Part shown: positions 1-64,000 of the stretch, in pieces | How the letters are laid out: every line of letters starts with the position of its first letter | Numbering within the stretch: the first letter of the stretch is position 1 | Source: Patescibacteria group bacterium | Lineage (GTDB): Bacteria; Patescibacteriota; CPR2; UBA1875; CAIMLA01 | DNA length: 64,000 nucleotides | NCBI GenBank assembly: GCA_041738615.1 | Contig: JBGSPL010000002.1 | Location: 10,654-74,653, forward strand | Direction: 5' to 3' | Notes under the pieces: model-generated | Told to the model about the DNA's origin: nothing | Seen by the model: the letters and a program-made list of their open reading frames with translations, nothing else | Database searches by the model: none | Program-made: the position numbers and the translations under genes

Positions 1-5
1 AGCCG

Positions 6-527
6 ATGATCGTGGAAAACGCAGGAGTGATCATCATCGCCCAGATGGGCGACAAGGTCGCACTCGTGCGCAACTTCCGCATGATCGGTCCTCGCCTGTT
101 ACCTGACGCCGGCGCGAGCTACATCAAGAAGCTCAACGAGACGAAGTCCTGGAGCAAGCTCCTCGACTCTCTCGGCCGTTGGAGCATCGAATGCCCCCGC
201 GGGCTGGCTCCTGGTAACGGCGAGGAAGACATGGAAGCCTTCCTCATCCGTACGGCCAAGCTCGAGGTTCTCGAAGAGGCTGGTCTGACGATCAAGAACG
301 CTAAGGTCGTCGGCAACCTCAACGCGAACACCACCTTTTTCGCTCACGCGCAAATGGTGGTACTCGCCGAGATCATCTCCATTGGTGAGGCAAACCCCGA
401 AGATCTGGAGATCATCGGTGGCGTCGACCTCTACACGATGGCGGAGCTCCGCGAGCTCAACGACTCGGGCGAGTTCACGGACGGCCTTACCTTGGCCGCG
501 CTCGCGCTCTGCGGGATGCACATCTAG
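6..527 (+). CDS. NUDIX hydrolase (ADP-ribose pyrophosphatase-like), lies in a ~60% GC islet
   Basis: Translation contains a Nudix-box-like segment (EDMEAFLIRTAKLEVLEEAGL). GC is far above the window average. A hairpin terminator follows. Confidence 0.55.
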   Translation: MIVENAGVIIIAQMGDKVALVRNFRMIGPRLLPDAGASYIKKLNETKSWSKLLDSLGRWSIECPRGLAPGNGEEDMEAFLIRTAKLEVLEEAGLTIKNAKVVGNLNANTTFFAHAQMVVLAEIISIGEANPEDLEIIGGVDLYTMAELRELNDSGEFTDGLTLAALALCGMHI

Positions 528-555
528 CCCGCCGGGGCTTCGCAAGAAGTCTCAA

Positions 556-600
556 AAACCAAGAAGCCCCTGATCGCATTTGCGGCCAGGGGCTTTCTCG
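556..600. terminator. Bidirectional rho-independent terminator between Nudix (+) and galU (-)
   Basis: AGCCCCTG...CAGGGGCT inverted repeat followed by a T-rich tract. Confidence 0.5.
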
Positions 601-614
601 TTATTTAGAATTAG

Positions 615-1478
615 TTATTTGATAGTTCCCAGATACTCCCTAAAATCAGCGCCCAACTTCTTGTGGGTAAGGGCCATATGTACCGTCGCCTTAAGAAACC
701 CTAGCTTATCTCCCGTATCAAAACGCTCATCGGTGAGTTTATAAGCGTACATCCCGTCATTTTTGATTAGCTCTAAGATACCATCGGTTAATTGAATTTC
801 ATCCCCTGCACCCGGCTTCGTCTCCTCGAGATAGTTGAATATCTCTGGCTTCAGGACATAGCGTCCGATAACAGCATAGTTTGATGGAGCGTCTGCCTTT
901 GCGGGTTTTTCAATAATACCTTTGAGCGCGAAGGAATCCTCTTCGCTCCCGTCGATTGGATCCACAATTCCATACGAAGAGACCTTGTCTTCTGGAATTT
1001 CCTCAGTCAGAATTACTGACTTACCGCTTCTCTCAAAGACTTCAATCATCTGGCCGATACATGGTTTGGACCCAACCACCAGGTCGTCTGGCAATATCAC
1101 TGCAAATGGCTCGTCGCCGATAAAGTCCTTGGCGCGGAGAACAGCGTGGCCAAGCCCTAACGGCTCCTTTTGCCTAATATATACGATATTCGCCATATCC
1201 GAGATGCTCTTTACCTCTGCGAGCACGTCAAGCTTGCCCTTGAGTTCCAGAGTGTGTTCGAGTTCATATGAGTGATCAAAGTAGTCTTCAATCGAATTCT
1301 TGCCGCGACCGGTAATGATAATGATATCGGTAATCCCCGACTTTACCGCCTCTTCTACAGCATAGTGAATCGCGGGACGGTCTATTATCGGTAGCATTTC
1401 CTTAGGCATCGACTTGGTCGCTGGTAAAAATCTAGTTCCAAAACCCGCGGCGGGAATTACTGCCTTACGAACTTTCAA
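615..1478 (-). CDS. galU: UTP--glucose-1-phosphate uridylyltransferase
   Basis: N-terminal AIPAAGFGTRFLPATKSMPKEMLPI and overall length are typical of GalU. Confidence 0.9.
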   Translation of the reverse strand: MKVRKAVIPAAGFGTRFLPATKSMPKEMLPIIDRPAIHYAVEEAVKSGITDIIIITGRGKNSIEDYFDHSYELEHTLELKGKLDVLAEVKSISDMANIVYIRQKEPLGLGHAVLRAKDFIGDEPFAVILPDDLVVGSKPCIGQMIEVFERSGKSVILTEEIPEDKVSSYGIVDPIDGSEEDSFALKGIIEKPAKADAPSNYAVIGRYVLKPEIFNYLEETKPGAGDEIQLTDGILELIKNDGMYAYKLTDERFDTGDKLGFLKATVHMALTHKKLGADFREYLGTIK

Positions 1479-1480
1479 TG

Positions 1481-1945
1481 CTATTCTCCTGATTTAGGCT
1501 TAATAATCAACACGCGTTCTTTACCGACTCCCGTGGAGTCAGACGTCAGGCCTTCTCTGTCAGCGATACTGTGCACTAGCCGTCTCTCGTATGAGTTTAG
1601 TCCGGTGAGACGCTCCGGGAAGCCGCTGGTCTGCACCTTTTTGATGGCCTCCAGGGCCATGGACTCGGTACGGGCGTCCTTATTCTTCATATAATCACCG
1701 GCGTCGATGCGAAGCACAAAATCCTTGTCAACCTGGTGCCTTACCATAATCCCAAGGATGTAGGAGAAATCTGCCAGTGTTTCGCCGTGAAAACCGATAA
1801 TAATAGAGGTATCATCGCCAACCAGCTTTATCCTCACGGCCTCCGTGTCGGCGCTAACCTCCGGGTGCAAAGAGAGCTTCATCCCTCGTAGTAGATCTAC
1901 AGTGATGTCTTCAATTCTTTTCAGATCGCCGTGTGTTACTGCCAT
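1481..1945 (-). CDS. jag: KH/R3H RNA-binding protein Jag/KhpB-like (short form)
   Basis: C-terminal R3H motif (YERRLVHSIADREGL). Sits immediately downstream of yidC, as in yidC-jag operons. Confidence 0.75.
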   Translation of the reverse strand: MAVTHGDLKRIEDITVDLLRGMKLSLHPEVSADTEAVRIKLVGDDTSIIIGFHGETLADFSYILGIMVRHQVDKDFVLRIDAGDYMKNKDARTESMALEAIKKVQTSGFPERLTGLNSYERRLVHSIADREGLTSDSTGVGKERVLIIKPKSGE

Positions 1946-1947
1946 GG

Positions 1948-2799
1948 CTACTTCTTTTTCTTCGCTGGTTTCTTTGATTTAGCGTCTTCGGCCGCAACCT
2001 CAATCGCTGCCTCTTTATCCAGCTCGACAACATCTTCTCGCATCGAAAGCCATTGTTGCAAGTAGGCAACCGCTGTGGTCACTGTCCAATATAGAGGCAA
2101 AGCCGCCGGCCAGATAAGTCCAATATATAAAATCATTAGGGGCATCATATACGAGAGCATGCCCAACGTTTGCGCACTCTGATTGTTCTTTTGATCCTTT
2201 GGTACCATAAGTCGCATCTGGAAGAACTGAGCCACCGCTGCTACGACTGCGAAAATGATTTCCTTGTTGATTACCAGTGGGCTTGTACTAACGAGTGCCT
2301 TTTGTGAGAGGTCAAAGAATCCCATAAAATGGGTATTGAACGTTCCGGCAAGCGCACTTTTTACAAAGGCGAGGCTATCGACCCAGCCATAGAGGTAATG
2401 CCAAATACCAGCATCCTTGTTGATAAGGTTTACGAATGCAGGCTCGCTGAATTTGATGATTGAATAATAGAGTGCAATCATTAGTGGCAACTGAATCAGT
2501 GAAGGCAAACAAGAAGAAAGCGGGTTGACCTCTTTTTCTTTATAAAGCTCCAGTGTCATCGCCTGCACCTTTTGTGGATCGTTCTTGTATTTTTCGCTGA
2601 TTTTTTTGATCTCTGGCTGCAGTGCTGTCAGGGCCTTCTGGTTTTTCATCGTCGTTGCCTGTAGCGGCCACAGGACGGCCCTAATCAGCAAGGTAAGAAG
2701 GATTATGGCGATACCAAAGTCGTGGAACGGAATAATACTATAGAGAAGGACTAAAACATTCACTAGGGGCTGAATAAGGATTGTTTCAAAAATGTTCAT
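1948..2799 (-). CDS. yidC: Membrane protein insertase YidC/Oxa1 family
   Basis: Multi-TM protein with the conserved YidC core (LLTLLIRAVLWPL...). Divergent from dnaA. Confidence 0.9.
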   Translation of the reverse strand: MNIFETILIQPLVNVLVLLYSIIPFHDFGIAIILLTLLIRAVLWPLQATTMKNQKALTALQPEIKKISEKYKNDPQKVQAMTLELYKEKEVNPLSSCLPSLIQLPLMIALYYSIIKFSEPAFVNLINKDAGIWHYLYGWVDSLAFVKSALAGTFNTHFMGFFDLSQKALVSTSPLVINKEIIFAVVAAVAQFFQMRLMVPKDQKNNQSAQTLGMLSYMMPLMILYIGLIWPAALPLYWTVTTAVAYLQQWLSMREDVVELDKEAAIEVAAEDAKSKKPAKKKK

Positions 2800-2893
2800 A
2801 TATTTCTTTCTACATTACACTACATCAGTGACCATTTTAGCACAGAATCTCGTCTCGGTTAAGTACCCCCGGCGAGGGCACGCAAACCCTGTC

Positions 2894-2935
2894 TTATCCC
2901 CCTAAATGTGGATAAGATAAAGGGGTTGTGGAAAA
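2894..2935. promoter_or_regulatory. DnaA-box cluster upstream of dnaA
   Basis: TGTGGATAA at 2907-2915 is a perfect reverse-complement of TTATCCACA. TGTGGAAAA at 2927-2935 has one mismatch. TTATCCCCC lies at 2894-2902. A TATAAT follows at about 2949. Confidence 0.6.
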
Positions 2936-3007
2936 CTATTTTTAGTACTATAATGAGCACAGATTTGACTAAATACGGGGTCTTGGGCGGCCCAAAAGAG
3001 GTGGAAA

Positions 3008-4378
3008 TTGGAAAAAGAACAGGTCTGGAAATCAGTCCTTGGCGAGCTTGAGGTTTCTCTCTCAAAAGCTAACTTTACAACCTGGTTCAAAAACACTCAG
3101 ATTGTGGCAATCACAGAGACGAGTGCCGTTGTTGGTGTTCCCAACGTTTTCACCAAGGAGTGGCTAGAAAAGAAGTACCATCCGCAGATTCTAGAGGCAA
3201 TCCGCAGCTCAGCGCCTGGGATTACCATAATTGAATACAAAGTGGGTTCTCTAAAGACCCTCGAGAAGGAAGTTGCTAAGGAACAGCCAGTTGTTGTACC
3301 GACCGTAGAGACAACCCCCACATACCAGCCACTCGCCGATAATAATGCCGTTGGCTCAAGCGGAATGAACCCACGCTACACGCTGGATACTTTCGTGGTT
3401 GGCTCTTCAAACAAGCTGGCCTTTGCTGCCTGCCAGAGTGTCGCAGAAAACCCAGGAACCAAATACAACCCTCTCTTTATCTATGGTGGTGTTGGCTTGG
3501 GAAAAACTCACCTGATGCAGGCAGTCGGAAACGCCATTCTAAAGGCGAACCCAAAGAAAAAGGTGGTTTACGTTACTAGCGAGAAGTTCACAAATGACTT
3601 CATCTCTTCTATTACCGACAAAAAAGTTGGCGGCTTCAAAGACAAGTATCGAAAAGTAGATGTTCTGATTGTTGACGACTTGCAGTTTCTCGCCAACAAG
3701 GAACAGACACAGGAAGAATTTTTTCATACTTTTAACGCTCTCCATCAGGCAAATAAGCAGATTATCCTTGCTAGCGACCGCCCACCGAAAGCAATACCTA
3801 CCTTGGAAGAAAGGCTACGTTCACGTTTCGAATGGGGGCTAATGGTGGACATCCAACCGCCTGATCTCGAAACTAGAATCGCAATCCTCCAACGCAAAAG
3901 CCAGGGCCGGGGCTACATAGTCCCACTAGATGTTCTCGACTACATCGCTCGCAATATCCAAAACAATATCCGAGAACTCGAGGGGGCGCTGAACCGCATT
4001 CTTGCATACTGCGAACTAAACGCCGGCGAACCGACACTAGAAGTGACCAAGTCCATCCTCAGCAACCTGATCGCGGGGGCCCGAAGGCGCGGCTTTACTG
4101 CGAGACAAATTGTCGAGAAAGTAGCAGCGTTCTACGACTTGTCGGTAAACGAAGTGTTGGGGTCAAAGAGAGACAAAGAAATTGTCTTCCCCCGCCAGAT
4201 TGCAATGTATCTGATGCGAGAAGAATTGCAACTTTCTTACCCAAAGATTGCTCGCGAGCTAGGCAAGAAGGATCACACTACAGCCATCCATTCGTGTGAC
4301 AAGATCGAAAAGGAACTCGACCATAACGAAGTTCTGCGGCACGAAATCGGTTTAATCAAAGAGCGTCTCTATGGTTAA
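3008..4378 (+). CDS. dnaA: Chromosomal replication initiator DnaA
   Basis: AAA+ Walker A GGVGLGKTHL; C-terminal DNA-binding domain (HTTAIHSCDKIE). TTG start with a GAGGTG SD. Confidence 0.95.
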   Translation: MEKEQVWKSVLGELEVSLSKANFTTWFKNTQIVAITETSAVVGVPNVFTKEWLEKKYHPQILEAIRSSAPGITIIEYKVGSLKTLEKEVAKEQPVVVPTVETTPTYQPLADNNAVGSSGMNPRYTLDTFVVGSSNKLAFAACQSVAENPGTKYNPLFIYGGVGLGKTHLMQAVGNAILKANPKKKVVYVTSEKFTNDFISSITDKKVGGFKDKYRKVDVLIVDDLQFLANKEQTQEEFFHTFNALHQANKQIILASDRPPKAIPTLEERLRSRFEWGLMVDIQPPDLETRIAILQRKSQGRGYIVPLDVLDYIARNIQNNIRELEGALNRILAYCELNAGEPTLEVTKSILSNLIAGARRRGFTARQIVEKVAAFYDLSVNEVLGSKRDKEIVFPRQIAMYLMREELQLSYPKIARELGKKDHTTAIHSCDKIEKELDHNEVLRHEIGLIKERLYG

Positions 4379-4650
4379 ACTGTGGATAAGCCTGTGCAGA
4401 ACCCCAGTATTCAGTGGAAAAGGTTGCGACAATAAAAAGTATAAATTATGCTCACTAAACATGGTCCAGAAAGTTAGAAACAGTTTTTGCAAGAACCTTA
4501 CCCCCTGTTGTACAGCCCCAAAACTGTAAGATGGTTACAAAGATAAGCACAAAAAGCGGCTTATACGCAGAATACACAGCCCCTATTACTACGATTACTA
4601 ATATATAAATAAGAAATTATATACACGAGCCTGTGGAAAGGGAAAACAAA
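4379..4650. promoter_or_regulatory. Candidate oriC (dnaA-dnaN intergenic): DnaA box plus AT-rich unwinding element
   Basis: Perfect TGTGGATAA at 4381-4389. A degenerate TGTGGAAAG lies at about 4614. An AT-rich stretch runs 4588-4620 (ttactaatatataaataagaaattatata). Confidence 0.5.
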
Positions 4651-5748
4651 ATGAAAGCATCAATACTCAGAGAGAATCTCGCTAAGGCACTATCCGTTTG
4701 CGGAAGAGTGGTAACCACTAGAGGAAGTCTAGAAATTCTTAGTAATGTTATGATCAGTACAGAATCTGGAAGAATGAAGATCTCGGCTACCAACCTAGAG
4801 GTCGGAGTGAACTATTGGGTTGGCGCAAAAGTAGAGAACGAAGGGGCGATTACTGTTCCTGCGAGACTAATCACTGACGTGGTGAGCTCCCTCAACTCGG
4901 AAAAAGTCTCCTTGGAATTAGAGGAGATGACCTTACACGTAAACTCCGATACGGACAAACTCTCGATAAAAGGCATCTCTATTGATGAATTTCCACTAAT
5001 CCCAAGCATAGAGACTACAGCTTTCAAGATTTCTGCGAAAGTACTTCGTGAAGCCCTCTCACAGGTTACATTTGCTGCGGCCCTAGATGAGGCAAGGCCA
5101 GTTCTCTCTGGAGTCTACTTCTTGGTAGACGGCGATAGCCTGACGCTTGCAGCCACTGACAGCTATAGATTGGCCGAGCGAGTGATTAAGCTAGAGAAGA
5201 AGGTTGCCGATAAGGTAGAGGTGATTATCCCTGCGCGTGCCCTTATAGAGCTAGCGAGAACCCTCGCTGACATTACCGGTGACATCAAAGTGTGCGTAAA
5301 CGATAATCAGGTCTTATTTGCAGCAGACGAAGTCGAGTTTACATCTCGCCTCATAGACGGGAATTTTCCGAATTATAAACAGATTATCCCAGAAGGGAAT
5401 GACACTAAAGCGGTTGTGGGAGTCTCGGCGCTCGCAGGTGTGCTCAAGGTGGCGAGTCTCTTTGCTCGAGAGAACGCGAATAGTGTAAATATCTTTGTTC
5501 GTTCCAAGGGGAAAATTGAAGTCAGTGCCACGAGTTCCCAAGTTGGTGACAGCTCGTCTACAATTGATGCACAGGTTGAGGGGAAAGATGGGGATATCTC
5601 CTTCAACGGAAAATATATTCTAGACGTGCTCTCAAATATCAAAGAAGAGAATGTAGAATTCGAAATTAGCGGCAAGTTGAATCCAGGGGTAATCCGTCTC
5701 GAGGGGAAAAAGGACTACACTTACATCATTATGCCACTACGCTCTTAG
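4651..5748 (+). CDS. dnaN: DNA polymerase III beta sliding clamp
   Basis: Classic position after dnaA; three-domain length. An ATG at 4651 is preferred over the upstream GTG at 4633. Confidence 0.9.
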   Translation: MKASILRENLAKALSVCGRVVTTRGSLEILSNVMISTESGRMKISATNLEVGVNYWVGAKVENEGAITVPARLITDVVSSLNSEKVSLELEEMTLHVNSDTDKLSIKGISIDEFPLIPSIETTAFKISAKVLREALSQVTFAAALDEARPVLSGVYFLVDGDSLTLAATDSYRLAERVIKLEKKVADKVEVIIPARALIELARTLADITGDIKVCVNDNQVLFAADEVEFTSRLIDGNFPNYKQIIPEGNDTKAVVGVSALAGVLKVASLFARENANSVNIFVRSKGKIEVSATSSQVGDSSSTIDAQVEGKDGDISFNGKYILDVLSNIKEENVEFEISGKLNPGVIRLEGKKDYTYIIMPLRS

Positions 5749-5764
5749 GGGAATACAGCGGAAA

Positions 5765-6844
5765 ATGCTGATTACAAAGTTACAACTTCAGAATTGGCGT
5801 AACCACGGCAAATTTAGTTTTGAGTTTGACGGGATTACGGTTCTTGTAGGCCCCAATGCTACAGGCAAGACAAACTTCCTAGAGGCGATTTATTACTTGG
5901 CCACAGGCAAGAGTTTTCGGGCTAAGGATGAAAGCCTCATCGGTTGGGATGAGCAATTTTCGCGAATCGAGGCGGATATTCAGAGAGAAGAAGGCTCAGA
6001 AAATCTACTGGTGGTGCTCGAAAATCAAGGGAGAACAGTAAAAACAGTGAAAATCAAAGAGCAAAAGGTGGCCTCGGCGAAGCTTTTGGGGCACCTGGGA
6101 GCCGTCCTTTTTACTCCTGAAGAGATTGAGCTTATTTCCACGCTGCCCGAGGCGCGCAGGCGCTACTTAAATATGATTATTAGCCAATCTGATCGGAAAT
6201 ATTCGTACTCGCTGATTCACTTTCGCCGTACTCTAGAGCAGCGCAATTCTCTCCTCAGGAGGATCTTCAACGGTGAGGCCAAGGAAGACGAGCTCGAGAT
6301 TTGGGATGGGCGGTTTGCTGAGTATAGCGAGCAGATTATTGCCGCGCGAGCTGGCTATGTGTCAGAGATCAACAAACACCTTACTGTACACTACCAAAGA
6401 CTCGCGGGGAATAAGCAGAAGCTGGAGCTTTTGTACATCCCAAGCATTGAGCCTACGCAGGGTTGGGCTGGCATCGTCACTAGGCTTACACAGAGCCGCC
6501 CCAGGGACATTTTGGCCCGAGTTACGACCATCGGCCCGCATCGTGATGATATGGGCTTCACACTCGACGGTAGGAACTTGCTGACTTTTGCCTCGCGCGG
6601 CGAGCTGAGGACTGTGATGTTGGCTCTAAAACTCGCAGAGGTAGATTTTCTGGAAAGCATCATGGGAGAACGCCCGGTGTTGTTACTCGATGACGTATTT
6701 AGTGAGCTCGACGAGAAGCGCCGAGATCTTCTCTCACAGGTATTCACCGAGCAGCAGACAATCATCACCACCACCGACCTAGATCATGTAAGCAAAAACA
6801 TTCTCGATAAAGCAAAGGTGATAAACTTGGGTTATGACAAATAA
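5765..6844 (+). CDS. recF: DNA replication and repair protein RecF
   Basis: Walker A GPNATGKTN, SMC-like signature, C-terminal LLLDDVFSELD. Confidence 0.9.
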   Translation: MLITKLQLQNWRNHGKFSFEFDGITVLVGPNATGKTNFLEAIYYLATGKSFRAKDESLIGWDEQFSRIEADIQREEGSENLLVVLENQGRTVKTVKIKEQKVASAKLLGHLGAVLFTPEEIELISTLPEARRRYLNMIISQSDRKYSYSLIHFRRTLEQRNSLLRRIFNGEAKEDELEIWDGRFAEYSEQIIAARAGYVSEINKHLTVHYQRLAGNKQKLELLYIPSIEPTQGWAGIVTRLTQSRPRDILARVTTIGPHRDDMGFTLDGRNLLTFASRGELRTVMLALKLAEVDFLESIMGERPVLLLDDVFSELDEKRRDLLSQVFTEQQTIITTTDLDHVSKNILDKAKVINLGYDK

Positions 6845-7112
6845 CATTTTCAAAAATAGGTTGGACCAGCTCGGCATCGGCCGGCAAGTGGACGCTGCCG
6901 TTATTGTGGCACGGTCACAAAAGATCATTCATGACCATTTTGGAGCTCATGGTGATAACAATCTACGGGCTGTCTCTTACAGAAACGGCGTTTTAAAGAT
7001 AGCAAGTAGTTCAAGCGCATGGTCAGCGGAATGTCGCGGTGCTTTATTAGAAATACAAAAACCGCCTGTGACCCGAGTGGTATTTACTTTTGCTAACACA
7101 CCAGAGGAGTAG
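6834..7112 (+). CDS. dciA: DUF721/DciA-like protein (putative replicative helicase loader)
   Basis: Small ORF directly after recF, as Rv0004 is in the Mycobacterium dnaA-dnaN-recF-Rv0004 locus. Carries a SSSAWSAE motif typical of DUF721. Confidence 0.55.
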   Translation: MTNNIFKNRLDQLGIGRQVDAAVIVARSQKIIHDHFGAHGDNNLRAVSYRNGVLKIASSSSAWSAECRGALLEIQKPPVTRVVFTFANTPEE

Positions 7113-7460
7113 CTATTCGGTAGTTAGGTCAGGATCGGAGGAGTCGTCATAATCGGGTGCAAAAATAACCGTTACTTCGGTGGTTTGGTCTTTAGAAACC
7201 ACTACTGCTTGAGAAGAAGCGGCTGCATCACTATCTTTTGCCTTTGCGGTTAATCGGTATTCACCCGGCTTAAGGGTAATTTCTTTGGCTGAACTAAGTT
7301 CTTTGTCTTTGCCGTCTATTTGCACGGTTTGGATATCAGTTGGTGATGAAACCTTAATTTTGCCCGTTGGGTTTAAGACAACCCAAATAAACGTACCGAT
7401 AATAATCAGCAGTGTTAGGGAGCTAAAAACAGCTATTTGTATAAGGGTTTTTCTATTCAT
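7113..7460 (-). CDS. Small membrane-anchored hypothetical protein (distal gene of the T4SS locus)
   Basis: N-terminal TM helix, then a soluble Ser/Asp-rich domain. Confidence 0.35.
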   Translation of the reverse strand: MNRKTLIQIAVFSSLTLLIIIGTFIWVVLNPTGKIKVSSPTDIQTVQIDGKDKELSSAKEITLKPGEYRLTAKAKDSDAAASSQAVVVSKDQTTEVTVIFAPDYDDSSDPDLTTE

Positions 7461-10158
7461 CTACATAAACTCCTACATGTATGTGGTTCGTATGTCCAGC
7501 AAGTGTCTGGGCAGAATAGTTGAAGGGTTTTCCGTTCCTTAAATTGTATTTATTTGCACTAACCCCAATCGCTGTATTCTTGTATATTAGTTCATCAATA
7601 CTGAGCTCATCAGCATGTGCATATGCCCAAGGCATTAGGGTTTTAGCCACGCTCTCATCACCTATATCGAAGGCGAGACCAATCCAGTGGAGGGTACCAG
7701 GCTTGTGTCCTGTTTTCATGACGGAAATTTCTAGGGGTCCTTTGTCCTTACTATCCAGGTAGTCTGCCATTTGCAGGGCGGTACGGATTGTTTGGGCTCG
7801 TACCTTACCGTTGGCAACATCACCGTCAATGTCACCTATGCTTTGTTTGGTGATTTTACCGACTTTACGATATTTTTTCCAAGTCTTGCGAAGCTCAGTG
7901 ATATCGCCGTCTAACGCTGCAGGATTATCCCCTGAGTCGTCTGTAGTATCGGTATCTACTTCCTCGGCGCAGTTATTATTTACAGCGGTACCTCCAGCCG
8001 CAGTAGGGTCCTTCCCATCAACGACGCGAACATGGAAGTGGTCATCATGTTGAGATAGTAGAGACATCTTTCCGGGGAGTTTCTTGTCGTCAGCATATTT
8101 ATTAACAGCGGTAACCACGGCTTGGTCGTAATAGAAGATAGTGTCTATAACGCCGGTGTCGATAAAGTCCTTTCCTAGCTCTATGGCGAGAGAGCGTTCG
8201 TAGTTTGAGTTATTTGAGTGACCCGGTAATGACATGAATAATTTACCTCTTGAGTAGATGTCTACGTCTATACCCTTTTTGTGACTTTTGTGTCCGGGTG
8301 CGTTCAGGTCTCCAACTCCAAACTTCTCCTCAGGGTGTTTGCTTGACCAAGTCTGCCCAACGGCAAGAATGGTATTAACTAGAGTTTTGCCTCCCCATTG
8401 CTGTGAAGGAGGTGAACCACCGTTGACGTTACGTTTGTAAAAGCTTGACTTTGGTAGCTGGTAGTAACCACTAGAGTTGGCTTTACCAAGGTCGTTTACA
8501 GTTGCTCCAGATTTTGGAAAGTATATTTCGACCCCGTCTGCTATCGCTATAGCTACTTTCTTTTGGTTTGAAGCGTCACCAATAAAGTCAGCGTCTTTTT
8601 TAACCTTCAAGCTAGCCATCTCGACTAAAGAAGTTGGGATGTTATATGTATAACCGAACCCGGCATTTGAAGGGTGTTCGCGGACTTCGCTTGGGTAAGC
8701 TGACCCGCTTGCATATGTTAACTTCGCAGCATCAAAGGCCTTGTTTAGGGCTTTGGCAAAACCGTTATCTTGTGAGATGGTTGAGTCTTTGCGTCTCGCG
8801 AAGTACTCTCCGTTAGCGCCTTTGGTGTCCCATTTATTCTTGATTACATCTGGGTTTGATCTGTAAAAGACAATGCCATCTTTGGGACCATTGCCGTCAT
8901 TGTGCAGCTTTATGATTGCGGTTGCATTCTTCTGTTTAGCTAACTGCCCTCGATCGTAGTTACTCATAAAGGTGTCAGCATTGTCTTTAGTAAGGATGGC
9001 GTCGTAGCCCCTGCTCTGTAGTTCGGTTTGAAGATAGTTGGCGACCTTTTGGTTAACTTCTCTTTCTGAGACACCATGGCCGGAAGTACCAGAGGTAGCG
9101 CCTGTTTTGCTTCTTAGCCAGTTTGCTAAGTCGTTGGCGTAGTCAGCAATCGAATTAGAACTGTCTAACTCACTTGGGTGTCCAGGATCAATAACTATAA
9201 CACTGCCATTAGCGGCATCTGCGCTTGCCTCGTCGCACTTTGTTGTTGGAAACGCCGCCGCCAGAGTTTGAAACATGAATAGCGTGAGGAAGAAGATAAT
9301 TATAGCGATAACGATAGAGACAACAAGTCCCCAACCACTGCCCAGAAATGCTGCAATACCGACCACAGTTTCAGTTTCAGCTGCTGCAGTTGCTGCTGCT
9401 GCGGCAGCCGTTTCCGCTGCAGCAGCACCCTCGGCGGCTTCTCCTAGCTTTGCGGCTTCGCCTCCGAGCTCTGCAGCCTTGGAGATGCCTGGACCTTCGG
9501 GCTTGGCTGGTCCCCCGGGGCCACCTTCCTTTTGGAATTCGGGGAGGTCGCTCTTTGCATCTGCGTCTTCGCCGATGCCCGGCTCTTCGTCGTCAGCTTG
9601 CTCTGCCTCCTCAGCGCGGTCCATCAGGTCGTTCTTATCGGCGTAGTTCTGCCGAGCGGCAGGGTCGGACGCTAAGTTGTAGCCGTCATCTGACTCCTCG
9701 GGCTTTACCGTCTCGTTGGGGTCGGTACTGCCAGCATCTTCTCCCGTATCTTCATCTTCTCCACCTGGAGCTTCCCCGTTTTCGGCTTCTTTCCCTTCCG
9801 CATCTGGTCTTCTGGTCTTACCGTCAGAGCGGTCTTTGCCTTGGCCGCTACCAAGGGGGTCTATCCAGTTGAAGGCGGGGCCGCCCGCTCCACCACCGAG
9901 ATAGTTTTCTAGTCCTTGCTGCTTCGCCCAGGACTTGTCGTCCATCAGGTCATGAGCAGCCCGATCGTCGGTTCCTGCTCTACGCCTATCCTTGGCACTG
10001 GTAAAACCTTCACGGCGAAGCTGACGTGCGGCCCAATCATGGGCATCATGCCAAACCTTGTCATCCATATGCTTACGAGGTTGGCCAATTAGCTCAGGAT
10101 GCCCCATGCCCCTGAGTCTTTCGTTGAACCAATAATCGTAATTTTTGTTGTTTACCAT
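7453..10158 (-). CDS. T4SS-associated bitopic cell-wall hydrolase: MurNAc-L-Ala amidase domain plus two LAS/M15-type metallopeptidase domains
   Basis: Acidic low-complexity and poly-Ala N-terminus, then a TM helix. An amidase_3-like motif follows (VIVIDPGHP...AIIKLHNDG). Two H-x6-D...H-x-H blocks follow: HKKGIDVDIY...HDDHFHV and TLHWIGLAFDIG...HTNHIHV. Confidence 0.65.
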   Translation of the reverse strand: MVNNKNYDYWFNERLRGMGHPELIGQPRKHMDDKVWHDAHDWAARQLRREGFTSAKDRRRAGTDDRAAHDLMDDKSWAKQQGLENYLGGGAGGPAFNWIDPLGSGQGKDRSDGKTRRPDAEGKEAENGEAPGGEDEDTGEDAGSTDPNETVKPEESDDGYNLASDPAARQNYADKNDLMDRAEEAEQADDEEPGIGEDADAKSDLPEFQKEGGPGGPAKPEGPGISKAAELGGEAAKLGEAAEGAAAAETAAAAAATAAAETETVVGIAAFLGSGWGLVVSIVIAIIIFFLTLFMFQTLAAAFPTTKCDEASADAANGSVIVIDPGHPSELDSSNSIADYANDLANWLRSKTGATSGTSGHGVSEREVNQKVANYLQTELQSRGYDAILTKDNADTFMSNYDRGQLAKQKNATAIIKLHNDGNGPKDGIVFYRSNPDVIKNKWDTKGANGEYFARRKDSTISQDNGFAKALNKAFDAAKLTYASGSAYPSEVREHPSNAGFGYTYNIPTSLVEMASLKVKKDADFIGDASNQKKVAIAIADGVEIYFPKSGATVNDLGKANSSGYYQLPKSSFYKRNVNGGSPPSQQWGGKTLVNTILAVGQTWSSKHPEEKFGVGDLNAPGHKSHKKGIDVDIYSRGKLFMSLPGHSNNSNYERSLAIELGKDFIDTGVIDTIFYYDQAVVTAVNKYADDKKLPGKMSLLSQHDDHFHVRVVDGKDPTAAGGTAVNNNCAEEVDTDTTDDSGDNPAALDGDITELRKTWKKYRKVGKITKQSIGDIDGDVANGKVRAQTIRTALQMADYLDSKDKGPLEISVMKTGHKPGTLHWIGLAFDIGDESVAKTLMPWAYAHADELSIDELIYKNTAIGVSANKYNLRNGKPFNYSAQTLAGHTNHIHVGVYVDE

Positions 10159-10228
10159 ATTCTTATTCCGTTAGGAAAATCGGTTTTATGTAGTTTACTG
10201 TCAGCGTTTATTCTTGCTGTTAAATTAC

Positions 10229-11212
10229 TCACGGTTTTCCTCCGCCGAGCCTTAGAAGTTTACCGACATAGCTGTCTCCGGAAAAATAAACAACCCCACT
10301 ATCGCTTAGCCCAAATAGCTTGTAGTAATCGATATTATTAACCCCATAGTTTATTTGGTATGTTGTGCTGTCCTTAGCTAGATAAATATAGTCTTTCTTG
10401 TATTGTGAATAGATAAAGCAGTTTGCACCCGCGGCGAACTGGTCGGAGGGAGTAATATTAATTTTCGAGGGCGCGTGATTAGCAGGGAAAAGTCTGATTG
10501 AACTACTGTCGGCATATATTAGGCCACCGTTATCAAATATTCTGATGCGGCTTGACTCAGCAAACTTTTGTTCCAGTACCCTTATTGTTTTCAGCTTTTC
10601 ATCATATATCGTGACTTTCCCATTGATGTAATCTGCGAAACTTCCTCCAGCAGTCGAAAGTATGGGGGGATTGCTTGATAATTTAGTGCCAGTCTTTTTC
10701 CACTGGTCTCCTGTATGTTGGTATACGTAGTTAGTGCCCAGGCTTAGTATTTGGCTACCGGTTAGCCACGTGAATCCGGGCGCAGAACCTAAAAATATTG
10801 GGAGGTTGTCACCTAGATTATATGTCGCGTAAACCATTGTAGTTTCGGGGTCCTTGTAGTTACTATATCCCTCCAGTGCGGCTGGATCATTAACAATCTC
10901 TAGCAGCACCTTCTGCTTGTCTGGGTACCAGTATAAGTTAGAAATCTCTCCGTTAATAACTTGCTCGCTAATATCTTTCGCGGTCGTTTCTCCATTATCT
11001 ATCTTAGCGAGTGCAGTGTTGCGGAAAGTCATAAATGAGACATCATTGTCCGAGATATTTATGTGTTCCATCTGACCTTCAAGTGAGGTGAGATCTATCT
11101 CGGACGTTACGGTTTGGAGCGGGGCCGTTTTGGTAGAAACCAGATAAGTCATGATAATAACAACGATAATTAATATGGTACTGATAATTGGAATAATAAT
11201 CTTTTTGTTCAT
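10229..11212 (-). CDS. Membrane-anchored T4SS component (VirB8/TcpC-like by size and position; unverified)
   Basis: Single N-terminal TM plus a ~290 aa beta-rich ectodomain. Its ATGA start/stop overlaps the upstream gene. Confidence 0.3.
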   Translation of the reverse strand: MNKKIIIPIISTILIIVVIIMTYLVSTKTAPLQTVTSEIDLTSLEGQMEHINISDNDVSFMTFRNTALAKIDNGETTAKDISEQVINGEISNLYWYPDKQKVLLEIVNDPAALEGYSNYKDPETTMVYATYNLGDNLPIFLGSAPGFTWLTGSQILSLGTNYVYQHTGDQWKKTGTKLSSNPPILSTAGGSFADYINGKVTIYDEKLKTIRVLEQKFAESSRIRIFDNGGLIYADSSSIRLFPANHAPSKINITPSDQFAAGANCFIYSQYKKDYIYLAKDSTTYQINYGVNNIDYYKLFGLSDSGVVYFSGDSYVGKLLRLGGGKP

Positions 11213-11835
11213 CTGATTACAGTTCCTTCTATCTTGCCCATGACCTTTGACCCGCCATTCAAGCCGCTGCCGCTGTCTAGTTTAAGTTTGTGTTTTTTCC
11301 AGTAGGCTACCATCTCCGGGCAATAATCCACACAGGCAAGGTCAAGTCGGTTCGGTTTGGTTACAGTGGAAGCAAAGTGGTCCCCTACAGGGGTCGCTTC
11401 GCTGTTATTGTAGCCGGGAATAATTATCTTGGCTTGCTTTAGGACTTTTTTGCTATGGATCAGTGGTACAGGAATCTTGTTTATATCAACATGCCCGCCA
11501 GAATGATACTTACTATCTTGGGGGACAGCTATAACACCAGTTGAGACCTTTTTGCCGTTGTACTTACCGATATATCCCGTGGGGCTTGACGAGTTTAGCC
11601 AAACTTTAAGCATAGACCCGCCGCCGTTGTGACCGTTGATACCCCCTTTGCCAGGGTCATAAGTAGTTATCCAAAACTCAACGTCACCGGTAATGGCTGC
11701 AGTATCCGTTTTGTCTTCCACCTCTCCTCCCCCGCCCATTAACCCGACCGTTAGGGCAACGATAAATATTATAAAGACGCTTGAGGCAAAACAGCCCCCC
11801 AGCGTGCAGCCTACCTGTGATTTCCCTCCTGCCAC
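11209..11835 (-). CDS. 3D-domain (MltA/RlpA-like) putative lytic transglycosylase, membrane-anchored
   Basis: N-terminal TM. TTYDPGKGGINGHNGGG...GVIAVPQD...RLDLAC resembles 3D-domain motifs. Weak, by-eye match. Confidence 0.35.
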   Translation of the reverse strand: MAGGKSQVGCTLGGCFASSVFIIFIVALTVGLMGGGGEVEDKTDTAAITGDVEFWITTYDPGKGGINGHNGGGSMLKVWLNSSSPTGYIGKYNGKKVSTGVIAVPQDSKYHSGGHVDINKIPVPLIHSKKVLKQAKIIIPGYNNSEATPVGDHFASTVTKPNRLDLACVDYCPEMVAYWKKHKLKLDSGSGLNGGSKVMGKIEGTVIR

Positions 11836-11838
11836 GTG

Positions 11839-13650
11839 TTATTTTCTCCCGAGTTCGTTCAGCTGTTCTGGGTTTGTGGTAATTAGCAGATCTTCCTGGT
11901 AGCTTGGAGTGACCTTCAGGGCGACATGATTTAGTCCGGCGAAGAAGAGCCCCTCTCCTTTATCTGCGTTCAGAAGAAAGTACTTTTCAGCCGTGGTTAG
12001 ATTGAAGACCCTAGAGATGATATCCGCAGTGGCCGGGTGCTGCTTGAGCAGCAAGGTCAGTGACGAGTTGTTCACAATCGCCCTTCCGTAGCTAGAGCTG
12101 ATAAACTCGTCAACATCCTGGCTGATAGTCGTAAGGCCGAGGTAATATTTACGAGCCCGCTTCGCAATAGAGTAGATAAACTGGGCAGAGTCTTCATATT
12201 TCATCATCAGCCACGCTTCGTCCACGATGAGCATGCGGCGTTTGCGTTCGCTCTTCACGCGGTTCCAGATAAAGTTTAGGATAATGTGCATTGCGATAGG
12301 TCGGAGCTCATCCTCAAGGTCGCGGATAGAAAAGACGATAAACTGATTATCCATCTTGATGTTAGACTGTTGATTGAAGAGCCCCGAGAAGGTACCTGTG
12401 GTGTATTTCTGCATTCTGATAGCCATGGTCTCTCCGCCCTGGATACTGCCAAGAATCTTCTCTAGGTCCCCCATGGTCGGAGGCGTAAGGCCGTGAGTCG
12501 ACGGGTCACTAGTGATACCACGCGAGGCATATGATTCGATAAGCGCACGGTCTAGGATATTGTCTTCTACGGCTGTCAGAGTGCCACCAAGCATGATACG
12601 CACGAGCCCGTGGATAAGTATTACGTTGCTTCGCAAGATGTCTTCACCGTCCTTGGAGCCGCTTGCGGATGTAGGCAAGTCAAATGGGTTTATGCGGTAG
12701 TCGGAGTTCAGGGAGACATTCAGATAACTTCCGGCTACTGATTCGCAGAGCGCCTCGTACTCGTTTTCTGGGTCAATGATGATGACTTCGGTGCCAAACA
12801 TCATAGAGCGCACCGCCTCTAGCTTGATAGCGTAACTTTTACCTGCACCAGACATAGCCAGTACTACCATGTTGGCATTTTCTAGAGTAAAGCGGTCAAA
12901 TAGAACCAAGCTGTTGTTGTGCCTGTTGATGCCGTAGAGCACGCCTTCGTTATTTGAAAGCTCGGAGGAAACAAATGGGAAGCTAGTAGAGAGAGCACCA
13001 GTGTCGAAGTTACGCGAGATATCCATGACATCGTTTCCGAGTGGAAGCCCAGAGTCAAAACAGTCCTCTTGCTGCAGAGTGGCCCTCTTGGTATATACCA
13101 GCATTCCGCCCAGGTTCGTCTCGAGCATGTCGGTAAGCTGGTCCAGCTCCTTCAGCGTTTTTGCATAGAGGTTGATGTATAGAGACATCTTGAAGAACTT
13201 CGATTCGCCGCGTTGCAGTAAATCGCGTAGTTCCTCTACGTCCTGGTAGGCCGTCTGAAGCATAGGATCGCGCACGGCGCCTTTTTCTTGTTGCTCGGAG
13301 TAAGTAGACTGGATTTGTCCTACCTTTGTCCTTAGCTTGTCCATGATCTCCTTATTGTCTATCGGGTAGATAAACATCGAGAGATCGCCTTCGAAGCTTC
13401 CATTGATGATTGGTGAGAGCCACTCGGTATATAGATAGCGAGGATATGTGTAGACAAAGAATGATCGAGCGTAGTAGCCGCCTATTTCTATGTGGTCGAG
13501 CTCCACGTTGATGCTGGAGGGCGCGATGATGTCACGCAGAGTGGCCATACCTTCACGATAGACGCGCTCTGCCTCGAGCTTGCGGGCTTCGTTTGCCTCC
13601 CTGGCCTGCTTTTCCGCTGCAGACTTGGGGTCAAAGATATTATCAAGCAT
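11839..13650 (-). CDS. virB4: VirB4/TraE-family T4SS ATPase, C-terminal ATPase part
   Basis: Walker A LAMSGAGKSY and Walker B MLIVDEAWLM. The likely start is the ATG at 13648-13650 with an AAGGAG SD, overlapping the stop of the upstream ORF. Confidence 0.85.
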   Translation of the reverse strand: MLDNIFDPKSAAEKQAREANEARKLEAERVYREGMATLRDIIAPSSINVELDHIEIGGYYARSFFVYTYPRYLYTEWLSPIINGSFEGDLSMFIYPIDNKEIMDKLRTKVGQIQSTYSEQQEKGAVRDPMLQTAYQDVEELRDLLQRGESKFFKMSLYINLYAKTLKELDQLTDMLETNLGGMLVYTKRATLQQEDCFDSGLPLGNDVMDISRNFDTGALSTSFPFVSSELSNNEGVLYGINRHNNSLVLFDRFTLENANMVVLAMSGAGKSYAIKLEAVRSMMFGTEVIIIDPENEYEALCESVAGSYLNVSLNSDYRINPFDLPTSASGSKDGEDILRSNVILIHGLVRIMLGGTLTAVEDNILDRALIESYASRGITSDPSTHGLTPPTMGDLEKILGSIQGGETMAIRMQKYTTGTFSGLFNQQSNIKMDNQFIVFSIRDLEDELRPIAMHIILNFIWNRVKSERKRRMLIVDEAWLMMKYEDSAQFIYSIAKRARKYYLGLTTISQDVDEFISSSYGRAIVNNSSLTLLLKQHPATADIISRVFNLTTAEKYFLLNADKGEGLFFAGLNHVALKVTPSYQEDLLITTNPEQLNELGRK

Positions 13651-14380
13651 TTTCTTCTCCTTCGGGATTGGCTGGATTTGGACCGATACCACCAGAGATA
13701 ATCTCCGCTTCAGATCCAGAAATGTCAGTGAGTTTCTCAGAGCTAGAAATGTCAGGGTTGTATATGGAGTAGTACAGCTCTATCAGCTCCTCGGTGTTCA
13801 GCGCTGCACATCGAACCCCGATGCCAGTAAGCCCGTTTATAATATGGTCTACGCGTTCTAGGAGCTCCATCTTCTGCGTTCCAAAGTCAACCGTAGCCAC
13901 GCCTTCTTTCCCTGAGAAAAGATTCTTTACTACGTTCACTTTCTCCGTCCCAGTGGGGTAGAAAGGAACCACCAGAAAGAAGCGTTTCTCCATAATGTTG
14001 GAAAACTGGAGAAGTTCAGCGATAAAGTCGATGTACTGAGTGGTTTGCAATTTCAAAAGCTCATTCGTCTGTAGGCTCAGCTGTTTCTCCAGAGAGTTTA
14101 CATAGGCATCTAGGTGAAGCTGTCGTGATTTTACGTATACCTGTATTGGAAAGCCGAGGGAATTCAGGAAGCTCTGGTACGAGGAAACTATCGCGTTCTT
14201 TTCATCATCGCTCTTTAGGGCAAAGTTTACAGAGGAAACCAAAAGTACGGCCCTCAAAGAACCGTTGCGCATCACGACTACACCTTCTTTGATTTCCTTG
14301 ATCGGAATAAATTGCTGAGTAGACGGTGCCTTTACCTTCTTGTTGTACTTTGTGTCAGACATAACCCTCGCTTCGTACAC
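13643..14380 (-). CDS. VirB4 N-terminal domain encoded as a separate ORF
   Basis: FIPIKEIKEGVVVMRNGSLRAVLLVSSVNFALKSDDEKNAIVSSYQSFLNSL matches the N-terminus of Gram-positive VirB4 proteins (Tn916 Orf16/PrgJ type). Ends in low complexity. Confidence 0.65.
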   Translation of the reverse strand: MYEARVMSDTKYNKKVKAPSTQQFIPIKEIKEGVVVMRNGSLRAVLLVSSVNFALKSDDEKNAIVSSYQSFLNSLGFPIQVYVKSRQLHLDAYVNSLEKQLSLQTNELLKLQTTQYIDFIAELLQFSNIMEKRFFLVVPFYPTGTEKVNVVKNLFSGKEGVATVDFGTQKMELLERVDHIINGLTGIGVRCAALNTEELIELYYSIYNPDISSSEKLTDISGSEAEIISGGIGPNPANPEGEENA

Positions 14381-14446
14381 TCATTTTAGCATAACTAATG
14401 AATACGAAGAAACTCTTATTTAGAAGCATCTTTGTGCGGGGTGAGG

Positions 14447-15202
14447 TTACCCCCTGTCAAATTTCTTGACCTTAGCACTATCGAGCTTTTCCTCTAGTAC
14501 TCGCTGGTTTTCTTGAATTTTATTCAGTGTGGATTCTAGCTTCTTTTCGTCTGCGAGCGAGAGCTTCGAGTATTCAAAGTCGTCCTTGTTGGTTTTCTTT
14601 GTTGCTAGCGTACTTACTGGGGTTTCCTTCTTGTTTTTTTCGACATACTCTTTCGCCTGAGAGATGATAGAGTCCATCATCGGAGCGGCTTCCTCGGTTT
14701 TTGCTAGAACGTCCTTGACTGCCTCGGGCTCCTCTACTTCTTTCACTTCTACGTTAGTCTGCCGGTTCACTGTAGAGTCCATCCCTGCGGCACCACCTGA
14801 GTCCACGACCATGGCTAGCCTCTCGAGACCACTCTTGATCTCGTGAATACTTTTCTTTGCAGCCACGGTTTTTCTAGTATGCGGTGTCTCGTCATGGGTG
14901 GGGATTTCGGGATCGTCGTCCTTGCGCCAAATTCGTTCATGGGGCGCAAACAGGGATTTGACACCGGCCATGATAAAGGTCTCAAACGGACGGTCGTTTA
15001 TTTTCACAAAGGCAAATGCGATACCAACGCATGCTGTTACAAGTGCGAATGGGATAAAGAGGAATTGCAAAGGTCCAACGAAGGCATAGAACTCCAGGAG
15101 TCCCACGCCACCAGCGACCATGACGAACATGAACTGTCTGAGCGTAAGCCCGGCAATTACCTTGTCTTCGATGTCTATGTTTTGGGGGACTTTATATTGC
15201 AT
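14447..15202 (-). CDS. PrgI/VirB3-like small membrane protein with a charged C-terminal extension
   Basis: N-terminal IDIEDKVIAGLTLRQFMF plus a two-TM hairpin typifies the PrgI family. Lies directly upstream of VirB4. Confidence 0.5.
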   Translation of the reverse strand: MQYKVPQNIDIEDKVIAGLTLRQFMFVMVAGGVGLLEFYAFVGPLQFLFIPFALVTACVGIAFAFVKINDRPFETFIMAGVKSLFAPHERIWRKDDDPEIPTHDETPHTRKTVAAKKSIHEIKSGLERLAMVVDSGGAAGMDSTVNRQTNVEVKEVEEPEAVKDVLAKTEEAAPMMDSIISQAKEYVEKNKKETPVSTLATKKTNKDDFEYSKLSLADEKKLESTLNKIQENQRVLEEKLDSAKVKKFDRG

Positions 15203-15220
15203 GGAACCTTAATTTCTGAT

Positions 15221-18058
15221 TTATTTCTGTCGTTTCTTTCCTTCCATTATATCCTTGATCTCTGCTACGGTGTCAGGTCTAAAGTTAGTAGCTCCAATCT
15301 CTGGATCTGTGGCGGCTTTGTACAGCTTGGTCATACGAGGAGCACCTTTTTTCTTTATCAGTTCGCTAGCCTGGAGGGGCGAAATATTAGAAGTGAACTC
15401 ATTTGCCAAGCCAGCCATGAGAACGTCTTGATCGCCTCCTGCTATGCTCCTGGTATCTAGCCCCCCATTTTTAATCTGATCGTTTTGGGCATCAACTTGG
15501 CCTCTCAGTTCTTTGGTTATTGGTTTGGCATAGTTTAATAGTCCACCAATTTCTGCCCCAGTAGATGCTGAAAGATCTCCATCTATCATCTTCTTTGCGG
15601 CCTTCCTTCTGAAGTCGGCAGTGACAGAATCGTTTTGACTACCAAAAATAAGTTCCTTGTGACTCTTGATGCCAAGGTTCTTCATGGCGTCACTCTTACC
15701 GATAAACTCATCAAATAGTCCCTGTGCACCCTGCTCGTTACCGTCTTTGTCAAGTACTGTGTTACCACCAAAGCGCTTCAATTCATTGGCATCCATGTCG
15801 AGTAGCCCTCGGCGCATTAGTTCTGTTGCCGCAGCCTCACGCGTATATTGGTCATGCTGTTTTCCTGTAAAAGACATAAGTTTTTCTTTTGAGGTACTTT
15901 CGTCGCCCATACCTGCGGCAGCATGGTGGGCTGCCACAGTTGCTACGTGGAGGTTATTTGCGGCCATTTGCCCTCTATTGCCGGCGACTCCTGTTGTGGC
16001 CCACGTAGAACCCGGGATGTTACTATTCGCGAGCTTATCCTGGAAGCCGAGCAGGTGGGCCTTGTCCTCTGCGGCTTGGTTCGCTCTTCTGTTTTCGAAA
16101 AAGCCCTTACCCTTACCAAGCATACGATTGACGGAGTACTTCCCTCCCACGCGGGTAGCTGCCCAGCCGGCACCTTTCAGGGCATTCCCCCCCGTAGCGC
16201 CCCAGAGTTTCTTGCCTGCGCCACTCCAGGATTTCATAATGCTGCCACCCCATTGCATAGGGAGAGTGGCAGCCATATATAGAGCAGCCGCAAAGATGAT
16301 TAGTCCTACCAAAGCACCCGTTCTGCCGGAAGAGCTGAAATCAGCAAGGGCAGCAGACGAGGTGAGGTCACTTGCTCCTTCATAACCGGCGCTGCTAGCT
16401 ATTAAGCCTCCGAGAGCAATGATTGCCATAGCGATCGGCCCCATGAACATCCACTTGAAGAATTCACTCCACCACTGCTTATACATATTGGCGGTGAATG
16501 GCATGATGTTTAGGATAAAGGCAAGCGGAGCTACTACTAGCAGGAAGCTAAGCATGACCATACGTATCAGAAGAGTAAAGAGTAGTACGATGCCACATGC
16601 GATGACTCCGAGCAGAATCACGATTACCATAATCAGTATGCCAAGGTTTGCTATAATGTCCCCCGTAGAGGGTGCGGATATGCTGAAGGAAGACAAAGTC
16701 CCTAGAATGTCTATGCCCCCAGCGAGACCTACGGCCTGGGCTTGTATCGCAGCGGTAAAGTCAAAAAAAAAGACTACGATAATCCAGCTAGCGTATGCCA
16801 TGACTATAGAAATGATGATACGGGGGATCATACGAGTAACGCCGTACTGCTCTAGGTTAATTTGCAGTACATTGGCAAAGGCAATAATAACGAGTGCCAT
16901 CACTAGCAGGGATAGTGCTACGTTCCTTACGCTGATCCATGGCCCCCGCATAGTTACCTCTTTGGCATTCCCGATATCTGCACCGACCTTGCCAACAACA
17001 AGGTCTGCAGTCCCAAGAAGCAAGGCATTGATTTGTTTCATGACAAACCCCAGGGTCGTTTCGACGCCGCTCATCACCCACTTGATAGCGTTGGAGATAG
17101 CCTTGTCTAGGGGGGAGTCAGTTTCTTGGGAAACAGTTATCCGAAACCCTGTGTACTTTTCGTCGGTATCAGGCAGTTGCTTACCGCCAATTGGAGATTT
17201 TGCCTCAGTGGTATCATTCTTGTCGGAAATTGTTACTTTTGCGTAGCCACCCTTTACGTAACTCAAGTGAAATGTTATTTCCCCAGTCAGAGTTGCAGTA
17301 CAGGAGATTTGGTCAGCTCCTCCACCCTTCATTTCTTTAGAGACGCAGTCGGCATGTTCAGAATATTTAAACTTTATCGTATAGTCGTCCTCGTAGATGC
17401 CTTTACCGCTGTTCATGGTTGGGATATCAAAAGACTGGAAATAGTATTTTCCACCTTCTTCATATACTTTCTTATTGCCAGTCGAGATCTTACCGCTCGT
17501 TTTGCTCCAAAGCTCGATCGTCCTGTCCTTCATTTGGACGGCATTGTTTTCGTTTACGCTGTCGTCAGGGATAAGCTGTCCTGTTATTTTGCCCTTTGTA
17601 ATAAGTTTTACTGGGGCCGACGCAACATCTTCGGGGTCGGAGATGGTAATTTTAACTGGCCTGCCGCCATTGCGATCTGTGTAAGTATAGGTACCGGTCA
17701 AGGGGTCCTCTGGGTCATATGCAATTATGGACCCCCATTGAGGGTTGGTTTTTTGTTCAAACTGCTCCACTAGCTGTTCATTAACATAACCATTTGAGCC
17801 GGCATTTGCCCAACCCTGGCTTAGAGCAGCGAGGCGCGGGCTTGTTATCGACAAAAACTTCGTGCCGCCACTAGGGCAATCAATTTCTTCTAGGCTGACC
17901 CAAACACAAGTAAAGCTTGATGAGCCGTCTGGAATCGCTGGTTCTTGCCCGGTGTTGTAAGTTTGAGCATGAGTAAAAAGCGGAAATACTAACGCAAACA
18001 ACAAAAAAGCACATATTTCTTTATAAAATACTGGCTTATTTGAAAACAACTTAGGCAC
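15221..18058 (-). CDS. VirB6/PrgH/TcpH-like polytopic T4SS channel protein (945 aa)
   Basis: Signal peptide, ~350 aa ectodomain, then 6 or more TM helices and a Gly/Ala-rich cytoplasmic tail. Position matches the Gram-positive T4SS gene order. Confidence 0.55.
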   Translation of the reverse strand: MPKLFSNKPVFYKEICAFLLFALVFPLFTHAQTYNTGQEPAIPDGSSSFTCVWVSLEEIDCPSGGTKFLSITSPRLAALSQGWANAGSNGYVNEQLVEQFEQKTNPQWGSIIAYDPEDPLTGTYTYTDRNGGRPVKITISDPEDVASAPVKLITKGKITGQLIPDDSVNENNAVQMKDRTIELWSKTSGKISTGNKKVYEEGGKYYFQSFDIPTMNSGKGIYEDDYTIKFKYSEHADCVSKEMKGGGADQISCTATLTGEITFHLSYVKGGYAKVTISDKNDTTEAKSPIGGKQLPDTDEKYTGFRITVSQETDSPLDKAISNAIKWVMSGVETTLGFVMKQINALLLGTADLVVGKVGADIGNAKEVTMRGPWISVRNVALSLLVMALVIIAFANVLQINLEQYGVTRMIPRIIISIVMAYASWIIVVFFFDFTAAIQAQAVGLAGGIDILGTLSSFSISAPSTGDIIANLGILIMVIVILLGVIACGIVLLFTLLIRMVMLSFLLVVAPLAFILNIMPFTANMYKQWWSEFFKWMFMGPIAMAIIALGGLIASSAGYEGASDLTSSAALADFSSSGRTGALVGLIIFAAALYMAATLPMQWGGSIMKSWSGAGKKLWGATGGNALKGAGWAATRVGGKYSVNRMLGKGKGFFENRRANQAAEDKAHLLGFQDKLANSNIPGSTWATTGVAGNRGQMAANNLHVATVAAHHAAAGMGDESTSKEKLMSFTGKQHDQYTREAAATELMRRGLLDMDANELKRFGGNTVLDKDGNEQGAQGLFDEFIGKSDAMKNLGIKSHKELIFGSQNDSVTADFRRKAAKKMIDGDLSASTGAEIGGLLNYAKPITKELRGQVDAQNDQIKNGGLDTRSIAGGDQDVLMAGLANEFTSNISPLQASELIKKKGAPRMTKLYKAATDPEIGATNFRPDTVAEIKDIMEGKKRQK

Positions 18059-18120
18059 CCTCCTTTGTTGAATTTATTATGAAGTATTTGATGAGCTCTT
18101 GCAAGGCTCAAAACGCGAAA

Positions 18121-18150
18121 GCGGCCACCACGGGATTCCGTGGTGGCCGC
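18121..18150. terminator. Perfect 13-bp-stem hairpin downstream of the high-GC ORF
   Basis: GCGGCCACCACGG gatt CCGTGGTGGCCGC, followed on the minus strand by a T-rich tract. Confidence 0.55.
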
Positions 18151-18171
18151 TAGGTGATGCCCGCGAAGCTG

Positions 18172-18618
18172 TTACTCGAGTATCTCTACCCATTTACCAT
18201 CGCGCTTTACGAGTGCCGAGATGCCGTGAGTCCCGTCAGCGCCGCTCCACTTGTAGACAGCCGTCGGTTCGTTGTCGACGGTGACGGTAATGCAGCGGAC
18301 CATGTCATCGGCGACCTGCTCGGCGAAACCGCCGGTGTAGAAGAAGTCCTGGATGTCGGTATCGGTCGCAGGGCGGAATTCCACGATTTCTGCGGTTGTG
18401 AATTCATGGATCTTCTGCCGTGCAAAAGGCTCGGCTTCTCGCAACAAAGCCTGCCTGTCGAGGGACTTCTTCGCCTCAGCGGCTTTGTTAGCACCAGCCT
18501 CGATTGCCTGGTTTGCCGTTTCTCCCGCTGGCTTCACGACTTCCTTGTAAAGGTAGGTCCCGAAGCCAAGTATGACGACTATGCCCACGAGGTAGACGAA
18601 CCACTTCGGGATCGCCAT
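18172..18618 (-). CDS. Hypothetical TM-anchored protein encoded in a ~60% GC islet inside the T4SS locus
   Basis: Probable start MAIPKWFVYLVGIVVILGF (TM helix) followed by a soluble domain. The plus-strand ORF 18154..18708 is judged a high-GC antisense artefact. Confidence 0.4.
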   Translation of the reverse strand: MAIPKWFVYLVGIVVILGFGTYLYKEVVKPAGETANQAIEAGANKAAEAKKSLDRQALLREAEPFARQKIHEFTTAEIVEFRPATDTDIQDFFYTGGFAEQVADDMVRCITVTVDNEPTAVYKWSGADGTHGISALVKRDGKWVEILE

Positions 18619-18837
18619 GGTTCCTCTGTGCTGGCTACCCGCAGGGCTTCCGTTCAAGTCGACCATGACAGCCTCCCTTGGTTTTGGCCCCCGCGGGGGC
18701 GGTGCTAGCGGACAATATACTTCCACGGCTACACATTTGTGAGCGCGTTGTTGCCTTGCTTGCCGCTATAATACAACAAAATTGGCGATATGGCAATGGT
18801 TTCTGTGAAGCCGGCAAACAAATTGATAAAATGAAAA

Positions 18838-18857
18838 AGCCGGCGAGCGCCGGCTTT
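18838..18857. terminator. Hairpin terminator after pilin gene 1 (minus) / bidirectional
   Basis: AAGCCGGC gagc GCCGGCTT, with TTTTTCATTTT on the minus strand. Confidence 0.55.
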
Positions 18858-18873
18858 AAAAGAGCAGAAGTGT

Positions 18874-19227
18874 TTAGTTAGTGATTACGCCACCTATGTT
18901 CTGGCGGATAAATCCAACGATGACGAACGATAGTAGGATCACTACAAGCCCGACGACTGCGTAAAGGATGGTACTCTTTGCGGCTTCGGCACGCTTCTCG
19001 TTGCCTGACGCAGTGATGTACTGTAGGCCGCCTACAATCAGGAAGAGCACAGCTACTACAGCCGAGAATCCTAGTACCCATCCGACGATGTCAGCAAGTA
19101 CCTTCCCGATAGTCAGTGAGCTGTCGTCCACTGTTATGGGAGTGATTGAGCTTGGTGTTTCTGCAAAGGCAGGGGTTGCTGCGAGTAGAGCGAAAGCAGC
19201 CAGGCTGATTTGATTTAGTTTTTTCAT
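18874..19227 (-). CDS. VirB2/TrbC-like T4SS pilin paralog 1
   Basis: Signal peptide plus two TM helices with a conserved GGLQYITASGNEKRAEAAKSTILYAVVGL core shared by all five paralogs. Confidence 0.7.
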   Translation of the reverse strand: MKKLNQISLAAFALLAATPAFAETPSSITPITVDDSSLTIGKVLADIVGWVLGFSAVVAVLFLIVGGLQYITASGNEKRAEAAKSTILYAVVGLVVILLSFVIVGFIRQNIGGVITN

Positions 19228-19255
19228 GTTTCCTCCGTTGTTTATATATTAACTT

Positions 19256-19642
19256 TTAGGACGCTTTTGTTATTGGTATCATGGCTTGAACTACTAGCTG
19301 CACTATCACATATGCTAGTAGTATTACTATAAGTCCCAGCACTGCGTAGGTCAAGGTTTGCTTGGCAGATTCTGCCTGCTTCTCGTTTCCTGCTGCTGTG
19401 ATGTACTGGATGCCGCCCCAAATGATGAAAAGAACTGCAATGGTTCCAGCAAATCCTAGTATCCAGGTTGTAATGTTGCTGATTATTTTGGCAAGGTCGG
19501 ACGTAGTTCCAGTCCCATCTGAGCCACAGGGTGTGATCTCACCGGTTACCCTGTTATACCCACATGCCGCCTGTGTTACTACTGGAGTAAGTGAAGTGAC
19601 ACCCCCGAGGGCAAGTAGCGACAATTTAGAGTTTAGTGACAT
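19256..19642 (-). CDS. VirB2/TrbC-like pilin paralog 2
   Basis: Core GGIQYITAAGNEKQAESAKQTLTYAVLGL. Confidence 0.7.
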   Translation of the reverse strand: MSLNSKLSLLALGGVTSLTPVVTQAACGYNRVTGEITPCGSDGTGTTSDLAKIISNITTWILGFAGTIAVLFIIWGGIQYITAAGNEKQAESAKQTLTYAVLGLIVILLAYVIVQLVVQAMIPITKAS

Positions 19643-19662
19643 GGTTTGTACCTCCTTATTGT

Positions 19663-20007
19663 TTAGTATGGCATCGAGCCGGAGAATACTGCACCAACAA
19701 AATCCCCAGCTATAATGTTTAATATTACGGTTGATAGTAGAACTGCAATTAATCCAATAATAGCATAAGTGAGGGTTTTTTTTGCATCCTCTAAACGTTT
19801 GGGGTTACCGGCAGAAGTCACTAGCTTCACGCCACCAATAACGATAAAGAGCACCGCTATAGCGCCGGCGATTCCCAGCAGCCAGGTACGAACAAATTTT
19901 AGAAATCCATCTAGGCTAGTGCCTTTGTATGTGTCTAGTTTGGCCGCGAAAGAGTAGCTGGGCATGGCTGCAACCGCAATATATAGCATTAGACTTAGCT
20001 TCTTCAT
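19663..20007 (-). CDS. VirB2/TrbC-like pilin paralog 3
   Basis: Core GGVKLVTSAGNPKRLEDAKKTLTYAIIGL. Confidence 0.7.
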   Translation of the reverse strand: MKKLSLMLYIAVAAMPSYSFAAKLDTYKGTSLDGFLKFVRTWLLGIAGAIAVLFIVIGGVKLVTSAGNPKRLEDAKKTLTYAIIGLIAVLLSTVILNIIAGDFVGAVFSGSMPY

Positions 20008-21182
20008 TATAATATCCCTCCACCAATTACCGATGCAAACAGTGAGACGATGAAGTACGAGAGGATAGTGATGAGTAATCCGATAATAGCTGCAGTTAGT
20101 ATCCCCTTTGCCTTGGTCGCCGTCTGTTCGTTTCCGTTAGATCCCATATAGGTAATCCCGCCCAAGATTATCATGATTGTGAATAGTGTTCCTACGATGG
20201 GTAGGAGGACATTATTCATAACATTCTTCACTACCTGTAATACCTCTTTCAGCTCTGTAATAGGTTTGTCGCAGGGTACGCCTGCCAGTATACCGTTGGT
20301 ATAGTAGGTTCCATCGCCTACGCCATCGCCGCACTTGGTCTCTGCATAGTCTGCAGTTTGCGTTTTTGCAGTAGCACTAGCAGAGGCCGGTCCGGAGTCG
20401 TCTTTGGGTGTGGCACCGCTACTACCGCCACTGTCACCACCATCACCACTGTCATCTTTGCCCGCATCAAGAACCTCACTGTCTTTTGGAGGAGTGTCGC
20501 CCTTTTTGCAGGATACTAGCTCTGGATTACTGAGGGTTCCAGTGTATTTGCAGCTATAGGTCGCACCAATGTCGGTGGACTTGGGGTCCCAAGCATAGTT
20601 TGAGTTAGAAAGACTTCTTCCCAGTAAAAGTGAACTTCCAGATGAAGGATTTACCCTATAAACCGTGGTCCCGGTGGAGGAATACTTCTCTAGCTTACCT
20701 TTGACTGGTCCCTTAACCTCTGGGATTGGGCAGACTGCGCAAGTACCCCCTCCCGATTTACTCCAGCTGTACACAACAAGATATCGTAAGCTCAGCTTGA
20801 AGGTTGGATTGCCACAGATAGTCTGATTAGTATATTGTTTTTGGCCTGTAGTACGAGCGTTGCCACCCAAGGACCCATTGGCTTCATAGGTAATCGTCCA
20901 TCCCACATCATTGATCTCAGGACTGTTACAGCGGTAGATTTTTTTTGTAAAGATAAAATACGACCCCTCTGTACGAGAATATATCGCACCATAGGATACG
21001 TTGCTCTTCGTTATCTTTACGACAACGTCACTTGAATTGTAACTATTTACAGGCACTTTAACAGTAACAGTGGTTTGTGTCATGACGGCGGCATTGCTTG
21101 AGCTTGGAGCCAAAATAAAACAAAACGCAATTGCAAAGTACAGCAAGATACGGTTTAGTTTTGCGTACTTTAATTCACCCAT
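20007..21182 (-). CDS. Pilin-fusion protein: ~300 aa Cys-containing beta-rich N-terminal domain, Gly/Ser/Asp linker, C-terminal VirB2-like pilin module
   Basis: C-terminus GGITYMGSNGNEQTATKAKGILTAAIIGL matches the pilin core. The N-terminal domain has a signal peptide and several Cys. Confidence 0.6.
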   Translation of the reverse strand: MGELKYAKLNRILLYFAIAFCFILAPSSSNAAVMTQTTVTVKVPVNSYNSSDVVVKITKSNVSYGAIYSRTEGSYFIFTKKIYRCNSPEINDVGWTITYEANGSLGGNARTTGQKQYTNQTICGNPTFKLSLRYLVVYSWSKSGGGTCAVCPIPEVKGPVKGKLEKYSSTGTTVYRVNPSSGSSLLLGRSLSNSNYAWDPKSTDIGATYSCKYTGTLSNPELVSCKKGDTPPKDSEVLDAGKDDSGDGGDSGGSSGATPKDDSGPASASATAKTQTADYAETKCGDGVGDGTYYTNGILAGVPCDKPITELKEVLQVVKNVMNNVLLPIVGTLFTIMIILGGITYMGSNGNEQTATKAKGILTAAIIGLLITILSYFIVSLFASVIGGGIL

Positions 21183-21547
21183 GGTACCCCCACCACATAT
21201 TGTAAAAAGAATCTACCGAGAACTATGACCGCTACTCCCGAAAGGGCTCCAAACATCAACTTCTTCGAAAGCTCTATCTGCTTACTATTACCCGCACTGC
21301 CCATATATATAATACCGGCCGCAATGAGAACTACGGTAGCGAGGAGCAAGATGGCGGTCTGTGACCAGCTAAAAACTTTTGCGATGTAGGCTGTAAGAGC
21401 CTCGTTGTCATCGGGTTTAAGGCTCTTGAAAAGTCTGAATTCTACAGTTTCTGCGAATGCGAAGTGAGGAGACAGGAGAAGAAGCAACCCGCAGGTTGTG
21501 CTGGCAAGCTTTGTGCATCTGAGTGTGGCCAGGAGTTTTCTAACCAT
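21170..21547 (-). CDS. VirB2/TrbC-like pilin paralog 5
   Basis: Core AGIIYMGSAGNSKQIELSKKLMFGALSGV. Confidence 0.6.
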   Translation of the reverse strand: MVRKLLATLRCTKLASTTCGLLLLLSPHFAFAETVEFRLFKSLKPDDNEALTAYIAKVFSWSQTAILLLATVVLIAAGIIYMGSAGNSKQIELSKKLMFGALSGVAVIVLGRFFLQYVVGVPWVN

Positions 21548-21557
21548 AATTCCTCGT

Positions 21558-22019
21558 TTAGCTTACTTTGAGCTTACGTAGCTTGTTTGTCTCGGCTTTT
21601 GGCACGCGGATAGTTAGGATGCCCTTGGAAAAATCAGCCCTTGCCTCGTCAGCGAGCCCCTTCTTTGGCAATGTAATTGTACGAGAGAAAGACCCCCAGT
21701 AGCACTCTTGTGCGTGGTAAGAGCCTAGGTCTACCTCTTTGATTTCCTTGCGTTCGCCCCGGATGATGACAATCTCGTCGGTAACCGTGATGTCGATGTC
21801 GTCTCCGCCCACTCCAGCAATTGGGGCTTTGATCACGACGTCCTTAACCGTTTCATAGACATCAACGGCCAGCTGCCCGTCAAGTGCTGGCTCTTCGGGT
21901 GCCTCTACCAGGGGGCCTTCCAGCCAATCTTCGGTCAGTATATTATCCTCGAGAAAAAAGCTCTCCTCTGTAACTGGGCTTGGAGCTGTTTTTACCTTTG
22001 GTTTTGGCATCATCATCAT
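21558..22019 (-). CDS. Small heat-shock protein, Hsp20/alpha-crystallin family
   Basis: ACD domain (GILTIRVPKAE C-terminal signature). Start at ATGATGATGATG with a GGAGGGG SD; the annotated longer ORF is an N-terminal over-extension. Confidence 0.85.
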   Translation of the reverse strand: MMMMPKPKVKTAPSPVTEESFFLEDNILTEDWLEGPLVEAPEEPALDGQLAVDVYETVKDVVIKAPIAGVGGDDIDITVTDEIVIIRGERKEIKEVDLGSYHAQECYWGSFSRTITLPKKGLADEARADFSKGILTIRVPKAETNKLRKLKVS

Positions 22020-22133
22020 TATGTCCCCTCCCTTAGTGTATTTGTTAAATCTATTGTGCCACGGGTAAATAATAATAGCAATAGGCAAAATATCCGTAAA
22101 AGCCAACTTTTGAGCACGAATTAGTTCAAAACT

Positions 22134-22220
22134 ATGCGGCCGCACAAGAATAGACTGGATGCGATATGTTGTAATGTTTGGATATTTAGCCACGAACCGC
22201 TCATTTGTATGCGGCCGCAT
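22134..22220. promoter_or_regulatory. Two copies of the palindrome ATGCGGCCGCA(T/C) in the Hsp20 / regulator divergent promoter region
   Basis: Copies at 22134-22145 and 22209-22220. The second overlaps the putative -35 of the regulator gene. Confidence 0.5.
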
Positions 22221-22278
22221 ATTATTAGACATTTACATTATCTGGGTATACTATAGTAGCAAGCTTGGGAGGGTGTTT

Positions 22279-22839
22279 ATGGTCAGCTCGCGTACAAAGG
22301 GTCGGATTCTGACCCGTATGATACTTATGACTCTAGCAGAAGCCGGCGGAGGCCTGGTGGAGTCATTTCTCGATCCTTACGGGAGGACTAGGTTTGCGAA
22401 CCAGTTTATCGAGAAAGGCAAGATTGATCGGATGCGCATGCGCAAGAAACTACTGGCCCTGGAAAAACAGGGTTTGCTTACGGTAAGGGAAAAGAAGAAC
22501 GAGATTACAATCTCCCTAGAGGCAGCAGGATTACTGCAGGCCCATAAATACAAGATCGAAGATATGAAGCTAGCGCGTCCTGACCACTGGGATCGCAAAT
22601 GGCGTATGGTTCTCTTTGACGTTCCGGAGGAAAGCCGTTCGGTGCGTAATATCTTCAAGAAGAAGCTCGACGATTTGGCCTTTGTGCAACTTCAACATAG
22701 CGTTTACGTACACCCTTACGCTTGCCATAACGAGATCGAATACATTCGTACGGCTTATGATATAAAACAATATGTGAAGATGGTAATCGTCGACAAGATA
22801 GAGGGCGATACCGTGCTCCGTAAGCACTTCGATTTATAA
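22279..22839 (+). CDS. Winged-helix transcriptional regulator with a Cas2/PaaX-C-like C-terminal domain (PaaX-like)
   Basis: N-terminal wHTH-like region (ILTRMILMTLAEAGGG...LEKQGLL). C-terminal block WRMVLFDVPEESRSVRNIFKKKLDDLAFVQLQHSVYV. GGGAGGG SD. Confidence 0.4.
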   Translation: MVSSRTKGRILTRMILMTLAEAGGGLVESFLDPYGRTRFANQFIEKGKIDRMRMRKKLLALEKQGLLTVREKKNEITISLEAAGLLQAHKYKIEDMKLARPDHWDRKWRMVLFDVPEESRSVRNIFKKKLDDLAFVQLQHSVYVHPYACHNEIEYIRTAYDIKQYVKMVIVDKIEGDTVLRKHFDL

Positions 22840-22867
22840 CAGTTTTGGTCACAAATGGTCCGTTTCT

Positions 22868-22879
22868 ATGCGGCCGCAT
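22868..22879. promoter_or_regulatory. Third ATGCGGCCGCAT palindrome, upstream of comFC
   Basis: Exact 12-mer match; flanks (tctATGCGGCCGCATcatatta) resemble copy 2. Confidence 0.45.
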
Positions 22880-22962
22880 CATATTAAACAACACCGAGTG
22901 CAATTGTTGCTTTCGGGAGGTAATCCATAAAAGAGCTATTTGTCTACCTTGCAGAGAATGCC

Positions 22963-23619
22963 GTGGAGGCGATCTTCCCCTACAAGTGTAGTTGTGGAAA
23001 GTGGGGGAAACCTCTTTGCGAAGCCTGTTTTGCTGCCATCCATGATACAAAGTCAGAGCTTTGCCCATTCTGCAAGAGGCTTTCCGACTTTGGCCGTGTG
23101 TGTAGCTCCTGCCGACATAAATCAAACCTCACAGGTGTGATGGTGGTAGGGCCGCACGATGGAGTGCTAAAGTCCTCAATATGGAGGCTCAAGTACGGCC
23201 CTTTAAAGGCAATAGCGGAGCCTCTGGCCGAAATAGTGGTCACAAAGTATGGAGAATTTCTTCGAGAGAAACGATTCGTGGTTACCTTCGCTCCGGCAAG
23301 CAAATACAGGCTAAATTTACGGGGTTATAATCAAGCAGAAGAGCTTGCAACCATAGTTGCAGGGCAGTCGGGTCTCCAGGTGCAAAGTAGCATGACAAGG
23401 CCAAAAGATGTGCTGCACCAAGTGGGACTAACTCGTAAGGAGAGGCTAGAGAACGTGGTGGGTACCATTATTTATAGTGGCCCTAGCGAGCTTGTGAGTA
23501 AAAAGATCATAGTCATCGACGATGTTTATACCACAGGCGCAACACTAGAGGAGTGCGCTAAAGTGTTACGGGCAGCCGGATATAGGGAGGTGTGGGGACT
23601 GGTGCTGAGTAGGGACTAG
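22963..23619 (+). CDS. comFC: ComF family protein (ComFC, phosphoribosyltransferase-like competence protein)
   Basis: N-terminal Cys4 zinc finger; C-terminal PRTase motif IVIDDVYTTGATL. Confidence 0.7.
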   Translation: MEAIFPYKCSCGKWGKPLCEACFAAIHDTKSELCPFCKRLSDFGRVCSSCRHKSNLTGVMVVGPHDGVLKSSIWRLKYGPLKAIAEPLAEIVVTKYGEFLREKRFVVTFAPASKYRLNLRGYNQAEELATIVAGQSGLQVQSSMTRPKDVLHQVGLTRKERLENVVGTIIYSGPSELVSKKIIVIDDVYTTGATLEECAKVLRAAGYREVWGLVLSRD

Positions 23620-24635
23620 TTGGCCTCTATGTCGATATGAGTGACTGTTGGCACTTCATCCTCTATGACTTCTTCTAGTTTGTCGATTTCTTTACCTAGA
23701 GTCCTGGTGACTTCATCGCTGAAGCCCACACAGAACTTTATGAAGTCATTGTAATCCTCAATAGACTCATACTCTTTCCTAAAATCACGGCTCTCCAGAA
23801 TTAAGTCGGCTAGGTAGTGGCCGTTGATTTCGACCTCTGCTTTTACTCTGTAGCCATCGGTGGTAATCATAATAGTCTTGAAGTCGTGGATTTCATCGAC
23901 TACAGGCTGATTAGAGAGGATAGTAAATATCTTCTTCCTAATGTGTTTGGGCACAGCTCTGCCCAGTAGGTATTCGCGGTTTACGTTCATAAGGATGATC
24001 GCAACGACGCCGAGGAGAAGACCAATAAGAATGGAACCATAGCTATCCCAATAACTCTGTCCAGTAAGGTTTACTAAGATTAGGGAGAAAATGGCGATGC
24101 CAACGCCGACTACGGCAGCCGAATCCTCATAAATAATTGCAAGTAATGTGGGGTCACCAGAGTGACGAACATATTTAAAGATATTCTCACCATCGGCGAT
24201 TCTTCTTAGCTCTCGTATAGCCATGAAAAGCGAGAAGCCCTCTAGCAGAGCCGAGACTAGAAGGACGGTTATGGTCCAGGTGCTAAAGTGAGATTCAGTA
24301 TGTGTGAGCAGGGTGTCGATTCCGTGGTAGATAGTGACTCCAGCACCAATGAAGAAAACACCACAGGCAGAGAGAAGAGACCAAAAGAACCGCTCATTCT
24401 TGTAGCCATAATTGTAGCTGTCGTCTGCTGGTTTGTGCGATCTCTCAATACCGATAAAGAGAAAAAGCTGATTCGCTGTATCCGCTATAGAGTGGATAAA
24501 CTCGGAAAGCATGACGCCAGAGCCGGTGAAGAGGAAGGCTACAAGCTTGGAGGCACCAACGATGCTGTTACTGATTATTGCTATCGTAACACTGCGCTTG
24601 CCTACTTTGTGCGGGTGATGTGCGGCTTCTGGCAT
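23616..24635 (-). CDS. Cation diffusion facilitator family transporter (CzcD/FieF-like)
   Basis: Six TM helices with HSIADT..., and a C-terminal cytoplasmic metal-binding domain. Confidence 0.8.
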   Translation of the reverse strand: MPEAAHHPHKVGKRSVTIAIISNSIVGASKLVAFLFTGSGVMLSEFIHSIADTANQLFLFIGIERSHKPADDSYNYGYKNERFFWSLLSACGVFFIGAGVTIYHGIDTLLTHTESHFSTWTITVLLVSALLEGFSLFMAIRELRRIADGENIFKYVRHSGDPTLLAIIYEDSAAVVGVGIAIFSLILVNLTGQSYWDSYGSILIGLLLGVVAIILMNVNREYLLGRAVPKHIRKKIFTILSNQPVVDEIHDFKTIMITTDGYRVKAEVEINGHYLADLILESRDFRKEYESIEDYNDFIKFCVGFSDEVTRTLGKEIDKLEEVIEDEVPTVTHIDIEAN

Positions 24636-24636
24636 C

Positions 24637-26256
24637 TTATTCCCTAACCACCCTTAGCACCTCACCGATGGTAGTTTCACCAGCGATGGCCTTTAGGATA
24701 CCATCCTGCTCCATGGTGGCAAACCCTAGCGAACCAGCAGCTTCGCGAAGTTCGTAGATCGAGGCGCGATCGTTAATGAGTTTTTGTAAGTCACCAGTCA
24801 TCTCGAGGACCTCGAAGATGCCAACGCGGCCTTTGAACCCTATGTGCTGGCAGCTCGGGCACCCGGCACCCTTGTAAAAGTGGACCTCGCTCGTAGGGCG
24901 TAGCTGAGCAGGCAGCTTGGCGGAAATTTTGTTGTACTCGCTAAACTCGAAATCACTCGGCTGATACTCTTCTTTGCAGTCTGGACAGATTTTACGTACC
25001 AGACGCTGAGCAATGATAATGTTGGTACTCGCTGTAATAAGAGTGGGATCGCCAATCATGTCATAGAGACGAGTGATGGCAGTGATGGCGTCGTTGGCAT
25101 GCAGAGTGGAAATCAGAAGGTGCCCGGTAAGTGCCGCCTGGATAGCAGTTTCTGCAGTACTGGCTTCGCGGATTTCACCAACCATGATGATGTCTGGGTC
25201 CTCACGGAGTACGGCTTTGAGCCTGTCGGCAAACGATTCCCCGTCATTAATCTGTGATTGTGTAGTTCCAGGCATCTCGTATTCGACCGGATCCTCAAGG
25301 GTGATGATTTTGACGTCCTCGGTGTTTAGAATGTTCAATATGGAATAGATGGTGGTAGTTTTACCAGCCCCTGTAGGTCCAACTACCAAAATCATGCCGT
25401 GAGGACGAGAAATAGCATTACGTACCGCCGGGAGGTCATGGTCAGAAAAACCGAGCTGTTCGATGTGAAGGGTCTGCGATTGAGTATTGAAAAGACGAAT
25501 TACGATGTCGTCGCCGTGAAGGGAAGGCATGGTTTCGATACGAACTCCGAGGTCGCGATCTTCGAATTTGATGGAGAAGCGTCCACCCTGAGGATAGGGG
25601 GCATTTAGCTTGATGTTTGCGTTTAGCTCTACCTGGGAGAGGACATAACCATACTTGTCAGCATCGAGTGTCGCAATCTCGTGTAGGGTGCCATCTAGGC
25701 GATAGCGAATGCGAGCATAGCCATCTCTTGGCTCCACATGAATGTCGGATGCACCGGCCTTGAAGGCGACTACTAGAATCATCTTTAGTAGATCCTGGAT
25801 AGGTGCTTTTTGTAGTTTGGTCGCAAGCTCTTCGAAGCTGGTGATATCCTCCATCTTTGTCAGGTCTATTCGCTCGTCATCAAGGTTGGTAGGTGCCATC
25901 TTGGTAATCTCGTTGTATTTAGGGAGCCAATCTAGGTAGGAAGGCTCGGAGATGAGGGCAATTGGCACCTCGCGAATGCCGTAATTCTTCTTCATGCCCT
26001 CGAATAGAAGCGAAAAGTCTTTCTCGGGATCAACGATGCCGATATATAGTTTTCTCTGCTCACTTTTTAACGGTATTGCCTTATATTTGATAACTTCATC
26101 ACGCGAGAGGAACTCCAGTACTTCCTTGGGGATAGAGGATTGGCGCAAATCTGCATAACCAATACCAAGTTGCGAAGCACGCGATCTCGTATCGGCTTCC
26201 TGACCATTTCGGTAAAGGTCGGTAGCTACATCATTAATTTGCTTCTTGTCCGCCAA
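24637..26256 (-). CDS. pilB: Type IV pilus assembly ATPase PilB (GspE family)
   Basis: T2SSE_N-type N-terminal domain; Walker A GPTGAGKTTT; tetracysteine motif CPDC...CPSC. Confidence 0.85.
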   Translation of the reverse strand: MADKKQINDVATDLYRNGQEADTRSRASQLGIGYADLRQSSIPKEVLEFLSRDEVIKYKAIPLKSEQRKLYIGIVDPEKDFSLLFEGMKKNYGIREVPIALISEPSYLDWLPKYNEITKMAPTNLDDERIDLTKMEDITSFEELATKLQKAPIQDLLKMILVVAFKAGASDIHVEPRDGYARIRYRLDGTLHEIATLDADKYGYVLSQVELNANIKLNAPYPQGGRFSIKFEDRDLGVRIETMPSLHGDDIVIRLFNTQSQTLHIEQLGFSDHDLPAVRNAISRPHGMILVVGPTGAGKTTTIYSILNILNTEDVKIITLEDPVEYEMPGTTQSQINDGESFADRLKAVLREDPDIIMVGEIREASTAETAIQAALTGHLLISTLHANDAITAITRLYDMIGDPTLITASTNIIIAQRLVRKICPDCKEEYQPSDFEFSEYNKISAKLPAQLRPTSEVHFYKGAGCPSCQHIGFKGRVGIFEVLEMTGDLQKLINDRASIYELREAAGSLGFATMEQDGILKAIAGETTIGEVLRVVRE

Positions 26257-26326
26257 GAATACCCTCCATTGTTACTTGTATTTTAGCACAAATCCAAAAG
26301 GATAATAATTATTACGCTACAAAGCG

Positions 26327-27075
26327 CTAACAGCTCAAAAGTTCGGTCAATGAGCGATAAGTGCCTGATATTTCCAGAGGTATTTCGTGATAGAGACCTT
26401 CTTTCCAGAATGTTTTGAAAGCCTGGCCGTCGCAACCTGAGGAGAGAAGGCGAAAATTGTCGTCCATAATTTCGATGGCGCTGCAGTTACTGAGCGCGAT
26501 AGCTACGCCAGATGTAGATTTCATCATTTCTTTTAGATCGTCTCGGCGGTCTGGTTCACTTATAAAGTGGGGACAAAGCAGAGCGTCAATAATTCCAAGA
26601 GCCACCACTTTTCTCAATGCAGCATCAGGGTCTTTGAACCTGCCAGAGTCCGAGTTACCATCGCGAAACCAGCAAATAGCACCAGCACTCAGTCCGGTCA
26701 TTAGTATCCCTTTCTCGTGTGCTTCCCTCAGGACCTTGTCTAACCCACATTGTCTCCAAACCTTTATCATCTTTGCCGTATTTCCACCGCCAACGTATAT
26801 GACGTCAGCACACATAACGCGCTTTCTCATCTCGGCAGGAGTCATTTCTTTATTGGGTAAGTATAAACAATCGGTAATGCAGCCAAGCTCCTGTCCAAAG
26901 TGTTTCTGAACGTCGGCGTAGTACTTCCTCTGATTTGTACTTGCTGTAGGTATAAAAAGAAGCTTCGGATTATTCTTTCCCGTAAGCTCGAGTATTTCTC
27001 TGTCTATCGACGTGGTTTCGTGCGGATGACCCGGTCTTCCTATCTCACCACCGCCTATAGCGACTATTCTACCCA
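26327..27075 (-). CDS. Peptidase S51 family (dipeptidase E / cyanophycinase-like)
   Basis: YVGGGNT and GLSAGA (Ser nucleophile) motifs. Probable GTG start. Confidence 0.65.
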
Positions 27076-27188
27076 CAACACATATCCATAACGACAACTT
27101 TAGCACGAATGTTTCGGCAACAAAACAGGGACTCAATCAAACGATTGAAAACGTGCACGGATTGCTGTATAATCAACGGGTTATTTAG

Positions 27189-27265
27189 GCGCCTGTAGCT
27201 CAGGGGATTAGAGCGTACGGTTGCGGTCCGTAAGGTCGGAGGTTCGATCCCTCCCAGGCGCACCA
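27189..27265 (+). tRNA. tRNA-Arg, anticodon GCG as read
   Basis: Cloverleaf: acceptor GCGCCTG/CAGGCGC; D-arm GCTC-AGGGGATTA-GAGC; anticodon stem TACGG/CCGTA with loop TTGCGGT; T-arm GGAGG-TTCGATC-CCTCC; encoded CCA. Confidence 0.7.
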
Positions 27266-27434
27266 CTTCGGATTTTGCTAACGTGTTCCGCGGATTGGCT
27301 AAGGCCAACCACTGCACACTTTCGCAAATCCTCGTTGTTCCGTGAAAATTACAAATTTCCACGGAAGGGAACGACGAGGGAACCGAAACATTCAAGGAAA
27401 AGTATATCGAAGTAGCATCAGCTATCGTTAACGT

Positions 27435-27523
27435 GGAGAGGTGCGAGAGTGGTTGAATCGAACGGTCTCGAACACCGTCATACCGCAAGGTATCGAGGGT
27501 TCGAATCCCTCCCTCTCCGCCAT
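27435..27523 (+). tRNA. tRNA-Ser (CGA), class II with long variable arm
   Basis: Acceptor GGAGAGG/CCTCTCC; anticodon loop CTCGAAC; long variable arm; GGTTCGAATCC T-loop; CCA. Confidence 0.85.
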
Positions 27524-27529
27524 AAAAAA

Positions 27530-27552
27530 AACCGGCCGTAGGCCGGGCTTTT
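27530..27552 (+). terminator. Rho-independent terminator after tRNA-Ser(CGA)
   Basis: CCGGCC gta GGCCGG followed by GCTTTTGTTATTT. Confidence 0.6.
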
Positions 27553-27557
27553 GTTAT

Positions 27558-28040
27558 TTACAGTCTGAACCACCGCATCAAAGTGTCTGCAATGTTCTCT
27601 GTGCGATTGCCTTCTTCGGGGATGTATTTCCCTATTGCTGCGCGAATTTTTACCGGATCTACATCACCAAGCATAATAGTAAGTTGTGGCAAATACTTCT
27701 TTTGAAAGATTATGTTCAACGAAGGGTGGTTCCGGTGTAGCAAGAACCAAAAGGAATACATTTCGTTATAGGGGTAGAAGCGAGTATCTATGTAAAGCCC
27801 AAGCTGTGAGAATCGGTAGGTTTTCTCGACAGGACTTTGCTGTTGGTACCAATACATAAAGCCGATGAGGACGACTATTATGGCAGCGCCATACCAATCT
27901 CCTGTGTACAGCGAGTATCCGATAACGCCCAAGAAAAATAAGCCGATTACTGCGTAGTATGCCGTAGAACGGGTATATTCTGGGTACTCTTTTGCCTTCC
28001 AGGCTACGAGTACGGTTTCTTTAGTGTCTTCCTCCGCCAT
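27558..28040 (-). CDS. Two-TM membrane protein with a PH-like C-terminal domain (hypothetical)
   Basis: Start MAEEDTKETV; two hydrophobic helices. The longer annotated ORF overlaps the rubrerythrin gene. Confidence 0.4.
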   Translation of the reverse strand: MAEEDTKETVLVAWKAKEYPEYTRSTAYYAVIGLFFLGVIGYSLYTGDWYGAAIIVVLIGFMYWYQQQSPVEKTYRFSQLGLYIDTRFYPYNEMYSFWFLLHRNHPSLNIIFQKKYLPQLTIMLGDVDPVKIRAAIGKYIPEEGNRTENIADTLMRWFRL

Positions 28041-28119
28041 GACTTCATTATACAAAGTATATTTGGAAAAGTAAAAGTTATAAAATGACCCACCTAGTGG
28101 TGGGTCATTCGGACTTTGT

Positions 28120-28701
28120 TTAGTAATTCTCGGAGAGGAGCTGATAGAAAGCTTGTGGGTGCTCACAGACTGGGCAAACTTTTGGTGGCTCGGTTCCTTC
28201 GTGGACGTATCCACATTCACGGCAGCACCACCACACTTTTTCGCCGCGCTTAAAGATCATGCCACTTTCCACAAGAGAAAGTAGTTTGGTGTATCTTTCC
28301 TCATGATGTGCCTCTGCCTCGGCAATATCGGTGAGTCGGTTGGAAATGATAGTGAGACCTTCCTCTTTGGCGACCTTAGCAAACTCTGGGTACATCTGGC
28401 TAGTCTCGAAGTGTTCACCGGCAATTGATGCCTTCAGGTTCTCTAGGGTCGTGTCCCAGACGTTTGGGACCTCTGTAGGAATTTGGATCGCAGGATAGTT
28501 CACGTCATTATTCTTGAGCTCCTGGATATGGCCCATGAGCATCTTGGCGTGAGTTTTTTCCTGGTTAGCAGTTTCCTCAAACACGCCAGCAATCTGTTCG
28601 TAACCTTCTTTGCGAGCAACCGATGCGTATATGGTGTAGCGATTGCGGGCTTGGCTTTCGCCAGCAAAAGCTTTGGCTAGATTCTCGATAGTTTTCTGCA
28701 T
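28120..28701 (-). CDS. rbr: Rubrerythrin
   Basis: Ferritin-like diiron domain with E...E..H motifs, plus a C-terminal rubredoxin-like CxxC...CxxC. Confidence 0.9.
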   Translation of the reverse strand: MQKTIENLAKAFAGESQARNRYTIYASVARKEGYEQIAGVFEETANQEKTHAKMLMGHIQELKNNDVNYPAIQIPTEVPNVWDTTLENLKASIAGEHFETSQMYPEFAKVAKEEGLTIISNRLTDIAEAEAHHEERYTKLLSLVESGMIFKRGEKVWWCCRECGYVHEGTEPPKVCPVCEHPQAFYQLLSENY

Positions 28702-28710
28702 ATCTTCTCC

Positions 28711-29139
28711 TTATGCTTTAATGATTTGTTCGCGCCTGTTCTCAGCGTCAGGGGTACCACTTAGGTTATCCCAAAGGCCGTGTACGTTACAGTAAATCGT
28801 CACCAGGTAATCTTCACCCTCCGGGAGTCTAAAAGTAGCTCTAGGGGCCTCTCCTGCGCTCAGGAACTTACGAAATGAGGTTGTGGCGGTGGCAAGTTCT
28901 ATCCACTCGATGTAATGCTCAGGCAACATTGGATGTTCCACAGTTCCCACGACTACTTCTACTTTACTGTCGAGAGCTGTAACCACCGGCACATGTTTCT
29001 CGTGACCCTCAGGGCCGTTGCTTGGTACGAGCAATACCATTGGTTCACCGCAGCATTTGAGTGTTCCGTGGCCTGCATCAAGCACGGAAACTATGTTTCC
29101 GCATTCCTCGCACTTGTAATAGTTTTTTCGTAATGCCAT
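28711..29139 (-). CDS. dfx: Desulfoferrodoxin-type superoxide reductase (2Fe-SOR)
   Basis: N-terminal desulforedoxin CxxC...CC. C-terminal SOR domain with His ligands and YCNVHGLW. Confidence 0.8.
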   Translation of the reverse strand: MALRKNYYKCEECGNIVSVLDAGHGTLKCCGEPMVLLVPSNGPEGHEKHVPVVTALDSKVEVVVGTVEHPMLPEHYIEWIELATATTSFRKFLSAGEAPRATFRLPEGEDYLVTIYCNVHGLWDNLSGTPDAENRREQIIKA

Positions 29140-29171
29140 TTCTACCTCGCTTTCCACTTCTATTTTAACAT

Positions 29172-29200
29172 AAGGGAGAAGAGGGTTGCCCCTCTTCTCC
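29172..29200. terminator. 12-bp perfect hairpin between the heliorhodopsin and SOR genes
   Basis: GGGAGAAGAGGG gttg CCCCTCTTCTCCC; weak T tract on the minus strand. Could be a terminator/attenuator or a processing site. Confidence 0.4.
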
Positions 29201-29220
29201 CTGTGATCAGATGTGGCTAA

Positions 29221-29982
29221 TTATCGTAGAGTTCCACCCCATACCTGCCAAGCAAGAAGCGCCTTGGCAACTAGTGAGAAGGTGATGTAAGCGTACTCAC
29301 CGTAGAGGTAATCCTGCCATTTACCAATCTTTTTGTATTGAAGAATCATATTTACCGAGAAGACGTTGAAGGCGATAAAAAGGCTCCAAAAGATTGCGTA
29401 GACAAAGTTAGGGACAGCATCTCCACCGGCGGCAAGGGCATTATAGAAATATAGTCCCATCACTACCCATGGCATCGCCCCGGCAAAACAACCGAAAAGA
29501 TACGCAGTCCAGTCGGTCTTCTTGGTGGTTTGGTTGTGGACTTCCATCATCCAGCCAAAGAGAATCATGCAGGCATTTAGTGAGAAGATCAGAATTAAGG
29601 TAGATAAATCGTAGATACCACAAAGTATGGCAATCACCACGACCATCATCGAAGATGTGATAGCATACTCTGCCCAGCGAAATAGATTGATGCCCTTCTG
29701 AATCTGCTCTTCGTACTTTTTGCGCCATACGAAAGCATTACCGAGTAGAAATAGCCCAGAAAGCAGTAGAAATGAAGCCACGATAGGACCGAGGCGCCAC
29801 TGCGCAAAATTCGCGACTAGGGTGGTTGGCATTCCTGGAATATTACTGTTCTTGCCTAGGTAGCTAGTAGTAATTTGTGCGGCGCTGTCGTTTGAAATCG
29901 CCCACATTAGCACACCCTGTGCAAACAGTAGTACTCCGACTACAGAATTGTAGATCCAGAGATTATTTAGTTTCTTTTCCAT
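29221..29982 (-). CDS. Heliorhodopsin (seven-TM retinal protein, inverted topology)
   Basis: As recalled (not searched), extensive identity to heliorhodopsin 48C12. Examples: NLFRWAEYAITSSMMVVVIAILCGI, NACMILFGW, FGCFAGAMPW. The Schiff-base lysine sits in YAYITFSLVAKALLAWQVWGGTL. Confidence 0.85.
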   Translation of the reverse strand: MEKKLNNLWIYNSVVGVLLFAQGVLMWAISNDSAAQITTSYLGKNSNIPGMPTTLVANFAQWRLGPIVASFLLLSGLFLLGNAFVWRKKYEEQIQKGINLFRWAEYAITSSMMVVVIAILCGIYDLSTLILIFSLNACMILFGWMMEVHNQTTKKTDWTAYLFGCFAGAMPWVVMGLYFYNALAAGGDAVPNFVYAIFWSLFIAFNVFSVNMILQYKKIGKWQDYLYGEYAYITFSLVAKALLAWQVWGGTLR

Positions 29983-30056
29983 ATTTCCCCCCTTTCGATA
30001 TGTGTATAATACACCGATTTAAATAACAAAAAAATACCCGTTTCAGGTATTCTTTA

Positions 30057-30146
30057 TGGCGGAAGGGGTGGGATTCGAACCCACGATACCATTGCTGGTA
30101 TGACGGTTTTCAAGACCGTTCGATTCAACCGCTCTCGCACCCTTCC
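30057..30146 (-). tRNA. tRNA-Ser (TGA)
   Basis: Reverse complement folds as a class II tRNA with anticodon loop CTTGAAA; near-identical to tRNA-Ser(CGA) at 27435. Confidence 0.85.
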
Positions 30147-30275
30147 ACGTCGCAACACGTTATGGGTTTCGCAAGTCGGCTTTGCCGATTGCTGCACCTC
30201 TGTACTGTTGCTCCTTTCCCCTTAAATCCTTCGGATTTCGGGGGCCCCACGACGAAGTAATTCGATAGAAATATA

Positions 30276-30368
30276 TGGCGGAGAGAGAGGGATTCGAACC
30301 CTCGCGCCAGGTTGCCCCGGCCTACAGGTTTAGCAAACCCGCCCCTTCAGCCACTTGGGTACCTCTCC
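30276..30368 (-). tRNA. tRNA-Ser (GCT)
   Basis: Reverse complement GGAGAGGTACCCAAGTGGCTGAAGGGGCGGGTTTGCTAAACCTG...GGTTCGAATCCCTCTCTCTCCGCCA. Confidence 0.8.
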
Positions 30369-30451
30369 GCGAACGCAAATTATCTGACAATTTGCCGCTA
30401 AATTATAGCTGATTTGTGGCTAAATAACAAGTGAATCTTGGATTGTAGCTG

Positions 30452-31291
30452 GTGTTGCCATATAATGACGGCATGAGCCAACCCAAGGTAGACCAGATTA
30501 ATAAGAGAGTTAACCGAGGATATATTTCTTTCGCGTTAGCTTTTGCAACTATGTCGGTCTTGATTGTGTTATCTGGTGTGCGAATATCTTCTTTTTACTT
30601 ACATAAGGCCGAAAAGTCAGCAAGGTCAGAAGAACATCTGCTCTATCTGTCTCTTTCCGATGCTTTCTGGAGAACGGAAGACTCTCAGTACAAGCTGGGA
30701 CAGTATTATCTAAAGCAGAAGGATTACGTCCGCGCAGCTGTGTATTTCTCGGGAAATAACGCTATATCAGCAAAAAATGCTTATGTGGAAGCAAAATATT
30801 ACGTTTCCGATTATCAGTCCGTGGTGAGTAGATATATGGGCGAGCCAACTCTATATGCTGAACCCAGCAGAATTTTGGTCGCCAAGAGTTACTTGAAGCT
30901 CGGAGACCTCAACGAGGCGAGAAAGTTACTTTCCCAGCTACCAGAGGCAGGGCTAAGTATTGGCGAGAAGTCGATTTTGGCTGTGGAAGATGAGGAAATG
31001 AATTATCAGCTCGTATATAAAGCACTAAATACAGAGGGTTTTCCACATGCAGCTACTGAGCTTCTCCGGGAAGGCGAAACGAAGAAGCATCTCGATAGAG
31101 ATGCTCTTCTCAGCCTTGCGCAAGCAGAAATATACGAAAGCCACAAGGATCGTGCATACGAAACACTCATTCAGGCGCTCGCCAAAGATGCCTATTATCC
31201 ACAGACTTATCGACAACTAATTACTACCGGTGGAGAACTTGGGAAAGACGTTTCGGTATACAAAAACCGCCTAGCCGAGCTTGAGTGGTAG
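30452..31291 (+). CDS. Membrane-anchored TPR-like repeat protein (hypothetical)
   Basis: N-terminal TM, then helical repeats rich in Y/L/A. Confidence 0.35.
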   Translation: MLPYNDGMSQPKVDQINKRVNRGYISFALAFATMSVLIVLSGVRISSFYLHKAEKSARSEEHLLYLSLSDAFWRTEDSQYKLGQYYLKQKDYVRAAVYFSGNNAISAKNAYVEAKYYVSDYQSVVSRYMGEPTLYAEPSRILVAKSYLKLGDLNEARKLLSQLPEAGLSIGEKSILAVEDEEMNYQLVYKALNTEGFPHAATELLREGETKKHLDRDALLSLAQAEIYESHKDRAYETLIQALAKDAYYPQTYRQLITTGGELGKDVSVYKNRLAELEW

Positions 31292-31323
31292 GCGGTTTAG
31301 GGATGTTTCACCCGACTCCGTTA

Positions 31324-31339
31324 TGTTTCACGTGAAACA
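31324..31339. promoter_or_regulatory. parS centromere-like site (perfect consensus TGTTTCACGTGAAACA)
   Basis: Exact 16-bp palindrome between convergent genes. An additional half-site ATGTTTCAC lies at 31302-31310. Confidence 0.75.
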
Positions 31340-31373
31340 TGACTTCGAACGGGCAAGCGCTAATTTGATAGAA

Positions 31374-33527
31374 TTACTTGGTCTCTGGCCACTTGCTAAT
31401 AATTAATGCTGCATCTTGGTCCATTGTTGACCAAATTGATTCCGTGACGAAAGGCATGAATGGATGAAGCAGCTTAAGAGATTCCAGCAAAACCGTATGG
31501 ATTGTGTACTGAGCAGCAAGTTTGCTTGATTCGTTATCACGAATTCTTACTTTGGTGTCTTCTATGCATAAGTCGCAGTAATCGTGCCAGAAAAAGTCGT
31601 AGAGAAGCTCAACTGCGTGCTGGAAGTCGTATTTGTTTAGGTAACGATCAACCTCTTTGGAGGTTTTATCCAGTTTTGCTAATATTTGCTTGTCTTCTTT
31701 GGTTAATTCTTTTTCAATTGTTTCACGTGAAACAATCTTGTAATCAGTAAGATTCATTTTAGTAAACTTACTCGCATTCCAGATTTTATTCACAAATCTT
31801 TGAGACATTAGTAAGGAGTCTTCGCTGAATTTCATATCTTGACCTTGGGCGACCTGCCAAAGCAGTCCGAAGCGAGTGGCATCCGTACCGTACTTATCGA
31901 TTAGAACCAGGGGGTCGACGCCCGTACCAAGCGATTTAGACATCCTTTTGCCTTCCGAGTTGAAAACTGTTGCATGGATGTATACGTCCTCGAAAGGGAT
32001 CTGACCGGTAAATTCTATCCCAGAGAAGATCATACGAGCCACCCAAAGATAGAGGATATCCCTAGCTGTAGATAGGAATGAGGTCGGATAAAATGTGGAT
32101 AAGTCAGGTGTCTTCTCCGGCCAGCCCAGAGTTGCGAAGGGCCACAGGGCACTGGAGAACCAAGTATCCAATACATCCTCGTCTCTTTTTAGCTTTGCAG
32201 AGCCGCATTCGTGACATTTAGGCGTTAGTTTAGGATCAAGTGCCCACTCTTTAGAAACAGTAATTTCACCACACTCGCAATACCAGGCTGGGATCTGGTG
32301 GCCCCACCAGATCTGACGTGATACGCACCAATCGCGAATGTTGTCCATCCAATCGAGGTAGACCTTTGTCCACTTGGCAGGGTGAAACTTTACTTTTCCA
32401 GAGCGAACAACCTCAATTGCAGGCTTTACAATTTCGTTCATCTTTACGAACCATTGTAGGGTAAGGAGCGGTTCTATCACGGTATGACAGCGGTAGCAAT
32501 GGCCAACTGCGTGAGTGTGTGGTTCGGCTTTTACTAGCCATTTACCCTCTTCAAGAAGTATGATTATGGCTTCGCGTACCTCATATCTGTCTTTCCCCAC
32601 AAATTGCTCGCCGGCTTCAGGGGTCATGTTTCCTTCGAGGTCGATTACGACAATCTTCTCTAGGTTGTGACGCTCGCCAATCTCAAAGTCGTTTGGATCA
32701 TGTGCCGGAGTGACTTTTACAGCTCCAGTTCCAAATTTTGCATCAACATAATCATCTGCAATAATCGGGATTTTGCGGCCAAGGATAGGCAAAATAGCAA
32801 AATTTCCGATTACTGATTTGTATCGTTTATCATTTGGGTTTACAGCTATGGCCGTATCTCCGAGCATTGTCTCTGGGCGGGTAGTGGCTACTACAATTTC
32901 ACCACCGCCCTCTATTTCGTACCGAATGTGCCACAAATTGTCCTGACGTTCTTCGTGCTCAACTTCTAGGTCAGAAAGTGACGTTCCACAGCGTGGGCAC
33001 CAGTTTGTAATTCTGTTTCCTCGGTAAAGATAACCCTTCTCGTAATAGTGGACAAAAGTTTCGATCACGGCCTTGGAGTAGCCCTCGTCCATAGTGAAAC
33101 GAGTGTGATCCCAGTCGCAACTACATCCCATAGTTTTCAGTTGCCCTAGGATTCGTGGTTCGTACTCCTCTTTCCACTTCCAGGTTTCCTTAATAAAATT
33201 CTCTCGGCCTAGGTCAAAACGAGTTTTACCCTTGGCAGCAAGTTTTTGTTCCACTTTGTTCTGGGTAGCAATGCCGGCGTGATCGGTGCCAGGAACCCAC
33301 AGAGTCTCGTTTCCCTTCATACGATTCCAGCGTACCAGAACATCCTGAACAGTATTGTTTAGAGCATGACCCATGTGTAGTACCCCAGTAACATTGGGTG
33401 GTGGGATTGTGACAACGAATGGTTTACTACCACCGCGCGAAACTGGCTTGAAATAGCCATTATCCGCCCATGACTGATAAATACCTGCTTCCATTTCCTT
33501 CGGTTTAAAGTTCTTGGGCATCTCCAT
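31374..33527 (-). CDS. valS: Valine--tRNA ligase (short form lacking the long C-terminal coiled coil)
   Basis: PPPNVTGVLHMGHAL (HIGH region) and KMSKS. Start MEMPKN with an AAGGAG SD at 33535-33540; the longer annotated N-terminus overlaps the T-box leader. Confidence 0.9.
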   Translation of the reverse strand: MEMPKNFKPKEMEAGIYQSWADNGYFKPVSRGGSKPFVVTIPPPNVTGVLHMGHALNNTVQDVLVRWNRMKGNETLWVPGTDHAGIATQNKVEQKLAAKGKTRFDLGRENFIKETWKWKEEYEPRILGQLKTMGCSCDWDHTRFTMDEGYSKAVIETFVHYYEKGYLYRGNRITNWCPRCGTSLSDLEVEHEERQDNLWHIRYEIEGGGEIVVATTRPETMLGDTAIAVNPNDKRYKSVIGNFAILPILGRKIPIIADDYVDAKFGTGAVKVTPAHDPNDFEIGERHNLEKIVVIDLEGNMTPEAGEQFVGKDRYEVREAIIILLEEGKWLVKAEPHTHAVGHCYRCHTVIEPLLTLQWFVKMNEIVKPAIEVVRSGKVKFHPAKWTKVYLDWMDNIRDWCVSRQIWWGHQIPAWYCECGEITVSKEWALDPKLTPKCHECGSAKLKRDEDVLDTWFSSALWPFATLGWPEKTPDLSTFYPTSFLSTARDILYLWVARMIFSGIEFTGQIPFEDVYIHATVFNSEGKRMSKSLGTGVDPLVLIDKYGTDATRFGLLWQVAQGQDMKFSEDSLLMSQRFVNKIWNASKFTKMNLTDYKIVSRETIEKELTKEDKQILAKLDKTSKEVDRYLNKYDFQHAVELLYDFFWHDYCDLCIEDTKVRIRDNESSKLAAQYTIHTVLLESLKLLHPFMPFVTESIWSTMDQDAALIISKWPETK
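31719..31734. promoter_or_regulatory. Second perfect parS site, located within the 3' part of valS
   Basis: Exact TGTTTCACGTGAAACA, 395 bp from the first. Confidence 0.75.
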
Positions 33528-33544
33528 GCTAGTGCTCCTTTTAT

Positions 33545-33712
33545 TTAAAAAAAATCCCCACTGCTTAGGGGCTCTCGCGAGCGGTACCACCCTAATTCTG
33601 TGCGGATACTTACTTTCCTGCTATTACGGGCTTACCCGTCTAGGTCTACTTTGCCTTTGCAAGGGCATTTCTGCTAGAAACTTACTGGTGACTGGCCAGC
33701 TCAAACGTTTAT
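33545..33712 (-). promoter_or_regulatory. T-box riboswitch leader of valS
   Basis: Reverse complement of 33579-33597 is AATTAGGGTGGTACCGCTC, a 17/19 match to the T-box consensus. A GC hairpin plus a T8 terminator lies at 33547-33575, then the SD. Confidence 0.7.
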
Positions 33713-33718
33713 GTGCAA

Positions 33719-33747
33719 ATTATACAACGGTAGGTGTAGGTAGTCAA
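33719..33747 (-). promoter_or_regulatory. Consensus sigma-70-type promoter for the valS T-box leader
   Basis: On the minus strand: TTGACT, a 17 nt spacer, then TATAAT. Confidence 0.6.
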
Positions 33748-33814
33748 TGGGCATTGACAAAACTCGTATAATGTGTTAGTATAAATAGTCCTGATATTCA
33801 GGGCCCTTGAAAGC

Positions 33815-34192
33815 TTGCCCGCCTGGCGGCGGGAAGATGTATCGGAGAGTCAAATGTATCTGCCTCCGGAGCTCGGCTCCCCGCTCAGCTACACGTACCT
33901 CGGCCTCACGCTTTTCGCATCATGGTCTTTTTACCTCCTTCTGTGGAAGGTCGTCAAGCATCGTGTTTGGCGCGTCGCTGTCTCCCTGGCAGGTCTCTGG
34001 GCGGCATTGTCGCTGCTGATCCAGATCATGGCACTTCTCCAGCACGGCAGCCAGCACGAATTCTGGTTTACCGTCGAGGTAGTCGTCTTGACGGCAGCCT
34101 GGGTCTGGGTTGGTCCTACGATAGAGATGCTTGGGGCTGATCTGAAGGCAATTTACAGGAACGCTGGCCGCGTGAGCGACCGCAGTTCTTAA
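33815..34192 (+). CDS. Hypothetical 3-4 TM membrane protein in a ~62% GC islet
   Basis: Long ORF with hydrophobic helices; strong GC contrast with its flanks. Confidence 0.35.
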   Translation: MPAWRREDVSESQMYLPPELGSPLSYTYLGLTLFASWSFYLLLWKVVKHRVWRVAVSLAGLWAALSLLIQIMALLQHGSQHEFWFTVEVVVLTAAWVWVGPTIEMLGADLKAIYRNAGRVSDRSS

Positions 34193-34291
34193 CCACCCAC
34201 TCTCGCGAACAAGTAGCTAGAAGCACGGCTTTCAGGGTCAACCGCCTCGTCCTTACCTATCTCATAGGTATTGGCCGGGGCGGTTTTCCAT

Positions 34292-35356
34292 TTACGCTAA
34301 TTTGTAGTTTGGGTCAGGAGTAAGGTCTTCTGGGTTTGTATAATCACTAATTTGGGCATGAAAATAGGCGGCGGCCGCGATCATGGCGGCATTATCGGTG
34401 CAACACGTAGGCTCCGGGTAAAAGAATTTCGAGTTTTGTGTTCCGAGTTTCGACTTGATCTGTTCCCTCAGGGAAACGTTGGCTGCCACGCCCCCAGAAA
34501 GTAAGATTGATGTTGGCTTGTGCTTTGTAACTGCACGTACGAGGTTGCGGGCCAATATCTCGTTTGCAGTGTATTGGAAAGAGGCTGCAATATCGGCTTT
34601 TTCGGCTTCGCCGAGGGTGTTGCCTTGTTTCTCGAGTTCTCTTACCTTGCGGATGACAGCACTTTTGAGCCCAGAATATGAAAAGTCTAGAGACTCCTCA
34701 GCTTCAACCATAAAGCCGTCTACACCTCTTTTGGGCGCTGCGGTCAGATCGACTAGAGGAAATGCGTATTTGTGTTTGTCGCCTTTTTGGCTTAAAAAGG
34801 ATATTAACGGCCCTCCTGGATAACCAAGTCCGAGCAGCTTGGCGACCTTATCGTAAGCTTCCCCAGCCGCGTCGTCGTGTGTTTCGCCGATGATCTTGTA
34901 CTCCAGGTGGCCTTTCATATAAAGCAGGTTGGTGTGCCCACCGGATACCGTTAGGCATACTAGAGGAAATGTGGGTACGTTGTTATCGTCTTTGTGCAGC
35001 CAATTAGCGTACACATGACCTTCCGTATGGTGAACCGCAATTAGTGGTTTCTGATGCAATAGTGCTAGAGTGCGAGCAGTATTTACCCCCACAATCAAAG
35101 AACCCACAAGGCCAGGGCCCTTGGTAACTGCTATCGCATCGATGTCTTCCCAGGTAACTGCAGCCTCGCGCAGGGCTTCGTCTAGCACTGGTATCATATT
35201 TTGTATATGGGCTCTTGCGGCGACTTCTGGTACCACCCCCCCATACTGAGAGTGTTCTAGCTGGGTAGCCACAACCGAACTTAGGACATAAGTGCCATCC
35301 TCAACGATTGCAACCGAGGTGTCATCACAGCTTGTTTCAATAGCAAGTATTTTCAT
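34292..35356 (-). CDS. tsaD: tRNA N6-adenosine threonylcarbamoyltransferase TsaD (Kae1/YgjD)
   Basis: MKILAIETSCDDTSVAIV N-terminus; conserved His pair HHTEGH. Confidence 0.9.
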   Translation of the reverse strand: MKILAIETSCDDTSVAIVEDGTYVLSSVVATQLEHSQYGGVVPEVAARAHIQNMIPVLDEALREAAVTWEDIDAIAVTKGPGLVGSLIVGVNTARTLALLHQKPLIAVHHTEGHVYANWLHKDDNNVPTFPLVCLTVSGGHTNLLYMKGHLEYKIIGETHDDAAGEAYDKVAKLLGLGYPGGPLISFLSQKGDKHKYAFPLVDLTAAPKRGVDGFMVEAEESLDFSYSGLKSAVIRKVRELEKQGNTLGEAEKADIAASFQYTANEILARNLVRAVTKHKPTSILLSGGVAANVSLREQIKSKLGTQNSKFFYPEPTCCTDNAAMIAAAAYFHAQISDYTNPEDLTPDPNYKLA

Positions 35357-35418
35357 GCGGTAATATTACCACAAATCACTCTGCTAAACACAAAATTGTG
35401 CGCGAATGTTCTATTCTG

Positions 35419-35430
35419 ATGCGGCCGCAC
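35419..35430. promoter_or_regulatory. Fourth ATGCGGCCGCA palindrome, in the tsaD / femAB divergent region
   Basis: ctgATGCGGCCGCAcagg. Confidence 0.4.
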
Positions 35431-35438
35431 AGGAATGA

Positions 35439-36461
35439 TTGGCCAATATCTGTAATGACATTGACCGTTTGCGCGTGCTAGAATTACACCACATGGATAA
35501 ATTACTCTCGATTCTAACAGACCCAAAAAATAACCTCTTTCAATCGGCGACCTGGGAAGAGTACCAGGAGGCGCTGGGGAATAAGGTTTTTCGTGTTAGT
35601 TGCGATGACAACGCCGCCCTGCTTGTAAAATTGCCGCTGTATAAGGATAAGAGCTATCTTTACTGTCCTAGGGGCCCGATGTGCATGAAAGAGGGCTGGC
35701 ACGTACTTCTCAGGAAAGCACGCGAAATTGCCGCGGCCGAGAATTGCGTTTTCTTGCGAGTAGAACCATACCAACTACCTGCGAAAACTGTAAAAGAGCT
35801 TCGATTCCGCGAAGTTATTTCTTACACGCCTCTTTCTCGCCAATATTCACCCATGGATACCCAGATTCTTGATATAGATAAACGAGATGACGATCTACTG
35901 GCCGAGATGAAACCAAAGTGGCGATATAACATCAAGCTGGGTTACCGCAAGGGAGTACAGATTCGGCAAAGTACAAAACTTACTGATCTGCACAAATTTC
36001 ACGAGCTCTCGTTAGGTATGAAAGACCGCGGTTATACACCATTTGAGCTTGAGCATTACGAGCGATTGCTCTATACGCTGACTCATGGAAAGAACGTGAC
36101 AATGTTCGTTGCGGAGCACAAAAAGAAGGTCCTATCCGTCATTCTAGTGACTTTCTGTGGTGAAGTGGCAACATATCTACACGGCGCCTCTAGTGACGAA
36201 TCCAGAGAGTTAATGCCAAACCACCTAGCGCAATGGGAAGCGATCCTGGAGGCGCAGAGGCGCGGTTGCAAGCTCTATGACTTTTGGGGAGTAGCGCCCG
36301 AGGGAGCAGAGAATCATAGTTGGTCGGGGATCACTCGTTTTAAACAGGGTTTCGGGGGTCGCACCGTACATTTTGTAGGCGCCTACGACGCAGTATTTGA
36401 CGCTAAGTGGTATAATACTTTCTGTTTGGCGAACTTGTTTCGCAAGCTGATAAAGAAATGA
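35439..36461 (+). CDS. FemAB-family aminoacyltransferase (peptidoglycan interpeptide bridge formation)
   Basis: C-terminal block ATYLHGASSDESRELMPNHLAQWEAILEAQRRGCKLYDFWGV matches the FemAB/FemX family core. Confidence 0.6.
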   Translation: MANICNDIDRLRVLELHHMDKLLSILTDPKNNLFQSATWEEYQEALGNKVFRVSCDDNAALLVKLPLYKDKSYLYCPRGPMCMKEGWHVLLRKAREIAAAENCVFLRVEPYQLPAKTVKELRFREVISYTPLSRQYSPMDTQILDIDKRDDDLLAEMKPKWRYNIKLGYRKGVQIRQSTKLTDLHKFHELSLGMKDRGYTPFELEHYERLLYTLTHGKNVTMFVAEHKKKVLSVILVTFCGEVATYLHGASSDESRELMPNHLAQWEAILEAQRRGCKLYDFWGVAPEGAENHSWSGITRFKQGFGGRTVHFVGAYDAVFDAKWYNTFCLANLFRKLIKK

Positions 36462-37771
36462 ATTTAGATAAATTACTCTCAATTTGCAGGAAACTCATAC
36501 CGAAAAAGATATTTAGGTTTTTTCAGCCTGGTTACCACTTGTTGCTAGCTATCACCGGTAATCTTCGCTATGTGTTCCCGGGTAAAAAGCTGATTGTTGT
36601 GGGCATTACAGGGACAAACGGTAAATCTACAACTGCAGAGCTTACGAACTCGGTACTAAAAACAGCAGGCTTCACAACGGGAATGCTTTCTACTGTTTCC
36701 TTCGAGATTGCTGGGAAGAAGGAAGAGAATACTACTAGCCGGACCACTCTAGGCAGATGGCAGCTCCAGAAACGTTTACGTCAAATGGTAGATACGGGAT
36801 GTACCCACGCTGTGTTAGAGGTGGCAAGTGAGGGGCTCTTGATGCACCGTCTTTGGGGGATCCCATTTGACATTGCAGTATTTACGAATCTATCACCAGA
36901 GCATCTAAATACCCACAAAACGATGGATAATTATCGTGAAGCAAAGGGATTACTCTTTGCAGGGCTTGCTAGAGGACTCAAAAAGAATGTACCGAAAACG
37001 ATTATCGTAAACGCGGATGACAAGGTTGCCAAGTATTTCTATTCCTTCGAGGCAGACAGGAAGATTAGCTATGGCCTGTCGAATGGCGAAATCTGGGCAA
37101 CTAATATGGTTTTTGGCGAAAAAACGCAGTTTGAACTTGTAGACGAGGACAAGAAGCACTTGGTAATGTCCGATCTTCCTGCGAAATTTAATATTTACAA
37201 CATACTCGCTGCTTATGCGGTGGGTAAGGCTCTCGAGATAGAACCGAAGAAGATTGTCTCTGGCCTCGAGAAAGTAAAGGCGGTTCGGGGCAGAATGGAA
37301 GAGATTCCAAATACGCGAGACATCAAAATCATGATTGACTATGCTGTGACCCCAGATGCCTTTGAGCTGCTATTCACCGAGCTTCGTCGCGTCAGTAAGG
37401 GTAGGCTAATCGCCGTTTTTGGGGCTACTGGAGACAGGGATAAGGAGAAACGACCCCTGCTAGGACAGGTGGCAGCAAAGATGACGAACTACATTATCCT
37501 AACCGACGAGGAGTCGTACAGCGAGAATCCAGCCGTGATCGTGGATAGCATAGCTGCAGGTGTGGAGAAGGTACGAAAATCAAACTATGAGATTATCTTA
37601 GACCGCCGCGAAGCTCTGAAGCGTGCCATCGAGATTGCAGAGACTGGAGACACGGTGGTGGCAACCGGCATGGGACATGAGAAATATCGGAATCTTGGTG
37701 GGGATAAGAAGGTGGAGTGGGATGAGGCGGAGGTGATTCGCGGGATTCTAGCCGAACTAAATAATAAGTAG
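36458..37771 (+). CDS. murE: Mur ligase family, MurE-like (UDP-MurNAc-L-Ala-D-Glu : diamino-acid ligase)
   Basis: VGITGTNGKSTT, LEVASEGL, FTNLSPEHLNTHKTMDNYREAK. The C-terminal DNPR motif is not conserved (EESY), so specificity is uncertain. ATGA overlap with femAB. Confidence 0.55.
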   Translation: MNLDKLLSICRKLIPKKIFRFFQPGYHLLLAITGNLRYVFPGKKLIVVGITGTNGKSTTAELTNSVLKTAGFTTGMLSTVSFEIAGKKEENTTSRTTLGRWQLQKRLRQMVDTGCTHAVLEVASEGLLMHRLWGIPFDIAVFTNLSPEHLNTHKTMDNYREAKGLLFAGLARGLKKNVPKTIIVNADDKVAKYFYSFEADRKISYGLSNGEIWATNMVFGEKTQFELVDEDKKHLVMSDLPAKFNIYNILAAYAVGKALEIEPKKIVSGLEKVKAVRGRMEEIPNTRDIKIMIDYAVTPDAFELLFTELRRVSKGRLIAVFGATGDRDKEKRPLLGQVAAKMTNYIILTDEESYSENPAVIVDSIAAGVEKVRKSNYEIILDRREALKRAIEIAETGDTVVATGMGHEKYRNLGGDKKVEWDEAEVIRGILAELNNK

Positions 37772-38074
37772 GTATATTTGCCTTGCTGAAGCAAGGTGTA
37801 CTCGATACTTTTGCCCATAGTCACAAAAGCCCGTCCGAATTGGTAGTCCGGGCGGATATCCAAAAAGACATTTTGAATGCGTCGAGCTGAGGCTCTCCGC
37901 AACGGCTAGCCATATATATTTATAAATCAATGACCAACTGCTATTTGTGACAAATCCAAGAAATCTATCTGCGGGCGGTTGATTCTGTGCTGGTTTGTGC
38001 TTGACAGGATAGATACTGGGGTGTATTATTACGAGTCGCATTAAATCTGGTGGGTATTAGTTTCGGGAGCCATT

Positions 38075-39700
38075 ATGGAGTTATCACCAAAGCAGCAGAT
38101 TGCTGAACTAGTAAAGAACAACCAGAGAATTCTAATCGTTGGGCATAAAAACCATGGCGGAGATTGTGTCGGTTCGATGCTTGCCCTTGAGAGCGTTCTC
38201 ACCGCGCAGGGAAAAGAAGTTGGGCTTGTACTATCAGAGATGATAGACCAGACCCTACTGTTTTTGCCGAATGTGGATCGAATTCAACGAGATGTCCCTG
38301 CAAGAGATCTCATAATCCAGATAGATAAGGCCAAGAACGACGTCGAAAAGATTGGCTACAACGAAGATAATGGCATTCTTAGTATTGTGATCTCTCCTAA
38401 AGGGAAGCTACTTTCGGCAAAAGATCTAAAGATCGTAGCTGGTAACTATAACTATGACCTGATTATCGTGCTCGATACACCTGACGTAGAGAAGATAGAC
38501 AGTGTTTATGATAAGTACACTGAGCTTTTCTTCGAAGTGCCGATAATTAATATCGACCACCACAGTGGTAATGACTATTTTGGCACCGTGAACCTTGTGG
38601 ACATGACAGCGACCTCTACTGCGGAAATTCTGGTCTCAATCATCGAAGCGATGGGGCCAAACTACTTTGATGCAGACGTAGCTACCTGCTTGCTCACTGG
38701 GCTTATAGCTGATACAGCTAGTTTCAAGAGCACGAACACGACTCCAAAATCACTTACTATTTCTGCGCAGATGCTCGCGGCCGGGGCTAGGCAGCAAGAA
38801 ATTATCCAGAACTTATACAAGACTAGACCACTGCAGACCCTGAAGCTTTGGGGCAAAGTGCTTTCAAATATTGTTTATGACCATGAATATCGGATGGTTG
38901 TCTCCGTTGTGCCAGGAAGTGACCTTGTGGACGCAAATGCTTCTCCAGAAGCAGTAAACGGCGTCCTGGACGAACTGCTTGCTAGTGCGCCAGGTACTGA
39001 TGTCGTATTAGTTCTGACAGAGGAAAAGAACCGAGTCTACGGATTCCTAAAGGGGCTAAACGGACAAGACGTTCTCTCTCTGGCAGAGAAATTTGGAGGT
39101 CATGGGAATGCCTTGGCATCTTCTTTTGTGCTGCCAAACTCTACTATCGATAAAAACACAGCTGCCATTCTAGAAAAGATTAAGTTGCTGCGTAACAATC
39201 AGCTAGGTAAAGAGAACTTAAGCGCAGTAGAAAAGGTTGCTCCCGAGCAAGCTACTCCGAAAAATGTGCACCCGAAGGTCGTCGAGAATCCCTCTCGTAT
39301 ACACGAACACGAGAAGGTAATCGTAGAAGTTGACCTCAAGGCGAAGAGTATTGAGGATCTGAATGAGCTGCTCTCTATCGAAAAATTGATAGAATCGGAA
39401 CATACAGTGGAAGTAGAGCCAATCTTTGAGGAGCTATTTACAGAGAAACCGCTCGTGCCAGTGAACGTAGAGGTTCAGCCTGCGAATGATGACATCGAGA
39501 AAGCCTTGCAGTCAATCGATTTCGAAATTGAAAGCGGTGGGACACCAAAAAATGAAGTTACGCCAAATATCGATGTTGAGGATGTGAGGGACAAAAAAGA
39601 AGCCCTTCGTCAGCTGGGTGATGTTATGCGAGGCTATACTCCAGGGAAGGCCCTAGACGAAAAGGGAAACCAACCGATAGACGCTAAGCTTTGGAAGTAA
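38075..39700 (+). CDS. nrnA: DHH/DHHA1 phosphoesterase (NrnA-like nanoRNase) with a ~200 aa acidic C-terminal extension
   Basis: DHH motif (NIDHHSGND) and a DHHA1-like region (GGHGNALASSF). A TTGACA-17-TATTAT promoter lies at about 38000. Confidence 0.65.
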   Translation: MELSPKQQIAELVKNNQRILIVGHKNHGGDCVGSMLALESVLTAQGKEVGLVLSEMIDQTLLFLPNVDRIQRDVPARDLIIQIDKAKNDVEKIGYNEDNGILSIVISPKGKLLSAKDLKIVAGNYNYDLIIVLDTPDVEKIDSVYDKYTELFFEVPIINIDHHSGNDYFGTVNLVDMTATSTAEILVSIIEAMGPNYFDADVATCLLTGLIADTASFKSTNTTPKSLTISAQMLAAGARQQEIIQNLYKTRPLQTLKLWGKVLSNIVYDHEYRMVVSVVPGSDLVDANASPEAVNGVLDELLASAPGTDVVLVLTEEKNRVYGFLKGLNGQDVLSLAEKFGGHGNALASSFVLPNSTIDKNTAAILEKIKLLRNNQLGKENLSAVEKVAPEQATPKNVHPKVVENPSRIHEHEKVIVEVDLKAKSIEDLNELLSIEKLIESEHTVEVEPIFEELFTEKPLVPVNVEVQPANDDIEKALQSIDFEIESGGTPKNEVTPNIDVEDVRDKKEALRQLGDVMRGYTPGKALDEKGNQPIDAKLWK

Positions 39701-39788
39701 TTGAGCCGAGATAAGGGGCCATACTGGCCCTAGATTTCGTTTCAAAGGGAAACGGGAGTAGTACCCCGACTAGCTGGGAGGCGAGGGC

Positions 39789-40103
39789 ATGCTGGAGGTT
39801 ACCGATAGCAATTTCCAGGAAACAGTGGAAAAGCAGGGAGACAAGCCGTTGTTCGTCGATTTCTGGGCACCTTGGTGCGGCCCATGCCGCATGATGGAGC
39901 CGGTGTACAAGGAGCTTTGCGCCGAAAACCCAGAACTTGCATTCGGACGGGTGAACGTCGACGAGAACCCCGATCTGGGCAGGCGATTTGAGATCCTTTC
40001 GATTCCGACGGTCCTCGTGTTCGTCGGCGGCAGGGTGGTCAAGAAGTGCGTCGGCGCGATGCCGAAAAAGTGGTTCCAGCAGGAATTCGCAGAGTGGCTG
40101 TAG
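39789..40103 (+). CDS. trxA: Thioredoxin (in a ~60% GC islet)
   Basis: WCGPC active site, 104 aa. Confidence 0.85.
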   Translation: MLEVTDSNFQETVEKQGDKPLFVDFWAPWCGPCRMMEPVYKELCAENPELAFGRVNVDENPDLGRRFEILSIPTVLVFVGGRVVKKCVGAMPKKWFQQEFAEWL

Positions 40104-40143
40104 CCATATAAGCCACTACTCAGGCGCCAAAGGAGGTGTAGGC

Positions 40144-40434
40144 GTGGGAGCACATTTCGGATACGTCGCCTTCATGGTGGTTCGGGGTGAGAAGCGATAT
40201 CTCTGCTTCCGGGACGGAGGCGAGGTCATCGATCTTGACCGCCTGAGGATGCTCAAGCGAGCAGCCTCAGTACCATGCAAGGAGGCCGATGCTGACGCGC
40301 AAGCGCGACTGGAGACGCTCACTGTCAGCATCAAGGATGACGGCAAACTGACCTATGACGGTGGTAAGGCCCACCCTCGGTCAGTTCCCGCCAAGATCGA
40401 AGTCTCGTACTTCGAATGGAGACTGAGCCCTTAA
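40144..40434 (+). CDS. Hypothetical protein (high GC; GTG start with an AGGAGG SD)
   Basis: ORF in the same GC islet as trx; no recognisable motif. Confidence 0.3.
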   Translation: MGAHFGYVAFMVVRGEKRYLCFRDGGEVIDLDRLRMLKRAASVPCKEADADAQARLETLTVSIKDDGKLTYDGGKAHPRSVPAKIEVSYFEWRLSP

Positions 40435-40547
40435 CGGGCGGTGATGAAGTGGTGAGCCCACCTCTAGGTGTGGGACACCGAAGACCCCTGCGGCTAGAAG
40501 GCGACGAGCACTCTAGCCGCCTTTCGTAAATAAGGTACAATATAACT

Positions 40548-41246
40548 ATGAATAAGATATTCTTGATAGATAAGCCTACCGGCTGGACTAGCTTCGACGT
40601 GGTGGCCAAGATTCGGGGAGCAGCAAATGCGGCCGCGCAGTCTGCTGGTTTGCCCAAGACAAAGCACGGGGTGAGAGTGGGTCACGCTGGGACACTGGAT
40701 CCCTTTGCTTCCGGTCTTCTCATTGTCCTTGTTGGCAAAGAAAACACCGCGAAGCAAGATACTTTTATGAAGCAAGACAAAGAATATGAAGCTACCCTAA
40801 AGCTAGGATATACGAGTACGACAGGAGATCCTGAAGGTGTCATCGAAAAGGTCATTAGCGGTGCACCTCGTTTCTCAGCTAAAGATATAGAACGGGTTCT
40901 GAAGCAGCTCACAGGGCAAAACAGCCAAATTCCTCCTATATACAGCGCTATCAAAGTAGATGGTAAACGAGCTTACAAGCTTGCGAGGGCTGGTGAGACA
41001 CCAGTTATGAAACCGCGCACAGTCACTATTCACAACTTGAAAATTGAAAATTACGAATATCCAGAATTGAAAATTCTAGTGGAGTGCAGTAGTGGGACCT
41101 ACATCCGTACTCTAGCAGAAGACATTGGGAAATCGCTTGGAACGGGGGCATATCTGACGGCATTACGTCGCACCAAGATTGGCGGCTATCGTCTAGAGGA
41201 CGCAAGAAGGATCGAAGAAGCGGTCACACAGCTCGTTGCCACTTGA
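40548..41246 (+). CDS. truB: tRNA pseudouridine(55) synthase
   Basis: GHAGTLDPFASGLL catalytic Asp motif. Confidence 0.9.
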   Translation: MNKIFLIDKPTGWTSFDVVAKIRGAANAAAQSAGLPKTKHGVRVGHAGTLDPFASGLLIVLVGKENTAKQDTFMKQDKEYEATLKLGYTSTTGDPEGVIEKVISGAPRFSAKDIERVLKQLTGQNSQIPPIYSAIKVDGKRAYKLARAGETPVMKPRTVTIHNLKIENYEYPELKILVECSSGTYIRTLAEDIGKSLGTGAYLTALRRTKIGGYRLEDARRIEEAVTQLVAT

Positions 41247-41338
41247 AAATAATGCCCAAATACGCTATAATCTACATATAAATTAAGTAACACCCTCCCT
41301 GGTGCAGTGCACTTCGGGACGGGCAAGAAGGAGCCAAA

Positions 41339-41608
41339 ATGGCAATCCAAAAGGAAGAAAAAGAAAAGATCGTCAAGGAAATCGGTCGAAGCGAAAAGGA
41401 CACTGGTTCTCCAGAGGTTCAGGTAGCTATTTTTACTGAGAAAATCAAACAGCTCACAGATCACCTAAAGACTCACAAAAAAGACGAGCACAGCCGTCGC
41501 GGCCTGCTAAAGATGGTTGGTAAACGTCGCAGACTGCTCGATTACCTTTCAAAGAAAAACAAGGAAGCTTACGAACTAATTATCAAAAAGCTCGGCCTTC
41601 GTAAATAA
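41339..41608 (+). CDS. rpsO: 30S ribosomal protein S15
   Basis: 89 aa, [20 protein letters not shown]. Confidence 0.95.
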
Positions 41609-41619
41609 TATACTGATAA

Positions 41620-41648
41620 GGGCCTCAGTCTAGGGGCCCTAGTTAGTA
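41620..41648 (+). terminator. Hairpin between rpsO and pnp (terminator / processing site)
   Basis: AGGGCC tcagtctag GGGCCCT. Confidence 0.5.
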
Positions 41649-41767
41649 CATTAAGTAAAAACGGATAGGAAACAGAGACAGGAAGACTACAAAGCCTTCT
41701 TACCCTGGCTCCTATCCACAACGACCCGCCTACGCCTAACGGCTACGGACGGGCAGGAAGGAGCAAT

Positions 41768-43876
41768 ATGAGCTCAAAGAACAAAGTTTCGACATTCGAA
41801 ACTGATTTTAACGGGACAAAGATGTCTTTTGAAGTAGGCAAGATGGGCCTGCTCGCCGATGGCGCCGTAGTAGTTCGCTACAACGACTCTGTCGTACTTG
41901 CCACCGTGGTGGTTGCGAAGAAAGCCAAGGTAGGACAGAGTTTCTTTCCTCTATCGGTAGAGTTCCAAGATAAATGGTACGCAACCGGTAAGATTAGCGG
42001 TTCCCGTTTTATTAAACGTGAGGGGCGTCCTTCAGAGCTAGCAATGCTACGTTCTCGTATGATTGACCGTCCTATCCGTCCAATGTTTCCAAAAGGATAC
42101 CTAAACGAAGTACAGATTATCGTCTCTCCTTTGTCGCTTGATCTTACGATTGATCCTGCAGTTCTTGGCCTAAATGCTGCTTCGGCAGCCCTGATGCTGA
42201 CAGGTGCTCCATTTGAGGGGCCGCTCGGTGCAGTACGTATTGGACAAGTAGATGGCAAGTTCATCATTAATCCTACTAAGGAAGAGGAGGAAGCGAGTGA
42301 GCTTGATCTTCTTGTTGCCGGTTCTGCGGAAGCAATTACGATGATCGAGGGCGGCGCACAACAGATCCCTGAAGATAGAATTGTAGAAGCCCTGGAGCTT
42401 GCACACAAAGCCATGCAACCTGCAATCCAGGTACAGAAAGAGATGCTGAAGGCGCTAGACGTGAGGGCAAAAGAATTTTCTTTGCAGCTTCCAGACGAAG
42501 ATGCTTACAAAGCAGTTTCTGATTACTTGTCTACAAAACTGGGTGAGGCTATCCGTCACAGTGACAAGATTGCTCGAAATCTGATTCTTTCGGACCTTGA
42601 GGACGAGGTTCAGGTAGAGTTCGACGAAAAATACGAAGACGCTGATATCACTGAATCATTCGAGAAGGTTATCAAATCCGAGGTACGTCGCTCGGTCCTT
42701 ATGGACGGAATTCGTCCAGACCACAGGGCGATGGACCAGGTTCGCGATCTTTCGGCCGAAGTTGGCATATTGCCACGGACCCACGGTAGTGGACTTTTCC
42801 AACGCGGACAAACACAAATCCTTTCTATTGTTACCCTGGCTTCACCTTCGAAGGCACAGCTAGTGGAGAGCATGGACCAGGAATTCAGCAAGCGATATAT
42901 GCATCACTACATCGATACGCCAGCTAGCTACGGCGACACAGGCCGTATTGGCGCAGGGCGCAGAGCCATCGGGCACGGCTTCTTGGCGGAGAAATCTCTA
43001 GAAGCAGTGCTTCCAGATGAGAAAGACTTCCCATACACTATCCGTGTAGCCTCGGAGATCCTAAGCTGTAATGGTTCCAGTTCCATGGGTTCAGTCTGCG
43101 GTTCATCCCTCGCTCTTATGGACGCAGGCGTTCCTCTAAAGGCCTCTGTCGCTGGTATCGCTATGGGTCTTATGACGACAGAAGGTGATCTATCGAAGAA
43201 GTACGAAATCCTGACAGACATTCAGGGTGCTGAGGACTTCGCCGGCGATATGGACTTCAAACTAGCAGGTACTCGTGCTGGTGTCACCGCAGTTCAAATG
43301 GACATTAAGGTAAAGGGTCTTACCATTGAATTTCTAAAGGAAGTAATCAGACGCGGTACAGTTGCAAAAGCTGAGATACTCGACGTGATGGATGCGGCAA
43401 TCAAGGTGCCAAGTGCCGAACTTTCCAAGTACGCACCACGTCTTACCTCTTTCCAGATTGCTCCAGAGAAAATTCGTGAAGTCATCGGTAAGGGTGGCGA
43501 GGTGATCAACAAGATTATCGCTGAAACTGGAGTAGAAATTGACATCGATGATGACGGAACTGTTGTAGTTGCCGCTGTTGATGGCGAAGCCGCTGACAAG
43601 GCCGTCGCCTGGATTCAGTCCATAGTTGCGGAGCCAGAAGTAGGTAAAATCTATGATGGTCGAGTAGTGAAACTGATGGACTTTGGCGCATTCGTCGAGT
43701 TTATGCCTGGCAAAGAAGGCTTGGTACACGTTTCACAGATCAGTAATGACCGCGTAGAGAAGGTCTCTGACGTTCTGAAGGAAGGTCAGGAAGTACGCGT
43801 AAAGCTTACAGAAATCGACTCCCAAGGACGTAAAAACCTGTCGATGAAGGCAGCACTACCAAAAGATAGCAAATAG
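41768..43876 (+). CDS. pnp: Polyribonucleotide nucleotidyltransferase (PNPase)
   Basis: Two RNase PH domains, a KH domain and an S1 domain; 702 aa. Confidence 0.95.
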   Translation: MSSKNKVSTFETDFNGTKMSFEVGKMGLLADGAVVVRYNDSVVLATVVVAKKAKVGQSFFPLSVEFQDKWYATGKISGSRFIKREGRPSELAMLRSRMIDRPIRPMFPKGYLNEVQIIVSPLSLDLTIDPAVLGLNAASAALMLTGAPFEGPLGAVRIGQVDGKFIINPTKEEEEASELDLLVAGSAEAITMIEGGAQQIPEDRIVEALELAHKAMQPAIQVQKEMLKALDVRAKEFSLQLPDEDAYKAVSDYLSTKLGEAIRHSDKIARNLILSDLEDEVQVEFDEKYEDADITESFEKVIKSEVRRSVLMDGIRPDHRAMDQVRDLSAEVGILPRTHGSGLFQRGQTQILSIVTLASPSKAQLVESMDQEFSKRYMHHYIDTPASYGDTGRIGAGRRAIGHGFLAEKSLEAVLPDEKDFPYTIRVASEILSCNGSSSMGSVCGSSLALMDAGVPLKASVAGIAMGLMTTEGDLSKKYEILTDIQGAEDFAGDMDFKLAGTRAGVTAVQMDIKVKGLTIEFLKEVIRRGTVAKAEILDVMDAAIKVPSAELSKYAPRLTSFQIAPEKIREVIGKGGEVINKIIAETGVEIDIDDDGTVVVAAVDGEAADKAVAWIQSIVAEPEVGKIYDGRVVKLMDFGAFVEFMPGKEGLVHVSQISNDRVEKVSDVLKEGQEVRVKLTEIDSQGRKNLSMKAALPKDSK

Positions 43877-43888
43877 TATCAAGGAAAA

Positions 43889-43915
43889 GAGGCCAAACGG
43901 CCTCTTTTTTGTTAG
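43889..43915 (+). terminator. Rho-independent terminator after pnp
   Basis: AAGAGGCC aaac GGCCTCTT followed by TTTTTT. Confidence 0.7.
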
Positions 43916-43941
43916 AATATATGCAAAATAAGGAGAATAAT

Positions 43942-44619
43942 ATGAGCGCTATTCAAGATGGTTCTAGCAGCCCAGAAGCAGCCGAGATGGGTACAGAGCG
44001 TAATGGTCAAGAGGGTGACAGGTTCAAACCGGAAGAGCTTGAAGAAATCGGAAAAATCGTAGACCAGCTATACGACGAGAATGATAATTTGCTTCCGGAG
44101 GGAACTCTGGCGGAAATGAAGCCCAACCCCCTTAATGAGCTCGTGAATAATCACTGTGACTATGACTGGGCATACAGAATCGGCGCAAAACGGGACGAAA
44201 TGCTTCGATATATCGACGAACAGAAGAAAGCCCCGGGAGTCACGGAAGCTAATCCGAGCAGTGAGGGCACTCCGGAAACTGAGCTTAAGAGGCATAATAT
44301 TCGCATTCCGCTTCAAAAGAATTACCCTGTTGAAGCAATAACCTCCGAGTCTAAGATCATGTTTGTGCGCGATGACGGGATAAAGAGTGGTCTCCGCATA
44401 GAATTGTATAGCCTAGAAACTGGTGCCAAAATCAAAGAAGTTCCCTTCGAAGAAGGCGTAAATTTGATAGAGGCCGCGGATATTCCGACCATTACTGTAG
44501 AAACGGGCAAGATATCACCAGGCGCTAAGTCGGTAGACGTGTCTATCTATCAAGAAAATGTAGACGTAAAAGCTTTGAACGAAAGGAAGACCAAGGCTGC
44601 TCTCTCCCTAGCCGCCTAG
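43942..44619 (+). CDS. Hypothetical acidic protein
   Basis: AAGGAG SD 7 nt upstream of the ATG; no recognisable domain. Confidence 0.35.
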   Translation: MSAIQDGSSSPEAAEMGTERNGQEGDRFKPEELEEIGKIVDQLYDENDNLLPEGTLAEMKPNPLNELVNNHCDYDWAYRIGAKRDEMLRYIDEQKKAPGVTEANPSSEGTPETELKRHNIRIPLQKNYPVEAITSESKIMFVRDDGIKSGLRIELYSLETGAKIKEVPFEEGVNLIEAADIPTITVETGKISPGAKSVDVSIYQENVDVKALNERKTKAALSLAA

Positions 44620-44652
44620 CAGCGCTGTAGCAAAACAGTGAATCCCGTGGCC

Positions 44653-45378
44653 TTATTTTTGTATCATTACTATGTTCGCAAAGCGCCCTGTTTTCTTCCC
44701 GTCGGCGCGGTAAGAGAAAAAGATATCGTTATTGCAGGAGGTACATATCCCGGATTCTTCGATATTCTCTGGTTTAACGCCAGACTCTAATAATTGCGCT
44801 TTGATTAAGCTTGGCAAATCCATATCATAGCAGCATGGGTAAATGCATGGGCCTATACTGACAACAAGATTCTCGGTACAAGTGCCATAGATATCGTGCA
44901 TCTCTTCTGTTGTTTTGATAACTATTTCTGATTCTGTTCCCTTCCGCCCTGCATGGGCAATGCCTATGGCATGGTTTACGGGGTCATAAAGAGAAACCGC
45001 TGCACAATCTGCAGTTTGAATCAGTAGGGGAACCTTTGGCACATTAGTTATCAGTGAATCAGTGTCTGTGAAGGCATCCTGTAGAGATCTAGAGCCCTTA
45101 CCAGCGCTTTTCTCCGTAACCGCCTCTACTTGAGCGCCGTGCACTTGCTCGCCACAGGTAAGGGTATCTGCGTCAATGGAGAGTGCCTTGCATAGTAATT
45201 TACGGTTTTCGAGTACTGCATTCTCGTTATCATCTACATGGAAGGCAATGTTTAAGCTGCTATAGCTTCCTTGGCTTATGCCGCCCAGCCGCGACGAAGC
45301 AATATTTAGCATCTCAGGGTATTCAGCAAAAGCATCAAAGGAATATGTGGATATATTGTCGTTTGTGGTCGGTTTCAT
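44653..45378 (-). CDS. pgeF: YfiH/PgeF family (DUF152, purine nucleoside phosphorylase / peptidoglycan editing factor)
   Basis: Conserved HG...C...H motifs (VHGAQVE, ADCAAVSL, GIAHAGRKG). Confidence 0.8.
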   Translation of the reverse strand: MKPTTNDNISTYSFDAFAEYPEMLNIASSRLGGISQGSYSSLNIAFHVDDNENAVLENRKLLCKALSIDADTLTCGEQVHGAQVEAVTEKSAGKGSRSLQDAFTDTDSLITNVPKVPLLIQTADCAAVSLYDPVNHAIGIAHAGRKGTESEIVIKTTEEMHDIYGTCTENLVVSIGPCIYPCCYDMDLPSLIKAQLLESGVKPENIEESGICTSCNNDIFFSYRADGKKTGRFANIVMIQK

Positions 45379-45392
45379 ACTATAATATTAGC

Positions 45393-45887
45393 ATGAAGAT
45401 GGCAGTGATGGCGGATATCCACGGTAATATGGCGTATCTTGAGCGTGCAAAGAAGATAATTGACGGAGAGAAACTCGAGATTGTGATAGTCTGCGGAGAC
45501 GTGCAGGACATAGAGGCGCTGCAGGAGCTAGATACATGGGAGCAAAAGGTGTATATCGCGCTAGGAAATGCGGACTACGAGATACGCCACAAGCTAGATG
45601 CAGGGCTGATTTGGACGGAAAGGGTAGAGATATTCCTGGACTATGGGGTGCTCAACATCGGGGGCACTAAGCTAGCTTTTTGTCATTATCCGAAGTTTGC
45701 TCGGAAACTGGCCGAGGGCGGTAGGTTTGACGTCGTGTTTTACGGTCACAACCACAAACCATGGGAAGAAAAGGTGGGCCGCACGGTGATGCTTAACCCG
45801 GGCGAGATTCAGGCCAGGGATGGCAAGCCAACATTCGCAATATATGACCTAGTTGCGATGAAGGCTGAGCTTAGGCTGCTAGTATAA
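45393..45887 (+). CDS. Metallophosphoesterase, YfcE/MJ0936 family
   Basis: MAVMADIHGN, GDVQD, GNAD, GHNHKP motifs. Confidence 0.7.
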   Translation: MKMAVMADIHGNMAYLERAKKIIDGEKLEIVIVCGDVQDIEALQELDTWEQKVYIALGNADYEIRHKLDAGLIWTERVEIFLDYGVLNIGGTKLAFCHYPKFARKLAEGGRFDVVFYGHNHKPWEEKVGRTVMLNPGEIQARDGKPTFAIYDLVAMKAELRLLV

Positions 45888-45985
45888 CCATTGACATTTA
45901 GCCGATTATTTGCTAGAATATACGCAACGTAGTAGAACTCTCTCAATAGCCATTAACCAACGAAAAGGATTTTTGCGTCCGACGC

Positions 45986-46585
45986 ATGCAGATTACTGAC
46001 GAACAGATTGATAGTGCTCAAAGTATAGCTGAGATCGCAGAGCTGGTTAGTAATTGCCAGAGATGTTCTTTATACGAGACGAAAACCATGGATGTGGTTG
46101 GCGTAGGATCAGATGCCGCTGAGATATTCTTTATAGGCGAAGCTCCTGGTAAGAAGGAGGATCTCGAAGGAGAGCCCTTTATCGGAGCGGCTGGTAAGTT
46201 TTTGAACGAGCTTCTATCTACCATAGGATTGGAGCGAAAAGACATATATATCGCAAACGTGCTGAAGCACCGCCCACCGAACAACCGTGATCCCAAACCT
46301 AGCGAGGCAGAGATATGCTGGCCATATCTGAGACGTCAAATAGAGCTCATCAACCCTACGTTGATTATCTTTCTTGGACGCCATGCAATGAACAGATTCT
46401 TTCCGGAGCTTAAAATTTCGGAGGCCCATGGGAATGAATTTACCAAGCAAATGTGGGGCAGAGACCAGACTTTCCTTGCGCTCTACCACCCAGCAGCAGC
46501 AATGTACAACGGCTCACTGCGAGAGACGCTAAAGGGCGACTTCGCGCGGATACCAGAAATAATCAAAACTATTAAAACCAACTAA
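45986..46585 (+). CDS. Uracil-DNA glycosylase, family 4/5
   Basis: GEAPG motif and the HPAAAM/HPS-like C-terminal motif. Confidence 0.75.
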   Translation: MQITDEQIDSAQSIAEIAELVSNCQRCSLYETKTMDVVGVGSDAAEIFFIGEAPGKKEDLEGEPFIGAAGKFLNELLSTIGLERKDIYIANVLKHRPPNNRDPKPSEAEICWPYLRRQIELINPTLIIFLGRHAMNRFFPELKISEAHGNEFTKQMWGRDQTFLALYHPAAAMYNGSLRETLKGDFARIPEIIKTIKTN

Positions 46586-46639
46586 ATTATGCCGTGCATA
46601 TTGTCACGGGATAGACGACCCGCCTACGCTTAATGTGCT

Positions 46640-48478
46640 ATGGACGGGCAGAAAGGTACTAGAAAACCAAATATGGAAAAAGTACAAAAGAAACCAGAAA
46701 AGAAGCAGCGTCGGCAGAACAAACCATTTAACGACAATGCATTAAAGAACAAAAATATTCGCACGAACAGTGACCCTGTTCAGCAGTCTTCGCATACAAA
46801 GGATCCGAAGAAGGGGCTCCTCAAGATTACTCCACTGGGTGGTCTTGGCGAAGTCGGCAAGAATCTCACCATATATGAATACGAGAACGACATCATCATC
46901 GTCGATATGGGATTCAAGTTCCCAGATAGCGAGATGCTTGGTATCGACTATATCATCCCAGATATCGCTTATCTCGAAGACAAGAAAGATAAGATTCGTG
47001 GAATCTTCATTACCCATGGCCACGAGGATCACATCGGCGCAATCCCATTCATTTGGCCGAAACTCGGCTGTCCGATCTATGGGACCAAGCTGACTATCGG
47101 CATGATCGAGGCTAAGCTCTCTGAGTACAGCTTTGACACCGGTGGAGTCCTGAAGGTGATTGATCCCGAGAAGGATGTCCTTCGCATGGGCGCCTTTGAG
47201 GTAGAGGCTTTCAGAGTAACGCATTCCATCCCAGACGCTGTCGGCTATGGAGTAAAGACGCCACTGGGACGAATTATATACACGGGTGACTTTAAGATAG
47301 ATCACTCACCGCTTGACGATAAATTTATCGATTGGGACAAGCTAGCTCGTTTCAGTAACGAAGGGGTACTGTTATTAATGTCTGACAGTACAAACGCCGA
47401 GCAGCCAGGATTCTCGATGAGTGAGAAGAAGCTCGAAAAGTGTTTCGAAGACATGTTCGATAATGCTAAGGGGCGCGTAATTGTGGCTTCTTTTGCTTCA
47501 CAGATTAATCGTATACAGATGGTGGTAGACTCTGCTCGTGACCATGGTCGCAAGCTTGCCTTTGCAGGGCGTTCGATGCTCAAAAACGTTGAAATTGCAG
47601 TAAGGCTCGGATATCTAAAGGTGCCTGCCGGCATGATTGTCAGAATCCAGGAAATTGACAAGTTTCCAGATCACATGGTCACGGTAATGGCTACCGGTTC
47701 CCAGGGACAGGCGATGTCGGCTCTTGGAAGAATGGCAAGTGGTTCACACAAGAACATTCGCATCAAACCAAGCGACACCGTGATTTTCTCTAGTTCTCCG
47801 ATACCAGGGAATGAGCGTGAAGTTGTAGCGGTGATGGACGATCTCTTTCGTCAGGGCGCAAATGTGCTCTTTGATGCAGAAAAAAGTCGCACTCACGTTA
47901 CTGGTCACCCTTGTCGTGAGGAGCTGAAGATGATGATCGCCATGATTCGGCCAAAGTACTTTGCGCCCTTCCACGGTGAAAGACACATGCTCGTACGCCA
48001 TGCTGAGATAGCCAAGGAGCTTGGTATCCAGGACCAGAATATCTTTATTCTAGACAACGGCGAACAAATCTTGATTGATGCAAACAGGGCTAGAAAGTCA
48101 GAGAACAAGGTCGCTAACGGAATTATCCTCATCGACGGCCTCGGTATCGGTGATGTCGGTGAAATCGTTCTTCGCGAACGAAAATCGATGTCGACAGAAG
48201 GCATCTTTGTTGTCATCTGCACGCTCGATCGTAAGACAGGTAAGATGATGACTAGCCCAGATATCATTTCTCGCGGGTTCATCTATATGCGTGAGAACGA
48301 GAAACTCGTCAGTAGTGCTAGGGCGGAAATTAAGAGAACCGTAGAAGTCCTGGGTAAAGAGGGCTCCGGCCAGAACTACCAAAACCTAAAAGTGCGTTTG
48401 CGTGATGGGATCAGTGAACTTTTGTACAATGAGACACAGCGTCGACCACTGGTATTGCCAGTAGTTATTGAAGTCTAA
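46640..48478 (+). CDS. rnj: Ribonuclease J (metallo-beta-lactamase / beta-CASP) with a Lys-rich N-terminal extension
   Basis: HGHEDHIG plus beta-CASP motifs. Start ambiguous between 46640 and 46673. Confidence 0.9.
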   Translation: MDGQKGTRKPNMEKVQKKPEKKQRRQNKPFNDNALKNKNIRTNSDPVQQSSHTKDPKKGLLKITPLGGLGEVGKNLTIYEYENDIIIVDMGFKFPDSEMLGIDYIIPDIAYLEDKKDKIRGIFITHGHEDHIGAIPFIWPKLGCPIYGTKLTIGMIEAKLSEYSFDTGGVLKVIDPEKDVLRMGAFEVEAFRVTHSIPDAVGYGVKTPLGRIIYTGDFKIDHSPLDDKFIDWDKLARFSNEGVLLLMSDSTNAEQPGFSMSEKKLEKCFEDMFDNAKGRVIVASFASQINRIQMVVDSARDHGRKLAFAGRSMLKNVEIAVRLGYLKVPAGMIVRIQEIDKFPDHMVTVMATGSQGQAMSALGRMASGSHKNIRIKPSDTVIFSSSPIPGNEREVVAVMDDLFRQGANVLFDAEKSRTHVTGHPCREELKMMIAMIRPKYFAPFHGERHMLVRHAEIAKELGIQDQNIFILDNGEQILIDANRARKSENKVANGIILIDGLGIGDVGEIVLRERKSMSTEGIFVVICTLDRKTGKMMTSPDIISRGFIYMRENEKLVSSARAEIKRTVEVLGKEGSGQNYQNLKVRLRDGISELLYNETQRRPLVLPVVIEV

Positions 48479-48480
48479 TG

Positions 48481-48508
48481 AAATGCCCACATTGTGGGCA
48501 TTTTTTAT
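48481..48508 (+). terminator. Rho-independent terminator after rnj
   Basis: AATGCCCAC att GTGGGCATT followed by TTTTTT. Confidence 0.7.
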
Positions 48509-48573
48509 TCCAGAACACTATGTTTATCGTAAGGGGCGTTTGTGCTATAATCAGGAAGAATAAGTAGGTGAAA

Positions 48574-50691
48574 ATGGCTCGACATCGCAAACCAGGTCGC
48601 CCGAAGGGCTCCAAGAACAAATCAGCAGCAGGTAGCGGGTCCCCAATCCTAACAGGAGTGGATCCGATAGTTCGAAATCAGATAATCGCGGTTCTTCTTT
48701 TCGTTTTAGCATTTGTCATTCTCGTTAGTTCCTTCGGTTTTGGAGGGCCTCTGGGGATTGTTATTAGTAAATACCTTCGGGTAGGGATCGGTTGGACTAT
48801 CTTTGTTCTACCACTGATACTTGCTGGGGTCGCCTACTCACTTTTCAACCCAGAGGACTATGAGATTACAACGGCTACAATAATCGGTTTGTTTCTGGCC
48901 ACTATTTCCTTTTCCGGGGTATTCCATATCTTTGTTAATGTTTCAAATGCGGGAGCGCTCGCTGCCGCGGGTAGCAATGGTGGTTACGTTGGTTTTTATC
49001 TTCAGAAGCTTTTGCTGATGGTTTTCAACGCGCCAGTCTCTTTCGTTTTACTAATTGCAACGTCCACCATCGGGATGCTTCTGGCAACGAATACTCCATT
49101 TACTGGTATCAGCAATGTCTTCAAAAAGAAGGACGAGGAAGAATCAGCGCCAAAAAACGACATAAAGATACACGAAACCGCGCCTGCTTCCAGGGCTCCA
49201 CTGGTTGATCCAAGAAAGGCCGCACTGAAAGATCATTCCGAACAGGCGGTAATGTCCACGGTAGATACCTCAGGTTGGAAACTGCCCCCGCTAAATCTGT
49301 TTGAAGAGATGACAACCCGGGCAGACAGTGGGAATGTGCGCGAGAATGCTGCCACGATTCAAAAAACCCTTTCCAATTTTGGCATAGAGGTCAGCATGAG
49401 CGACGTCAATGTCGGGCCTACGGTGACGCAATATACTCTGAAACCCAACGACGGGGTGAAATTAGAGAAGATTACTAGCCTCGACAAAAACCTGGCACTA
49501 TCGCTAGCGGCGCATCCTATCCGTATCGAGGCCCCGATACCAGGAAAGAGCCTTGTAGGCGTGGAAATGCCAAACAAGTCAGCGCAGATTGTACGCATGC
49601 GGAATATCCTCGCCTCTCAGACTTTCAAAGACCGTAAGTCCAAACTTTCTATCGTGCTCGGGCTCGATGTTGCCGGACACCCTCAGATTGCAGACATTAC
49701 CAAAATGCCTCATCTGTTAATCGCGGGGTCCACCGGGTCGGGTAAATCGGTTTGCATCAACGCGCTACTTCTGAGTCTTATTTACCAGAATACGCCACAA
49801 GACCTGAAGCTGATTCTAGTCGATCCGAAACGAGTAGAGCTGACGCTTTACAACGGGATCGCTCACTTACTCACTCCTGTGATTGTGGATCCAGATAAAA
49901 CTGTTTCAGCACTAAAATGGGCGGTAGCAGAGATGGAGAGACGTTACCATGTGCTTTCGCAAGCAGGAAAAAGGAATATTACTGAGTACAACCAGGCCAA
50001 AACCAAGGAGGCAATGCCCTTTATTGTCATCGTTATTGATGAGCTTGCCGACCTGATGGCAGTCTCTGCAAACGAGGTGGAGGGTCTTATCTGTCGCCTT
50101 GCGCAGATGGCGCGCGCTGTCGGGATGCACCTCGTCGTTGCCACGCAGAGGCCTTCGGTAGACGTTATAACGGGTCTTATCAAGGCCAACATTCCTACTC
50201 GTATTGCTTTCTCTGTGGCTTCAAACACAGACTCCAGAACCATTTTGGATCAAAGCGGTGCCGAGAAATTACTGGGGATGGGAGACATGCTCTTCCTTTC
50301 TGCCGAGCTTTCCAAGCCGCGTCGCATTCAGGGTGCCTATGTTTCAGAACAGGAGGTCAAGGAGGTCACTGAGTTCGTGAAAACGCAGGCAGAACCAGAT
50401 TACAACGAGGAAATATTGATGCAAAACGCCAAAGCTTCACACGGTGGGGACATGGCTGATATAGACGATGACCTCTTTTATGATGCGGCAGAGACTGTGA
50501 TCCGTGCCGGCAAGGCGTCCGCGTCCTTACTTCAGAGACGACTGCGCATCGGTTATGCACGAGCAGCTCGTCTGCTAGACATCCTGGAAGACAGAGGGGT
50601 TGTGGGCCCACAAGACGGAGCAAGACCTCGAGACGTGCTAGTAGATGATATGAACGATATTACTGGAGAGGGAGATGGGGGCGATTATTAA
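48574..50691 (+). CDS. ftsK: DNA translocase FtsK/SpoIIIE
   Basis: N-terminal TM helices; Walker A GSTGSGKSV; C-terminal gamma (winged-helix) domain. Confidence 0.9.
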   Translation: MARHRKPGRPKGSKNKSAAGSGSPILTGVDPIVRNQIIAVLLFVLAFVILVSSFGFGGPLGIVISKYLRVGIGWTIFVLPLILAGVAYSLFNPEDYEITTATIIGLFLATISFSGVFHIFVNVSNAGALAAAGSNGGYVGFYLQKLLLMVFNAPVSFVLLIATSTIGMLLATNTPFTGISNVFKKKDEEESAPKNDIKIHETAPASRAPLVDPRKAALKDHSEQAVMSTVDTSGWKLPPLNLFEEMTTRADSGNVRENAATIQKTLSNFGIEVSMSDVNVGPTVTQYTLKPNDGVKLEKITSLDKNLALSLAAHPIRIEAPIPGKSLVGVEMPNKSAQIVRMRNILASQTFKDRKSKLSIVLGLDVAGHPQIADITKMPHLLIAGSTGSGKSVCINALLLSLIYQNTPQDLKLILVDPKRVELTLYNGIAHLLTPVIVDPDKTVSALKWAVAEMERRYHVLSQAGKRNITEYNQAKTKEAMPFIVIVIDELADLMAVSANEVEGLICRLAQMARAVGMHLVVATQRPSVDVITGLIKANIPTRIAFSVASNTDSRTILDQSGAEKLLGMGDMLFLSAELSKPRRIQGAYVSEQEVKEVTEFVKTQAEPDYNEEILMQNAKASHGGDMADIDDDLFYDAAETVIRAGKASASLLQRRLRIGYARAARLLDILEDRGVVGPQDGARPRDVLVDDMNDITGEGDGGDY

Positions 50692-51662
50692 TGGCAGCGG
50701 CCGTAAAATTTACACGTAAGACTCTCCCTCAGAAGGAAGGCTTAGGGGAGAAGTTAGCAAAAAAGCGAATCTCCCAAGGGCTAGACCTCAAAGATATTGA
50801 GAAAGCGATCCGAATCCGTTGGAAGTACGTAGAAGCGATAGAGAACGGCAGATATGACATCTTACCGCCTGATGTTTATGTTCGTGGCTTTGTCCGAACT
50901 TATGCTACTTTTTTGCAGCTAGACCCGGATAAGGTAATGAAGCTATACGAGCGCGAAAGAGGACTTATCGAGAACGTACGCAAGGCCAAGGCAGGAGCTC
51001 CAGTTGTAAAACCTATAGAAGCGCCAAGGGTGGTGATTACCCCAAAGACCTTAACGGTAGGAAGCATAGTATTTGCCAGCCTGCTGATACTTCTATACAT
51101 TGGATGGCAGGTTGGAATCCTTACCGCGCCACCCAAGTTAAGCGTCACAACGCCGAAGGACAACATCAACATCGCTAGTAGTACGACGACTGTAGAAGGT
51201 ACGACCGACAACGGGGCCACGGTTACGATAAACGATGTTGGTGTGGGGATAGACCAGGAAGGTAGGTTCAAGGAAAAGATTAGTTTACAGAATGGCGTGA
51301 ACATTATTCATATCAAGGCCCAAAACAAACTGGGGAAAAATACACAGCAGACGCGAACAGTGGTCGCTCAAACAACAACGGCTGCCGTAGCGGCAACCAA
51401 CGGAGAGGTAGAAGTCAGATTGGTTGTGGGTCCACGTTCGGCCTCGCTTTTTGTAGAAGTTGATGGGAAGAAGCTTACTGAAAAACCAACGGTCGTCGTA
51501 TCGGGGGTAAGCCAGGTTTACAAAGCAGTAAACAGTGTAAAGATTACAACGACGGATGGCGGCACAGTCCAGGCTACCTATAATGGTCAAAGTGTCGGTC
51601 CACTAGGTAAAGATAACGAAACAGTCAGCCGAGAATTTATTAAAGGTATGAAAATACAGTAG
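50691..51662 (+). CDS. rodZ: RodZ-like protein (HTH domain, TM, C-terminal beta domain)
   Basis: N-terminal XRE-like HTH (LGEKLAKKRISQGLDLKDIEKAIRI), TM helix, Thr/Val-rich C-terminal domain. Confidence 0.55.
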   Translation: MAAAVKFTRKTLPQKEGLGEKLAKKRISQGLDLKDIEKAIRIRWKYVEAIENGRYDILPPDVYVRGFVRTYATFLQLDPDKVMKLYERERGLIENVRKAKAGAPVVKPIEAPRVVITPKTLTVGSIVFASLLILLYIGWQVGILTAPPKLSVTTPKDNINIASSTTTVEGTTDNGATVTINDVGVGIDQEGRFKEKISLQNGVNIIHIKAQNKLGKNTQQTRTVVAQTTTAAVAATNGEVEVRLVVGPRSASLFVEVDGKKLTEKPTVVVSGVSQVYKAVNSVKITTTDGGTVQATYNGQSVGPLGKDNETVSREFIKGMKIQ

Positions 51663-51670
51663 GAGAAGCC

Positions 51671-52171
51671 ATGGCAAGTGATTATTCATTTGATATTACG
51701 TGTGATTTTGACCACCAAGAAATGGCAAACGCCATAGATCAGCTCAGACGCGAAATAGTTGGAAGATTTGACTTCAAAGGCGTACTTGCAGACGTAGAGT
51801 ATTCAGAGAAAGACAACCTGATTACAGTCCATACAGAAAGTGACTATAAACTAGAGGCTATCATCGACATTCTGGAATCTAAGATGGTCAAGCGTGACCT
51901 GAGTTTGAAGATTCTGGATAAGAGTACTGATTTTGAGTTAGCTAGCGGTAGCACAGTACGAAAGAAAATCACTTTGCGCAGCGGGCTGTCTTCGGAGAAT
52001 GCCAAGAAGATTAGCAAACTGATTCGTGATGATTTCCCTAAAGCAAAGCCCGTCATCCAAGGAGATGAAGTCCGTGTGGTTTCAAAGTCCAAGGACGAAT
52101 TGCAGCAAATCATGGACTTGCTGAGGGGTGCCGAACTAGAGATGCCACTACAATTTGGTAACTACAGATAG
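51671..52171 (+). CDS. yajQ: YajQ family (UPF0234/DUF520) nucleotide-binding protein
   Basis: SFDI(T/V)...RFDFKG N-terminal signature. Confidence 0.8.
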   Translation: MASDYSFDITCDFDHQEMANAIDQLRREIVGRFDFKGVLADVEYSEKDNLITVHTESDYKLEAIIDILESKMVKRDLSLKILDKSTDFELASGSTVRKKITLRSGLSSENAKKISKLIRDDFPKAKPVIQGDEVRVVSKSKDELQQIMDLLRGAELEMPLQFGNYR

Positions 52172-52178
52172 CACTAGC

Positions 52179-53399
52179 ATGTATGACTTAGTTGTAATCG
52201 GTGGTGGTGCGGCTGGGATGATGGGTGCAATTGCTGCGGCCGAAAACGGCGGACGCGTTCTTTTGATAGAGAAAAATGCCAACTTGGGGAAGAAGGTTCT
52301 TGCTACAGGCAATGGTCGTTGCAATATTTCCAACCGTAATATTAACGAAAAAAGATACCATGGCAGCGTAAGTCGCCTTTTTAATGACGTATATTCAAAA
52401 TTGGATATTGATCAAACGGAGAAGTTTTTCGGTTCTCTCGGAGTCGAACTCAAGGAAGAGAACAACGGCAGGCTTTTCCCTACTACCGACAAGGCATCAA
52501 CTGTTGTGGAGGCAATGCGTCTTCGCCTAGAGGCCCTAGATGTAAAAGTATGCTCTGGTTTTGCAGTCAAAGACATTACACATGAGGGGTCATGGAAAAC
52601 AGTGCTTGCTGACGGCAAGGAAATAATGTCTCGAGCGTTGCTTCTAGCGACTGGGGGTAAGGCAGCTCACACCCTAGGCTCTAGCGGAGATGGCTTGTTT
52701 TGGGCGATGAAGCTAGGGCATAAACCAACTCCAATTTTTGCGGCCCTAGTTGCGATGGAAACCGAGGAAGAATTCGTCAAGAATGTTATGGGGGTCAAAC
52801 TGGGCGTCATTGCCTCCTCTTTTGTCGATGGCGTAGAGCGCAGATCACAAAAAGGCGATATGCTCTTTACACATTACGGTGTTTCGGGACCTGCGGTAAT
52901 GGGCTTGGCAGGATCTCTGTCTCCCTACATTGGGGAAGCAAAGACCACCCTTACGATAAATTTACTCCCAGAATACGACACGCGATATCTAGACAGCTTT
53001 TTGCAGCAAAGCTTTGCTAACTCACCCAAGAAGCAGCTCGGGAGCATTCTTTCTGAGCTTTTGCCCTTGAAACTGGCAAAAGAGTGCGTTTCGTTGTTGC
53101 GACTCGCAGAAAGGAATGTTTCAGAGATATCAAAAACGGAACGTAAAAGCATTGTGGATTTACTACAGCATTTTCCACTTACAGTACGAAAGGTGAGGCC
53201 GCTAAAAGAGGCTCAGGTGACATCAGGAGGGATACCAGTAGACGAAGTTACGGCTCAGCTTGAATCAAGGGTTCACTCTGGCTTGTATTTCGCAGGTGAA
53301 ATCCTGGACATCGATGGAGATTCGGGTGGATATAATTTACAGTGGGCTTGGTCTAGCGGTTATATTGCTGGGAAAGCCGCAATAGAGGAGATGAGATGA
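52179..53399 (+). CDS. HI0933/YhiN/BaiN-family FAD-dependent oxidoreductase
   Basis: YDLVVIGGGAAGMMGAIAAAENG dinucleotide-binding motif; family-typical length. Confidence 0.75.
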   Translation: MYDLVVIGGGAAGMMGAIAAAENGGRVLLIEKNANLGKKVLATGNGRCNISNRNINEKRYHGSVSRLFNDVYSKLDIDQTEKFFGSLGVELKEENNGRLFPTTDKASTVVEAMRLRLEALDVKVCSGFAVKDITHEGSWKTVLADGKEIMSRALLLATGGKAAHTLGSSGDGLFWAMKLGHKPTPIFAALVAMETEEEFVKNVMGVKLGVIASSFVDGVERRSQKGDMLFTHYGVSGPAVMGLAGSLSPYIGEAKTTLTINLLPEYDTRYLDSFLQQSFANSPKKQLGSILSELLPLKLAKECVSLLRLAERNVSEISKTERKSIVDLLQHFPLTVRKVRPLKEAQVTSGGIPVDEVTAQLESRVHSGLYFAGEILDIDGDSGGYNLQWAWSSGYIAGKAAIEEMR

Positions 53400-54070
53400 G
53401 AGTCTGGCTAGAAAAACGAACCAATATGTTACTGGTTACCATGATTTACATACTTATACTGATTCAGTACCCAGCAGGAATTGCGATTACTCAACTCATT
53501 TTGCACAAAAACCTCACAGCGGCTATGGAGCCAAGTTATCTGTTACTATGGGGTCTAACAAGAATCGTTGTGGTCCTACCTTTGATATTTGTTTTAATGC
53601 AGCGTCTCTCTTGGGACAACAACAACATATTTATGCGCTTTGGGGACTACAAGAAAGTAACGGCGATTACATTTTGGTTGACCTTTGGGTTTATGCTGCT
53701 TGGTCTCGGCCTGTATCCTTGGTTTCTCCATTCAACAAACTTGAACCCCATCTTGCTCTTAGAGTACTTGCCGGTATTTTTACTTTATGCTATTTCAAAT
53801 GCTTTCGTAGAGGAAACATTTTTTCGGGGAATAATGCAAAATTACTTTTCCTTAAAGTTGCCGATTTCTTTTGCAATTATTGTCCAGGCGATTCTTTTTG
53901 CCGGTATTCACTTCTATAGTCCTATGAGTAGTAATCTTCTTCTGTTCGTGGGCCTGACCCTGGTACTAGGTCTCATTTGGGGCTACCTCACCAACAAATA
54001 TAGAAGCTTATTGCCCGCGATTGTTTTGCATGTAGTTGCAGATATATTTGTCGCTGTCAGCCTGTTTTAA
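53396..54070 (+). CDS. CPBP family intramembrane metalloprotease (CAAX protease / Abi)
   Basis: EETFFRG and FAGIHF motifs in TM helices. Confidence 0.75.
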   Translation: MRVWLEKRTNMLLVTMIYILILIQYPAGIAITQLILHKNLTAAMEPSYLLLWGLTRIVVVLPLIFVLMQRLSWDNNNIFMRFGDYKKVTAITFWLTFGFMLLGLGLYPWFLHSTNLNPILLLEYLPVFLLYAISNAFVEETFFRGIMQNYFSLKLPISFAIIVQAILFAGIHFYSPMSSNLLLFVGLTLVLGLIWGYLTNKYRSLLPAIVLHVVADIFVAVSLF

Positions 54071-54096
54071 GCACGGAATCGTGCTATAATTGACCA

Positions 54097-54939
54097 ATGG
54101 CGACTCTAAAAGAACAAGTGCATCATCAGCTGCCACAACTTTCAAAGGCAGATCTCCACATCCACAGCAACTTTTCTGACGGTATTCCTACAGTCGAGGA
54201 AATTTTAGAGTACGTAGAAAATGAGACTGACCTCGCAGTAATTGCCATCACCGATCACGATACTATAGATGGTGCCCTGCTTGCGAAGAAACTGATGAAG
54301 GGTAAGAATTACCGTTTTGATTTGATGATTGGGGAAGAGGTATCGGCCAAAGAAGGGCATATCCTCGCTTTAGATATCCAGGAACGCATCTCCCCGAATC
54401 AGAGTGCTCATGAGACACTAAAGGAGATTCATGCCCAAGGAGGGATAGCTATCGCTGCACATCCGCTCTATGTATCTCGGATGAATCACCGACTACCGAC
54501 ACCAGTCAATGGAGTCGGCGCAAAAGAGCTGTTGCACGACAAGCTGCATTTTGATGGAATTGAAACAGTGAATGCCACACCAATGATGGGTGAGGAAAAT
54601 CTGCGTGCCAAGTATCTTAATCGGCTGCTCCTTTTTCGCACCGAGACTGGATCCAGTGACGCTCACATCCTGGATGCTATCGGCAAGGGATACACTCTTT
54701 TTGAAGGGCATTCCGCCAGGGACCTACGCGAAGCTATTCTTACTTTCCAAACTCAGTCTATGAATGACAAGTGGAATCTTCTCGGTGTGCTAAAATATGG
54801 TTTCTTCTTTTTACCGATGGGTTTTCGCACGACGTTCCACACTTTAGTATTTGGACCGAGCAGAACAAGCCCAGATATTATCAAATTTCCAAATCGCTTC
54901 AGATTGAAGAAAGAATTGTCAGGAGAACAGGATGAATAA
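54097..54939 (+). CDS. PHP-domain phosphoesterase
   Basis: DLHIHSNFSDG...ITDHD motifs. Confidence 0.75.
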   Translation: MATLKEQVHHQLPQLSKADLHIHSNFSDGIPTVEEILEYVENETDLAVIAITDHDTIDGALLAKKLMKGKNYRFDLMIGEEVSAKEGHILALDIQERISPNQSAHETLKEIHAQGGIAIAAHPLYVSRMNHRLPTPVNGVGAKELLHDKLHFDGIETVNATPMMGEENLRAKYLNRLLLFRTETGSSDAHILDAIGKGYTLFEGHSARDLREAILTFQTQSMNDKWNLLGVLKYGFFFLPMGFRTTFHTLVFGPSRTSPDIIKFPNRFRLKKELSGEQDE

Positions 54940-55477
54940 GAGATTGCTAGTGGTACTACCACATGATAACTTTCGGGACAAAGAATACGGTTGGCTCATA
55001 GAGCGGCTGGCGGCAGCTGGAATCGGATACACAGTAGTGTCCAGCCATCTGACGGCGGCGAAAGGACGTTTTGGAGAGGTTGTCATGCCTGATTTGCTAC
55101 TCCGAGAAGCTATTCTAGAGGGGTACGAGGGGATTGTCTTTATCGGTGAGGAAAGCGCCCAAGAGTTTGTTGGGCTTCACGAAGTCACGAAAATTTTGGA
55201 GTATGCCAGAGGGCATAACAAAATGGTAGCAGCGATAGGTCACGCAGTTTCGGTATTGCTCGATAACCACCTGGTCGCAGGGATTAAGCTTACCGGTCCA
55301 GCCCAGCTGAAAGTGAAGATAGAGGAGGCGGGGGCATTTTATAGGGGCAAACTGGTTGAGGTTGATCACAACGTTATCACTGCAGATGGCTCTCACGCTG
55401 TAAGAGAGTTTGCCGAAGAAATCATCCGATGGGTTCACGACGAGAAAAACATAGAGGGTAGAAAGTTTTTGAGATAA
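54932..55477 (+). CDS. DJ-1/PfpI family protein with the nucleophile Cys replaced by Gly
   Basis: Aligns to the PfpI nucleophile elbow (VAAICHGP), but the sequence reads VAAIGHAV. Confidence 0.6.
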   Translation: MNKRLLVVLPHDNFRDKEYGWLIERLAAAGIGYTVVSSHLTAAKGRFGEVVMPDLLLREAILEGYEGIVFIGEESAQEFVGLHEVTKILEYARGHNKMVAAIGHAVSVLLDNHLVAGIKLTGPAQLKVKIEEAGAFYRGKLVEVDHNVITADGSHAVREFAEEIIRWVHDEKNIEGRKFLR

Positions 55478-55478
55478 A

Positions 55479-56333
55479 ATGCCAGAACTACCAGAAGTAG
55501 AAACTATAGCAAGACAGCTCAACGCAAAGCTGGCAGGCCAAATAATTACCGATATCGAGGTCCTAAATGAAGGCTCATTTGTGGGTGTTGCTCAAAACAT
55601 CATAGGCGATAAAGTCCTGAGCGTTACTAGAAGGGCAAAAACCCTAGTATTCGCTTTGGAGAGGGGTCTAAATTTGCTTGTTCATCTCAAGATGACCGGC
55701 CAGCTCATATACCAGGAAGAGGAAATGAGAGTAGCGGGGGGACATCCTTCACACGATTTCCATGCTGATCTGCCGAACAAACACACGCGCGTAATCCTGT
55801 ACTTCGATGATAAGGAGCTCTTCTTTAACGACCTCAGAAAGTTTGGTTGGATCAAGGTAGTCACAAACGCACAGTCAGATCAATATTTCTCTACCTATGG
55901 CCCAGACGCAATCCCGAAGATAGACAAGGAGTATTTCCTAACTAGGGCAAAGCGCATGGGGAAATCTAGCATCAAGAGGTTTATTCTTGACCAAGGGGTA
56001 GTGTCGGGAGTTGGGAATATTTATGCGGACGAAGTGCTTTATGAAGCTAGCATACATCCGATGACTTTGGTCTCCAAGATTTCTACAGAAAAGATGATCA
56101 ATCTTGCCGATCTGATTTCGGAGAAACTGGAGTTTGCTATAGAAAAAGGCGGGACCACAGACAACGATTACGTAAATGCCTACGGAGAAAAAGGGGGCAT
56201 GCAGGGCTACCTCAATGTTTACCATCGCACTGGCGAGCCGTGTCCTAGAAATTGCGGGGGTACCGTTACACGTATAAAAGTTGCTGGGCGTGGTACACAT
56301 TTTTGCCCAGTGTGCCAGAAGGAGGCCCGGTGA
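55479..56333 (+). CDS. mutM: Formamidopyrimidine-DNA glycosylase
   Basis: MPELPEVE N-terminus; C-terminal zinc finger CPRNCGG...CPVCQ. Confidence 0.9.
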   Translation: MPELPEVETIARQLNAKLAGQIITDIEVLNEGSFVGVAQNIIGDKVLSVTRRAKTLVFALERGLNLLVHLKMTGQLIYQEEEMRVAGGHPSHDFHADLPNKHTRVILYFDDKELFFNDLRKFGWIKVVTNAQSDQYFSTYGPDAIPKIDKEYFLTRAKRMGKSSIKRFILDQGVVSGVGNIYADEVLYEASIHPMTLVSKISTEKMINLADLISEKLEFAIEKGGTTDNDYVNAYGEKGGMQGYLNVYHRTGEPCPRNCGGTVTRIKVAGRGTHFCPVCQKEAR

Positions 56334-57262
56334 TATATCTTCTGTTTGGCCCGGATAAAGCACGCTTGCAAAACCGCATCAAGAAAATCAAGGAAGAAGC
56401 TGGAGTCACCGACGATGGTATTAACTATCGCGAGATTTCCGCAGATTTTGACGCATCCGCAATAATCAGTGAGTGCTCGGCAATGCCTTTTTTGGCAGAG
56501 AAAAGGGTGGTTCTGCTGCGGGGCTTACTAGCTAGCAAAAACAAAGAGCTTCTCACAAAGATAGCGGAGTGGCTGCCTGCAGTGCCACTGGAGACAGAAT
56601 TGGTGCTCGTAGAGAACGAAGCGCCAGATCAGAGGCTCGTAATTACTAAGACCTTACACAAGGTCGGTAAAGTAGAGCTCTTCGCAAATATGACGCCTGT
56701 AGAGGCCGTAAGGAATATTGAAAATCAGGTTGCAAAGGCCGGGGGTAGTATCGATAAAGCAACCGCTACTTTACTGCAAATGTATCTGGGTACAGATTCA
56801 CTAAGGGTCAACAATGAGGTGAATAAACTGGTGGCCTATGACAAGAAAGTGACTCGGGAGAATGTGGAGCTGTTGGTTAATGCGGGCTACTTTAATACAA
56901 TATTTGACCTTACGGATGCGATTGCCACAAGAAATACAAAGAAGGCTTTGCATAATTTGGAGAAAATTCTTGAAGGCGGTGAGAGCGAAGTATACCTAGT
57001 CTCTATGATTGCGATGCAAGTGCGGAACTTGCTGATTATTCAGGACCTGAAATCACATGGTCTTTCGGAGTCGGAGATGGTTTCGAGAAGTAAGCTTCAC
57101 CCATTTGTTGTAAAGAAGTGCCTAGGGCAGACCCGTAACTTCACCGAGGAGCAGCTAGTATCGATGCACAAGGGGCTTCTCGACTTGGATATAGCACTCA
57201 AGAGTGGCGTTGCCGACCCCAAGACACTCCTCACTAAGTATATATTGGACTCTATAATCTAA
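56330..57262 (+). CDS. holA: DNA polymerase III delta subunit
   Basis: GTG start overlapping the mutM stop (GTGA) with an AGGAGG SD. VIYLLFGPD N-terminus typical of HolA. Confidence 0.7.
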   Translation: MIYLLFGPDKARLQNRIKKIKEEAGVTDDGINYREISADFDASAIISECSAMPFLAEKRVVLLRGLLASKNKELLTKIAEWLPAVPLETELVLVENEAPDQRLVITKTLHKVGKVELFANMTPVEAVRNIENQVAKAGGSIDKATATLLQMYLGTDSLRVNNEVNKLVAYDKKVTRENVELLVNAGYFNTIFDLTDAIATRNTKKALHNLEKILEGGESEVYLVSMIAMQVRNLLIIQDLKSHGLSESEMVSRSKLHPFVVKKCLGQTRNFTEEQLVSMHKGLLDLDIALKSGVADPKTLLTKYILDSII

Positions 57263-57284
57263 AAGACCCCCGAAGGGGTCTTTG

Positions 57285-57659
57285 CTATTTCTTGGTTGTT
57301 TTTGCTGTCTTTGCGGCTGGTTTCTTTGCTGCTGCTTTTGCCTTAGGTGTGGCCTTTGCTTTTGGTGTTGTCTTGGAAGAGACAAGCTCTAGAGCTTTGC
57401 CGAGAGACTTGTTAAGAGCAACTACTAGTCTAGATTTCCTGCGAGAAGCTGTGTTCTTGTGAATCACACCCTTTTTAGCGGCCTTATCAATTGCGGAGAT
57501 AGCTTCAGCAGTAATTTTACCGAGATCTTTCTCTCCGGCAGCAACTGCCTTCTTCACTGCTTTTACCTTACCACGAAAATCGGCCTTGGTCGCTTTATTG
57601 CGCTCGTTAGCCTTGCGGTTCTGTTTCATTGCCTTGATGGCGGACTTTGTTACTGGCAT
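57285..57659 (-). CDS. rpsT: 30S ribosomal protein S20 with a Lys/Ala-rich C-terminal tail
   Basis: MPVTKSAIKAMKQNRK...; the upstream ORF extension was discarded. Confidence 0.85.
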   Translation of the reverse strand: MPVTKSAIKAMKQNRKANERNKATKADFRGKVKAVKKAVAAGEKDLGKITAEAISAIDKAAKKGVIHKNTASRRKSRLVVALNKSLGKALELVSSKTTPKAKATPKAKAAAKKPAAKTAKTTKK

Positions 57660-57813
57660 ATTAGAATCCTTTTGTTTACGCCTAATGATTTTAGCACAGA
57701 GAGGGGAATTTGTAAATAATATGCTGCTAGAATGAATACGACCTGCGTGTTTATCCACAGTGCCAAAAAGGCTTTGCAAGGGCAAAAACAACAACATTTG
57801 GGCTATAAATACC

Positions 57814-57842
57814 TTGACAATTACCTTGCTTAAGAGTAAAAT
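57814..57842 (+). promoter_or_regulatory. Sigma-70-like promoter for the small ORF (TTGACA-17-TAAAAT)
   Basis: Consensus -35 and a near-consensus -10 with a 17-nt spacer. A perfect DnaA box TTATCCACA lies at 57751-57759 upstream. Confidence 0.5.
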
Positions 57843-57875
57843 CGTAAGCACGCCGAAATGCGTAGAGGAGGTAGG

Positions 57876-57944
57876 ATGTTACCATTACTCATGTGGGGAG
57901 CCGCTTTTGCGTTTACCTACAAGGTGCTGAGCATTCAAAGCTAA
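57876..57944 (+). CDS. Candidate 22-aa hydrophobic peptide (MLPLLMWGAAFAFTYKVLSIQS)
   Basis: Strong SD GAGGAGGT 5 nt upstream, own promoter, and a perfect hairpin terminator directly after the stop codon. Confidence 0.3.
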   Translation: MLPLLMWGAAFAFTYKVLSIQS

Positions 57945-57965
57945 AATATAGCGAAAGCACAAAAT

Positions 57966-57998
57966 AAGACCACTGCTAGTCAGTGGTCTTATTTATTT
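57966..57998. terminator. Bidirectional rho-independent terminator (small ORF / recX)
   Basis: AAGACCACTG ctagt CAGTGGTCTT followed by ATTTATTT. Confidence 0.7.
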
Positions 57999-58599
57999 CA
58001 AGCAGTTTTGCAAATGTTGCTTTCGCTACTGAATAGCTATAACCTTTACGAGTAAGAAACGATATCACTCTGGAGTAGTTTTCGTCTCGGGTTGCTGTTA
58101 TTTTGTATTTCTTAGAGCCTAGCACAAGCGCAGCTGATTGCTGTCTCGCTGGTTCTATTTGTGCTAGTAAGTTTTCAATGATCCCTTTATCGATACCTTT
58201 TAGCTTTAGCTCCTGGCTGAGAAGCCGGACACCCCGTGTTCCGCTACGTTCCCGTACCCACATCTGAGCGAATTCCTGATCGTTCGCATACCCCAGCTCG
58301 CGTAAACGGTCTAGACAACGACCGATGAGCGGTTTGTCATACTTCTTACCCAGTTTCTGCCAATACTCGCGCTCTGATTGCATCCTACGAGATGCTAGGC
58401 CCAATGCTGAATTCATACATTTTTGATACTCGTCCTCGCTGTCTATACTTGAAATTTCAAGGGCAGTTACTTCTTTGCCCTCATAGAGGCCTAATCTTGC
58501 TGCCGTCCCGACATCGAGACCAGAGTGAAAGACCCTATCTACGTATAGATTGAGTCTTTCTTTATTCTTTCTTTGCGGTTCGAGTGAAGTTACCTTCAT
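57976..58599 (-). CDS. recX: Recombination regulator RecX
   Basis: Three-helix repeat architecture; lies immediately downstream of recA. Confidence 0.8.
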   Translation of the reverse strand: MKVTSLEPQRKNKERLNLYVDRVFHSGLDVGTAARLGLYEGKEVTALEISSIDSEDEYQKCMNSALGLASRRMQSEREYWQKLGKKYDKPLIGRCLDRLRELGYANDQEFAQMWVRERSGTRGVRLLSQELKLKGIDKGIIENLLAQIEPARQQSAALVLGSKKYKITATRDENYSRVISFLTRKGYSYSVAKATFAKLLEINKTTD

Positions 58600-58604
58600 G
58601 GCGC

Positions 58605-59627
58605 TTACTTTGCAGCTATAGCGGCTTCGCGTACCTGTTTTTCTATTTCACCCGCGAGCTTAGGATTGTCGCGAAGGAATTGCTTACTTGCCTCCCGACC
58701 TTGCCCGATTTTTTCTTCCTTGTAGTCGTACCAGGCGCCAGCTTTGCCTACGATGCCATACTTTACCCCTAGGTCGATGATTTCCCCAACCTTAGAAATA
58801 CCTTCGTTGTACATGATATCAAATTCTGCGGTTCGGAATGGAGGCGCTACCTTGTTTTTTACAACCTTTACTTTCACGCGGTTGCCGATAATGTTATCGC
58901 CGTCTTTGAGCTGCTCACTACGGCGAATATCCATACGTACTGAGGAGAAAAACTTGAGCGCCTGACCTCCAGAAGTAGTCTCTGGGTTACCAAACATCAC
59001 ACCAATCTTCATACGAATCTGGTTGATAAAGATAACTACGGTGTTGGACTTGGAGATAGCTCCTGTCATCTTGCGTAATGCCTGAGACATAAGTCTGGCT
59101 TGGAGACCCATATGCGAGTCACCCATATCGCCTTCGATCTCAGCTCGTGGTACCAGTGCTGCGACAGAGTCTATTACAAGCACATCAATCGAGTTGGAGC
59201 GCACTAGTGTCTCCGCAATTTCTAGAGCTTGCTCGCCAGTATCTGGCTGAGAGATGAGAAGTTTATCAATGTCCACTCCGATATTCTTGGCATACTCCGG
59301 ATCTAGGGCATGCTCGGCATCGATAAAGGCGGCGATTCCACCATTCCTCTGTGCCTGAGCCACAACGTGGTAAGCAAGAGTAGTCTTACCAGATGATTCT
59401 GGCCCATAGATCTCGATTATACGCCCCTTGGGAACGCCGCCACCCAGGGCTAAGTCCAGTGATAGCGAACCTGTAGAGACGGTCTCTACGTGACACCTGT
59501 TGGCCTCTCCAAGCTTCATGATGGCACCTTTACCAAACTGTTTCTCGATAGCATCAACAGCGGTTTGTATGTCTTCTATTCTATGATCAGGGGTTACTGC
59601 TACTTTGTCTTCTTTTTTAGCGGTCAT
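58605..59627 (-). CDS. recA: Recombinase RecA
   Basis: Walker [10 protein letters not shown]; L1/L2 loops. Confidence 0.95.
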
Positions 59628-59648
59628 TACGTATTCCTCCAGTATTTA

Positions 59649-60281
59649 CTAAAAGTTATTCTTTACAACGCCAATGACCTTGCCCTGGATCATGAAGGTA
59701 CCAAGATCGGGGATGATGGGGGCATGCATGGGGTTGTCACTCATAGGTTGGAACACGATACGTTTGTGCTCCTTGTCTACGCGATATCTCTTCACGGTGG
59801 CTTCACTTCCTATAAGAACGACGACCTTGTCACCTTCTTCGGCTGTGTCCTGTTTGTGAAAAATGATGTAGTCATCCTCATCAATGCCGGCTAGATTCAT
59901 AGAGTCTCCCACCGCCTTGAGCATAAATACATCGGAGGTGTACTTTACGAAGGCTTTCGGCAATGGAATGATCTCCTCAATCATCTCTTCCGCCCAGATT
60001 GGCATACCGCAAGCGACAGATCCGACTAGAGGGACCTGAACGATATCGTCGTCGCTCTTGATGCCATCACCGGTGTTGAGCATGATGCCGCGGGCCTTGC
60101 CGTCGACCTTAGTGATGTAGCCTTTTGCCTCCAGCGCGTTCAGGTGAGCCACAGCCCCCATAGGCGATGAGCAACCCAGCTTCTCTTGGAGTTCGCGAAC
60201 AGTCGGTGCCTGTCCTGTTTTCTGAACCGAGGTCTCGATCCAGCCGAGTACTTTTTCTTGTTTGTCTGTGAGAGCTTTCAT
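59649..60281 (-). CDS. lexA: LexA repressor
   Basis: N-terminal wHTH; S24 peptidase domain with an AG cleavage site (VACG) and a Ser/Lys dyad (GDSM...KRY). Confidence 0.9.
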   Translation of the reverse strand: MKALTDKQEKVLGWIETSVQKTGQAPTVRELQEKLGCSSPMGAVAHLNALEAKGYITKVDGKARGIMLNTGDGIKSDDDIVQVPLVGSVACGMPIWAEEMIEEIIPLPKAFVKYTSDVFMLKAVGDSMNLAGIDEDDYIIFHKQDTAEEGDKVVVLIGSEATVKRYRVDKEHKRIVFQPMSDNPMHAPIIPDLGTFMIQGKVIGVVKNNF

Positions 60282-60294
60282 GGCCCCTCCAATT

Positions 60295-60317
60295 AGTATA
60301 CCAAAAGTGTATACTAC
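60295..60317. promoter_or_regulatory. Candidate SOS operator in the lexA promoter: TAGTATAC-N7-GTATACTA
   Basis: Perfect 8-bp inverted repeat between a TTGACA -35 (60331-60336 on the minus strand) and the SD. A perfect DnaA box TTATCCACA lies at 60322-60330. Confidence 0.4.
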
Positions 60318-60365
60318 CACTTATCCACATGTCAAGTACTTTGTATGGTGTACAAAAATAGTATG

Positions 60366-61127
60366 CTATTTTGAGATAGTTAGCATCACGCGACCTTGAT
60401 TCATTTTGCTGGTTTGGGCGTCGATTGCCTGCCACAGGATGGCCCAATCATAATGGTGGTCTGCGCCGTTGCCGACGCCTGCATCATTTGTGATTACTCC
60501 GGTGGCGTCAAAGCCCTTTATCAGAAGCACATGATAGACGCTCACGGGGCCATACATGCTGTTTTGTAAGGAGTGGGTCATCACGGGCACGACTACAGGA
60601 TTGCCACCAGCCAATGCGGTTTTGATGCTAGTTTCGTCTGCTGCCGCTGTCTTGTAGGAAAAGCCGTAGTACTCTTTGTTGAATTTGCCCAGCGCTTCCA
60701 TGGTGAGGTCGGGTTCGCTGCCATAGTGAGCTACCTGCCACGTCTTCATAGTTCGGTAAATAGGGTCGACTGTAGCATCTGGAATCCGGTTGTCGCTATA
60801 TTTGATACCTGCAAGGTGCTCATGGACCATGAAACTGGCTGCTTCTTCGCAGGATTCCTCATGCACTGTCCAGTTGCCAAAGGGTGCCTGTGCCGCGTAG
60901 GGAACAGCTAAGCTCACGGTGGCTGGGAGAACTGCCGGCTTATGTTCCTTGTTAGTTACCTTTAGGGTAGTCTCTTTTGGCTTTGATGCAGTAGTCGATA
61001 TGCGGGCTAGATTTCCTATGTAGTAGCTGTAAAGACCCACAGAGGCACCAGCAAGAAGAATTCCTAGAACAAGCAGTATAGCTACTTGTCTGGGCTGTGA
61101 ACTTTGTTTGGAGGATTTATGTTTCAT
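60366..61127 (-). CDS. Membrane-anchored C39-like (YvpB-type) putative cysteine peptidase
   Basis: N-terminal TM helix; candidate catalytic Cys in ...ESCEEAAS... and a downstream His pair (HHYDW). Confidence 0.4.
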   Translation of the reverse strand: MKHKSSKQSSQPRQVAILLVLGILLAGASVGLYSYYIGNLARISTTASKPKETTLKVTNKEHKPAVLPATVSLAVPYAAQAPFGNWTVHEESCEEAASFMVHEHLAGIKYSDNRIPDATVDPIYRTMKTWQVAHYGSEPDLTMEALGKFNKEYYGFSYKTAAADETSIKTALAGGNPVVVPVMTHSLQNSMYGPVSVYHVLLIKGFDATGVITNDAGVGNGADHHYDWAILWQAIDAQTSKMNQGRVMLTISK

Positions 61128-61128
61128 G

Positions 61129-62193
61129 TTAGAGTAGCCTGTTTACTACTTGATTATACACTAGACGACCAGCTGGAGTGAGTTTGTAACCCGGAGACAC
61201 AAGACCAGCGACCAGCAATTCGTCTGGAATAATTTCACATGGGTTGTAGGTTTGCAGCTCAGTTTTGAAAGGTTTGTCCAAACGCATCGCAGCCAATAGA
61301 TTTAATCGATTAATTTCACTTGTGGAGAGCGTAACCTTTGCAGCCAGCGGACCGCCCGTTAGGTATTTCTCGAAAGTACGAGCATTTGTGCTAACAGTGT
61401 TTCCTACGCGTGAAGTGGCACCTAGACCGAAACCAAGATAGTCTTTCCCTTCCCAGAAGTCGAGGTTATGGCGACAATATTGCTGATTTCTTGCAAAATT
61501 AGAGATTTCGTATTGCTCATAGCCGAGTCTGACAAGAAGCTCCCAGGCCGAGGTGAGCATTTCGGTCGCCTTATCGTCGCAGGGTAATGGGAATTTTTCG
61601 GGACGCATGCCGATTGCCGATGAGTTGTCTGTTTCTAGGTCATAGAGTGATATGTGGTTTATACCCATCCTAGTTAGCTGATTAATCGCTCCTAGGAGTG
61701 AGGTTTTTGTTTCGTGCGGCAGACCAGAAATAAGGTCTACACCAACATTTTCGAAATGTTTCTTGGTGAGTGCTACTCGCTCCAAGACCGCTGCGGCTGT
61801 GAGTGCGCGATTCACAGAGACTCTAGTAGTATCGTTTAGACTCTGAACCCCAATACTAACCCTCGTTATCCCAGACTCCTTCCAAGCCACAAGTTTCTTG
61901 TCCGTAATGTCCTCGGGGTTAGACTCGAGCGTAATCTCGAAATTATCTGTAAAACTGGTTCTGCGTTTGAATGTCTCGATAATTCTTCTAACATTCCTTG
62001 GGCTTAGTAGGCTGGGCGTACCGCCGCCGAAGTAGAGGGTGTTTACCAAATTATCAGTATTAAATGTATAATGTTCTATTTCTCTACAAAGCGCTGCAAC
62101 GTATTCGTCTTCTTTGTCTAAGTCGCAGTGACTCAAAAATGCGCAGTAAGCGCATTTTGAGTGGCAGAACGGAATATGGATGTAGATATTCAT
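61129..62193 (-). CDS. hemW: Radical SAM heme chaperone HemW (CPO-III oxidase-like)
   Basis: CHSKCAYC radical-SAM cluster motif; HemN_C-like C-terminus. Confidence 0.85.
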   Translation of the reverse strand: MNIYIHIPFCHSKCAYCAFLSHCDLDKEDEYVAALCREIEHYTFNTDNLVNTLYFGGGTPSLLSPRNVRRIIETFKRRTSFTDNFEITLESNPEDITDKKLVAWKESGITRVSIGVQSLNDTTRVSVNRALTAAAVLERVALTKKHFENVGVDLISGLPHETKTSLLGAINQLTRMGINHISLYDLETDNSSAIGMRPEKFPLPCDDKATEMLTSAWELLVRLGYEQYEISNFARNQQYCRHNLDFWEGKDYLGFGLGATSRVGNTVSTNARTFEKYLTGGPLAAKVTLSTSEINRLNLLAAMRLDKPFKTELQTYNPCEIIPDELLVAGLVSPGYKLTPAGRLVYNQVVNRLL

Positions 62194-62705
62194 TATTTAT
62201 GCTTAGAAATGGCCTCTTTTGTGGCGCGGTAAACCTTGATGGTCCAAAGTATAAGCCAGAGAATCATGCCACTGACAAAAGCAAGAAGTAGCCAGGGATT
62301 CATGCCGAGTGATTTATCGAGCGCTGCGGCATTCATGGCGTAGACCATGTAGGTAAGGAGCACACCAACCCAGAGGCCAGTGCCGACAAGCATGGTACGA
62401 ATAAGGTCAAAGGCGTGATCCTTGACTTTGTCTTCCATCGTCATAAGCCACATAGTGGTTGGCATATCGGAGTATTGAGGTTTCCAGTAAAGAAAACCAA
62501 ACATAGCGACCATCAAGGTTTGAATAGCCGGCAGTAGAAACGCCCAGAGAATGGACTTGTTTTGCCAGTCGTCGGCCATTCCGTTTACCCCGAAATGTGT
62601 AGGGATAACGTCGGGAAGCTTTCCCCAATAGATTAGCGCTATTGCCCAGCTAGCGGTAGCTAGTAGTATACCTATCCCGAGTCCCCACTTATGCGTTTTC
62701 TTCAT
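62193..62705 (-). CDS. DUF1648/SdpI-like membrane protein
   Basis: LPDVIPTHFGVNGMADDWQNKS motif and four TM helices. Confidence 0.45.
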   Translation of the reverse strand: MKKTHKWGLGIGILLATASWAIALIYWGKLPDVIPTHFGVNGMADDWQNKSILWAFLLPAIQTLMVAMFGFLYWKPQYSDMPTTMWLMTMEDKVKDHAFDLIRTMLVGTGLWVGVLLTYMVYAMNAAALDKSLGMNPWLLLAFVSGMILWLILWTIKVYRATKEAISKHK

Positions 62706-63037
62706 TTTTTGACAGCCTTTCTAGCTACAACTGTTGCTAAGTACGATAATATCGACCAAAAAAAGATGTTGCCCACTAACCCTATATAATTTTCATAATC
62801 ATCTGTAACAATATGTACCCCTGGACATGGCGTATTCGTATAGGTTGTGACAAACACGAGTGGTAAACCACGAAATGAACGTTCGCTTTCAAAGCAGCCA
62901 TCTGTGACTATCTTCTGACTAAATTCGATTGCAGTATTGTATACTGGCGGTGTTGTACTGCTCACATAGAAAGCGCTAACAGCTGTGATGGTAATACCGA
63001 TTATGGTAGACCAAACAATATATTTATATTGAATCAC
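62702..63037 (-). CDS. Small two-TM hypothetical protein
   Basis: ORF with two hydrophobic helices. Confidence 0.3.
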   Translation of the reverse strand: MIQYKYIVWSTIIGITITAVSAFYVSSTTPPVYNTAIEFSQKIVTDGCFESERSFRGLPLVFVTTYTNTPCPGVHIVTDDYENYIGLVGNIFFWSILSYLATVVARKAVKK

Positions 63038-64000
63038 TTTGTATCTCCCCAGTTATCACCTACGCCAATCTCGACCTCTATCGGGACGTCGAGCTTAGCT
63101 ATATTTTCCATCTTTTCCTTCACAAATGCACGTACTTTCTCGACATCCGCGTCTGGGACCTCAAGCACGATTTCATCGTGGACTGTGAGTAGAAGCTTTG
63201 TCCTGGGACTAACGTCAGCTATCGAGTGGTCGATCTCAATCATGGCGAGTTTCATGAGGTCTGCTGCAGTTCCCTGGATAGGCATATTGCTAGCCATACG
63301 CTCGGCACTGCCACGCACTGCGAAGTTGGAGCTGGCGAGTTCTGGTAGATAGCGTCTACGGCCGAAAAGGGTTTCTGCAAAACCGCGCTCCTTGGCAACT
63401 TTGATCACGTCATCCATGTATAATTTGATGCCTGCATGGGTAACGAAGTATTTCTGGATAAAATCCTTGGCTTCGCCATAAGTGAGAGTGCTTTGACGTT
63501 GAAGACCATGAGCCGAGACGCCATAAACGATACCAAAGTTCACGACTTTTGCGGTGCGGCGCATCTCTTTGGTGACCTTATCTTCCAGTACCCCGTAAAC
63601 TCTAGCTGCAGTGGCAGTATGGACATCAATTCCTTCTCGGAAGGCACGGGTCATTTCCTTATCTTCTGACATGTGGGCAATCACGCGTAGTTCTATCTGC
63701 GAATAGTCTGCTGACATAATCTGGTATCCCGGGTCAGCGACAAATGCTTTGCGAATCAGCATGCCGGTCTCTGTTCGGACGGGAATGTTTTGCAGATTCG
63801 GGTTTGTAGAGGAAAGCCGGCCGGTAGCAGCAATTGTCTGGTTGAAGCTAGTGTGGATGCGGCCAGTCTTTCTATTCACAAGTTTTGGCAAGGCATCGAT
63901 ATAGGTACTTTTGAGCTTCGAAAGCTCGCGATATTCGAATATTTTAGCAATTATCGCGTGCCCAGACTCTTGAAGTTTTTCGAGCTGCTCCGCCCCCGTG
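63034..64000 (-). CDS. polA: DNA polymerase I, C-terminal polymerase domain (5' part beyond the window end)
   Basis: Motifs A, B and C (DYSQIELR, RRTAKVVNFGIVYG, VHDEIVLE); the reading frame continues to the window edge. Confidence 0.9.
   Translation of the reverse strand, partial: TGAEQLEKLQESGHAIIAKIFEYRELSKLKSTYIDALPKLVNRKTGRIHTSFNQTIAATGRLSSTNPNLQNIPVRTETGMLIRKAFVADPGYQIMSADYSQIELRVIAHMSEDKEMTRAFREGIDVHTATAARVYGVLEDKVTKEMRRTAKVVNFGIVYGVSAHGLQRQSTLTYGEAKDFIQKYFVTHAGIKLYMDDVIKVAKERGFAETLFGRRRYLPELASSNFAVRGSAERMASNMPIQGTAADLMKLAMIEIDHSIADVSPRTKLLLTVHDEIVLEVPDADVEKVRAFVKEKMENIAKLDVPIEVEIGVGDNWGDTK

Follow-up and report, generated by a model that had tools for sequence, protein, structure and literature searches.

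The four short GC-rich islets of the window analysed here (64,000 nucleotides of contig JBGSPL010000002.1, assembly GCA_041738615.1, positions 10,654 to 74,653) are probably old, partly ameliorated and exchangeable accessory inserts of an environmental Saccharibacterium. They would be self-contained units of one or two genes, each with its own Shine-Dalgarno (SD) sequence and terminator hairpin, and one with its own promoter. Their slots appear to be intergenic positions among collinear core genes: beside GalU (islet 1), between the pilins and TrbL (islet 2), between the leader of leucyl-tRNA synthetase (LeuRS) and TsaD (islet 3), and between the DHH-family gene and TruB (islet 4). These slots may be hot spots of turnover, which in relatives are empty, hold other GC-rich cargo or carry the same cargo in diverged form. 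Because cargo and flanks have discordant histories, exchange between Saccharibacteria lineages is proposed, presumably by recombination through the conserved flanks. The high GC content at third codon positions (GC3) may be the residue of GC-richer gene pools that has partly drifted to ~47%, as is observed for the thioredoxin gene and is likely for the others. The sources seem to be mixed, with an Actinomycetota/Coriobacteriia-like origin for the thioredoxin, a CPR-wide family for the Nudix-like gene and a native hypervariable locus for the gene in the T4SS slot. Since they are common to lineages with saturated synonymous sites, the acquisitions would be old.

Base Composition and Gene Content of the Islets

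The GC content is 47.4% for the window (300-nt windows: mean 47.4%, sd 4.0) and 46.6% for its core genes, slightly above the 45% background first proposed. It reaches 60.0% at 1-600, 58.3% at 18090-18730, 57.8% at 33800-34280 and 57.6% at 39720-40500, with 300-nt peaks of 59-60%. Thus, the original prediction was right in that the islets are GC-rich relative to their background, but the upper end of its range (about 58-62%) is not attained over any islet span. The GC steps are sharp, from about 0.37 to 0.62-0.65 within 60 nt, and coincide with gene boundaries. Compared with 62 core genes taken as reference (GC3 of 0.490±0.051, maximum 0.613), the GC3 of the islet genes (Table 1) corresponds to z values of +3.1 to +6.3, whereas those for codon positions 1 and 2 are only +0.8 to +3.2. 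The GC excess is mainly at synonymous sites. Moreover, C-ending as well as G-ending codons are enriched, which points to a shift of mutational background and not to a preference for single codons.

Two comparably GC-rich segments had been missing from the initial list of four, 9201-10125 (peak GC 63.7%; GC1/2/3 of 0.70/0.51/0.51) and 15876-16450 (GC 59%; GC1/2/3 of 0.57/0.55/0.54). Both encode low-complexity protein segments rich in Gly, Ala, Pro, Asp and Glu that are kept in relatives, and their GC excess, which stems from these segments, is at codon positions 1 and 2. They are a phenomenon separate from the islets.

An SD sequence and a downstream hairpin are found at each islet gene, with additionally an own promoter-like site at islet 3. 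The SD sequences were therefore correctly described; the islet-1 gene, said to be complete like the others, is cut by the window edge. The thioredoxin (PF00085, TIGR01068) and the membrane ORFs of 164 aa (minus strand) and 112 aa had been rightly called. No Rfam family or tRNA lies within any islet, and none is marked by an integrase, a transposase, a flanking repeat or a tRNA target. For none of the islet genes did the searches yield a donor sequence with more than 66% aa identity.

Table 1. Features of the four islets, with coordinates in the window.
Feature	Coordinates	Strand	Remarks
Islet 1: Nudix-like gene (ADP-ribose pyrophosphatase/NudE-like), last 173 codons	1..527	+	60% GC, GC3 0.81
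Islet 1: GC-rich hairpin between convergent Nudix-like and GalU genes	562..598	.	sequence inspection
Islet 2: hairpin after the gene, predicted terminator	18121..18150	-	GCGGCCACCACGG...CCGTGGTGGCCGC then T-rich run
Islet 2: 164-aa bitopic membrane protein	18172..18666	-	57% GC, GC3 0.70; exact protein P0180
Islet 2: promoter-like site (18766-18796), ~95-nt GC-rich 5' leader and SD (18664-18679)	18667..18796	-	three-way alignment
Islet 3: sigma-70-like promoter, TTGACA-17-TAGTAT with TG	33754..33782	+	within segment missing from sister genome
Islet 3: 112-aa protein, three hydrophobic segments	33854..34192	+	57.5% GC, GC3 0.70; exact protein P0182
Islet 3: imperfect hairpin then T-run, between the ORF and the tsaD 3' end	34240..34289	.	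terminator-like
Islet 4: hairpin directly after DHH-family gene, left edge	39715..39731	+	sequence comparison
Islet 4: thioredoxin, 104 aa, WCGPC motif	39789..40103	+	57% GC, GC3 0.75
Islet 4: 96-aa ORF, strong SD AAAGGAGGTG	40144..40434	+	58% GC, GC3 0.65; exact protein P0183
Islet 4: terminator-like hairpin ahead of truB, right edge	40490..40526	+	sequence inspection

Authenticity of the Islets

The sharp compositional steps could suggest that high-GC contaminant reads were merged into a Saccharibacteria contig, as had been envisaged; in addition, islet 3 occurs in one genome only and its protein is recorded from the NCBI assembly alone. Such an artefact is, however, extremely improbable. 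A Logan contig with 100% identity over 12,224 nt spans both junctions of islet 4, and exact matches to the islet-1 and islet-2 proteins are on record from the Logan assembly too. In four assemblies from other samples (L006, L055, L008, L059), the slots of islets 2 and 4 are occupied by GC-rich genes that are homologous or equivalent in position. Moreover, the islets are complete transcription units with coding periodicity, and collinear core sequence resumes on either side of each islet, where that side is visible. Chimerism would have had to create two exact junctions for every islet.

Slot Turnover and Origin of the Thioredoxin Islet

In the sister genome GCA_964501135.1 (~80% nt identity, dS 1.4-3.4), all four islet positions differ from the window, islets 1 and 3 being absent and islets 2 and 4 replaced. 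At islet 4, the sister genome carries a 1.7-kb GC-rich islet containing four other small ORFs and a 58%-identical thioredoxin. In L057, DHH and TruB are 41 bp apart, which corresponds to an empty slot; the hairpin of the left edge is present in the sister genome and missing in the empty-slot relative. L059 has the order thioredoxin, 96-aa ORF, TruB, with GC3 of 0.71 and 0.68 for the first two versus 0.45 for TruB. The 96-aa ORF is a called gene on Logan contig L001 and has an 89%-identical orthologue in L059; its AlphaFold2 model is unreliable (pLDDT 50). Its dS is 0.6 where TruB is saturated. For thioredoxin, the window is closest to L059 (74% aa; 58% for the L008 orthologue), and for TruB it is closest to the sister genome (78% vs 71%).

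By its length, its active site and its scores above curated cutoffs (PF00085, 4e-27; TIGR01068, 103.7 bits for a cutoff of 96.8), the islet protein resembles TrxA. Unlike TrxA generally, it evolves fast, with a dN of 0.32 between window and sister genome (core genes, 0.01-0.17). Its best matches (61-66% aa) are carried by Coriobacteriia-like contigs of 60-65% GC, with a trxB-trxA operon and hypFCD. In contrast to these operons of non-CPR contigs, the islet thioredoxin stands alone in a variable islet with no adjacent trxB. Among the top 120 matches, the named proteins are all from Coriobacteriia or Actinomycetota (9/9), a proximity based on nine matches at 55-58% identity to a 104-aa protein. 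Judging from these matches, a high-GC, Actinomycetota/Coriobacteriia-like source is the apparent origin of the thioredoxin.

It had been proposed that all four islets were recently acquired from the high-GC Actinomycetota host of the epibiont. Published work describes Saccharibacteria as epibionts of Actinomycetota with natural competence, and the codon usage of the islets follows that of a 65% GC contig in a damped form. The nearest named homologues lend some weight to such a source, for the thioredoxin only. Its recency is contradicted by identities of only 61-66% and by the occurrence of the thioredoxin islet in three diverged Saccharibacteria lineages with saturated synonymous sites in their core genes; the event is therefore likely to be old. 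Moreover, no islet protein has a match in phage, plasmid and viral collections. Recent transfer of all four islets from the host is thus very unlikely.

Synonymous changes in the thioredoxin trio, once polarised, comprise 12 S→W and 3 W→S, an excess drawn from 15 sites and obtained by parsimony, which inflates common-to-rare changes; for TruB, the control, the corresponding numbers are 33 and 42. As in the amelioration described by Lawrence and Ochman, the excess is at third codon positions, changes are mostly from GC to AT and the neighbouring core gene is at equilibrium. Unlike in the simple amelioration model, thioredoxin GC3 is still 0.70-0.78 in three lineages despite pairwise dS of 1.0-2.0. 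This persistence requires either a very GC-rich start (GC3 of at least 0.9) or some maintaining force, and in the absence of such a start it corresponds to a slower decay than the simple model predicts.

A maintaining force is central to another reading, in which the islet genes are long-resident Saccharibacteria/CPR genes and their high GC3 is actively maintained instead of being a fading foreign mark. Selection on codon usage or mRNA could be responsible, or else GC-biased gene conversion at often-recombining loci, and the discordance between islet and flank histories does indicate recombination at these loci. Besides the persistent thioredoxin GC3, the Nudix-like family and the T4SS-slot gene offer arguments in its favor (see below). 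It is nevertheless doubtful. The bias in thioredoxin changes is a signature of decay, not of equilibrium. The flanks that would recombine show no GC enrichment, and GC changes sharply at the boundaries. Finally, S15 and the pilins, which are likely highly expressed, have ordinary GC3, which gives no sign of a general codon bias linked to expression.

The Nudix-Like Gene of Islet 1

The first ~70 codons of the Nudix-like gene lie upstream of position 1, and the left edge of islet 1 is therefore outside the view; the full protein (P0006, 243 aa) is 100% identical. It matches the NCBIfam NudE model at 4.4e-6, under the cutoff, and a PDB ADPRase at E 0.05; the Pfam NUDIX match is weak and found in 7/32 members of the family. 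The hairpin that follows probably terminates transcription in both directions and marks the right edge of the islet. Alignment with the sister genome stops at window position 670, within GalU, and islet 1 is missing beside GalU there.

Four of the five named homologues are from CPR/Patescibacteria and the remaining one is from Obscuribacterales, with none from Actinomycetota; one further match is labelled only by a JGI functional name. The gene appears to belong to a CPR-wide family linked to sugar-nucleotide genes. Its members are GC-richer than their own flanks at 29/31 loci (31 genomes), by 8.5 points on average. The excess varies from near zero to +18 points, a spread expected from arrivals of different ages. 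An Actinomycetota origin of islet 1 is thus contradicted by homologues that are CPR-named and GC-rich in their own genomes. The excess over flanks could also result from maintained GC, as could the GC3 above 0.8 of the two nearest members (65% aa), both in genomes of 47-50% GC. However, the gene is almost ameliorated in several low-GC genomes, which argues against maintenance.

The T4SS-Slot Gene of Islet 2

The 164-aa gene lies between a VirB2-like pilin array and a TrbL/VirB6-like gene. The protein has an N-terminal anchor, a long helix and a small alpha/beta domain; its AlphaFold2 model (pLDDT 69) gave no significant match in a fold search. Among 1.84 billion representative proteins, it has no homologue beyond Saccharibacteria and a sole other match (L055), covering the anchor region only. 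This match occupies the same slot in a third Saccharibacteria genome, has the N-terminal anchor alone in common and is encoded by a GC-rich gene (GC3 of 0.67 vs 0.29-0.49). In the sister genome, the slot contains a non-homologous 179-aa gene (55% GC, GC3 0.65). The slot gene is thus GC-rich in three genomes (GC3 0.65-0.70).

The promoter-like site, leader and SD are conserved with the sister genome, whereas the coding sequences cannot be aligned; folding energy is unremarkable (z of +0.97 and -1.12). Retention of the native promoter and leader is hard to reconcile with import of foreign DNA, and allele replacement or very fast divergence fits better. Islet 2 may be regarded as an ORFan of a native, hypervariable T4SS locus, with a conserved promoter and leader. 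The GC-richness of the slot gene in three genomes is left unexplained by replacement or fast divergence. It speaks for maintained GC, being kept in coding sequences diverged beyond recognition downstream of a native promoter and leader. However, the N-terminal ~300 aa of the adjacent TrbL-like protein, also hypervariable and unalignable between window and sister genome, are not GC-rich; fast evolution alone therefore does not raise GC. As to transfer from the host, it is contradicted for islets 1 and 2 by the CPR-named homologues and by the restriction of the 164-aa protein to a Saccharibacteria T4SS slot.

In conjugative T4SS operons, entry-exclusion or variable specificity genes, such as TrbK (IncP) and Eex (pKM101), are located just upstream of VirB6/TrbL. 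Similarly, the islet-2 gene is small, N-terminally anchored, immediately upstream of a TrbL/VirB6-like gene and hypervariable among close relatives. Bitopic VirB8-like T4SS components offer a further comparison, and both comparisons are leads only. The islet-2 protein has, however, no sequence or significant structural similarity to TrbK, Eex or VirB8-like proteins. T4SS of CPR have no relaxase and their function is unknown (bioRxiv 10.1101/2025.01.22.634366).

Islet 3 and Comparison With Flexible Genomic Islands

Comparison with the sister genome shows islet 3 as a clean insertion of ~545 bp (about 33750-34295). Its promoter-like site and that of the LeuRS T-box leader are arranged back to back, and the terminator-like hairpin ahead of the tsaD 3' end would form its right edge. 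The 112-aa protein has no match in Pfam, NCBIfam, PHROGs, PADLOC, phages, plasmids or viral contigs.

As in genomic islets and flexible genomic islands, base composition is atypical, the cargo consists of small accessory and ORFan genes, presence, absence or replacement varies at fixed positions between collinear core genes, and the history of the cargo is discordant with that of the flanks. Unlike flexible genomic islands, the islets described here have no integrase, tRNA target or direct repeats, are very small (0.5-0.9 kb; 1.7 kb in the sister genome) and keep their GC excess across lineages with saturated synonymous sites. Moreover, accessory DNA is AT-richer than the core in most bacteria, whereas these islets are GC-richer.

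Base composition of the islets

Four short GC-rich segments, hereafter islets 1 to 4, stand out in the window. They hold a Nudix-like gene (islet 1), a gene for a 164-aa protein located in a T4SS-like cluster (islet 2), a 112-aa ORF (islet 3), and a thioredoxin gene followed by a 96-aa ORF (islet 4). The original prediction described them as reaching about 58-62% GC in a 45% GC background, each with its complete small gene or genes. Over their spans, the islets measure 57.6-60.0% GC, none being at 62% across its length, and the window has 47.4% GC overall (300-nt windows: mean 47.4%, sd 4.0). The window start truncates the islet-1 gene, whose complete product (P0006) has 243 aa. GC rises abruptly, for example from 0.37 to 0.65 between 18060 and 18120 and from 0.38 to 0.62 at 33760-33820, and these steps fall at gene boundaries.

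The proposed comparison of codon usage with core genes bears out the anomaly. Relative to a reference set of 62 core genes (GC 46.6 ± 2.6%; GC3 0.490 ± 0.051, maximum 0.613), the five islet genes have GC3 values of 0.81, 0.70, 0.70, 0.75, and 0.65 (z +3.1 to +6.3) and an overall GC z of +4.0 to +5.1, whereas the z for codon positions 1 and 2 is merely +0.8 to +3.2. Moreover, both C-ending and G-ending codons are enriched, with C/(C+T) at 0.82 in islet genes versus 0.52 and G/(G+A) at 0.74 versus 0.54. Thus, the GC signal of the islets is real, far above chance and mostly synonymous. Composition and codon usage unlike those of the core, as in classical genomic islands, are therefore found. Structured RNAs were rejected as the source of the high GC: no Rfam family or tRNA was detected inside any islet (gathering threshold over the whole window; E ≤ 1 for three islets), the tRNAs of the window lying elsewhere.

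Two further stretches, absent from the original prediction, equal the islets in GC, and one of them contains the highest local GC of the window (peak 63.7%, in the amidase gene). They are a phenomenon distinct from the islets, with an excess at codon positions 1 and 2 (GC1/2/3 of 0.70/0.51/0.51 in the amidase gene and 0.57/0.55/0.54 in the TrbL gene). The proteins concerned are a cell-wall amidase and a TrbL/VirB6-like protein, respectively, each with a low-complexity segment rich in Gly/Ala/Pro/Asp/Glu that is kept in relatives. The amidase segment is the acidic, Gly/Ala/Pro-rich N-terminal part (~300 aa) of a 901-aa amidase_3/M74-like cell-wall hydrolase and precedes a membrane segment; this region has 74% nucleotide identity in the nearest genome and is followed there by a Peptidase_M23 domain.

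Positions of the islets and of other features discussed in the text (L006 and L008, contigs of the sister genome GCA_964501135.1; L055, contig of the third genome GCA_964511435.1; L057 and L059, contigs of other relatives)
Feature	Contig	Position	Strand	Description
Islet 1	window	1-600		GC 60.0%
Islet-1 gene	window	1-527	+	C-terminal part of protein; convergent with galU
Hairpin beyond islet-1 gene	window	562-598		
GC-rich stretch, amidase gene	window	9201-10125	-	low complexity
GC-rich stretch, TrbL gene	window	15876-16450		low complexity
TrbL N-terminal region	window	17109-18058	-	
Islet 2	window	18090-18730		GC 58.3%
Islet-2 terminator hairpin	window	18121-18150		
Islet-2 gene	window	18172-18666	-	164-aa protein; between last pilin gene and TrbL-like gene
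Islet-2 5' leader	window	18667-18760	-	
Islet-2 5' leader, sister	L006	7375-7476		
Pilin array	window	18874-20007	-	
Pilin array, sister	L006	5177-7264		
Pilin array, third genome	L055	3778-5828		
Palindrome ATGCGGCCGCA(T)	window	22134-22144, 22209-22220, 22868-22879, 35419-35429		intergenic/promoter-proximal
Heliorhodopsin gene	window	29221-29982	-	
T-box leader	window	33564-33714	-	5' of leuS
Islet 3, GC-rich segment	window	33800-34280		GC 57.8%
Islet 3, full insertion	window	about 33750-34295		clean, ~545 bp relative to sister genome
Islet-3 promoter-like site	window	33754-33782		
Islet 4, GC-rich segment	window	39720-40500		GC 57.6%
Islet 4, full unit	window	39715-40526		hairpin, thioredoxin (104 aa), 96-aa ORF, terminator
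Larger GC-rich islet, sister	L008	11680-13000		four small ORFs
DHH/TruB slot	L057			41 bp, empty
DHH/TruB slot, sister	L008			1.7 kb, 54-60% GC; four other small ORFs and a 58%-identical thioredoxin; no 96-aa gene
DHH/TruB slot	L059			Trx-96aa-TruB, window arrangement; another sample

Genomic context and authenticity of the islets

The nearest genome found, 'uncultured Candidatus Saccharibacteria bacterium binchicken_co269_59' (GCA_964501135.1, hereafter the sister genome), is collinear with the window at ~80% nucleotide identity; between the two, core genes have a dN of 0.01-0.17 and a saturated dS (1.4-3.4 or incalculable). The window comprises the replication-origin region (yidC, jag, dnaA, dnaN), a T4SS-like cluster (VirB2-like pilin array, TrbL_3, PrgI, TraC-like, and VirB4-like genes), and heliorhodopsin, tRNA, leuS (with a T-box leader), tsaD, femAB, Mur ligase, DHH protein, truB, rpsO, and pnp genes. 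The heliorhodopsin gene (PF18761, E 2e-87; 94% identical to the sister's copy) suggests a light-exposed environmental Saccharibacterium. All four islet positions are unlike those of the sister genome and the fourth slot is empty in L057, a variable presence as in genomic islands.

Chimeric assembly, or the merging of contaminant reads, was offered with the original prediction as the alternative to transfer. It appears very improbable. Both islet-4 junctions are reproduced inside a contig of the Logan collection (L001) that is 100% identical to positions 37880-50103 and probably derives from the same reads, but through a different assembler. Logan records likewise include the exact proteins of islets 1 and 2, and GC-rich genes occupy the same slots in four other assemblies from other samples. 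In addition, every islet shows coding periodicity and makes up a whole transcription unit, and the collinear core resumes on both sides where visible. Islet 3 is the sole islet without independent support.

Islet 1: a Nudix-like gene beside galU

Profile and PDB matches suggest that the islet-1 protein is a distant Nudix/ADP-ribose-pyrophosphatase-like protein. NCBIfam NudE is matched at 4.4e-6, far under its cutoff, and an ADPRase of the PDB at E 0.05. Pfam NUDIX (PF00293) weakly matches 7 of 32 family members (best E 0.006), P0006 itself not being among them, and the Nudix box GX5EX7REUXEEXGU is degenerate in the family alignment (..AKLEALEEAGF). Forty homologues were found (41-65% identity). 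Organism names are attached to five, four of them from CPR/Patescibacteria (Falkowbacteria, Parcubacteria, Patescibacteria group, Spechtbacterales) and one from Obscuribacterales; a sixth bears a JGI functional label alone, MutT/NUDIX.

The compositional excess recurs across this family. The gene is above the GC of its flanks in 29 of 31 loci (mean excess +8.5 points, maximum +18.5), as judged mainly from gene-versus-flank GC, per-gene GC3 ranking being noisy (greedy ORF picking took wrong-strand ORFs in GC-rich contigs). The closest homologue (65% amino acid identity, GCA_027372325.1) has 63% GC and a GC3 of 0.84, with neighbors at 45-53%. Elsewhere, the excess is near zero in some low-GC genomes and very large in others, and the gene looks native in contigs of 58-67% GC. 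The proposed derivation of islet 1 from a host is contradicted by these CPR homologues, which are GC-rich in their own genomes. In the sister genome, a 40%-GC ferredoxin gene follows galU in place of the islet.

A GalU-like nucleotidyltransferase gene is found no more than a few kb from the Nudix-like gene at 12 or more of 35 metagenomic loci, and the placement of the latter beside galU in the window is therefore functionally coherent. More broadly, the family (loci L015-L049, on contigs of 38% to 67% GC) recurrently adjoins a GalU-like or mannose-1-phosphate-guanylyltransferase-like nucleotidyltransferase, which suggests a role in nucleotide-sugar turnover.

Islet 2: a hypervariable gene of the T4SS locus

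Sequence comparisons indicate that islet 2 is a native hypervariable gene of the T4SS locus, not host DNA as had been proposed. The AlphaFold2 model (pLDDT 69) of its 164-aa product, encoded behind a strong Shine-Dalgarno sequence, shows a membrane anchor at the N-terminus together with a long helix and a small α/β domain. A search of 1.84 billion representative proteins gave a single homologue, P0181, similar in the anchor region only (E 2e-6); this homologue, from a third Saccharibacteria genome (GCA_964511435.1), is encoded in the identical slot, between five pilin genes and TrbL_3. The P0181 gene has 55% GC and a GC3 of 0.67, versus 0.29-0.49 for its neighbors. In the sister genome, the slot holds a gene for a non-homologous anchored protein of 179 aa (BLASTP E 33), again GC-rich (55%, GC3 0.65). 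The three-way alignment of the slot genes is mosaic: the window shares its promoter and ~95-nt leader with the sister genome and its anchor with the third genome, and the C-terminal domain differs in all three.

The GC-rich leader is conserved despite the unrelated coding sequences that follow it. One small hairpin within it has changed in sequence with its pairing preserved (CACAAAUGUG in the window, CUAUGCAGCGCAUAG in the sister genome); a structured leader was rejected, the folding energy being unremarkable. Beside the islet, the 945-aa TrbL/VirB6-like protein has an N-terminal region of ~300 aa, probably extracellular, that cannot be aligned with the sister protein, the remainder being 86% identical, yet this region is not GC-rich. 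It varies alongside the slot gene, and the two may be a co-evolving pair. The VirB2-like pilin paralogues form arrays of three to five, and their conservation between relatives is uneven, one being 97% identical in amino acid sequence and its neighbor 73%.

By its position next to VirB6/TrbL and its N-terminal anchor, the islet-2 gene could encode an entry-exclusion or VirB8-like component, such components being small bitopic or lipoprotein membrane proteins. The likeness in position to the entry-exclusion genes TrbK and Eex and to VirB8 we take to be a lead only. VirB8 has an NTF2-like periplasmic domain, whereas the islet-2 model gave no significant match in the PDB, the weak top matches being the NTF2-like hub domains of CaMKII at a non-significant E of 0.3. 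The T4SSs of CPR are kin to monoderm conjugation machinery, lie near dnaA and have VirB8-like components that are reported to be hard to detect (bioRxiv 10.1101/2025.01.22.634366). The same preprint cites the T4SS as essential for epibiotic growth in the single CPR tested. Because of this reported essentiality, the slot between the pilin array and TrbL is a candidate determinant of partner specificity, and one that is genetically testable.

Islets 3 and 4

In the sister genome, the 3' end of tsaD and the promoter of the leuS leader nearly abut, without islet 3. The inserted unit consists of the promoter-like site, a Shine-Dalgarno sequence, the 112-aa ORF, which has three hydrophobic segments, and a terminator-like hairpin. 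The protein has no similarity in Pfam, NCBIfam, PHROGs, PADLOC, or phage, plasmid or viral collections. The adjacent leuS leader carries the AATTAGGGTGGTACCGC T-box motif and covers the full RF00230 model at 31.8 bits (E 3.9e-5), far under the gathering score of 93; over its ~150 nt, identity with the sister genome is almost 100%, versus ~80% genome-wide. The leuS ORF listed at 738 aa, with its start at 33590, runs into this leader and has probably been called too long; its counterpart in the sister genome has 722 aa.

The islet-4 thioredoxin is assigned to TrxA by PF00085 (94.6 bits, cutoff 23.5), TIGR01068 (103.7 bits, cutoff 96.8) and the presence of WCGPC. Relative to L059, identities are 74% for the thioredoxin, 89% for the 96-aa protein and 71% for TruB, and GC3 in L059 is 0.71 and 0.68 for the first two genes versus 0.45 for truB. 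The window shares the left-edge hairpin of the islet with the sister genome, and L057 lacks it. Two of the four small ORFs of the sister's larger islet (104, 86, ~92, and 69 aa) have hydrophobic segments, and none of the four matches Pfam, NCBIfam, PHROGs or PADLOC. The AlphaFold2 single-sequence model of the 96-aa protein was unusable (pLDDT 50).

The thioredoxin is the gene for which an outside source can be argued. All nine named proteins among its best 120 matches are from Coriobacteriia or Actinomycetota MAGs (55-58% identity). The best matches, unnamed, reach 61-66% and lie on contigs of 60-65% GC with trxB-trxA and hypF/C/D, clearly not CPR. The window and sister thioredoxins form an exclusive clade in a neighbor-joining tree of 119 sequences (115 of 200 bootstraps), despite each being nearer to the high-GC set by raw distance; their dN is 0.32, versus 0.01-0.17 for core genes. 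The exclusive clade and the shared left junction favor a single old acquisition, followed by fast divergence. As judged from these comparisons, an Actinomycetota-like source is plausible, with the gene acquired before the three lineages that share it, now saturated at synonymous sites, diverged. The original prediction of recent transfer from Actinomycetota is thus plausible as to source for the thioredoxin, and fails as to recency.

Mobility and slot turnover

No repeats flanking the islets or shared between them and no tRNA at any islet were found, and profile searches, with every islet ORF accounted for, revealed no recombinase. The integrase or transposase, direct repeats and tRNA site of classical genomic islands are thus lacking. 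Integron gene cassettes, each of which ends in an attC site and which have an integron integrase nearby, were rejected, the 3' hairpins having no common sequence, no repeat family linking the islets and no integrase being present in the window; nor were shared border repeats, MITE-like or integron-like structures found at the islets. A phage or plasmid origin was also rejected: IMG/VR gave no match for the 164-, 112-, and 96-aa proteins or the Nudix family, INPHARED phages and PLSDB plasmids none for the 112- and 96-aa proteins, and PHROGs and PADLOC none for ten islet proteins from the window and its relatives. As to donors closer than the organism's own clade, the thioredoxin has matches at 55-66% identity (the best named ones from Actinomycetota), the Nudix-like protein has homologues in CPR, and the 164-aa gene is an ORFan.

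Genealogies differ within the fourth slot. The thioredoxin pairs the window with L059 (74% amino acid identity; sister, 59%), whereas TruB pairs it with the sister genome (78% versus 71%), and the 96-aa gene has a dS of 0.6 where truB is saturated. The cargo is split in the same way, the thioredoxin and 96-aa genes being in the window and L059 and other cargo in the sister genome. Saccharibacteria are naturally competent, and the islets may have been exchanged between their lineages by recombination via the conserved flanks. HGT into Patescibacteria, chiefly from other Patescibacteria, has already been described (PMC12455944).

Origin and significance of the GC excess

The compositional observation is confirmed with corrections, an artefact is rejected as very improbable, and transfer from a host is plausible but old for the thioredoxin and contradicted for islets 1 and 2. 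The high GC itself could be a fading foreign signature, undergoing amelioration. Decay from a GC-richer state predicts an excess of GC-to-AT synonymous changes, and among the polarizable changes of the thioredoxin trio (window, L059, sister) 12 are GC-to-AT and 3 AT-to-GC, versus 33 and 42 for truB in the same genomes; the 12:3 ratio comes from few changes, and parsimony overcounts those that run from common to rare. The wide range of GC excess within the Nudix-like family is likewise consistent with arrivals at different times. Alternatively, the GC-richness of islet genes could be maintained. Three thioredoxin lineages hold a GC3 of 0.70-0.78 after a pairwise dS of 1-2, and high GC is found in the T4SS-slot gene of three genomes, even though the sequence following its native promoter has turned over completely; the bias toward GC-to-AT changes in the thioredoxin argues against maintenance, which we regard as rather unlikely. 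Amelioration combined with turnover is the reading toward which we lean. This reading does not account for the GC-richness of the T4SS-slot gene.

It seems distinctly unlikely that the clade holds a distinct, long-lived GC-rich pool of tiny cassettes that lack mobility genes and change hands between lineages at fixed intergenic slots, including a hypervariable T4SS specificity gene, a pool whose GC3 would be actively maintained; the mechanisms named for such maintenance are biased gene conversion or selection. That the GC-rich codon usage is an adaptation for expression in, or interaction with, a high-GC host is more speculative still.

The islets belong among the genomic islets of the flexible genome, which are already known as a kind of feature, and do not amount to a new type of system. 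Unusually, these islets are very small, without mobility genes and GC-richer than the core; their GC excess outlasts saturated divergence, and one slot lies between a pilin array and VirB6/TrbL. The usual bacterial pattern, an accessory genome that is AT-richer than the core, is reversed in this clade, where a small number of fixed intergenic slots house the accessory genes and these exceed the core in GC. Three local causes of high GC can be told apart in this window, namely low-complexity protein regions, a native hypervariable T4SS-locus gene and partly ameliorated, probably imported genes, which calls for caution in composition-only screening of CPR MAGs for contamination or host-derived genes. 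The thioredoxin islet would be a small, datable case of a gene reaching a Saccharibacterium from a high-GC donor.

A palindromic motif in the window

The palindrome ATGCGGCCGCA(T), which has a NotI-site core, occurs at four sites versus 0.04 expected, a count attained in 0 of 100 shuffles. Three of the sites flank a gene whose counterpart in the sister genome has a PaaX_M domain, and the fourth lies directly upstream of femAB. The palindrome is possibly an operator motif.

Follow-up and report, generated by a model that had tools for sequence, protein, structure and literature searches.

Positions 7113-21547 of the window, by which we mean the entire 64-kb stretch of DNA analyzed, harbor a tight cluster of 14 genes on the minus strand. 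It encodes five VirB2-like pilins, a small orphan membrane protein, a 945-aa VirB6-like protein, PrgI/VirB3, TrsD-like, and VirB4 proteins, as well as four membrane-anchored envelope proteins. Neighboring ORFs within the cluster overlap or are separated by gaps of no more than 70 nt, the exceptions being 147 to 255 nt before g06 (18172..18726) and 113 nt before g07 (15221..18058). The initial annotation had described a contiguous minus-strand T4SS locus, and the ORFs were indeed found at the coordinates it gave, all on this strand. Furthermore, profile HMMs matched PrgI, VirB4, the hydrolase, and four of the five pilins; no VirB8-like component was identified in the locus. The features are as follows.

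3008..7112, plus strand: dnaA, dnaN, recF, and a small DciA/DUF721-like gene, identified by Pfam matches
7113..7460, minus strand: 115-aa beta-rich protein with a membrane anchor, closing the cluster; TM segment at residues 3-35
7453..10158, minus strand: 901-aa modular peptidoglycan hydrolase; Amidase_3 at 85.4 bits, residues 321-544
10229..11212, minus strand: 327-aa membrane-anchored protein; TM segment at residues 1-32
11209..11835, minus strand: 208-aa membrane-anchored protein with a rare DPBB-like beta-barrel domain; AF2 model with pLDDT 81
11839..13692, minus strand: VirB4 ATPase of the Gram-positive CD1110 type; NF045971 conju_CD1110 at 371 bits (cut-off 325), profile positions 171-733 of 752
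13643..14380, minus strand: TrsD-like stand-alone VirB4 N-terminal domain, 245-aa ORF; NF045975 positions 90-233 at 47.3 bits (E=6e-13)
14447..15202, minus strand: PrgI/VirB3-like protein, 251 aa, extended C-terminally by a charged stretch; PF12666 at 49.5 bits (cut-off 27), residues 4-91
15221..18058, minus strand: putative VirB6-like polytopic membrane protein, 945 aa; weakly supported at the level of family and structure
18172..18726, minus strand: small membrane-anchored orphan g06, 148-184 aa depending on the start; one TM segment at residues 35-64
18796-18768, minus strand: promoter-like site downstream of the hairpin, TTGCCA-17-TATTAT, a match to the consensus only
18836..18857, minus strand: terminator-like hairpin directly after the pilin array; 9-bp stem, 6 of its pairs being GC, followed by a T-rich tail
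18874..19227, minus strand: pilin 5, 117 aa; PF18895 at 46.8 bits, TrbC at 29.8 bits
19256..19642, minus strand: pilin 4, 128 aa; PF18895 at 56.3 bits
19663..20007, minus strand: pilin 3, 114 aa; PF18895 at 55.7 bits, TrbC (PF04956) at 28.9 bits
20007..21182, minus strand: 391-aa pilin fusion; PF18895 at 31.3 bits, residues 324-382
21170..21547, minus strand: pilin 1, 125 aa, VirB2/TrbC-like, encoded by the gene that opens the array; PF18895 score of 20.5 bits, under the cut-off

The distance between the locus and dnaA, initially given as approximately 3 kb, was measured as 2.7 kb. The dnaA gene ends at position 4378, perfect DnaA boxes are present at 2907-2915 and 4381-4389, and the cumulative GC skew reaches its minimum at approximately 2-4 kb of the window; oriC is probably located beside dnaA. 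The G+C content of the T4SS locus equals that of the rest of the 64-kb window, without a compositional break. Neither a relaxase nor a coupling protein nor an integrase was found among the ORFs of at least 300 aa in the window, all of which were checked, and no direct or att-like repeats bracketing the locus were detected; the claim that VirD4, relaxase, integrase, and flanking repeats are missing thus holds within these 64 kb. The sole FtsK-family protein in the window (48568-50691) was considered as a coupling protein and rejected, since it possesses the 4TM, alpha, motor, and gamma domains of chromosomal FtsK. The nearest tRNA gene is at 27189, and tRNA genes are at least 5.6 kb from the locus, with housekeeping genes in between. 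A comF-like gene is present at 22963-23619, two genes past the locus, and a PilB ATPase gene at 24637-26256.

Four of the five predicted pilins score above the PF18895 (T4SS_pilin) cut-off of 26.6 bits; pilin 1 is below it but aligns with the other four, which upholds the original count. Its layout is that of the other members, namely, a signal peptide, TM1, a GGxxYxxxxGNxK loop, and TM2; its paralogues are 24-28% identical to it, and it shares 72% identity with its orthologue in the related locus L001. The 391-aa fusion consists of a signal peptide, a variable extracellular region of about 290 aa, and a C-terminal VirB2-like hairpin, with TM segments at residues 6-34, 321-348, and 356-391. 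The DNA encoding its N-terminal part (20446-21169) has no homology to L001, and the protein is a candidate tip or minor pilin. Pilin 5 is 97% identical to its L001 counterpart and is also the best-conserved pilin in L002, L003, and L005; its dN with respect to L001 is 0.020, as compared to 0.155-0.197 for pilins 1, 3, and 4. Because it is the most conserved pilin, we consider it the candidate major subunit.

At the membrane, the PrgI/VirB3-like assignment was borne out by PF12666, and this protein is 92% identical to that of L001. The assignment of the 945-aa protein as VirB6-like was only partially supported: the protein itself has no direct HMM match, but TrbL (PF04610) weakly matches 12 of the 22 members of its family (best E=4.9e-4). 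It is predicted to contain a signal peptide, a beta-rich ectodomain, and 5-6 TM helices (residues 373-603), followed by approximately 340 aa of helical tail in the cytoplasm. The top-probability Foldseek matches of its AF2 model (pLDDT 62) are R388 TrwI/VirB6 chains (7o3v_J, probability 0.92, target-normalized TM-score 0.52), none of them at E<=1e-3. We therefore only tentatively regard it as VirB6-like, with a modeled topology that would fit an extended VirB6.

The VirB4 ATPase also matches the TraG P-loop (101.8 bits) and PDB entry 4AG5, the VirB4 of a Gram-positive bacterium (E=1e-46). The best 80 relatives of VirB4 in the genome collection, as ranked by similarity search and not by a tree, all belong to Patescibacteria MAGs. 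The upstream TrsD-like ORF additionally matches TrsD (NF041427, 26 bits) and positions 1-78 of CD1110; its likely start is the ATG at 14362. The likely virB4 start, the ATG at 13650, is preceded by GGAG and overlaps the trsD stop (ATG/TGA), and from this junction the two genes are predicted to be translationally coupled. The initial annotation spoke of a split VirB4, and VirB4 is indeed accompanied by a second ORF; however, what was found is a conserved TrsD-like and VirB4 gene pair rather than decay. An N-domain and an ATPase in two overlapping reading frames could be read as a frameshifted VirB4 in a decaying, non-functional remnant, a reading that we regard as refuted in practice. A separate trsD-like ORF directly upstream of virB4 is present in seven related loci (L001-L005, L053, and the Kazan genome L049), in which VirB4 identity falls as low as 54%, with a junction that is sometimes a short gap instead of an overlap. 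Such a pair is the rule in the Patescibacteria clade, where 1,664 TrsD genes adjoin virB4 (Quinonero-Coronel et al. 2025, PMC12102498). Moreover, both VirB4 parts are 96-98% identical to those of L001 at saturated synonymous divergence, and the Walker A (MSGAGKS) and Walker B (LIVDEAW) motifs are intact.

Four envelope proteins are encoded downstream of virB4. The 901-aa protein was correctly recognized as a cell-wall hydrolase, given the Amidase_3 match and a Peptidase_M74-like stretch (25.7 bits at residues 586-638); it also matches AmiA (8c2o, E=1.6e-6). It comprises an acidic cytoplasmic N-region, a TM segment (264-305), Amidase_3, and two LAS/M15-type metallopeptidase-like domains, and the SxHxxGxxxD and HxH motifs occur twice in its sequence. 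As a membrane-anchored multi-domain wall hydrolase, it is comparable in logic to PrgK, TraG, and CwlT. The 208-aa protein had been annotated as a 3D-domain protein. No HMM supports such a domain, and searches of Pfam, NCBIfam, and PDB sequences returned no match for the protein, but its modeled fold appears DPBB-like according to a list of weak Foldseek matches (E 0.05-5), most of which are DPBB folds (5ntb, 4avr, MltA, LtgG, and YuiC). Its domain has only 8 representatives among 1.84 billion proteins and, in distant members of the family, is fused to NlpC/P60 or GDSL hydrolases; the protein is probably a cell-wall glycosidase or lytic transglycosylase. The 327-aa protein has no family match in profile searches and occupies a variable slot, in which L001 contains an unrelated 133-aa protein; for the 115-aa protein, all Pfam matches are sub-threshold. 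Upstream of the VirB6-like gene, orphan g06 matches no family in Pfam/NCBIfam profiles, and a search of 5.8 billion proteins returned g06 alone; it evolves fast, its L002 counterpart being 41% identical over 86 aa.

The frame dnaA-dnaN-recF ... virB4-trsD-prgI-virB6-pilins-hsp20 is preserved in related putative Saccharibacteria contigs whose VirB4 is 76-98% identical; L001 and L002 retain the synteny from dnaA to hsp20, of which the shorter contigs L003 and L004 show a part. With respect to L001, dN was 0.010 for VirB4, 0.026 for TrsD, and 0.023 for DnaA. VirB4 is thus at least as constrained as DnaA, and since the values of VirB4 and TrsD are comparable to or below that of DnaA, the machine is under strong purifying selection. 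The core-genome status proposed initially is supported by this conserved frame, by the VirB4 dN below that of DnaA, and by the lack of mobile-element hallmarks in the 64 kb. The same evidence makes it very unlikely that the locus belongs to a conjugative element that has its relaxase, coupling protein, and integrase genes beyond the window, or to a recently immobilized ICE. It is true that Gram-positive conjugation systems have homologous machinery, that the visible DNA covers 64 kb only, and that most Patescibacteria genomes contain VirD4-like genes, generally at a great distance from virB4, with 103 genomes carrying relaxases (PMC12102498). However, the housekeeping frame from recF to hsp20 is also conserved in Candidatus Southlakia epibionticum, repeats, an integrase, and a compositional break are all lacking in the window, and the tRNA genes are separated from the locus by housekeeping genes.

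S. epibionticum ML1 carries the T4SS cluster SEML1_0006-0019, in which no relaxase or coupling protein was recognized, and in Tn-seq experiments SEML1_0005-0011 and 0013-0019 scored as essential for epibiotic growth (Wang et al. 2023, PMC10633639). Synteny with this system was found, on comparison by annotation table and not by sequence alignment: the gene order matches SEML1_0001-0021, in the same chromosomal slot after dnaA-dnaN-recF. Both share the order of hydrolases, VirB4 (about 612 aa), a small TrsD-like upstream gene, PrgI, a large VirB6-like protein, a small protein, pilins, hsp20, and comF. The 115-aa protein occupies the slot of SEML1_0005, a PEGA-domain exported protein, and g06 that of the NTF2-like SEML1_0012, both analogies being ones of position. 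There are also differences: all five pilin genes here run in the same direction as the machine, and the six of S. epibionticum run opposite to it; where S. epibionticum has two VirB6-like genes (0011 and 0013), only one occurs here; a 290-aa N-terminal extension is found in one of the pilins here; and the hydrolases are of the amidase/LAS and DPBB-like types instead of lysozyme-like.

Similar features were reported for Patescibacteria at large, whose VirB4 clade is nested in MPF-FATA and whose T4SSs show TrsD, VirB2 arrays of 2-11 genes, rare relaxases, and proximity to dnaA/dnaN (PMC12102498). The present locus agrees in its MPF-FATA-related VirB4, adjacent TrsD, PrgI-type VirB3, rarity of relaxases, and dnaA proximity, with no categorical difference; the identity among VirB2 paralogues, about 25% in the survey, resembles the 24-28% to pilin 1. 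As in the Gram-positive MPF-FATA systems (CTn2 CD1110, pCF10 Prg/Pcf, pIP501 Tra, pGO1 Trs, and ICEBs1), VirB4 passes the CD1110 model, PrgI and a TrsD-like protein are present, and there is no outer-membrane core. In contrast to them, a relaxase, a coupling protein, oriT-associated genes, and an adhesin are missing from the window, the locus is chromosomal, fixed, and not mobile, and it encodes VirB2-like pilins, which are absent from those systems (PMC12102498). Taken together, the locus is very probably a chromosomal T4SS typical of Saccharibacteria and other Patescibacteria, of MPF-FATA descent, acting as a core non-conjugative envelope machine. All testable evidence in the window agrees with the earlier proposal of a secretion or host-interaction machine rather than a conjugative element. 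This reading is correct but already known, because it is in print for S. epibionticum (PMC10633639) and for Patescibacteria at large (PMC12102498); the locus is another copy of the published relaxase-free T4SS with a pilin array.

In such a machine, the VirB4 ATPase and the separate, coupled TrsD-like N-domain would dock on PrgI/VirB3 and the VirB6-like protein at the cytoplasmic membrane, and the peptidoglycan hydrolases encoded just downstream would open the cell wall. A VirB2-type pilus may be formed by the conserved pilin encoded at 18874-19227, as its major subunit, together with the four divergent ones. At the site of host contact, channel and pilus would carry macromolecules, most likely by protein export or as a conduit to or from the host, rather than by conjugative DNA transfer. 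The effector-translocating T4SSs of Bartonella and Anaplasma belong to the diderm MPF-T type and include VirB7, VirB9, VirB10, and a coupling protein, and beyond VirB4 the remaining machine here has no homology to them. They resemble the locus in their tandem divergent VirB2 paralogues, interpreted as host-exposed surface variation (PMC12102498).

The archaeal Ced and Helicobacter ComB systems likewise combine a VirB4-family ATPase with a pilus or pilin and no relaxase, and a DNA-uptake machine of this type might supply host nucleotides or genes. A comF-like gene neighbors both the present locus and the S. epibionticum cluster (SEML1_0021), class ABY1 T4SS loci carry comF, recG, and radA (PMC12102498), and VirB4 is weakly similar to CedB. 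Yet the CedB score of 41.7 bits is far under the cut-off of 700, whereas the conjugative CD1110 model passes; CedD scores 18.3 (cut-off 600), and no CedA-like gene was recognized in the locus. Furthermore, SEML1_0021 is non-essential (PMC10633639), and competence of S. epibionticum needs comEC, which, unlike the essential T4SS, can be deleted without loss of viability (PMC12857230). DNA uptake is hence an improbable function. Somewhat less improbable, though still unlikely, is a machine that translocates nothing and mainly builds an adhesive VirB2-type pilus for host attachment. A separate terminator closes the set of five pilin genes, which are therefore probably expressed at a high level of their own, the locus lacks a coupling protein or recognizable substrate gene, and rapid divergence of the kind seen in adhesins is found in four pilins, the 391-aa fusion, and the VirB6 ectodomain. 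Against this, Saccharibacteria already adhere to the host by type IV pili (PMC12857230), the PilB ATPase is present at 24637-26256, and a full membrane translocon of VirB3, VirB4, and VirB6-like protein is strongly constrained.

Considering the translocating envelope machine as the preferred reading, its parts differ largely in their conservation. Between related genomes, the small protein in the glycosidase slot, the VirB6 ectodomain, orphan g06, and four of the five pilins are replaced or diverge fast. The catalytic domains of the large hydrolase following virB4 differ among five related Saccharibacteria genomes: it contains Amidase_3 and two LAS domains in the window, M23 and LAS in L001, M15_4 and NlpC/P60 in L002, and CHAP in L003 and L004. 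In the comparison of the window with L001, at least, the catalytic part was exchanged and the anchor, composed of the cytoplasmic and TM regions, was conserved, the N-terminal 324 aa being 75% identical. The present locus adds an example of such an exchange of catalytic domains, a point not found in the consulted passages of PMC12102498. The cluster combines a rigid engine with exchangeable host-facing parts. A tentative explanation, to which we assign a rather low probability, is that these modules act on the wall and surface of the host and not on the epibiont's own wall. If so, the host-acting modules would set the host range, and the hydrolase domain set would consequently predict the cell-wall chemotype that a Saccharibacterium can parasitize.

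The T4SS locus consists of 14 open reading frames (ORFs) on the minus strand, from 21547 down to 7113, most of which overlap or are only a few bases apart. This tight packing and the component matches listed below bear out the contiguous minus-strand locus proposed in the initial annotation, and we consider it very probable that the locus encodes a working, non-conjugative envelope machine.

Features of the locus and of the adjoining replication genes
upstream of the dnaA side, minus strand: yidC and jag
3008-4378, plus strand: dnaA
4633-5748, plus strand: dnaN
5765-6844, plus strand: recF
6834-7112, plus strand: small DciA/DUF721-like gene
21170-21547, minus strand: pilin 1, VirB2/TrbC-type, just under the Pfam T4SS_pilin cut-off
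20007-21182, minus strand: pilin 2, VirB2/TrbC-type, 391 aa, above the cut-off
19663-20007, minus strand: pilin 3, VirB2/TrbC-type, above the cut-off
19256-19642, minus strand: pilin 4, VirB2/TrbC-type, above the cut-off
18874-19227, minus strand: pilin 5, VirB2/TrbC-type, above the cut-off
18857-18836: strong terminator-like hairpin 3' of pilin 5, then a promoter-like site
18172-18726, minus strand: g06, small single-pass membrane protein
15221-18058, minus strand: likely VirB6-like protein, 945 aa
14447-15202, minus strand: PrgI/VirB3, clear family match
13643-14380, minus strand: TrsD-like ORF, 245 aa, directly upstream of virB4
11839-13692, minus strand: VirB4 ATPase, 617 aa, passing the NCBI model for CD1110-family Gram-positive conjugative VirB4
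downstream of virB4: g11, 208 aa, rare beta-barrel domain
downstream of virB4: g12, 327 aa, no recognised fold
downstream of virB4: hydrolase, 901 aa, Amidase_3 (85 bits) and a Peptidase_M74-like stretch
downstream of virB4: g14, 115 aa, beta-rich

VirB4 covers positions 171-733 of the 752 positions of the CD1110 profile and matches the solved Thermoanaerobacter VirB4 (E=1e-46). The N-terminal VirB4-model positions absent from it are matched by the 245-aa ORF, which also weakly matches TrsD, the name used for the gene upstream of virB4 in a recent survey (PMC12102498). The split VirB4 noted initially is therefore real in that the N-domain and the ATPase lie in two ORFs, but gene decay into a pseudogene is the less likely explanation. 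The TrsD-VirB4 pair occurs in seven related loci, the most distant being a Kazan-group genome (VirB4 identity of 54%); in some of these loci, the two genes do not overlap but are separated by a short gap. Each protein is 96-98% identical to its nearest relative despite saturated synonymous sites, so the arrangement is old and functional. The start codon of virB4 (13650) and the stop codon of the ORF before it (13645-13643) overlap, and GGAG lies a few bases upstream, a pattern typical of translationally coupled genes. The PrgI/VirB3-like assignment was likewise confirmed.

Each of the five proposed pilins has a signal peptide, a pair of hydrophobic helices and a GGxxYxxxxGNxK loop, so that pilin 1 has the same layout as the four that exceed the Pfam cut-off, although the others are only 24-28% identical to it. 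Pilin 2 carries ~290 additional extracellular residues N-terminal to the pilin hairpin. The nearest named NCBIfam families of pilin 1 and of the TrsD-like protein are both from Mycoplasma ICEs, namely, the Mbov_0395 pilin-like protein (17.5 bits, a weak match) and Mbov_0397 VirB4 (47 bits), respectively; monoderm (MPF-FATA) systems may thus not wholly lack VirB2-like pilins.

The 945-aa protein contains a signal peptide, a beta-rich ectodomain and 5-6 membrane helices, and its cytoplasmic tail is long and helical. It had no direct HMM match in Pfam or NCBIfam, and its 22-sequence profile matched nothing among the PDB sequences. However, 12 of the 22 homologues are weak matches to TrbL/VirB6 (PF04610), and R388 VirB6 (TrwI) chains were the highest-probability, though not significant, structural matches to its AF2 model, which is of moderate quality only (pLDDT 62). 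The initial assignment as VirB6-like is hence likely but not proven. For g06, no relatives were found among 5.8 billion proteins, and its sole match elsewhere is at 41% in one related contig; it may be a VirB8/NTF2-like protein.

Four membrane-anchored proteins are encoded downstream of virB4. The proposed cell-wall hydrolase is supported by its domain matches and by the LAS/M15 peptidase motifs SxHxxGxxxD and HxH, each present twice. The 208-aa protein had been described as a 3D-domain protein, for which Pfam, NCBIfam and PDB sequences offered no support, either with the single sequence or with a profile; its PDB sequence matches (an O-methyltransferase at E=0.008, Fab and toxin chains) were at chance level and were discarded. 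When 1.84 billion representatives were searched with a profile, only 8 fell in its family, and the distant members, in which the domain is fused to NlpC/P60 or GDSL hydrolase domains, place it among cell-wall enzymes. The confident model (pLDDT 81) gave only weak structural matches, mainly double-psi beta-barrels, including the 3D-domain lytic transglycosylases MltA, LtgG and YuiC. The 3D-domain reading is reasonable but unproven.

The window is ordinary chromosome. All ORFs of at least 300 aa in the 64 kb fall in housekeeping or envelope families, and none of them is a relaxase, an integrase or a VirD4/TcpA coupling protein; the FtsK family is represented by a single, complete chromosomal FtsK. 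The locus is not flanked by repeats, the G+C content is uniform throughout, and the nearest tRNA genes are at least 5.6 kb away. These absences from the 64 kb, as claimed at the outset, support a secretion or host-interaction machine, and a hidden conjugative element (ICE), despite the match to conjugative VirB4 proteins, is less likely.

Perfect DnaA boxes at 2907-2915 and 4381-4389 and a cumulative GC skew minimum at ~2-4 kb indicate that the replication origin is probably beside dnaA. If so, the entire 14-kb cluster, including the presumably highly expressed pilin genes, is transcribed head-on to the replication fork, whereas the pilin array of Candidatus Southlakia epibionticum is on the opposite, co-directional strand. 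The T4SS of this epibiont (SEML1_0006-0019; Wang et al. 2023, PMC10633639) directly follows dnaA-dnaN-recF, resembles Gram-positive conjugative systems, yet has essential pilins, and lacks a recognisable relaxase or coupling protein; its gene table has the same order as the window, with hsp20 and comF at the end. According to the survey of 3,035 genomes by Quinonero-Coronel et al. 2025 (PMC12102498), the VirB4 clade of Patescibacteria is nested within MPF-FATA, TrsD adjoins virB4 in 1,664 cases, VirB3 is of the PrgI type, VirB2 arrays comprise 2-11 genes with ~25% identity, relaxases number only 109, and the loci are often near dnaA and dnaN. The initial finding and its interpretation are thus a correct rediscovery of an already known kind of system, and the value of the locus is comparative.

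VirB4 relatives were taken from one genome per species and ranked by a peptide-pattern search, which may be biased. The best matches were five "uncultured Candidatus Saccharibacteria" MAGs (98, 92, 82, 76 and 73% identity), followed, among the matches listed, by many Patescibacteria at ~52-58%. Among the 80 relatives listed, identity falls from 73% directly to ~56%, and the loci after the top five, in this possibly biased ranking, belong mostly to Gracilibacteria, Peregrinibacteria and Peribacteria and not to other Saccharibacteria (L053 at 55%). The two closest relatives, L001 and L002, keep the whole frame of hsp20, pilins, VirB6-like, PrgI, TrsD, VirB4, small DciA-like gene, recF, dnaN and dnaA, and L003 and L004 each retain the portion covered by their contigs. 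The locus confirms that the architecture, and its position next to the origin, also hold in a further Saccharibacteria lineage, an uncultured one, as identified by the labels of the related MAGs and synteny. Divergence from L001 is given as dN only, because dS was saturated or undefined and dN/dS was dropped.

Divergence from L001 (dN)
VirB4: 0.010
pilin 5: 0.020
DnaA: 0.023
TrsD: 0.026
DnaN: 0.029
PrgI: 0.047
pilins 1, 3 and 4: 0.155-0.197
hydrolase anchor, N-terminal 324 aa: 0.185
VirB6-like, whole protein: 0.26

Segments of the window with no DNA homology to L001
7042-9248: hydrolase catalytic part and g14
10161-11744: g12 and the g11 domain
17109-18671: VirB6 ectodomain and g06
20446-21169: N-terminal part of the long pilin

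Catalytic domains of the large hydrolase, and the slot separating virB4 from the genes on the recF side
window: Amidase_3 and two LAS domains
L001: M23 and LAS; slot 11828-15242
L002: M15_4 and NlpC/P60; slot 11828-15873
L003: CHAP; slot 11815-14438
L004: CHAP; slot 2717-5709

Hydrolase residues 1-324, an acidic cytoplasmic region and a membrane helix, are 75% identical to L001. In the four-gene slot (g11, g12, hydrolase and g14 in the window), gene number, length and domain content differ in every related genome examined, and the last position in L004 is held by an Ig-like (Big_5) protein. The only, modest, addition made by the locus is this picture of a frozen engine whose wall-degrading and surface parts are exchangeable. 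The exchange of these parts against the frozen engine suggests that they face the host, and the contrast between a near-frozen ATPase core and swapped modules points to genes worth testing as host-specificity determinants.

In the machine we propose, PrgI and the VirB6-like protein would carry VirB4 together with TrsD, the hydrolases would open the cell wall, and the pilins would build a pilus with pilin 5 as its conserved major subunit. The odds are about even between a machine that transports proteins or other molecules at host contact and a purely adhesive pilus. A 2025 review (PMC12857230) describes these T4SSs as essential, the first T4SS family for which this was shown in the carrier bacterium, with function, substrate and transport direction undefined, and speculates that channel and pilus form a conduit between epibiont and host; being essential, the family has a central part in the host-dependent life of ultrasmall epibiotic bacteria. 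A machine for DNA uptake is a less likely reading, and the same review reports that comEC is dispensable and the T4SS is not.

Several neighbouring genes were also observed. Three copies of a palindrome with the core ATGCGGCCGCAT (22110-22156, 22185-22231 and 22844-22890) flank a gene for a PaaX-like regulator with a Cas2-like middle domain (22159-22839), upstream of hsp20, and look like its operator sites. A solitary PilB-type type IV pilus assembly ATPase (24637-26256; T2SSE, 378 bits) is encoded at a distance of 3 kb from the T4SS; no pilus genes were recognised beside it. Beside lexA-recA-recX, a Peptidase_C39-like protein, a radical-SAM enzyme and a DUF1648 membrane protein are encoded in a row (60366-62705) and may form a small peptide-maturation or export cluster. 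A heliorhodopsin gene (29221-29982; PF18761, 293 bits) adjoins rubrerythrin and desulfoferrodoxin genes (28120-28701 and 28711-29157), which hints at a light-exposed, oxygen-stressed habitat of this reduced bacterium.

Follow-up and report, generated by a model that had tools for sequence, protein, structure and literature searches.

A tandem array of five VirB2-like pilins, one with a large and variable outer domain, beside a chromosomal T4SS in a probable Saccharibacteria genome

Five tandem genes in the window (the whole 64,000-nt stretch of DNA analysed, which its relatives place in a probable Saccharibacteria genome) encode Sec-exported proteins that all end in a VirB2-like two-helix hairpin, and in one of them, pil2, an all-beta ectodomain is joined on by a flexible linker; genomes with near-identical core machinery have a different domain there or none. 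At somewhat better than even odds (about 55%), we read the five genes as the pilin set of a chromosomal T4SS of a Saccharibacterium, the pilins being non-redundant parts and the head of pil2 a displayed, host-binding domain that tunes specificity. Arrays of this kind have been described since 2018, and the one here is not a discovery; what earlier descriptions lack is the pilin with a large outer domain that changes fast, and it may serve in host contact.

ORF calling placed five ORFs head-to-tail on the minus strand at 18874-21547, in agreement with the five consecutive genes of the first-pass annotation. The fusion gene counted there as the fourth (20007-21182) has that rank along the plus strand but is the second to be transcribed, and is called pil2 here. 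The genes, the parts of pil2 and the flanking signals are as follows.

21170..21547, minus strand: pil1, VirB2-like pilin of 125 aa, more divergent than the other four paralogues; its C-terminal GVPW motif is conserved
20007..21182, minus strand: pil2, 391-aa fusion pilin
20487..21089, minus strand: pil2 N-domain (aa 32-232), predicted all-beta ectodomain with 6 of the 8 Cys of pil2, hypervariable between genomes
20337..20486, minus strand: pil2 low-complexity Gly/Ser/Asp/Pro linker (about aa 233-282), from its sequence and from pLDDT below 50 in the full-length model
20010..20336, minus strand: pil2 Cys-Cys loop (C283...C304, YTNGILxGVPC) and two-helix pilin module
19663..20007, minus strand: pil3, 114-aa pilin
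19256..19642, minus strand: pil4, 128-aa pilin with an N-terminal Cys...Cys loop
18874..19227, minus strand: pil5, 117-aa pilin, varying least from genome to genome
18836..18857, minus strand: terminator-like intrinsic hairpin directly 3' of pil5 (9-bp stem with 6 GC pairs, then a T-rich tail)
22072..22100, minus strand: promoter-like site upstream of Hsp20 (TTTACG-17-TATTAT with TG, 9/12; consensus match only)

All five proteins have an AxA-type signal-peptide end, and a Shine-Dalgarno-like motif precedes each gene (AAGGAGG in pil4). The first 13 nt of pil2 lie within the end of pil1, and at TAATG the stop of pil2 runs into the start of pil3; with genes overlapping or closely spaced, ribosome-binding sites of their own and a terminator-like hairpin at the end, pil1-pil5 have the layout of a compact unit, and the site at 22072..22100 is a possible start of an Hsp20-pilin transcript. 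In an alignment of the five C-terminal modules, which the first-pass annotation had proposed as a check, G78, G86, N87, K95, A101, G104 and L110 (pil1 numbering) are invariant and the same two hydrophobic blocks are visible throughout; both the signal peptide and the two-TM hairpin said to be shared are common to the set. The core motif proposed for all five, GG(I/L)xY(I/M)(T/G)(A/S)xGN(E/P/S)(K/Q), holds in part: it is matched exactly in pil2, pil4 and pil5, whereas in pil1 it starts with AG and not GG and in pil3 it reads GGVKLVTSAGNPK, and the motif was thus slightly over-specified.

Against the Pfam profile T4SS_pilin (PF18895; curated cut-off 26.6 bits), pil2 (31.3 bits, residues 324-382), pil3 (55.7), pil4 (56.3) and pil5 (46.8) passed, and pil1 (20.5) stayed under the cut-off; a profile of pil1 orthologues matched a profile of pil3-5 in hhalign with a probability of 98.4% (E 5.5e-15). 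Given this match and PF18895 E-values of 5e-4 to 3.5e-15 over the array, the similarity among the paralogues is far above chance. For TrbC (PF04956; cut-off 27.9 bits), pil3 (28.9) and pil5 (29.8) scored above the cut-off, pil4 (26.9) and pil2 (14.3) below, and pil1 gave no match, which points to a real and distant kinship of the array with TrbC/VirB2. The NCBIfam model NF045849 (Mycoplasma ICE pilin-like; cut-off 40) was passed by pil5 (42.2 bits), reached exactly by pil3 (40.0) and missed by pil4 (37.6) and pil1 (17.5). The view that the core is a VirB2/TrbC-like pilin module is upheld by these three profiles; that it might belong to an unrelated family, a doubt voiced along with the claim, was looked at in the same searches, which assigned four of the five modules to PF18895 and tied in pil1 through hhalign. 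A search of PDB sequences with a pilin profile found no solved pilin, and rhodopsin and transducer helices came up at chance level only.

The architecture of pil2 is as first described, with a Cys-containing, beta-rich ectodomain joined by a Gly/Ser/Asp linker to the pilin module, behind a signal peptide of aa 1-31. The Cys-Cys loop and the module are strongly conserved among long pilins, and the linker is kept among pil2 homologues in its composition, not in its sequence. The module helices were modelled by AF2 at 311-347 and 352-386 (pLDDT 65-73); the full-length model, from an 8-sequence alignment, is uninformative for the N-domain (pLDDT 40.8). The suggested structure prediction and fold search were run on the N-domain alone, for which a model resting on a 7-sequence alignment gave a confident all-beta fold (pLDDT 82.9) that may be read as two tandem beta-sandwiches. 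Its nearest folds were the fimbrial subunits Mfa2 and Mfa3, Bacteroides adhesins and the carbohydrate-binding modules CBM41 and CBM26; the modelled fold is a generic one, of the kind found in fimbrial subunits and carbohydrate-binding modules. Foldseek gave no match at E<=1e-3 against the PDB or against viral models, and the head was therefore given no specific family; Pfam and NCBIfam likewise gave no match to the N-domain and no VirB5/TraC-family homology, no VirB5-like structure was among the fold matches, and no second copy was found elsewhere in the window, the VirB6-like ectodomain included. Searches with an N-domain alignment profile returned two matches in a collection of 5.8 billion proteins and nine in an exhaustive representative search, none of them a strain-level relative, which suggests a rare domain. 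The first-pass annotation had raised a sequencing frameshift as a possible source of the fusion. An assembly error or frameshift that joined an exported protein to a pilin gene in these 391 aa is next to inconceivable: nothing was seen in its favour, the ORF is continuous, at least 10 homologues of 286-441 aa from different assemblies have the same architecture in a single frame, and long position-2 pilins recur in syntenic arrays.

For all 45 modules compared (45/45), the best cross-genome match was at the same array position. Median identity was 55-66% for modules at the same position and 40% for paralogues from one genome; those of the window itself are 23-49% identical to each other. Orthologues of pil1 are 56-82% identical, and pil5 is 97% identical to its counterpart in the closest relative (L001) and 75% to that in another relative (L002); being the most conserved across genomes, pil5 is the candidate major subunit. 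Among the paralogues neither long shared DNA tracts nor recent gene-conversion tracts were found. Each position thus forms a separate orthologue group conserved across Saccharibacteria, so the copies predate the divergence of these genomes and are ancient positional orthologues. A recent lineage-specific amplification of the Bartonella Trw type was rejected on the 45/45 same-position matches and the lack of long shared DNA tracts.

The array adjoins a Gram-positive-type (MPF-FATA-like) chromosomal T4SS near dnaA (3008-4378; dnaN and recF are also nearby), of which VirB4, TrsD, PrgI and a VirB6-like protein are present, virB4 lying about 5 kb from the five pilin genes. The neighbouring features are listed below.

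21558..22019, minus strand: Hsp20 small heat-shock protein, 10 nt upstream of pil1 (PF00011, E 4.2e-15)
18768..18796, minus strand: promoter-like site before the machinery genes (TTGCCA-17-TATTAT, 10/12; consensus match only)
18172..18618, minus strand: small membrane-anchored protein, family unknown, likely start M37 of a 184-aa ORF, variable between genomes
15221..18058, minus strand: VirB6/TrbL-like polytopic membrane protein, 945 aa; orthologues carry PF19590 TrbL_3
14447..15202, minus strand: PrgI (VirB3-like; PF12666, E 6.3e-13)
13643..14380, minus strand: TrsD-like protein, a free-standing VirB4 N-terminal part (NCBIfam: VirB4_plasma N-terminal region, E 6.4e-13; TrsD, E 7e-6)
11839..13692, minus strand: VirB4 ATPase (PF19044 P-loop_TraG, E 4.2e-29)
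10229..11835, minus strand: two ORFs of 208 and 327 aa, family unknown, a third variable island
7453..10158, minus strand: cell-wall hydrolase, 901 aa (PF01520 Amidase_3, E 6.4e-24; PF03411 Peptidase_M74, E 1e-5)

The true start of Hsp20 is likely M72 of a 224-aa ORF, and a AAGGGAGG motif stands before this M72; its orthologues (152-155 aa) are adjacent to the array in L001, L002 and a third relative (L026), and the S. epibionticum orthologue, SEML1_0020, is likewise adjacent. The TrsD/VirB4 split, described as typical for Patescibacteria, is also found in L001 and L026. The 901-aa hydrolase is a putative functional analogue of VirB1, and in a general family scan of 28 window ORFs no relaxase or coupling-protein family was noticed. 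The VirB6-like protein shares 85% identity with L001 over residues 297-938 and has no match there over residues 1-296, its variable N-terminal ectodomain of about 300 aa. The small membrane-anchored protein has no Pfam or NCBIfam match and no BLASTP match in L001 or L002, and relatives have a gene of 147-179 aa at its position. Neither the 208-aa nor the 327-aa ORF matches a Pfam or NCBIfam family; the match of the former to L001 is limited to its first 52 aa, and there is no DNA similarity over 11743-10162.

Between the window and its closest relative, the pil2 module is 90% and VirB4 98% identical, and the N-domain has no match, while homologous N-domains sit on modules that are merely 43-61% identical. 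The DNA identity to this relative is only 72-81%; very fast divergence of the head instead of its replacement is possible. In nine syntenic arrays the pilins at positions 3-5 are always short (113-151 aa), and those at positions 1 and 2 range over 106-251 aa and 148-391 aa. A metagenome scan with the pil2 module alone as query found no relatives, and an alignment-based scan found 80 loci. A census of 102 non-redundant arrays held 43 N-extended pilins, mostly at positions 1 and 2, a frequency biased upward because the loci were retrieved with pil2-type patterns; their 45 distinct heads fell into 33 BLAST clusters. Head size across arrays runs from none to more than 1100 residues, some arrays have extensions of more than 1000 residues N-terminally and about 2000 C-terminally, and some genes have two modules. 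In Patescibacteria, positions 1-2 are repeatedly taken by N-extended pilins, the heads of which are very diverse. A wider reading, which we hold tentatively and as clearly less probable than our main one, is that VirB2-like pilins of Patescibacteria are modular, a hairpin anchor bearing swappable, unrelated ectodomains mostly at position 1 or 2, and that in Saccharibacteria the pil2 head is the main host determinant, with the VirB6-like ectodomain that varies along with it and the small proteins on its flanks as partners. In such a role the head would resemble phage receptor-binding proteins, which set host range.

In our main reading, the five pilins would be non-redundant parts of one filament or conduit, with a shaft built from conserved pilins (pil5 and perhaps also pil4, so one or two of them) and the remaining pilins acting as minor, initiating or capping subunits, by analogy with type IV pili and type II pseudopili. 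Pili of the VirB2 family with a solved structure grow from the base, and their subunits have the helix-helix loop towards the lumen and the termini outward; with this topology, a subunit assembled early would expose its N-terminal head at the tip or surface. The most likely ligand of the head would be an envelope structure of the host bacterium, and head turnover would tune host specificity in combination with the variable VirB6-like ectodomain and the small neighbours. A tip or adhesin role of pil2, as the first-pass annotation had it, is plausible. A five-start pilus with a heteropentameric layer of the five paralogues was rejected in view of array sizes of 2 to 11.

The first-pass annotation had taken the paralogues for diverged major-pilin copies that support antigenic or host-range variation, and interchangeable variants of this kind have been suggested for Patescibacteria arrays (Quinonero-Coronel et al. 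2025, PMC12102498); the strong divergence of the copies in the window would suit them. We consider this unlikely, because the same-position matches argue against interchangeable copies, no gene-conversion tracts were found, the genes are tightly coupled in a single unit that gives no hint of alternative expression, and all six S. epibionticum counterparts were scored essential, a result not expected of redundant copies. It is in the pil2 head, not in the paralogue set, that variation is concentrated, and this part of the earlier claim is not supported.

More weight, although well short of that of our main reading, is due to the possibility that no extracellular pilus is made and that the pilins form a short stalk or channel that spans membrane and wall, the N-domain of pil2 binding the cell's own wall or surface layer or serving as a spacer. 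Gram-positive-type T4SSs are generally without a pilus, related pilin-like proteins occur in ICEs of the wall-less Mycoplasma (NF045849), the carbohydrate-binding-module-like fold matches would suit wall binding, and in the literature a filament of this T4SS is an inference and a pilus only a possibility, none made by this system having been observed. A domain that binds the cell's own wall would, however, be expected to be conserved, whereas the head is wholly different between close relatives and varies from none to the largest sizes given above, a pattern typical of parts that face another organism. It is very improbable that these small proteins are secreted T4SS effectors, although all five have Sec signal peptides and a TM7x transcriptome study labels the equivalent array 'putative effector genes'. 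Their two long C-terminal hydrophobic helices match pilin profiles and speak for membrane integration and not soluble release, on which ground this reading was rejected. T4SS effectors, moreover, are normally recruited from the cytoplasm and not exported by Sec.

These findings bear on how Saccharibacteria and other ultrasmall epibionts choose their hosts; the T4SS and the pilin array are essential for epibiotic growth. Nearly all variation of the locus lies in three exposed pieces, namely the pil2 head, the VirB6-like ectodomain with its small neighbour, and the two downstream ORFs. With the five pilins as fixed, non-redundant parts, the vague idea that pilin diversity may aid host adaptation is narrowed to specific domains, and strains amenable to genetic manipulation now exist. 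If the head is indeed a host-binding module, it would be, to our knowledge, the first VirB2-family pilin with a built-in adhesin domain.

VirB2 arrays of Patescibacteria have been published by McLean 2018, Wang 2023 (PMC10633639) and Quinonero-Coronel 2025 (PMC12102498), the last of which catalogued 441 arrays, with 2-11 tandem pilin genes near virB4 and identities of about 25% on average and 54% at most (PMC12102498). The array here falls within this description in its five tandem genes, its distance to virB4 and its divergence, which is similar to the reported paralogue identity of about 25%, and also in its chromosomal MPF-FATA-like gene set (VirB4, TrsD, PrgI and VirB6), which in the published systems often lies near dnaA; neither Wang 2023 (PMC10633639) nor Quinonero-Coronel 2025 (PMC12102498) takes up N-extended pilins or their turnover. 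In Southlakia epibionticum ML1 the array corresponds to SEML1_0014-0019, an essential array which belongs to the same family (PF18895), has the same neighbours (Hsp20, VirB6-like, PrgI, TrsD and VirB4) and lies close to dnaA. In ML1, too, the second pilin (SEML1_0015; 185 aa, module at 115-180) is extended and overlaps the start of the third gene. The two arrays differ in gene number (five here, six in ML1), in orientation (co-oriented with the machinery genes here, inverted in ML1) and in the extension itself, that of pil2 (a head of about 200 aa and a 50-aa linker in a total of 391 aa) being roughly three times that of ML1.

With the Gram-negative VirB2/TrbC/TraA pilins (PF04956) the array shares the small, Sec-exported two-helix-hairpin protein encoded together with VirB4 and VirB6, whereas the sequence similarity is marginal, the host here is monoderm with a Gram-positive-type machine, and five distinct paralogues stand against one major pilin. 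A large N-terminal ectodomain is not known to us from any canonical VirB2. The Trw system of Bartonella (trwL and trwJ; VirB2/VirB5) and the VirB2 of Anaplasma likewise have tandem VirB2-like genes, belong to T4SSs that interact with hosts, and have had surface variation proposed for them; their copies are regarded as lineage-specific amplifications, unlike the ancient positional orthologues here, where variation falls on a single appended domain. A similar logic, in which a conserved polymerising module is combined with a few low-copy subunits that initiate or cap the filament and bear a binding domain, is followed by VirB5 at the tips of T-pili, by the minor pilins and PilY1 of type IV pili and by the type V fimbrial subunits Mfa2/Mfa3. 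None of VirB5, PilY1 and the Mfa proteins has sequence homology to pil2, and the Mfa-like resemblance is that of a generic beta-sandwich, which makes it an analogy in a possible way of working and not a family membership. The Mbov_0395 family of Mycoplasma ICEs (NF045849), the cut-off of which is reached by pil5 and pil3, is matched also in the machinery, since the VirB4 N-terminal part has its best match in a Mycoplasma ICE model; its members are single genes on mobile elements, whereas the pilins here form a chromosomal multi-gene array.

Five open reading frames lie head-to-tail on the minus strand at 18874-21547 and share a C-terminal module, which bears out the array of five pilin paralogues proposed in the first-pass annotation (pil1 to pil5, in transcription order).

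Pilin array and its borders
21558-22019, minus strand: Hsp20, 10 nt upstream of pil1
21547-21170, minus strand: pil1, 125 aa
21182-20007, minus strand: pil2, 391 aa
20007-19663, minus strand: pil3, 114 aa
19642-19256, minus strand: pil4, 128 aa
19227-18874, minus strand: pil5, 117 aa
18857-18836: terminator-like hairpin after pil5

All five genes have an N-terminal signal peptide with an AxA-type end and their own Shine-Dalgarno-like motif (GGAGG ahead of pil5; AAGGAGG, the strongest of the array, ahead of pil4); pil1 and pil2 overlap by 13 nt, and the pil2 stop overlaps the pil3 start (TAATG). The stretch GGTGGAGGG (20010-20030, minus strand) encodes the conserved GGG(I/V) C-terminus of pil2 and doubles as the pil3 Shine-Dalgarno motif. 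Multiple alignment of the five modules showed G78, G86, N87, K95, A101, G104 and L110 to be invariant; the core motif first proposed for all five is exact in pil2, pil4 and pil5 and only approximate in pil1 (AG, not GG) and pil3 (GGVKLV...).

That the five genes are a T4SS pilin set is near certain. PF18895 (T4SS_pilin, cut-off 26.6 bits) scored 31.3, 55.7, 56.3 and 46.8 bits in pil2 to pil5, all above the cut-off, and 20.5 bits, below it, in pil1. The proposed VirB2/TrbC-like assignment was correct. PF04956 (TrbC/VirB2, cut-off 27.9 bits) was passed by pil3 (28.9) and pil5 (29.8), with pil4 just below (26.9), and the NCBIfam model of a Mycoplasma ICE 'pilin-like conjugal transfer protein' (cut-off 40 bits) gave 42.2 bits for pil5 and 40.0 for pil3. 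By sequence comparison pil1 is a true paralogue of the others, because the profile of its orthologues matched that of the pil3-5 orthologues (hhalign probability 98.4%, E 5.5e-15). A search of solved structures by sequence with the pilin profile found none, and the link to canonical VirB2 is therefore distant.

Downstream of the array, on the same strand, follow a small protein of unknown family, a 945-aa VirB6/TrbL-like protein (family taken from orthologues), PrgI (VirB3-like), a TrsD-like protein that is a free-standing VirB4 N-terminal part, VirB4, two ORFs of unknown family and a 901-aa amidase/endopeptidase; a promoter-like site precedes the machinery genes. The order Hsp20, pil1, long pil2, pil3, pil4, pil5, small protein, VirB6-like, PrgI, TrsD, VirB4 was found in independent assemblies; its nearest relatives are metagenome-assembled genomes of Saccharibacteria, with other Patescibacteria farther off.

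Other genes of the region
3008-6844: dnaA, dnaN, recF
11839-13692, minus strand: VirB4, 617-aa ATPase
13643-14380, minus strand: 245-aa TrsD-like N-terminal part of VirB4
22159-22839, plus strand: ORF with PaaX central Cas2-like domain (E 4e-21)
24637-26256, minus strand: PilB/GspE-type ATPase (T2SSE, E 5e-113)
29221-29982, minus strand: heliorhodopsin (PF18761, E 2.3e-87)

The TrsD-like and VirB4 ORFs overlap by 50 nt; a frameshift error was rejected, because the split recurs in the closest related locus (L001) and in L026 and is reported as typical of Patescibacteria. In all Saccharibacteria loci examined Hsp20 is a neighbour of the pilin array, and its counterpart SEML1_0020 is essential in Southlakia epibionticum; Hsp20 may act as a pilin chaperone. 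The PaaX-like ORF, divergent from Hsp20 and conserved in position in L001 to L004, could regulate neighbouring genes. The PilB/GspE-type ATPase lies about 3 kb from the array, which places a component of a type IV pilus or of type II secretion near the T4SS genes. The heliorhodopsin gene lies near a rubrerythrin gene and keeps its relative position in L002.

The proposed fusion of an N-terminal domain to a pilin module in pil2 is real. A word-indexed search gave seven long homologues (286-404 aa) and an exhaustive search further ones (354-441 aa), and all carry, in one frame, a signal peptide, an N-domain, a low-complexity Gly/Ser/Pro/Asp linker, a Cys...Cys loop (TKC...YTxGILxGVPC) and the pilin module. 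A frameshift product is thereby rejected, and the chance that the fusion is an artefact is negligible. The N-domain (head) is rare: only 9 proteins matched at E<=1e-3 among 1.84 billion representatives, six of them along its length, and all six end in a pilin module. No second copy was found in the window, and among about 100 other loci it occurred once in full, and one other array (L027-L029) matched it in part. The folds nearest to its model (scores in brackets) were the Mfa2 fimbrial anchor (8.2), a Bacteroides putative adhesin (7.9), transthyretin (7.8), CBM41 (7.8) and the Mfa3 tip subunit (7.6); Foldseek against PDB and viral models gave no match at E<=1e-3. The predicted fold class is generic, although adhesins, fimbrial subunits and carbohydrate-binding modules often have it.

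Compared with L001, the region is collinear and 72-81% identical in DNA except for three islands without similarity.

Islands
21168-20447: island 1, pil2 head
18670-17110: island 2, small protein and N-terminal ~300 aa of the VirB6-like protein
11743-10162: island 3, two ORFs of unknown family after VirB4

Identity to L001 is 98% in VirB4, 97% in TrsD and in pil5, 95% in Hsp20, 92% in PrgI and 90% in the pil2 module. Nothing in L001 matches pil2 residues 1-232 (at E<=1e-3), the small protein that follows pil5, residues 1-296 of the VirB6-like protein, the 327-aa ORF or the part of the 208-aa ORF from residue 53 on. The three islands may be co-varying surface parts. Proteins with homologous heads have modules only 43-61% identical to that of pil2, and the 90%-identical module of L001 bears an unrelated head; because heads and modules disagree in relatedness, we read the sequences as replacement of the head (extreme divergence keeps some probability, since the two genomes already differ strongly at synonymous sites).

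A module HMM scanned over the ORFs of 108 loci and the window yielded 102 non-redundant arrays with 364 complete pilin genes (start codons picked by a simple signal-peptide rule): 301 plain, 43 with 130 or more residues ahead of the module, 12 with two modules and 8 with 100 or more residues after it. Because pil2-type patterns served to retrieve the loci, these frequencies are biased upward. N-terminal extensions reach 1120 residues, and C-terminal ones about 2000, in ORFs running off locus ends. Among the 59 arrays of four or more genes in this pil2-biased sample, 25 have an N-extended pilin (position 1, n=19; position 2, n=12). The 45 distinct heads form 33 BLAST clusters, one of which holds heads from position 1 as well as from position 2; heads thus move from one array position to another. 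Some Saccharibacteria arrays carry a 90-170 aa N-extension on the first pilin (pil1 type, GVPW end; L007 5384-6022, L026 720-1331, L030, L031, L035), and in one protein, P0016, a pil1-type module is fused to a relative of the pil2 head, hence an exchange of heads between pilin positions. The reverse architecture, a signal peptide and pilin module followed by a very long C-terminal region, occurs in proteins of 590 to about 2100 aa in L021, L023, L024 (about 4000-12100) and L052. These loci are from other Patescibacteria, and some of them bear the label of a Gammaproteobacteria or Paceibacter metagenome-assembled genome. Double pilins are single ORFs of 211-245 aa with tandem modules (e.g., L012 6242-6979, L019 5812-6501, L022 5917-6594, L025 5557-6192).

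The five genes encode exported two-helix pilins in one compact unit beside the T4SS, and the pil2 head is folded, linker-tethered and fast-changing. We give a probability of about 0.55 to the reading that the five would assemble into one filament or conduit displaying the head toward the host. In this assembly pil5, the most conserved pilin of the array, perhaps with pil4, would be the main subunit and the others minor, initiating or capping. Solved VirB2-family pili have outward-facing termini and grow from the base, so early incorporation of a subunit with an N-terminal head would bring that head to the tip or surface, placed to bind the host envelope; a tip or adhesin role of the head itself is tentative, at somewhat under even odds. 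The rival reading of a stalk that spans the envelope, with its head bound to the wall of the same cell, is unlikely. That the array supplies interchangeable variants, as first suggested from its multiple diverged major-pilin copies, is improbable: in nine syntenic five-gene arrays the best cross-genome match was at the same position for 45 of 45 modules, and median identity was 55-66% at the same position vs 40% between paralogues within a genome. Paralogues in the window are 23-49% identical, their only extended DNA similarity being 137 nt at 70% between pil4 and pil5, and in S. epibionticum every counterpart is scored essential. By these comparisons the paralogues are ancient and position-specific, and together the evidence argues for five non-redundant parts; the hypothesis of variation should be redirected to the pil2 head. 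Secreted effectors, as equivalent genes are labelled in one transcriptome paper, are very improbable. Under the filament or conduit reading, the head-bearing pilin offers a concrete handle on host specificity.

N-extended pilins found no mention in the 2018 preprint, Wang et al., Quinonero-Coronel et al., the 2025 review or further literature searches, and as far as the searchable literature shows a head-bearing pilin is undescribed. The window's array is already known in kind. Arrays of 4-6 VirB2-resembling signal-peptide proteins were reported in Saccharibacteria in 2018 (bioRxiv 10.1101/258137), and the tables of Wang et al. (PMC10633639) contain six PF18895 proteins, SEML1_0014-0019, all essential and adjoining Hsp20 SEML1_0020; SEML1_0015 is a protein of 185 aa whose module spans residues 115-180. 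Quinonero-Coronel et al. 2025 (PMC12102498) described 441 arrays of 2-11 pilin genes each (mean identity 25%), noted the TrsD/VirB4 split and the near-dnaA position, and raised host-strain adaptation as a possible role of the arrays. According to a 2025 review, these are the sole Gram-positive-type T4SSs with VirB2-like pilins (PMC12857230).
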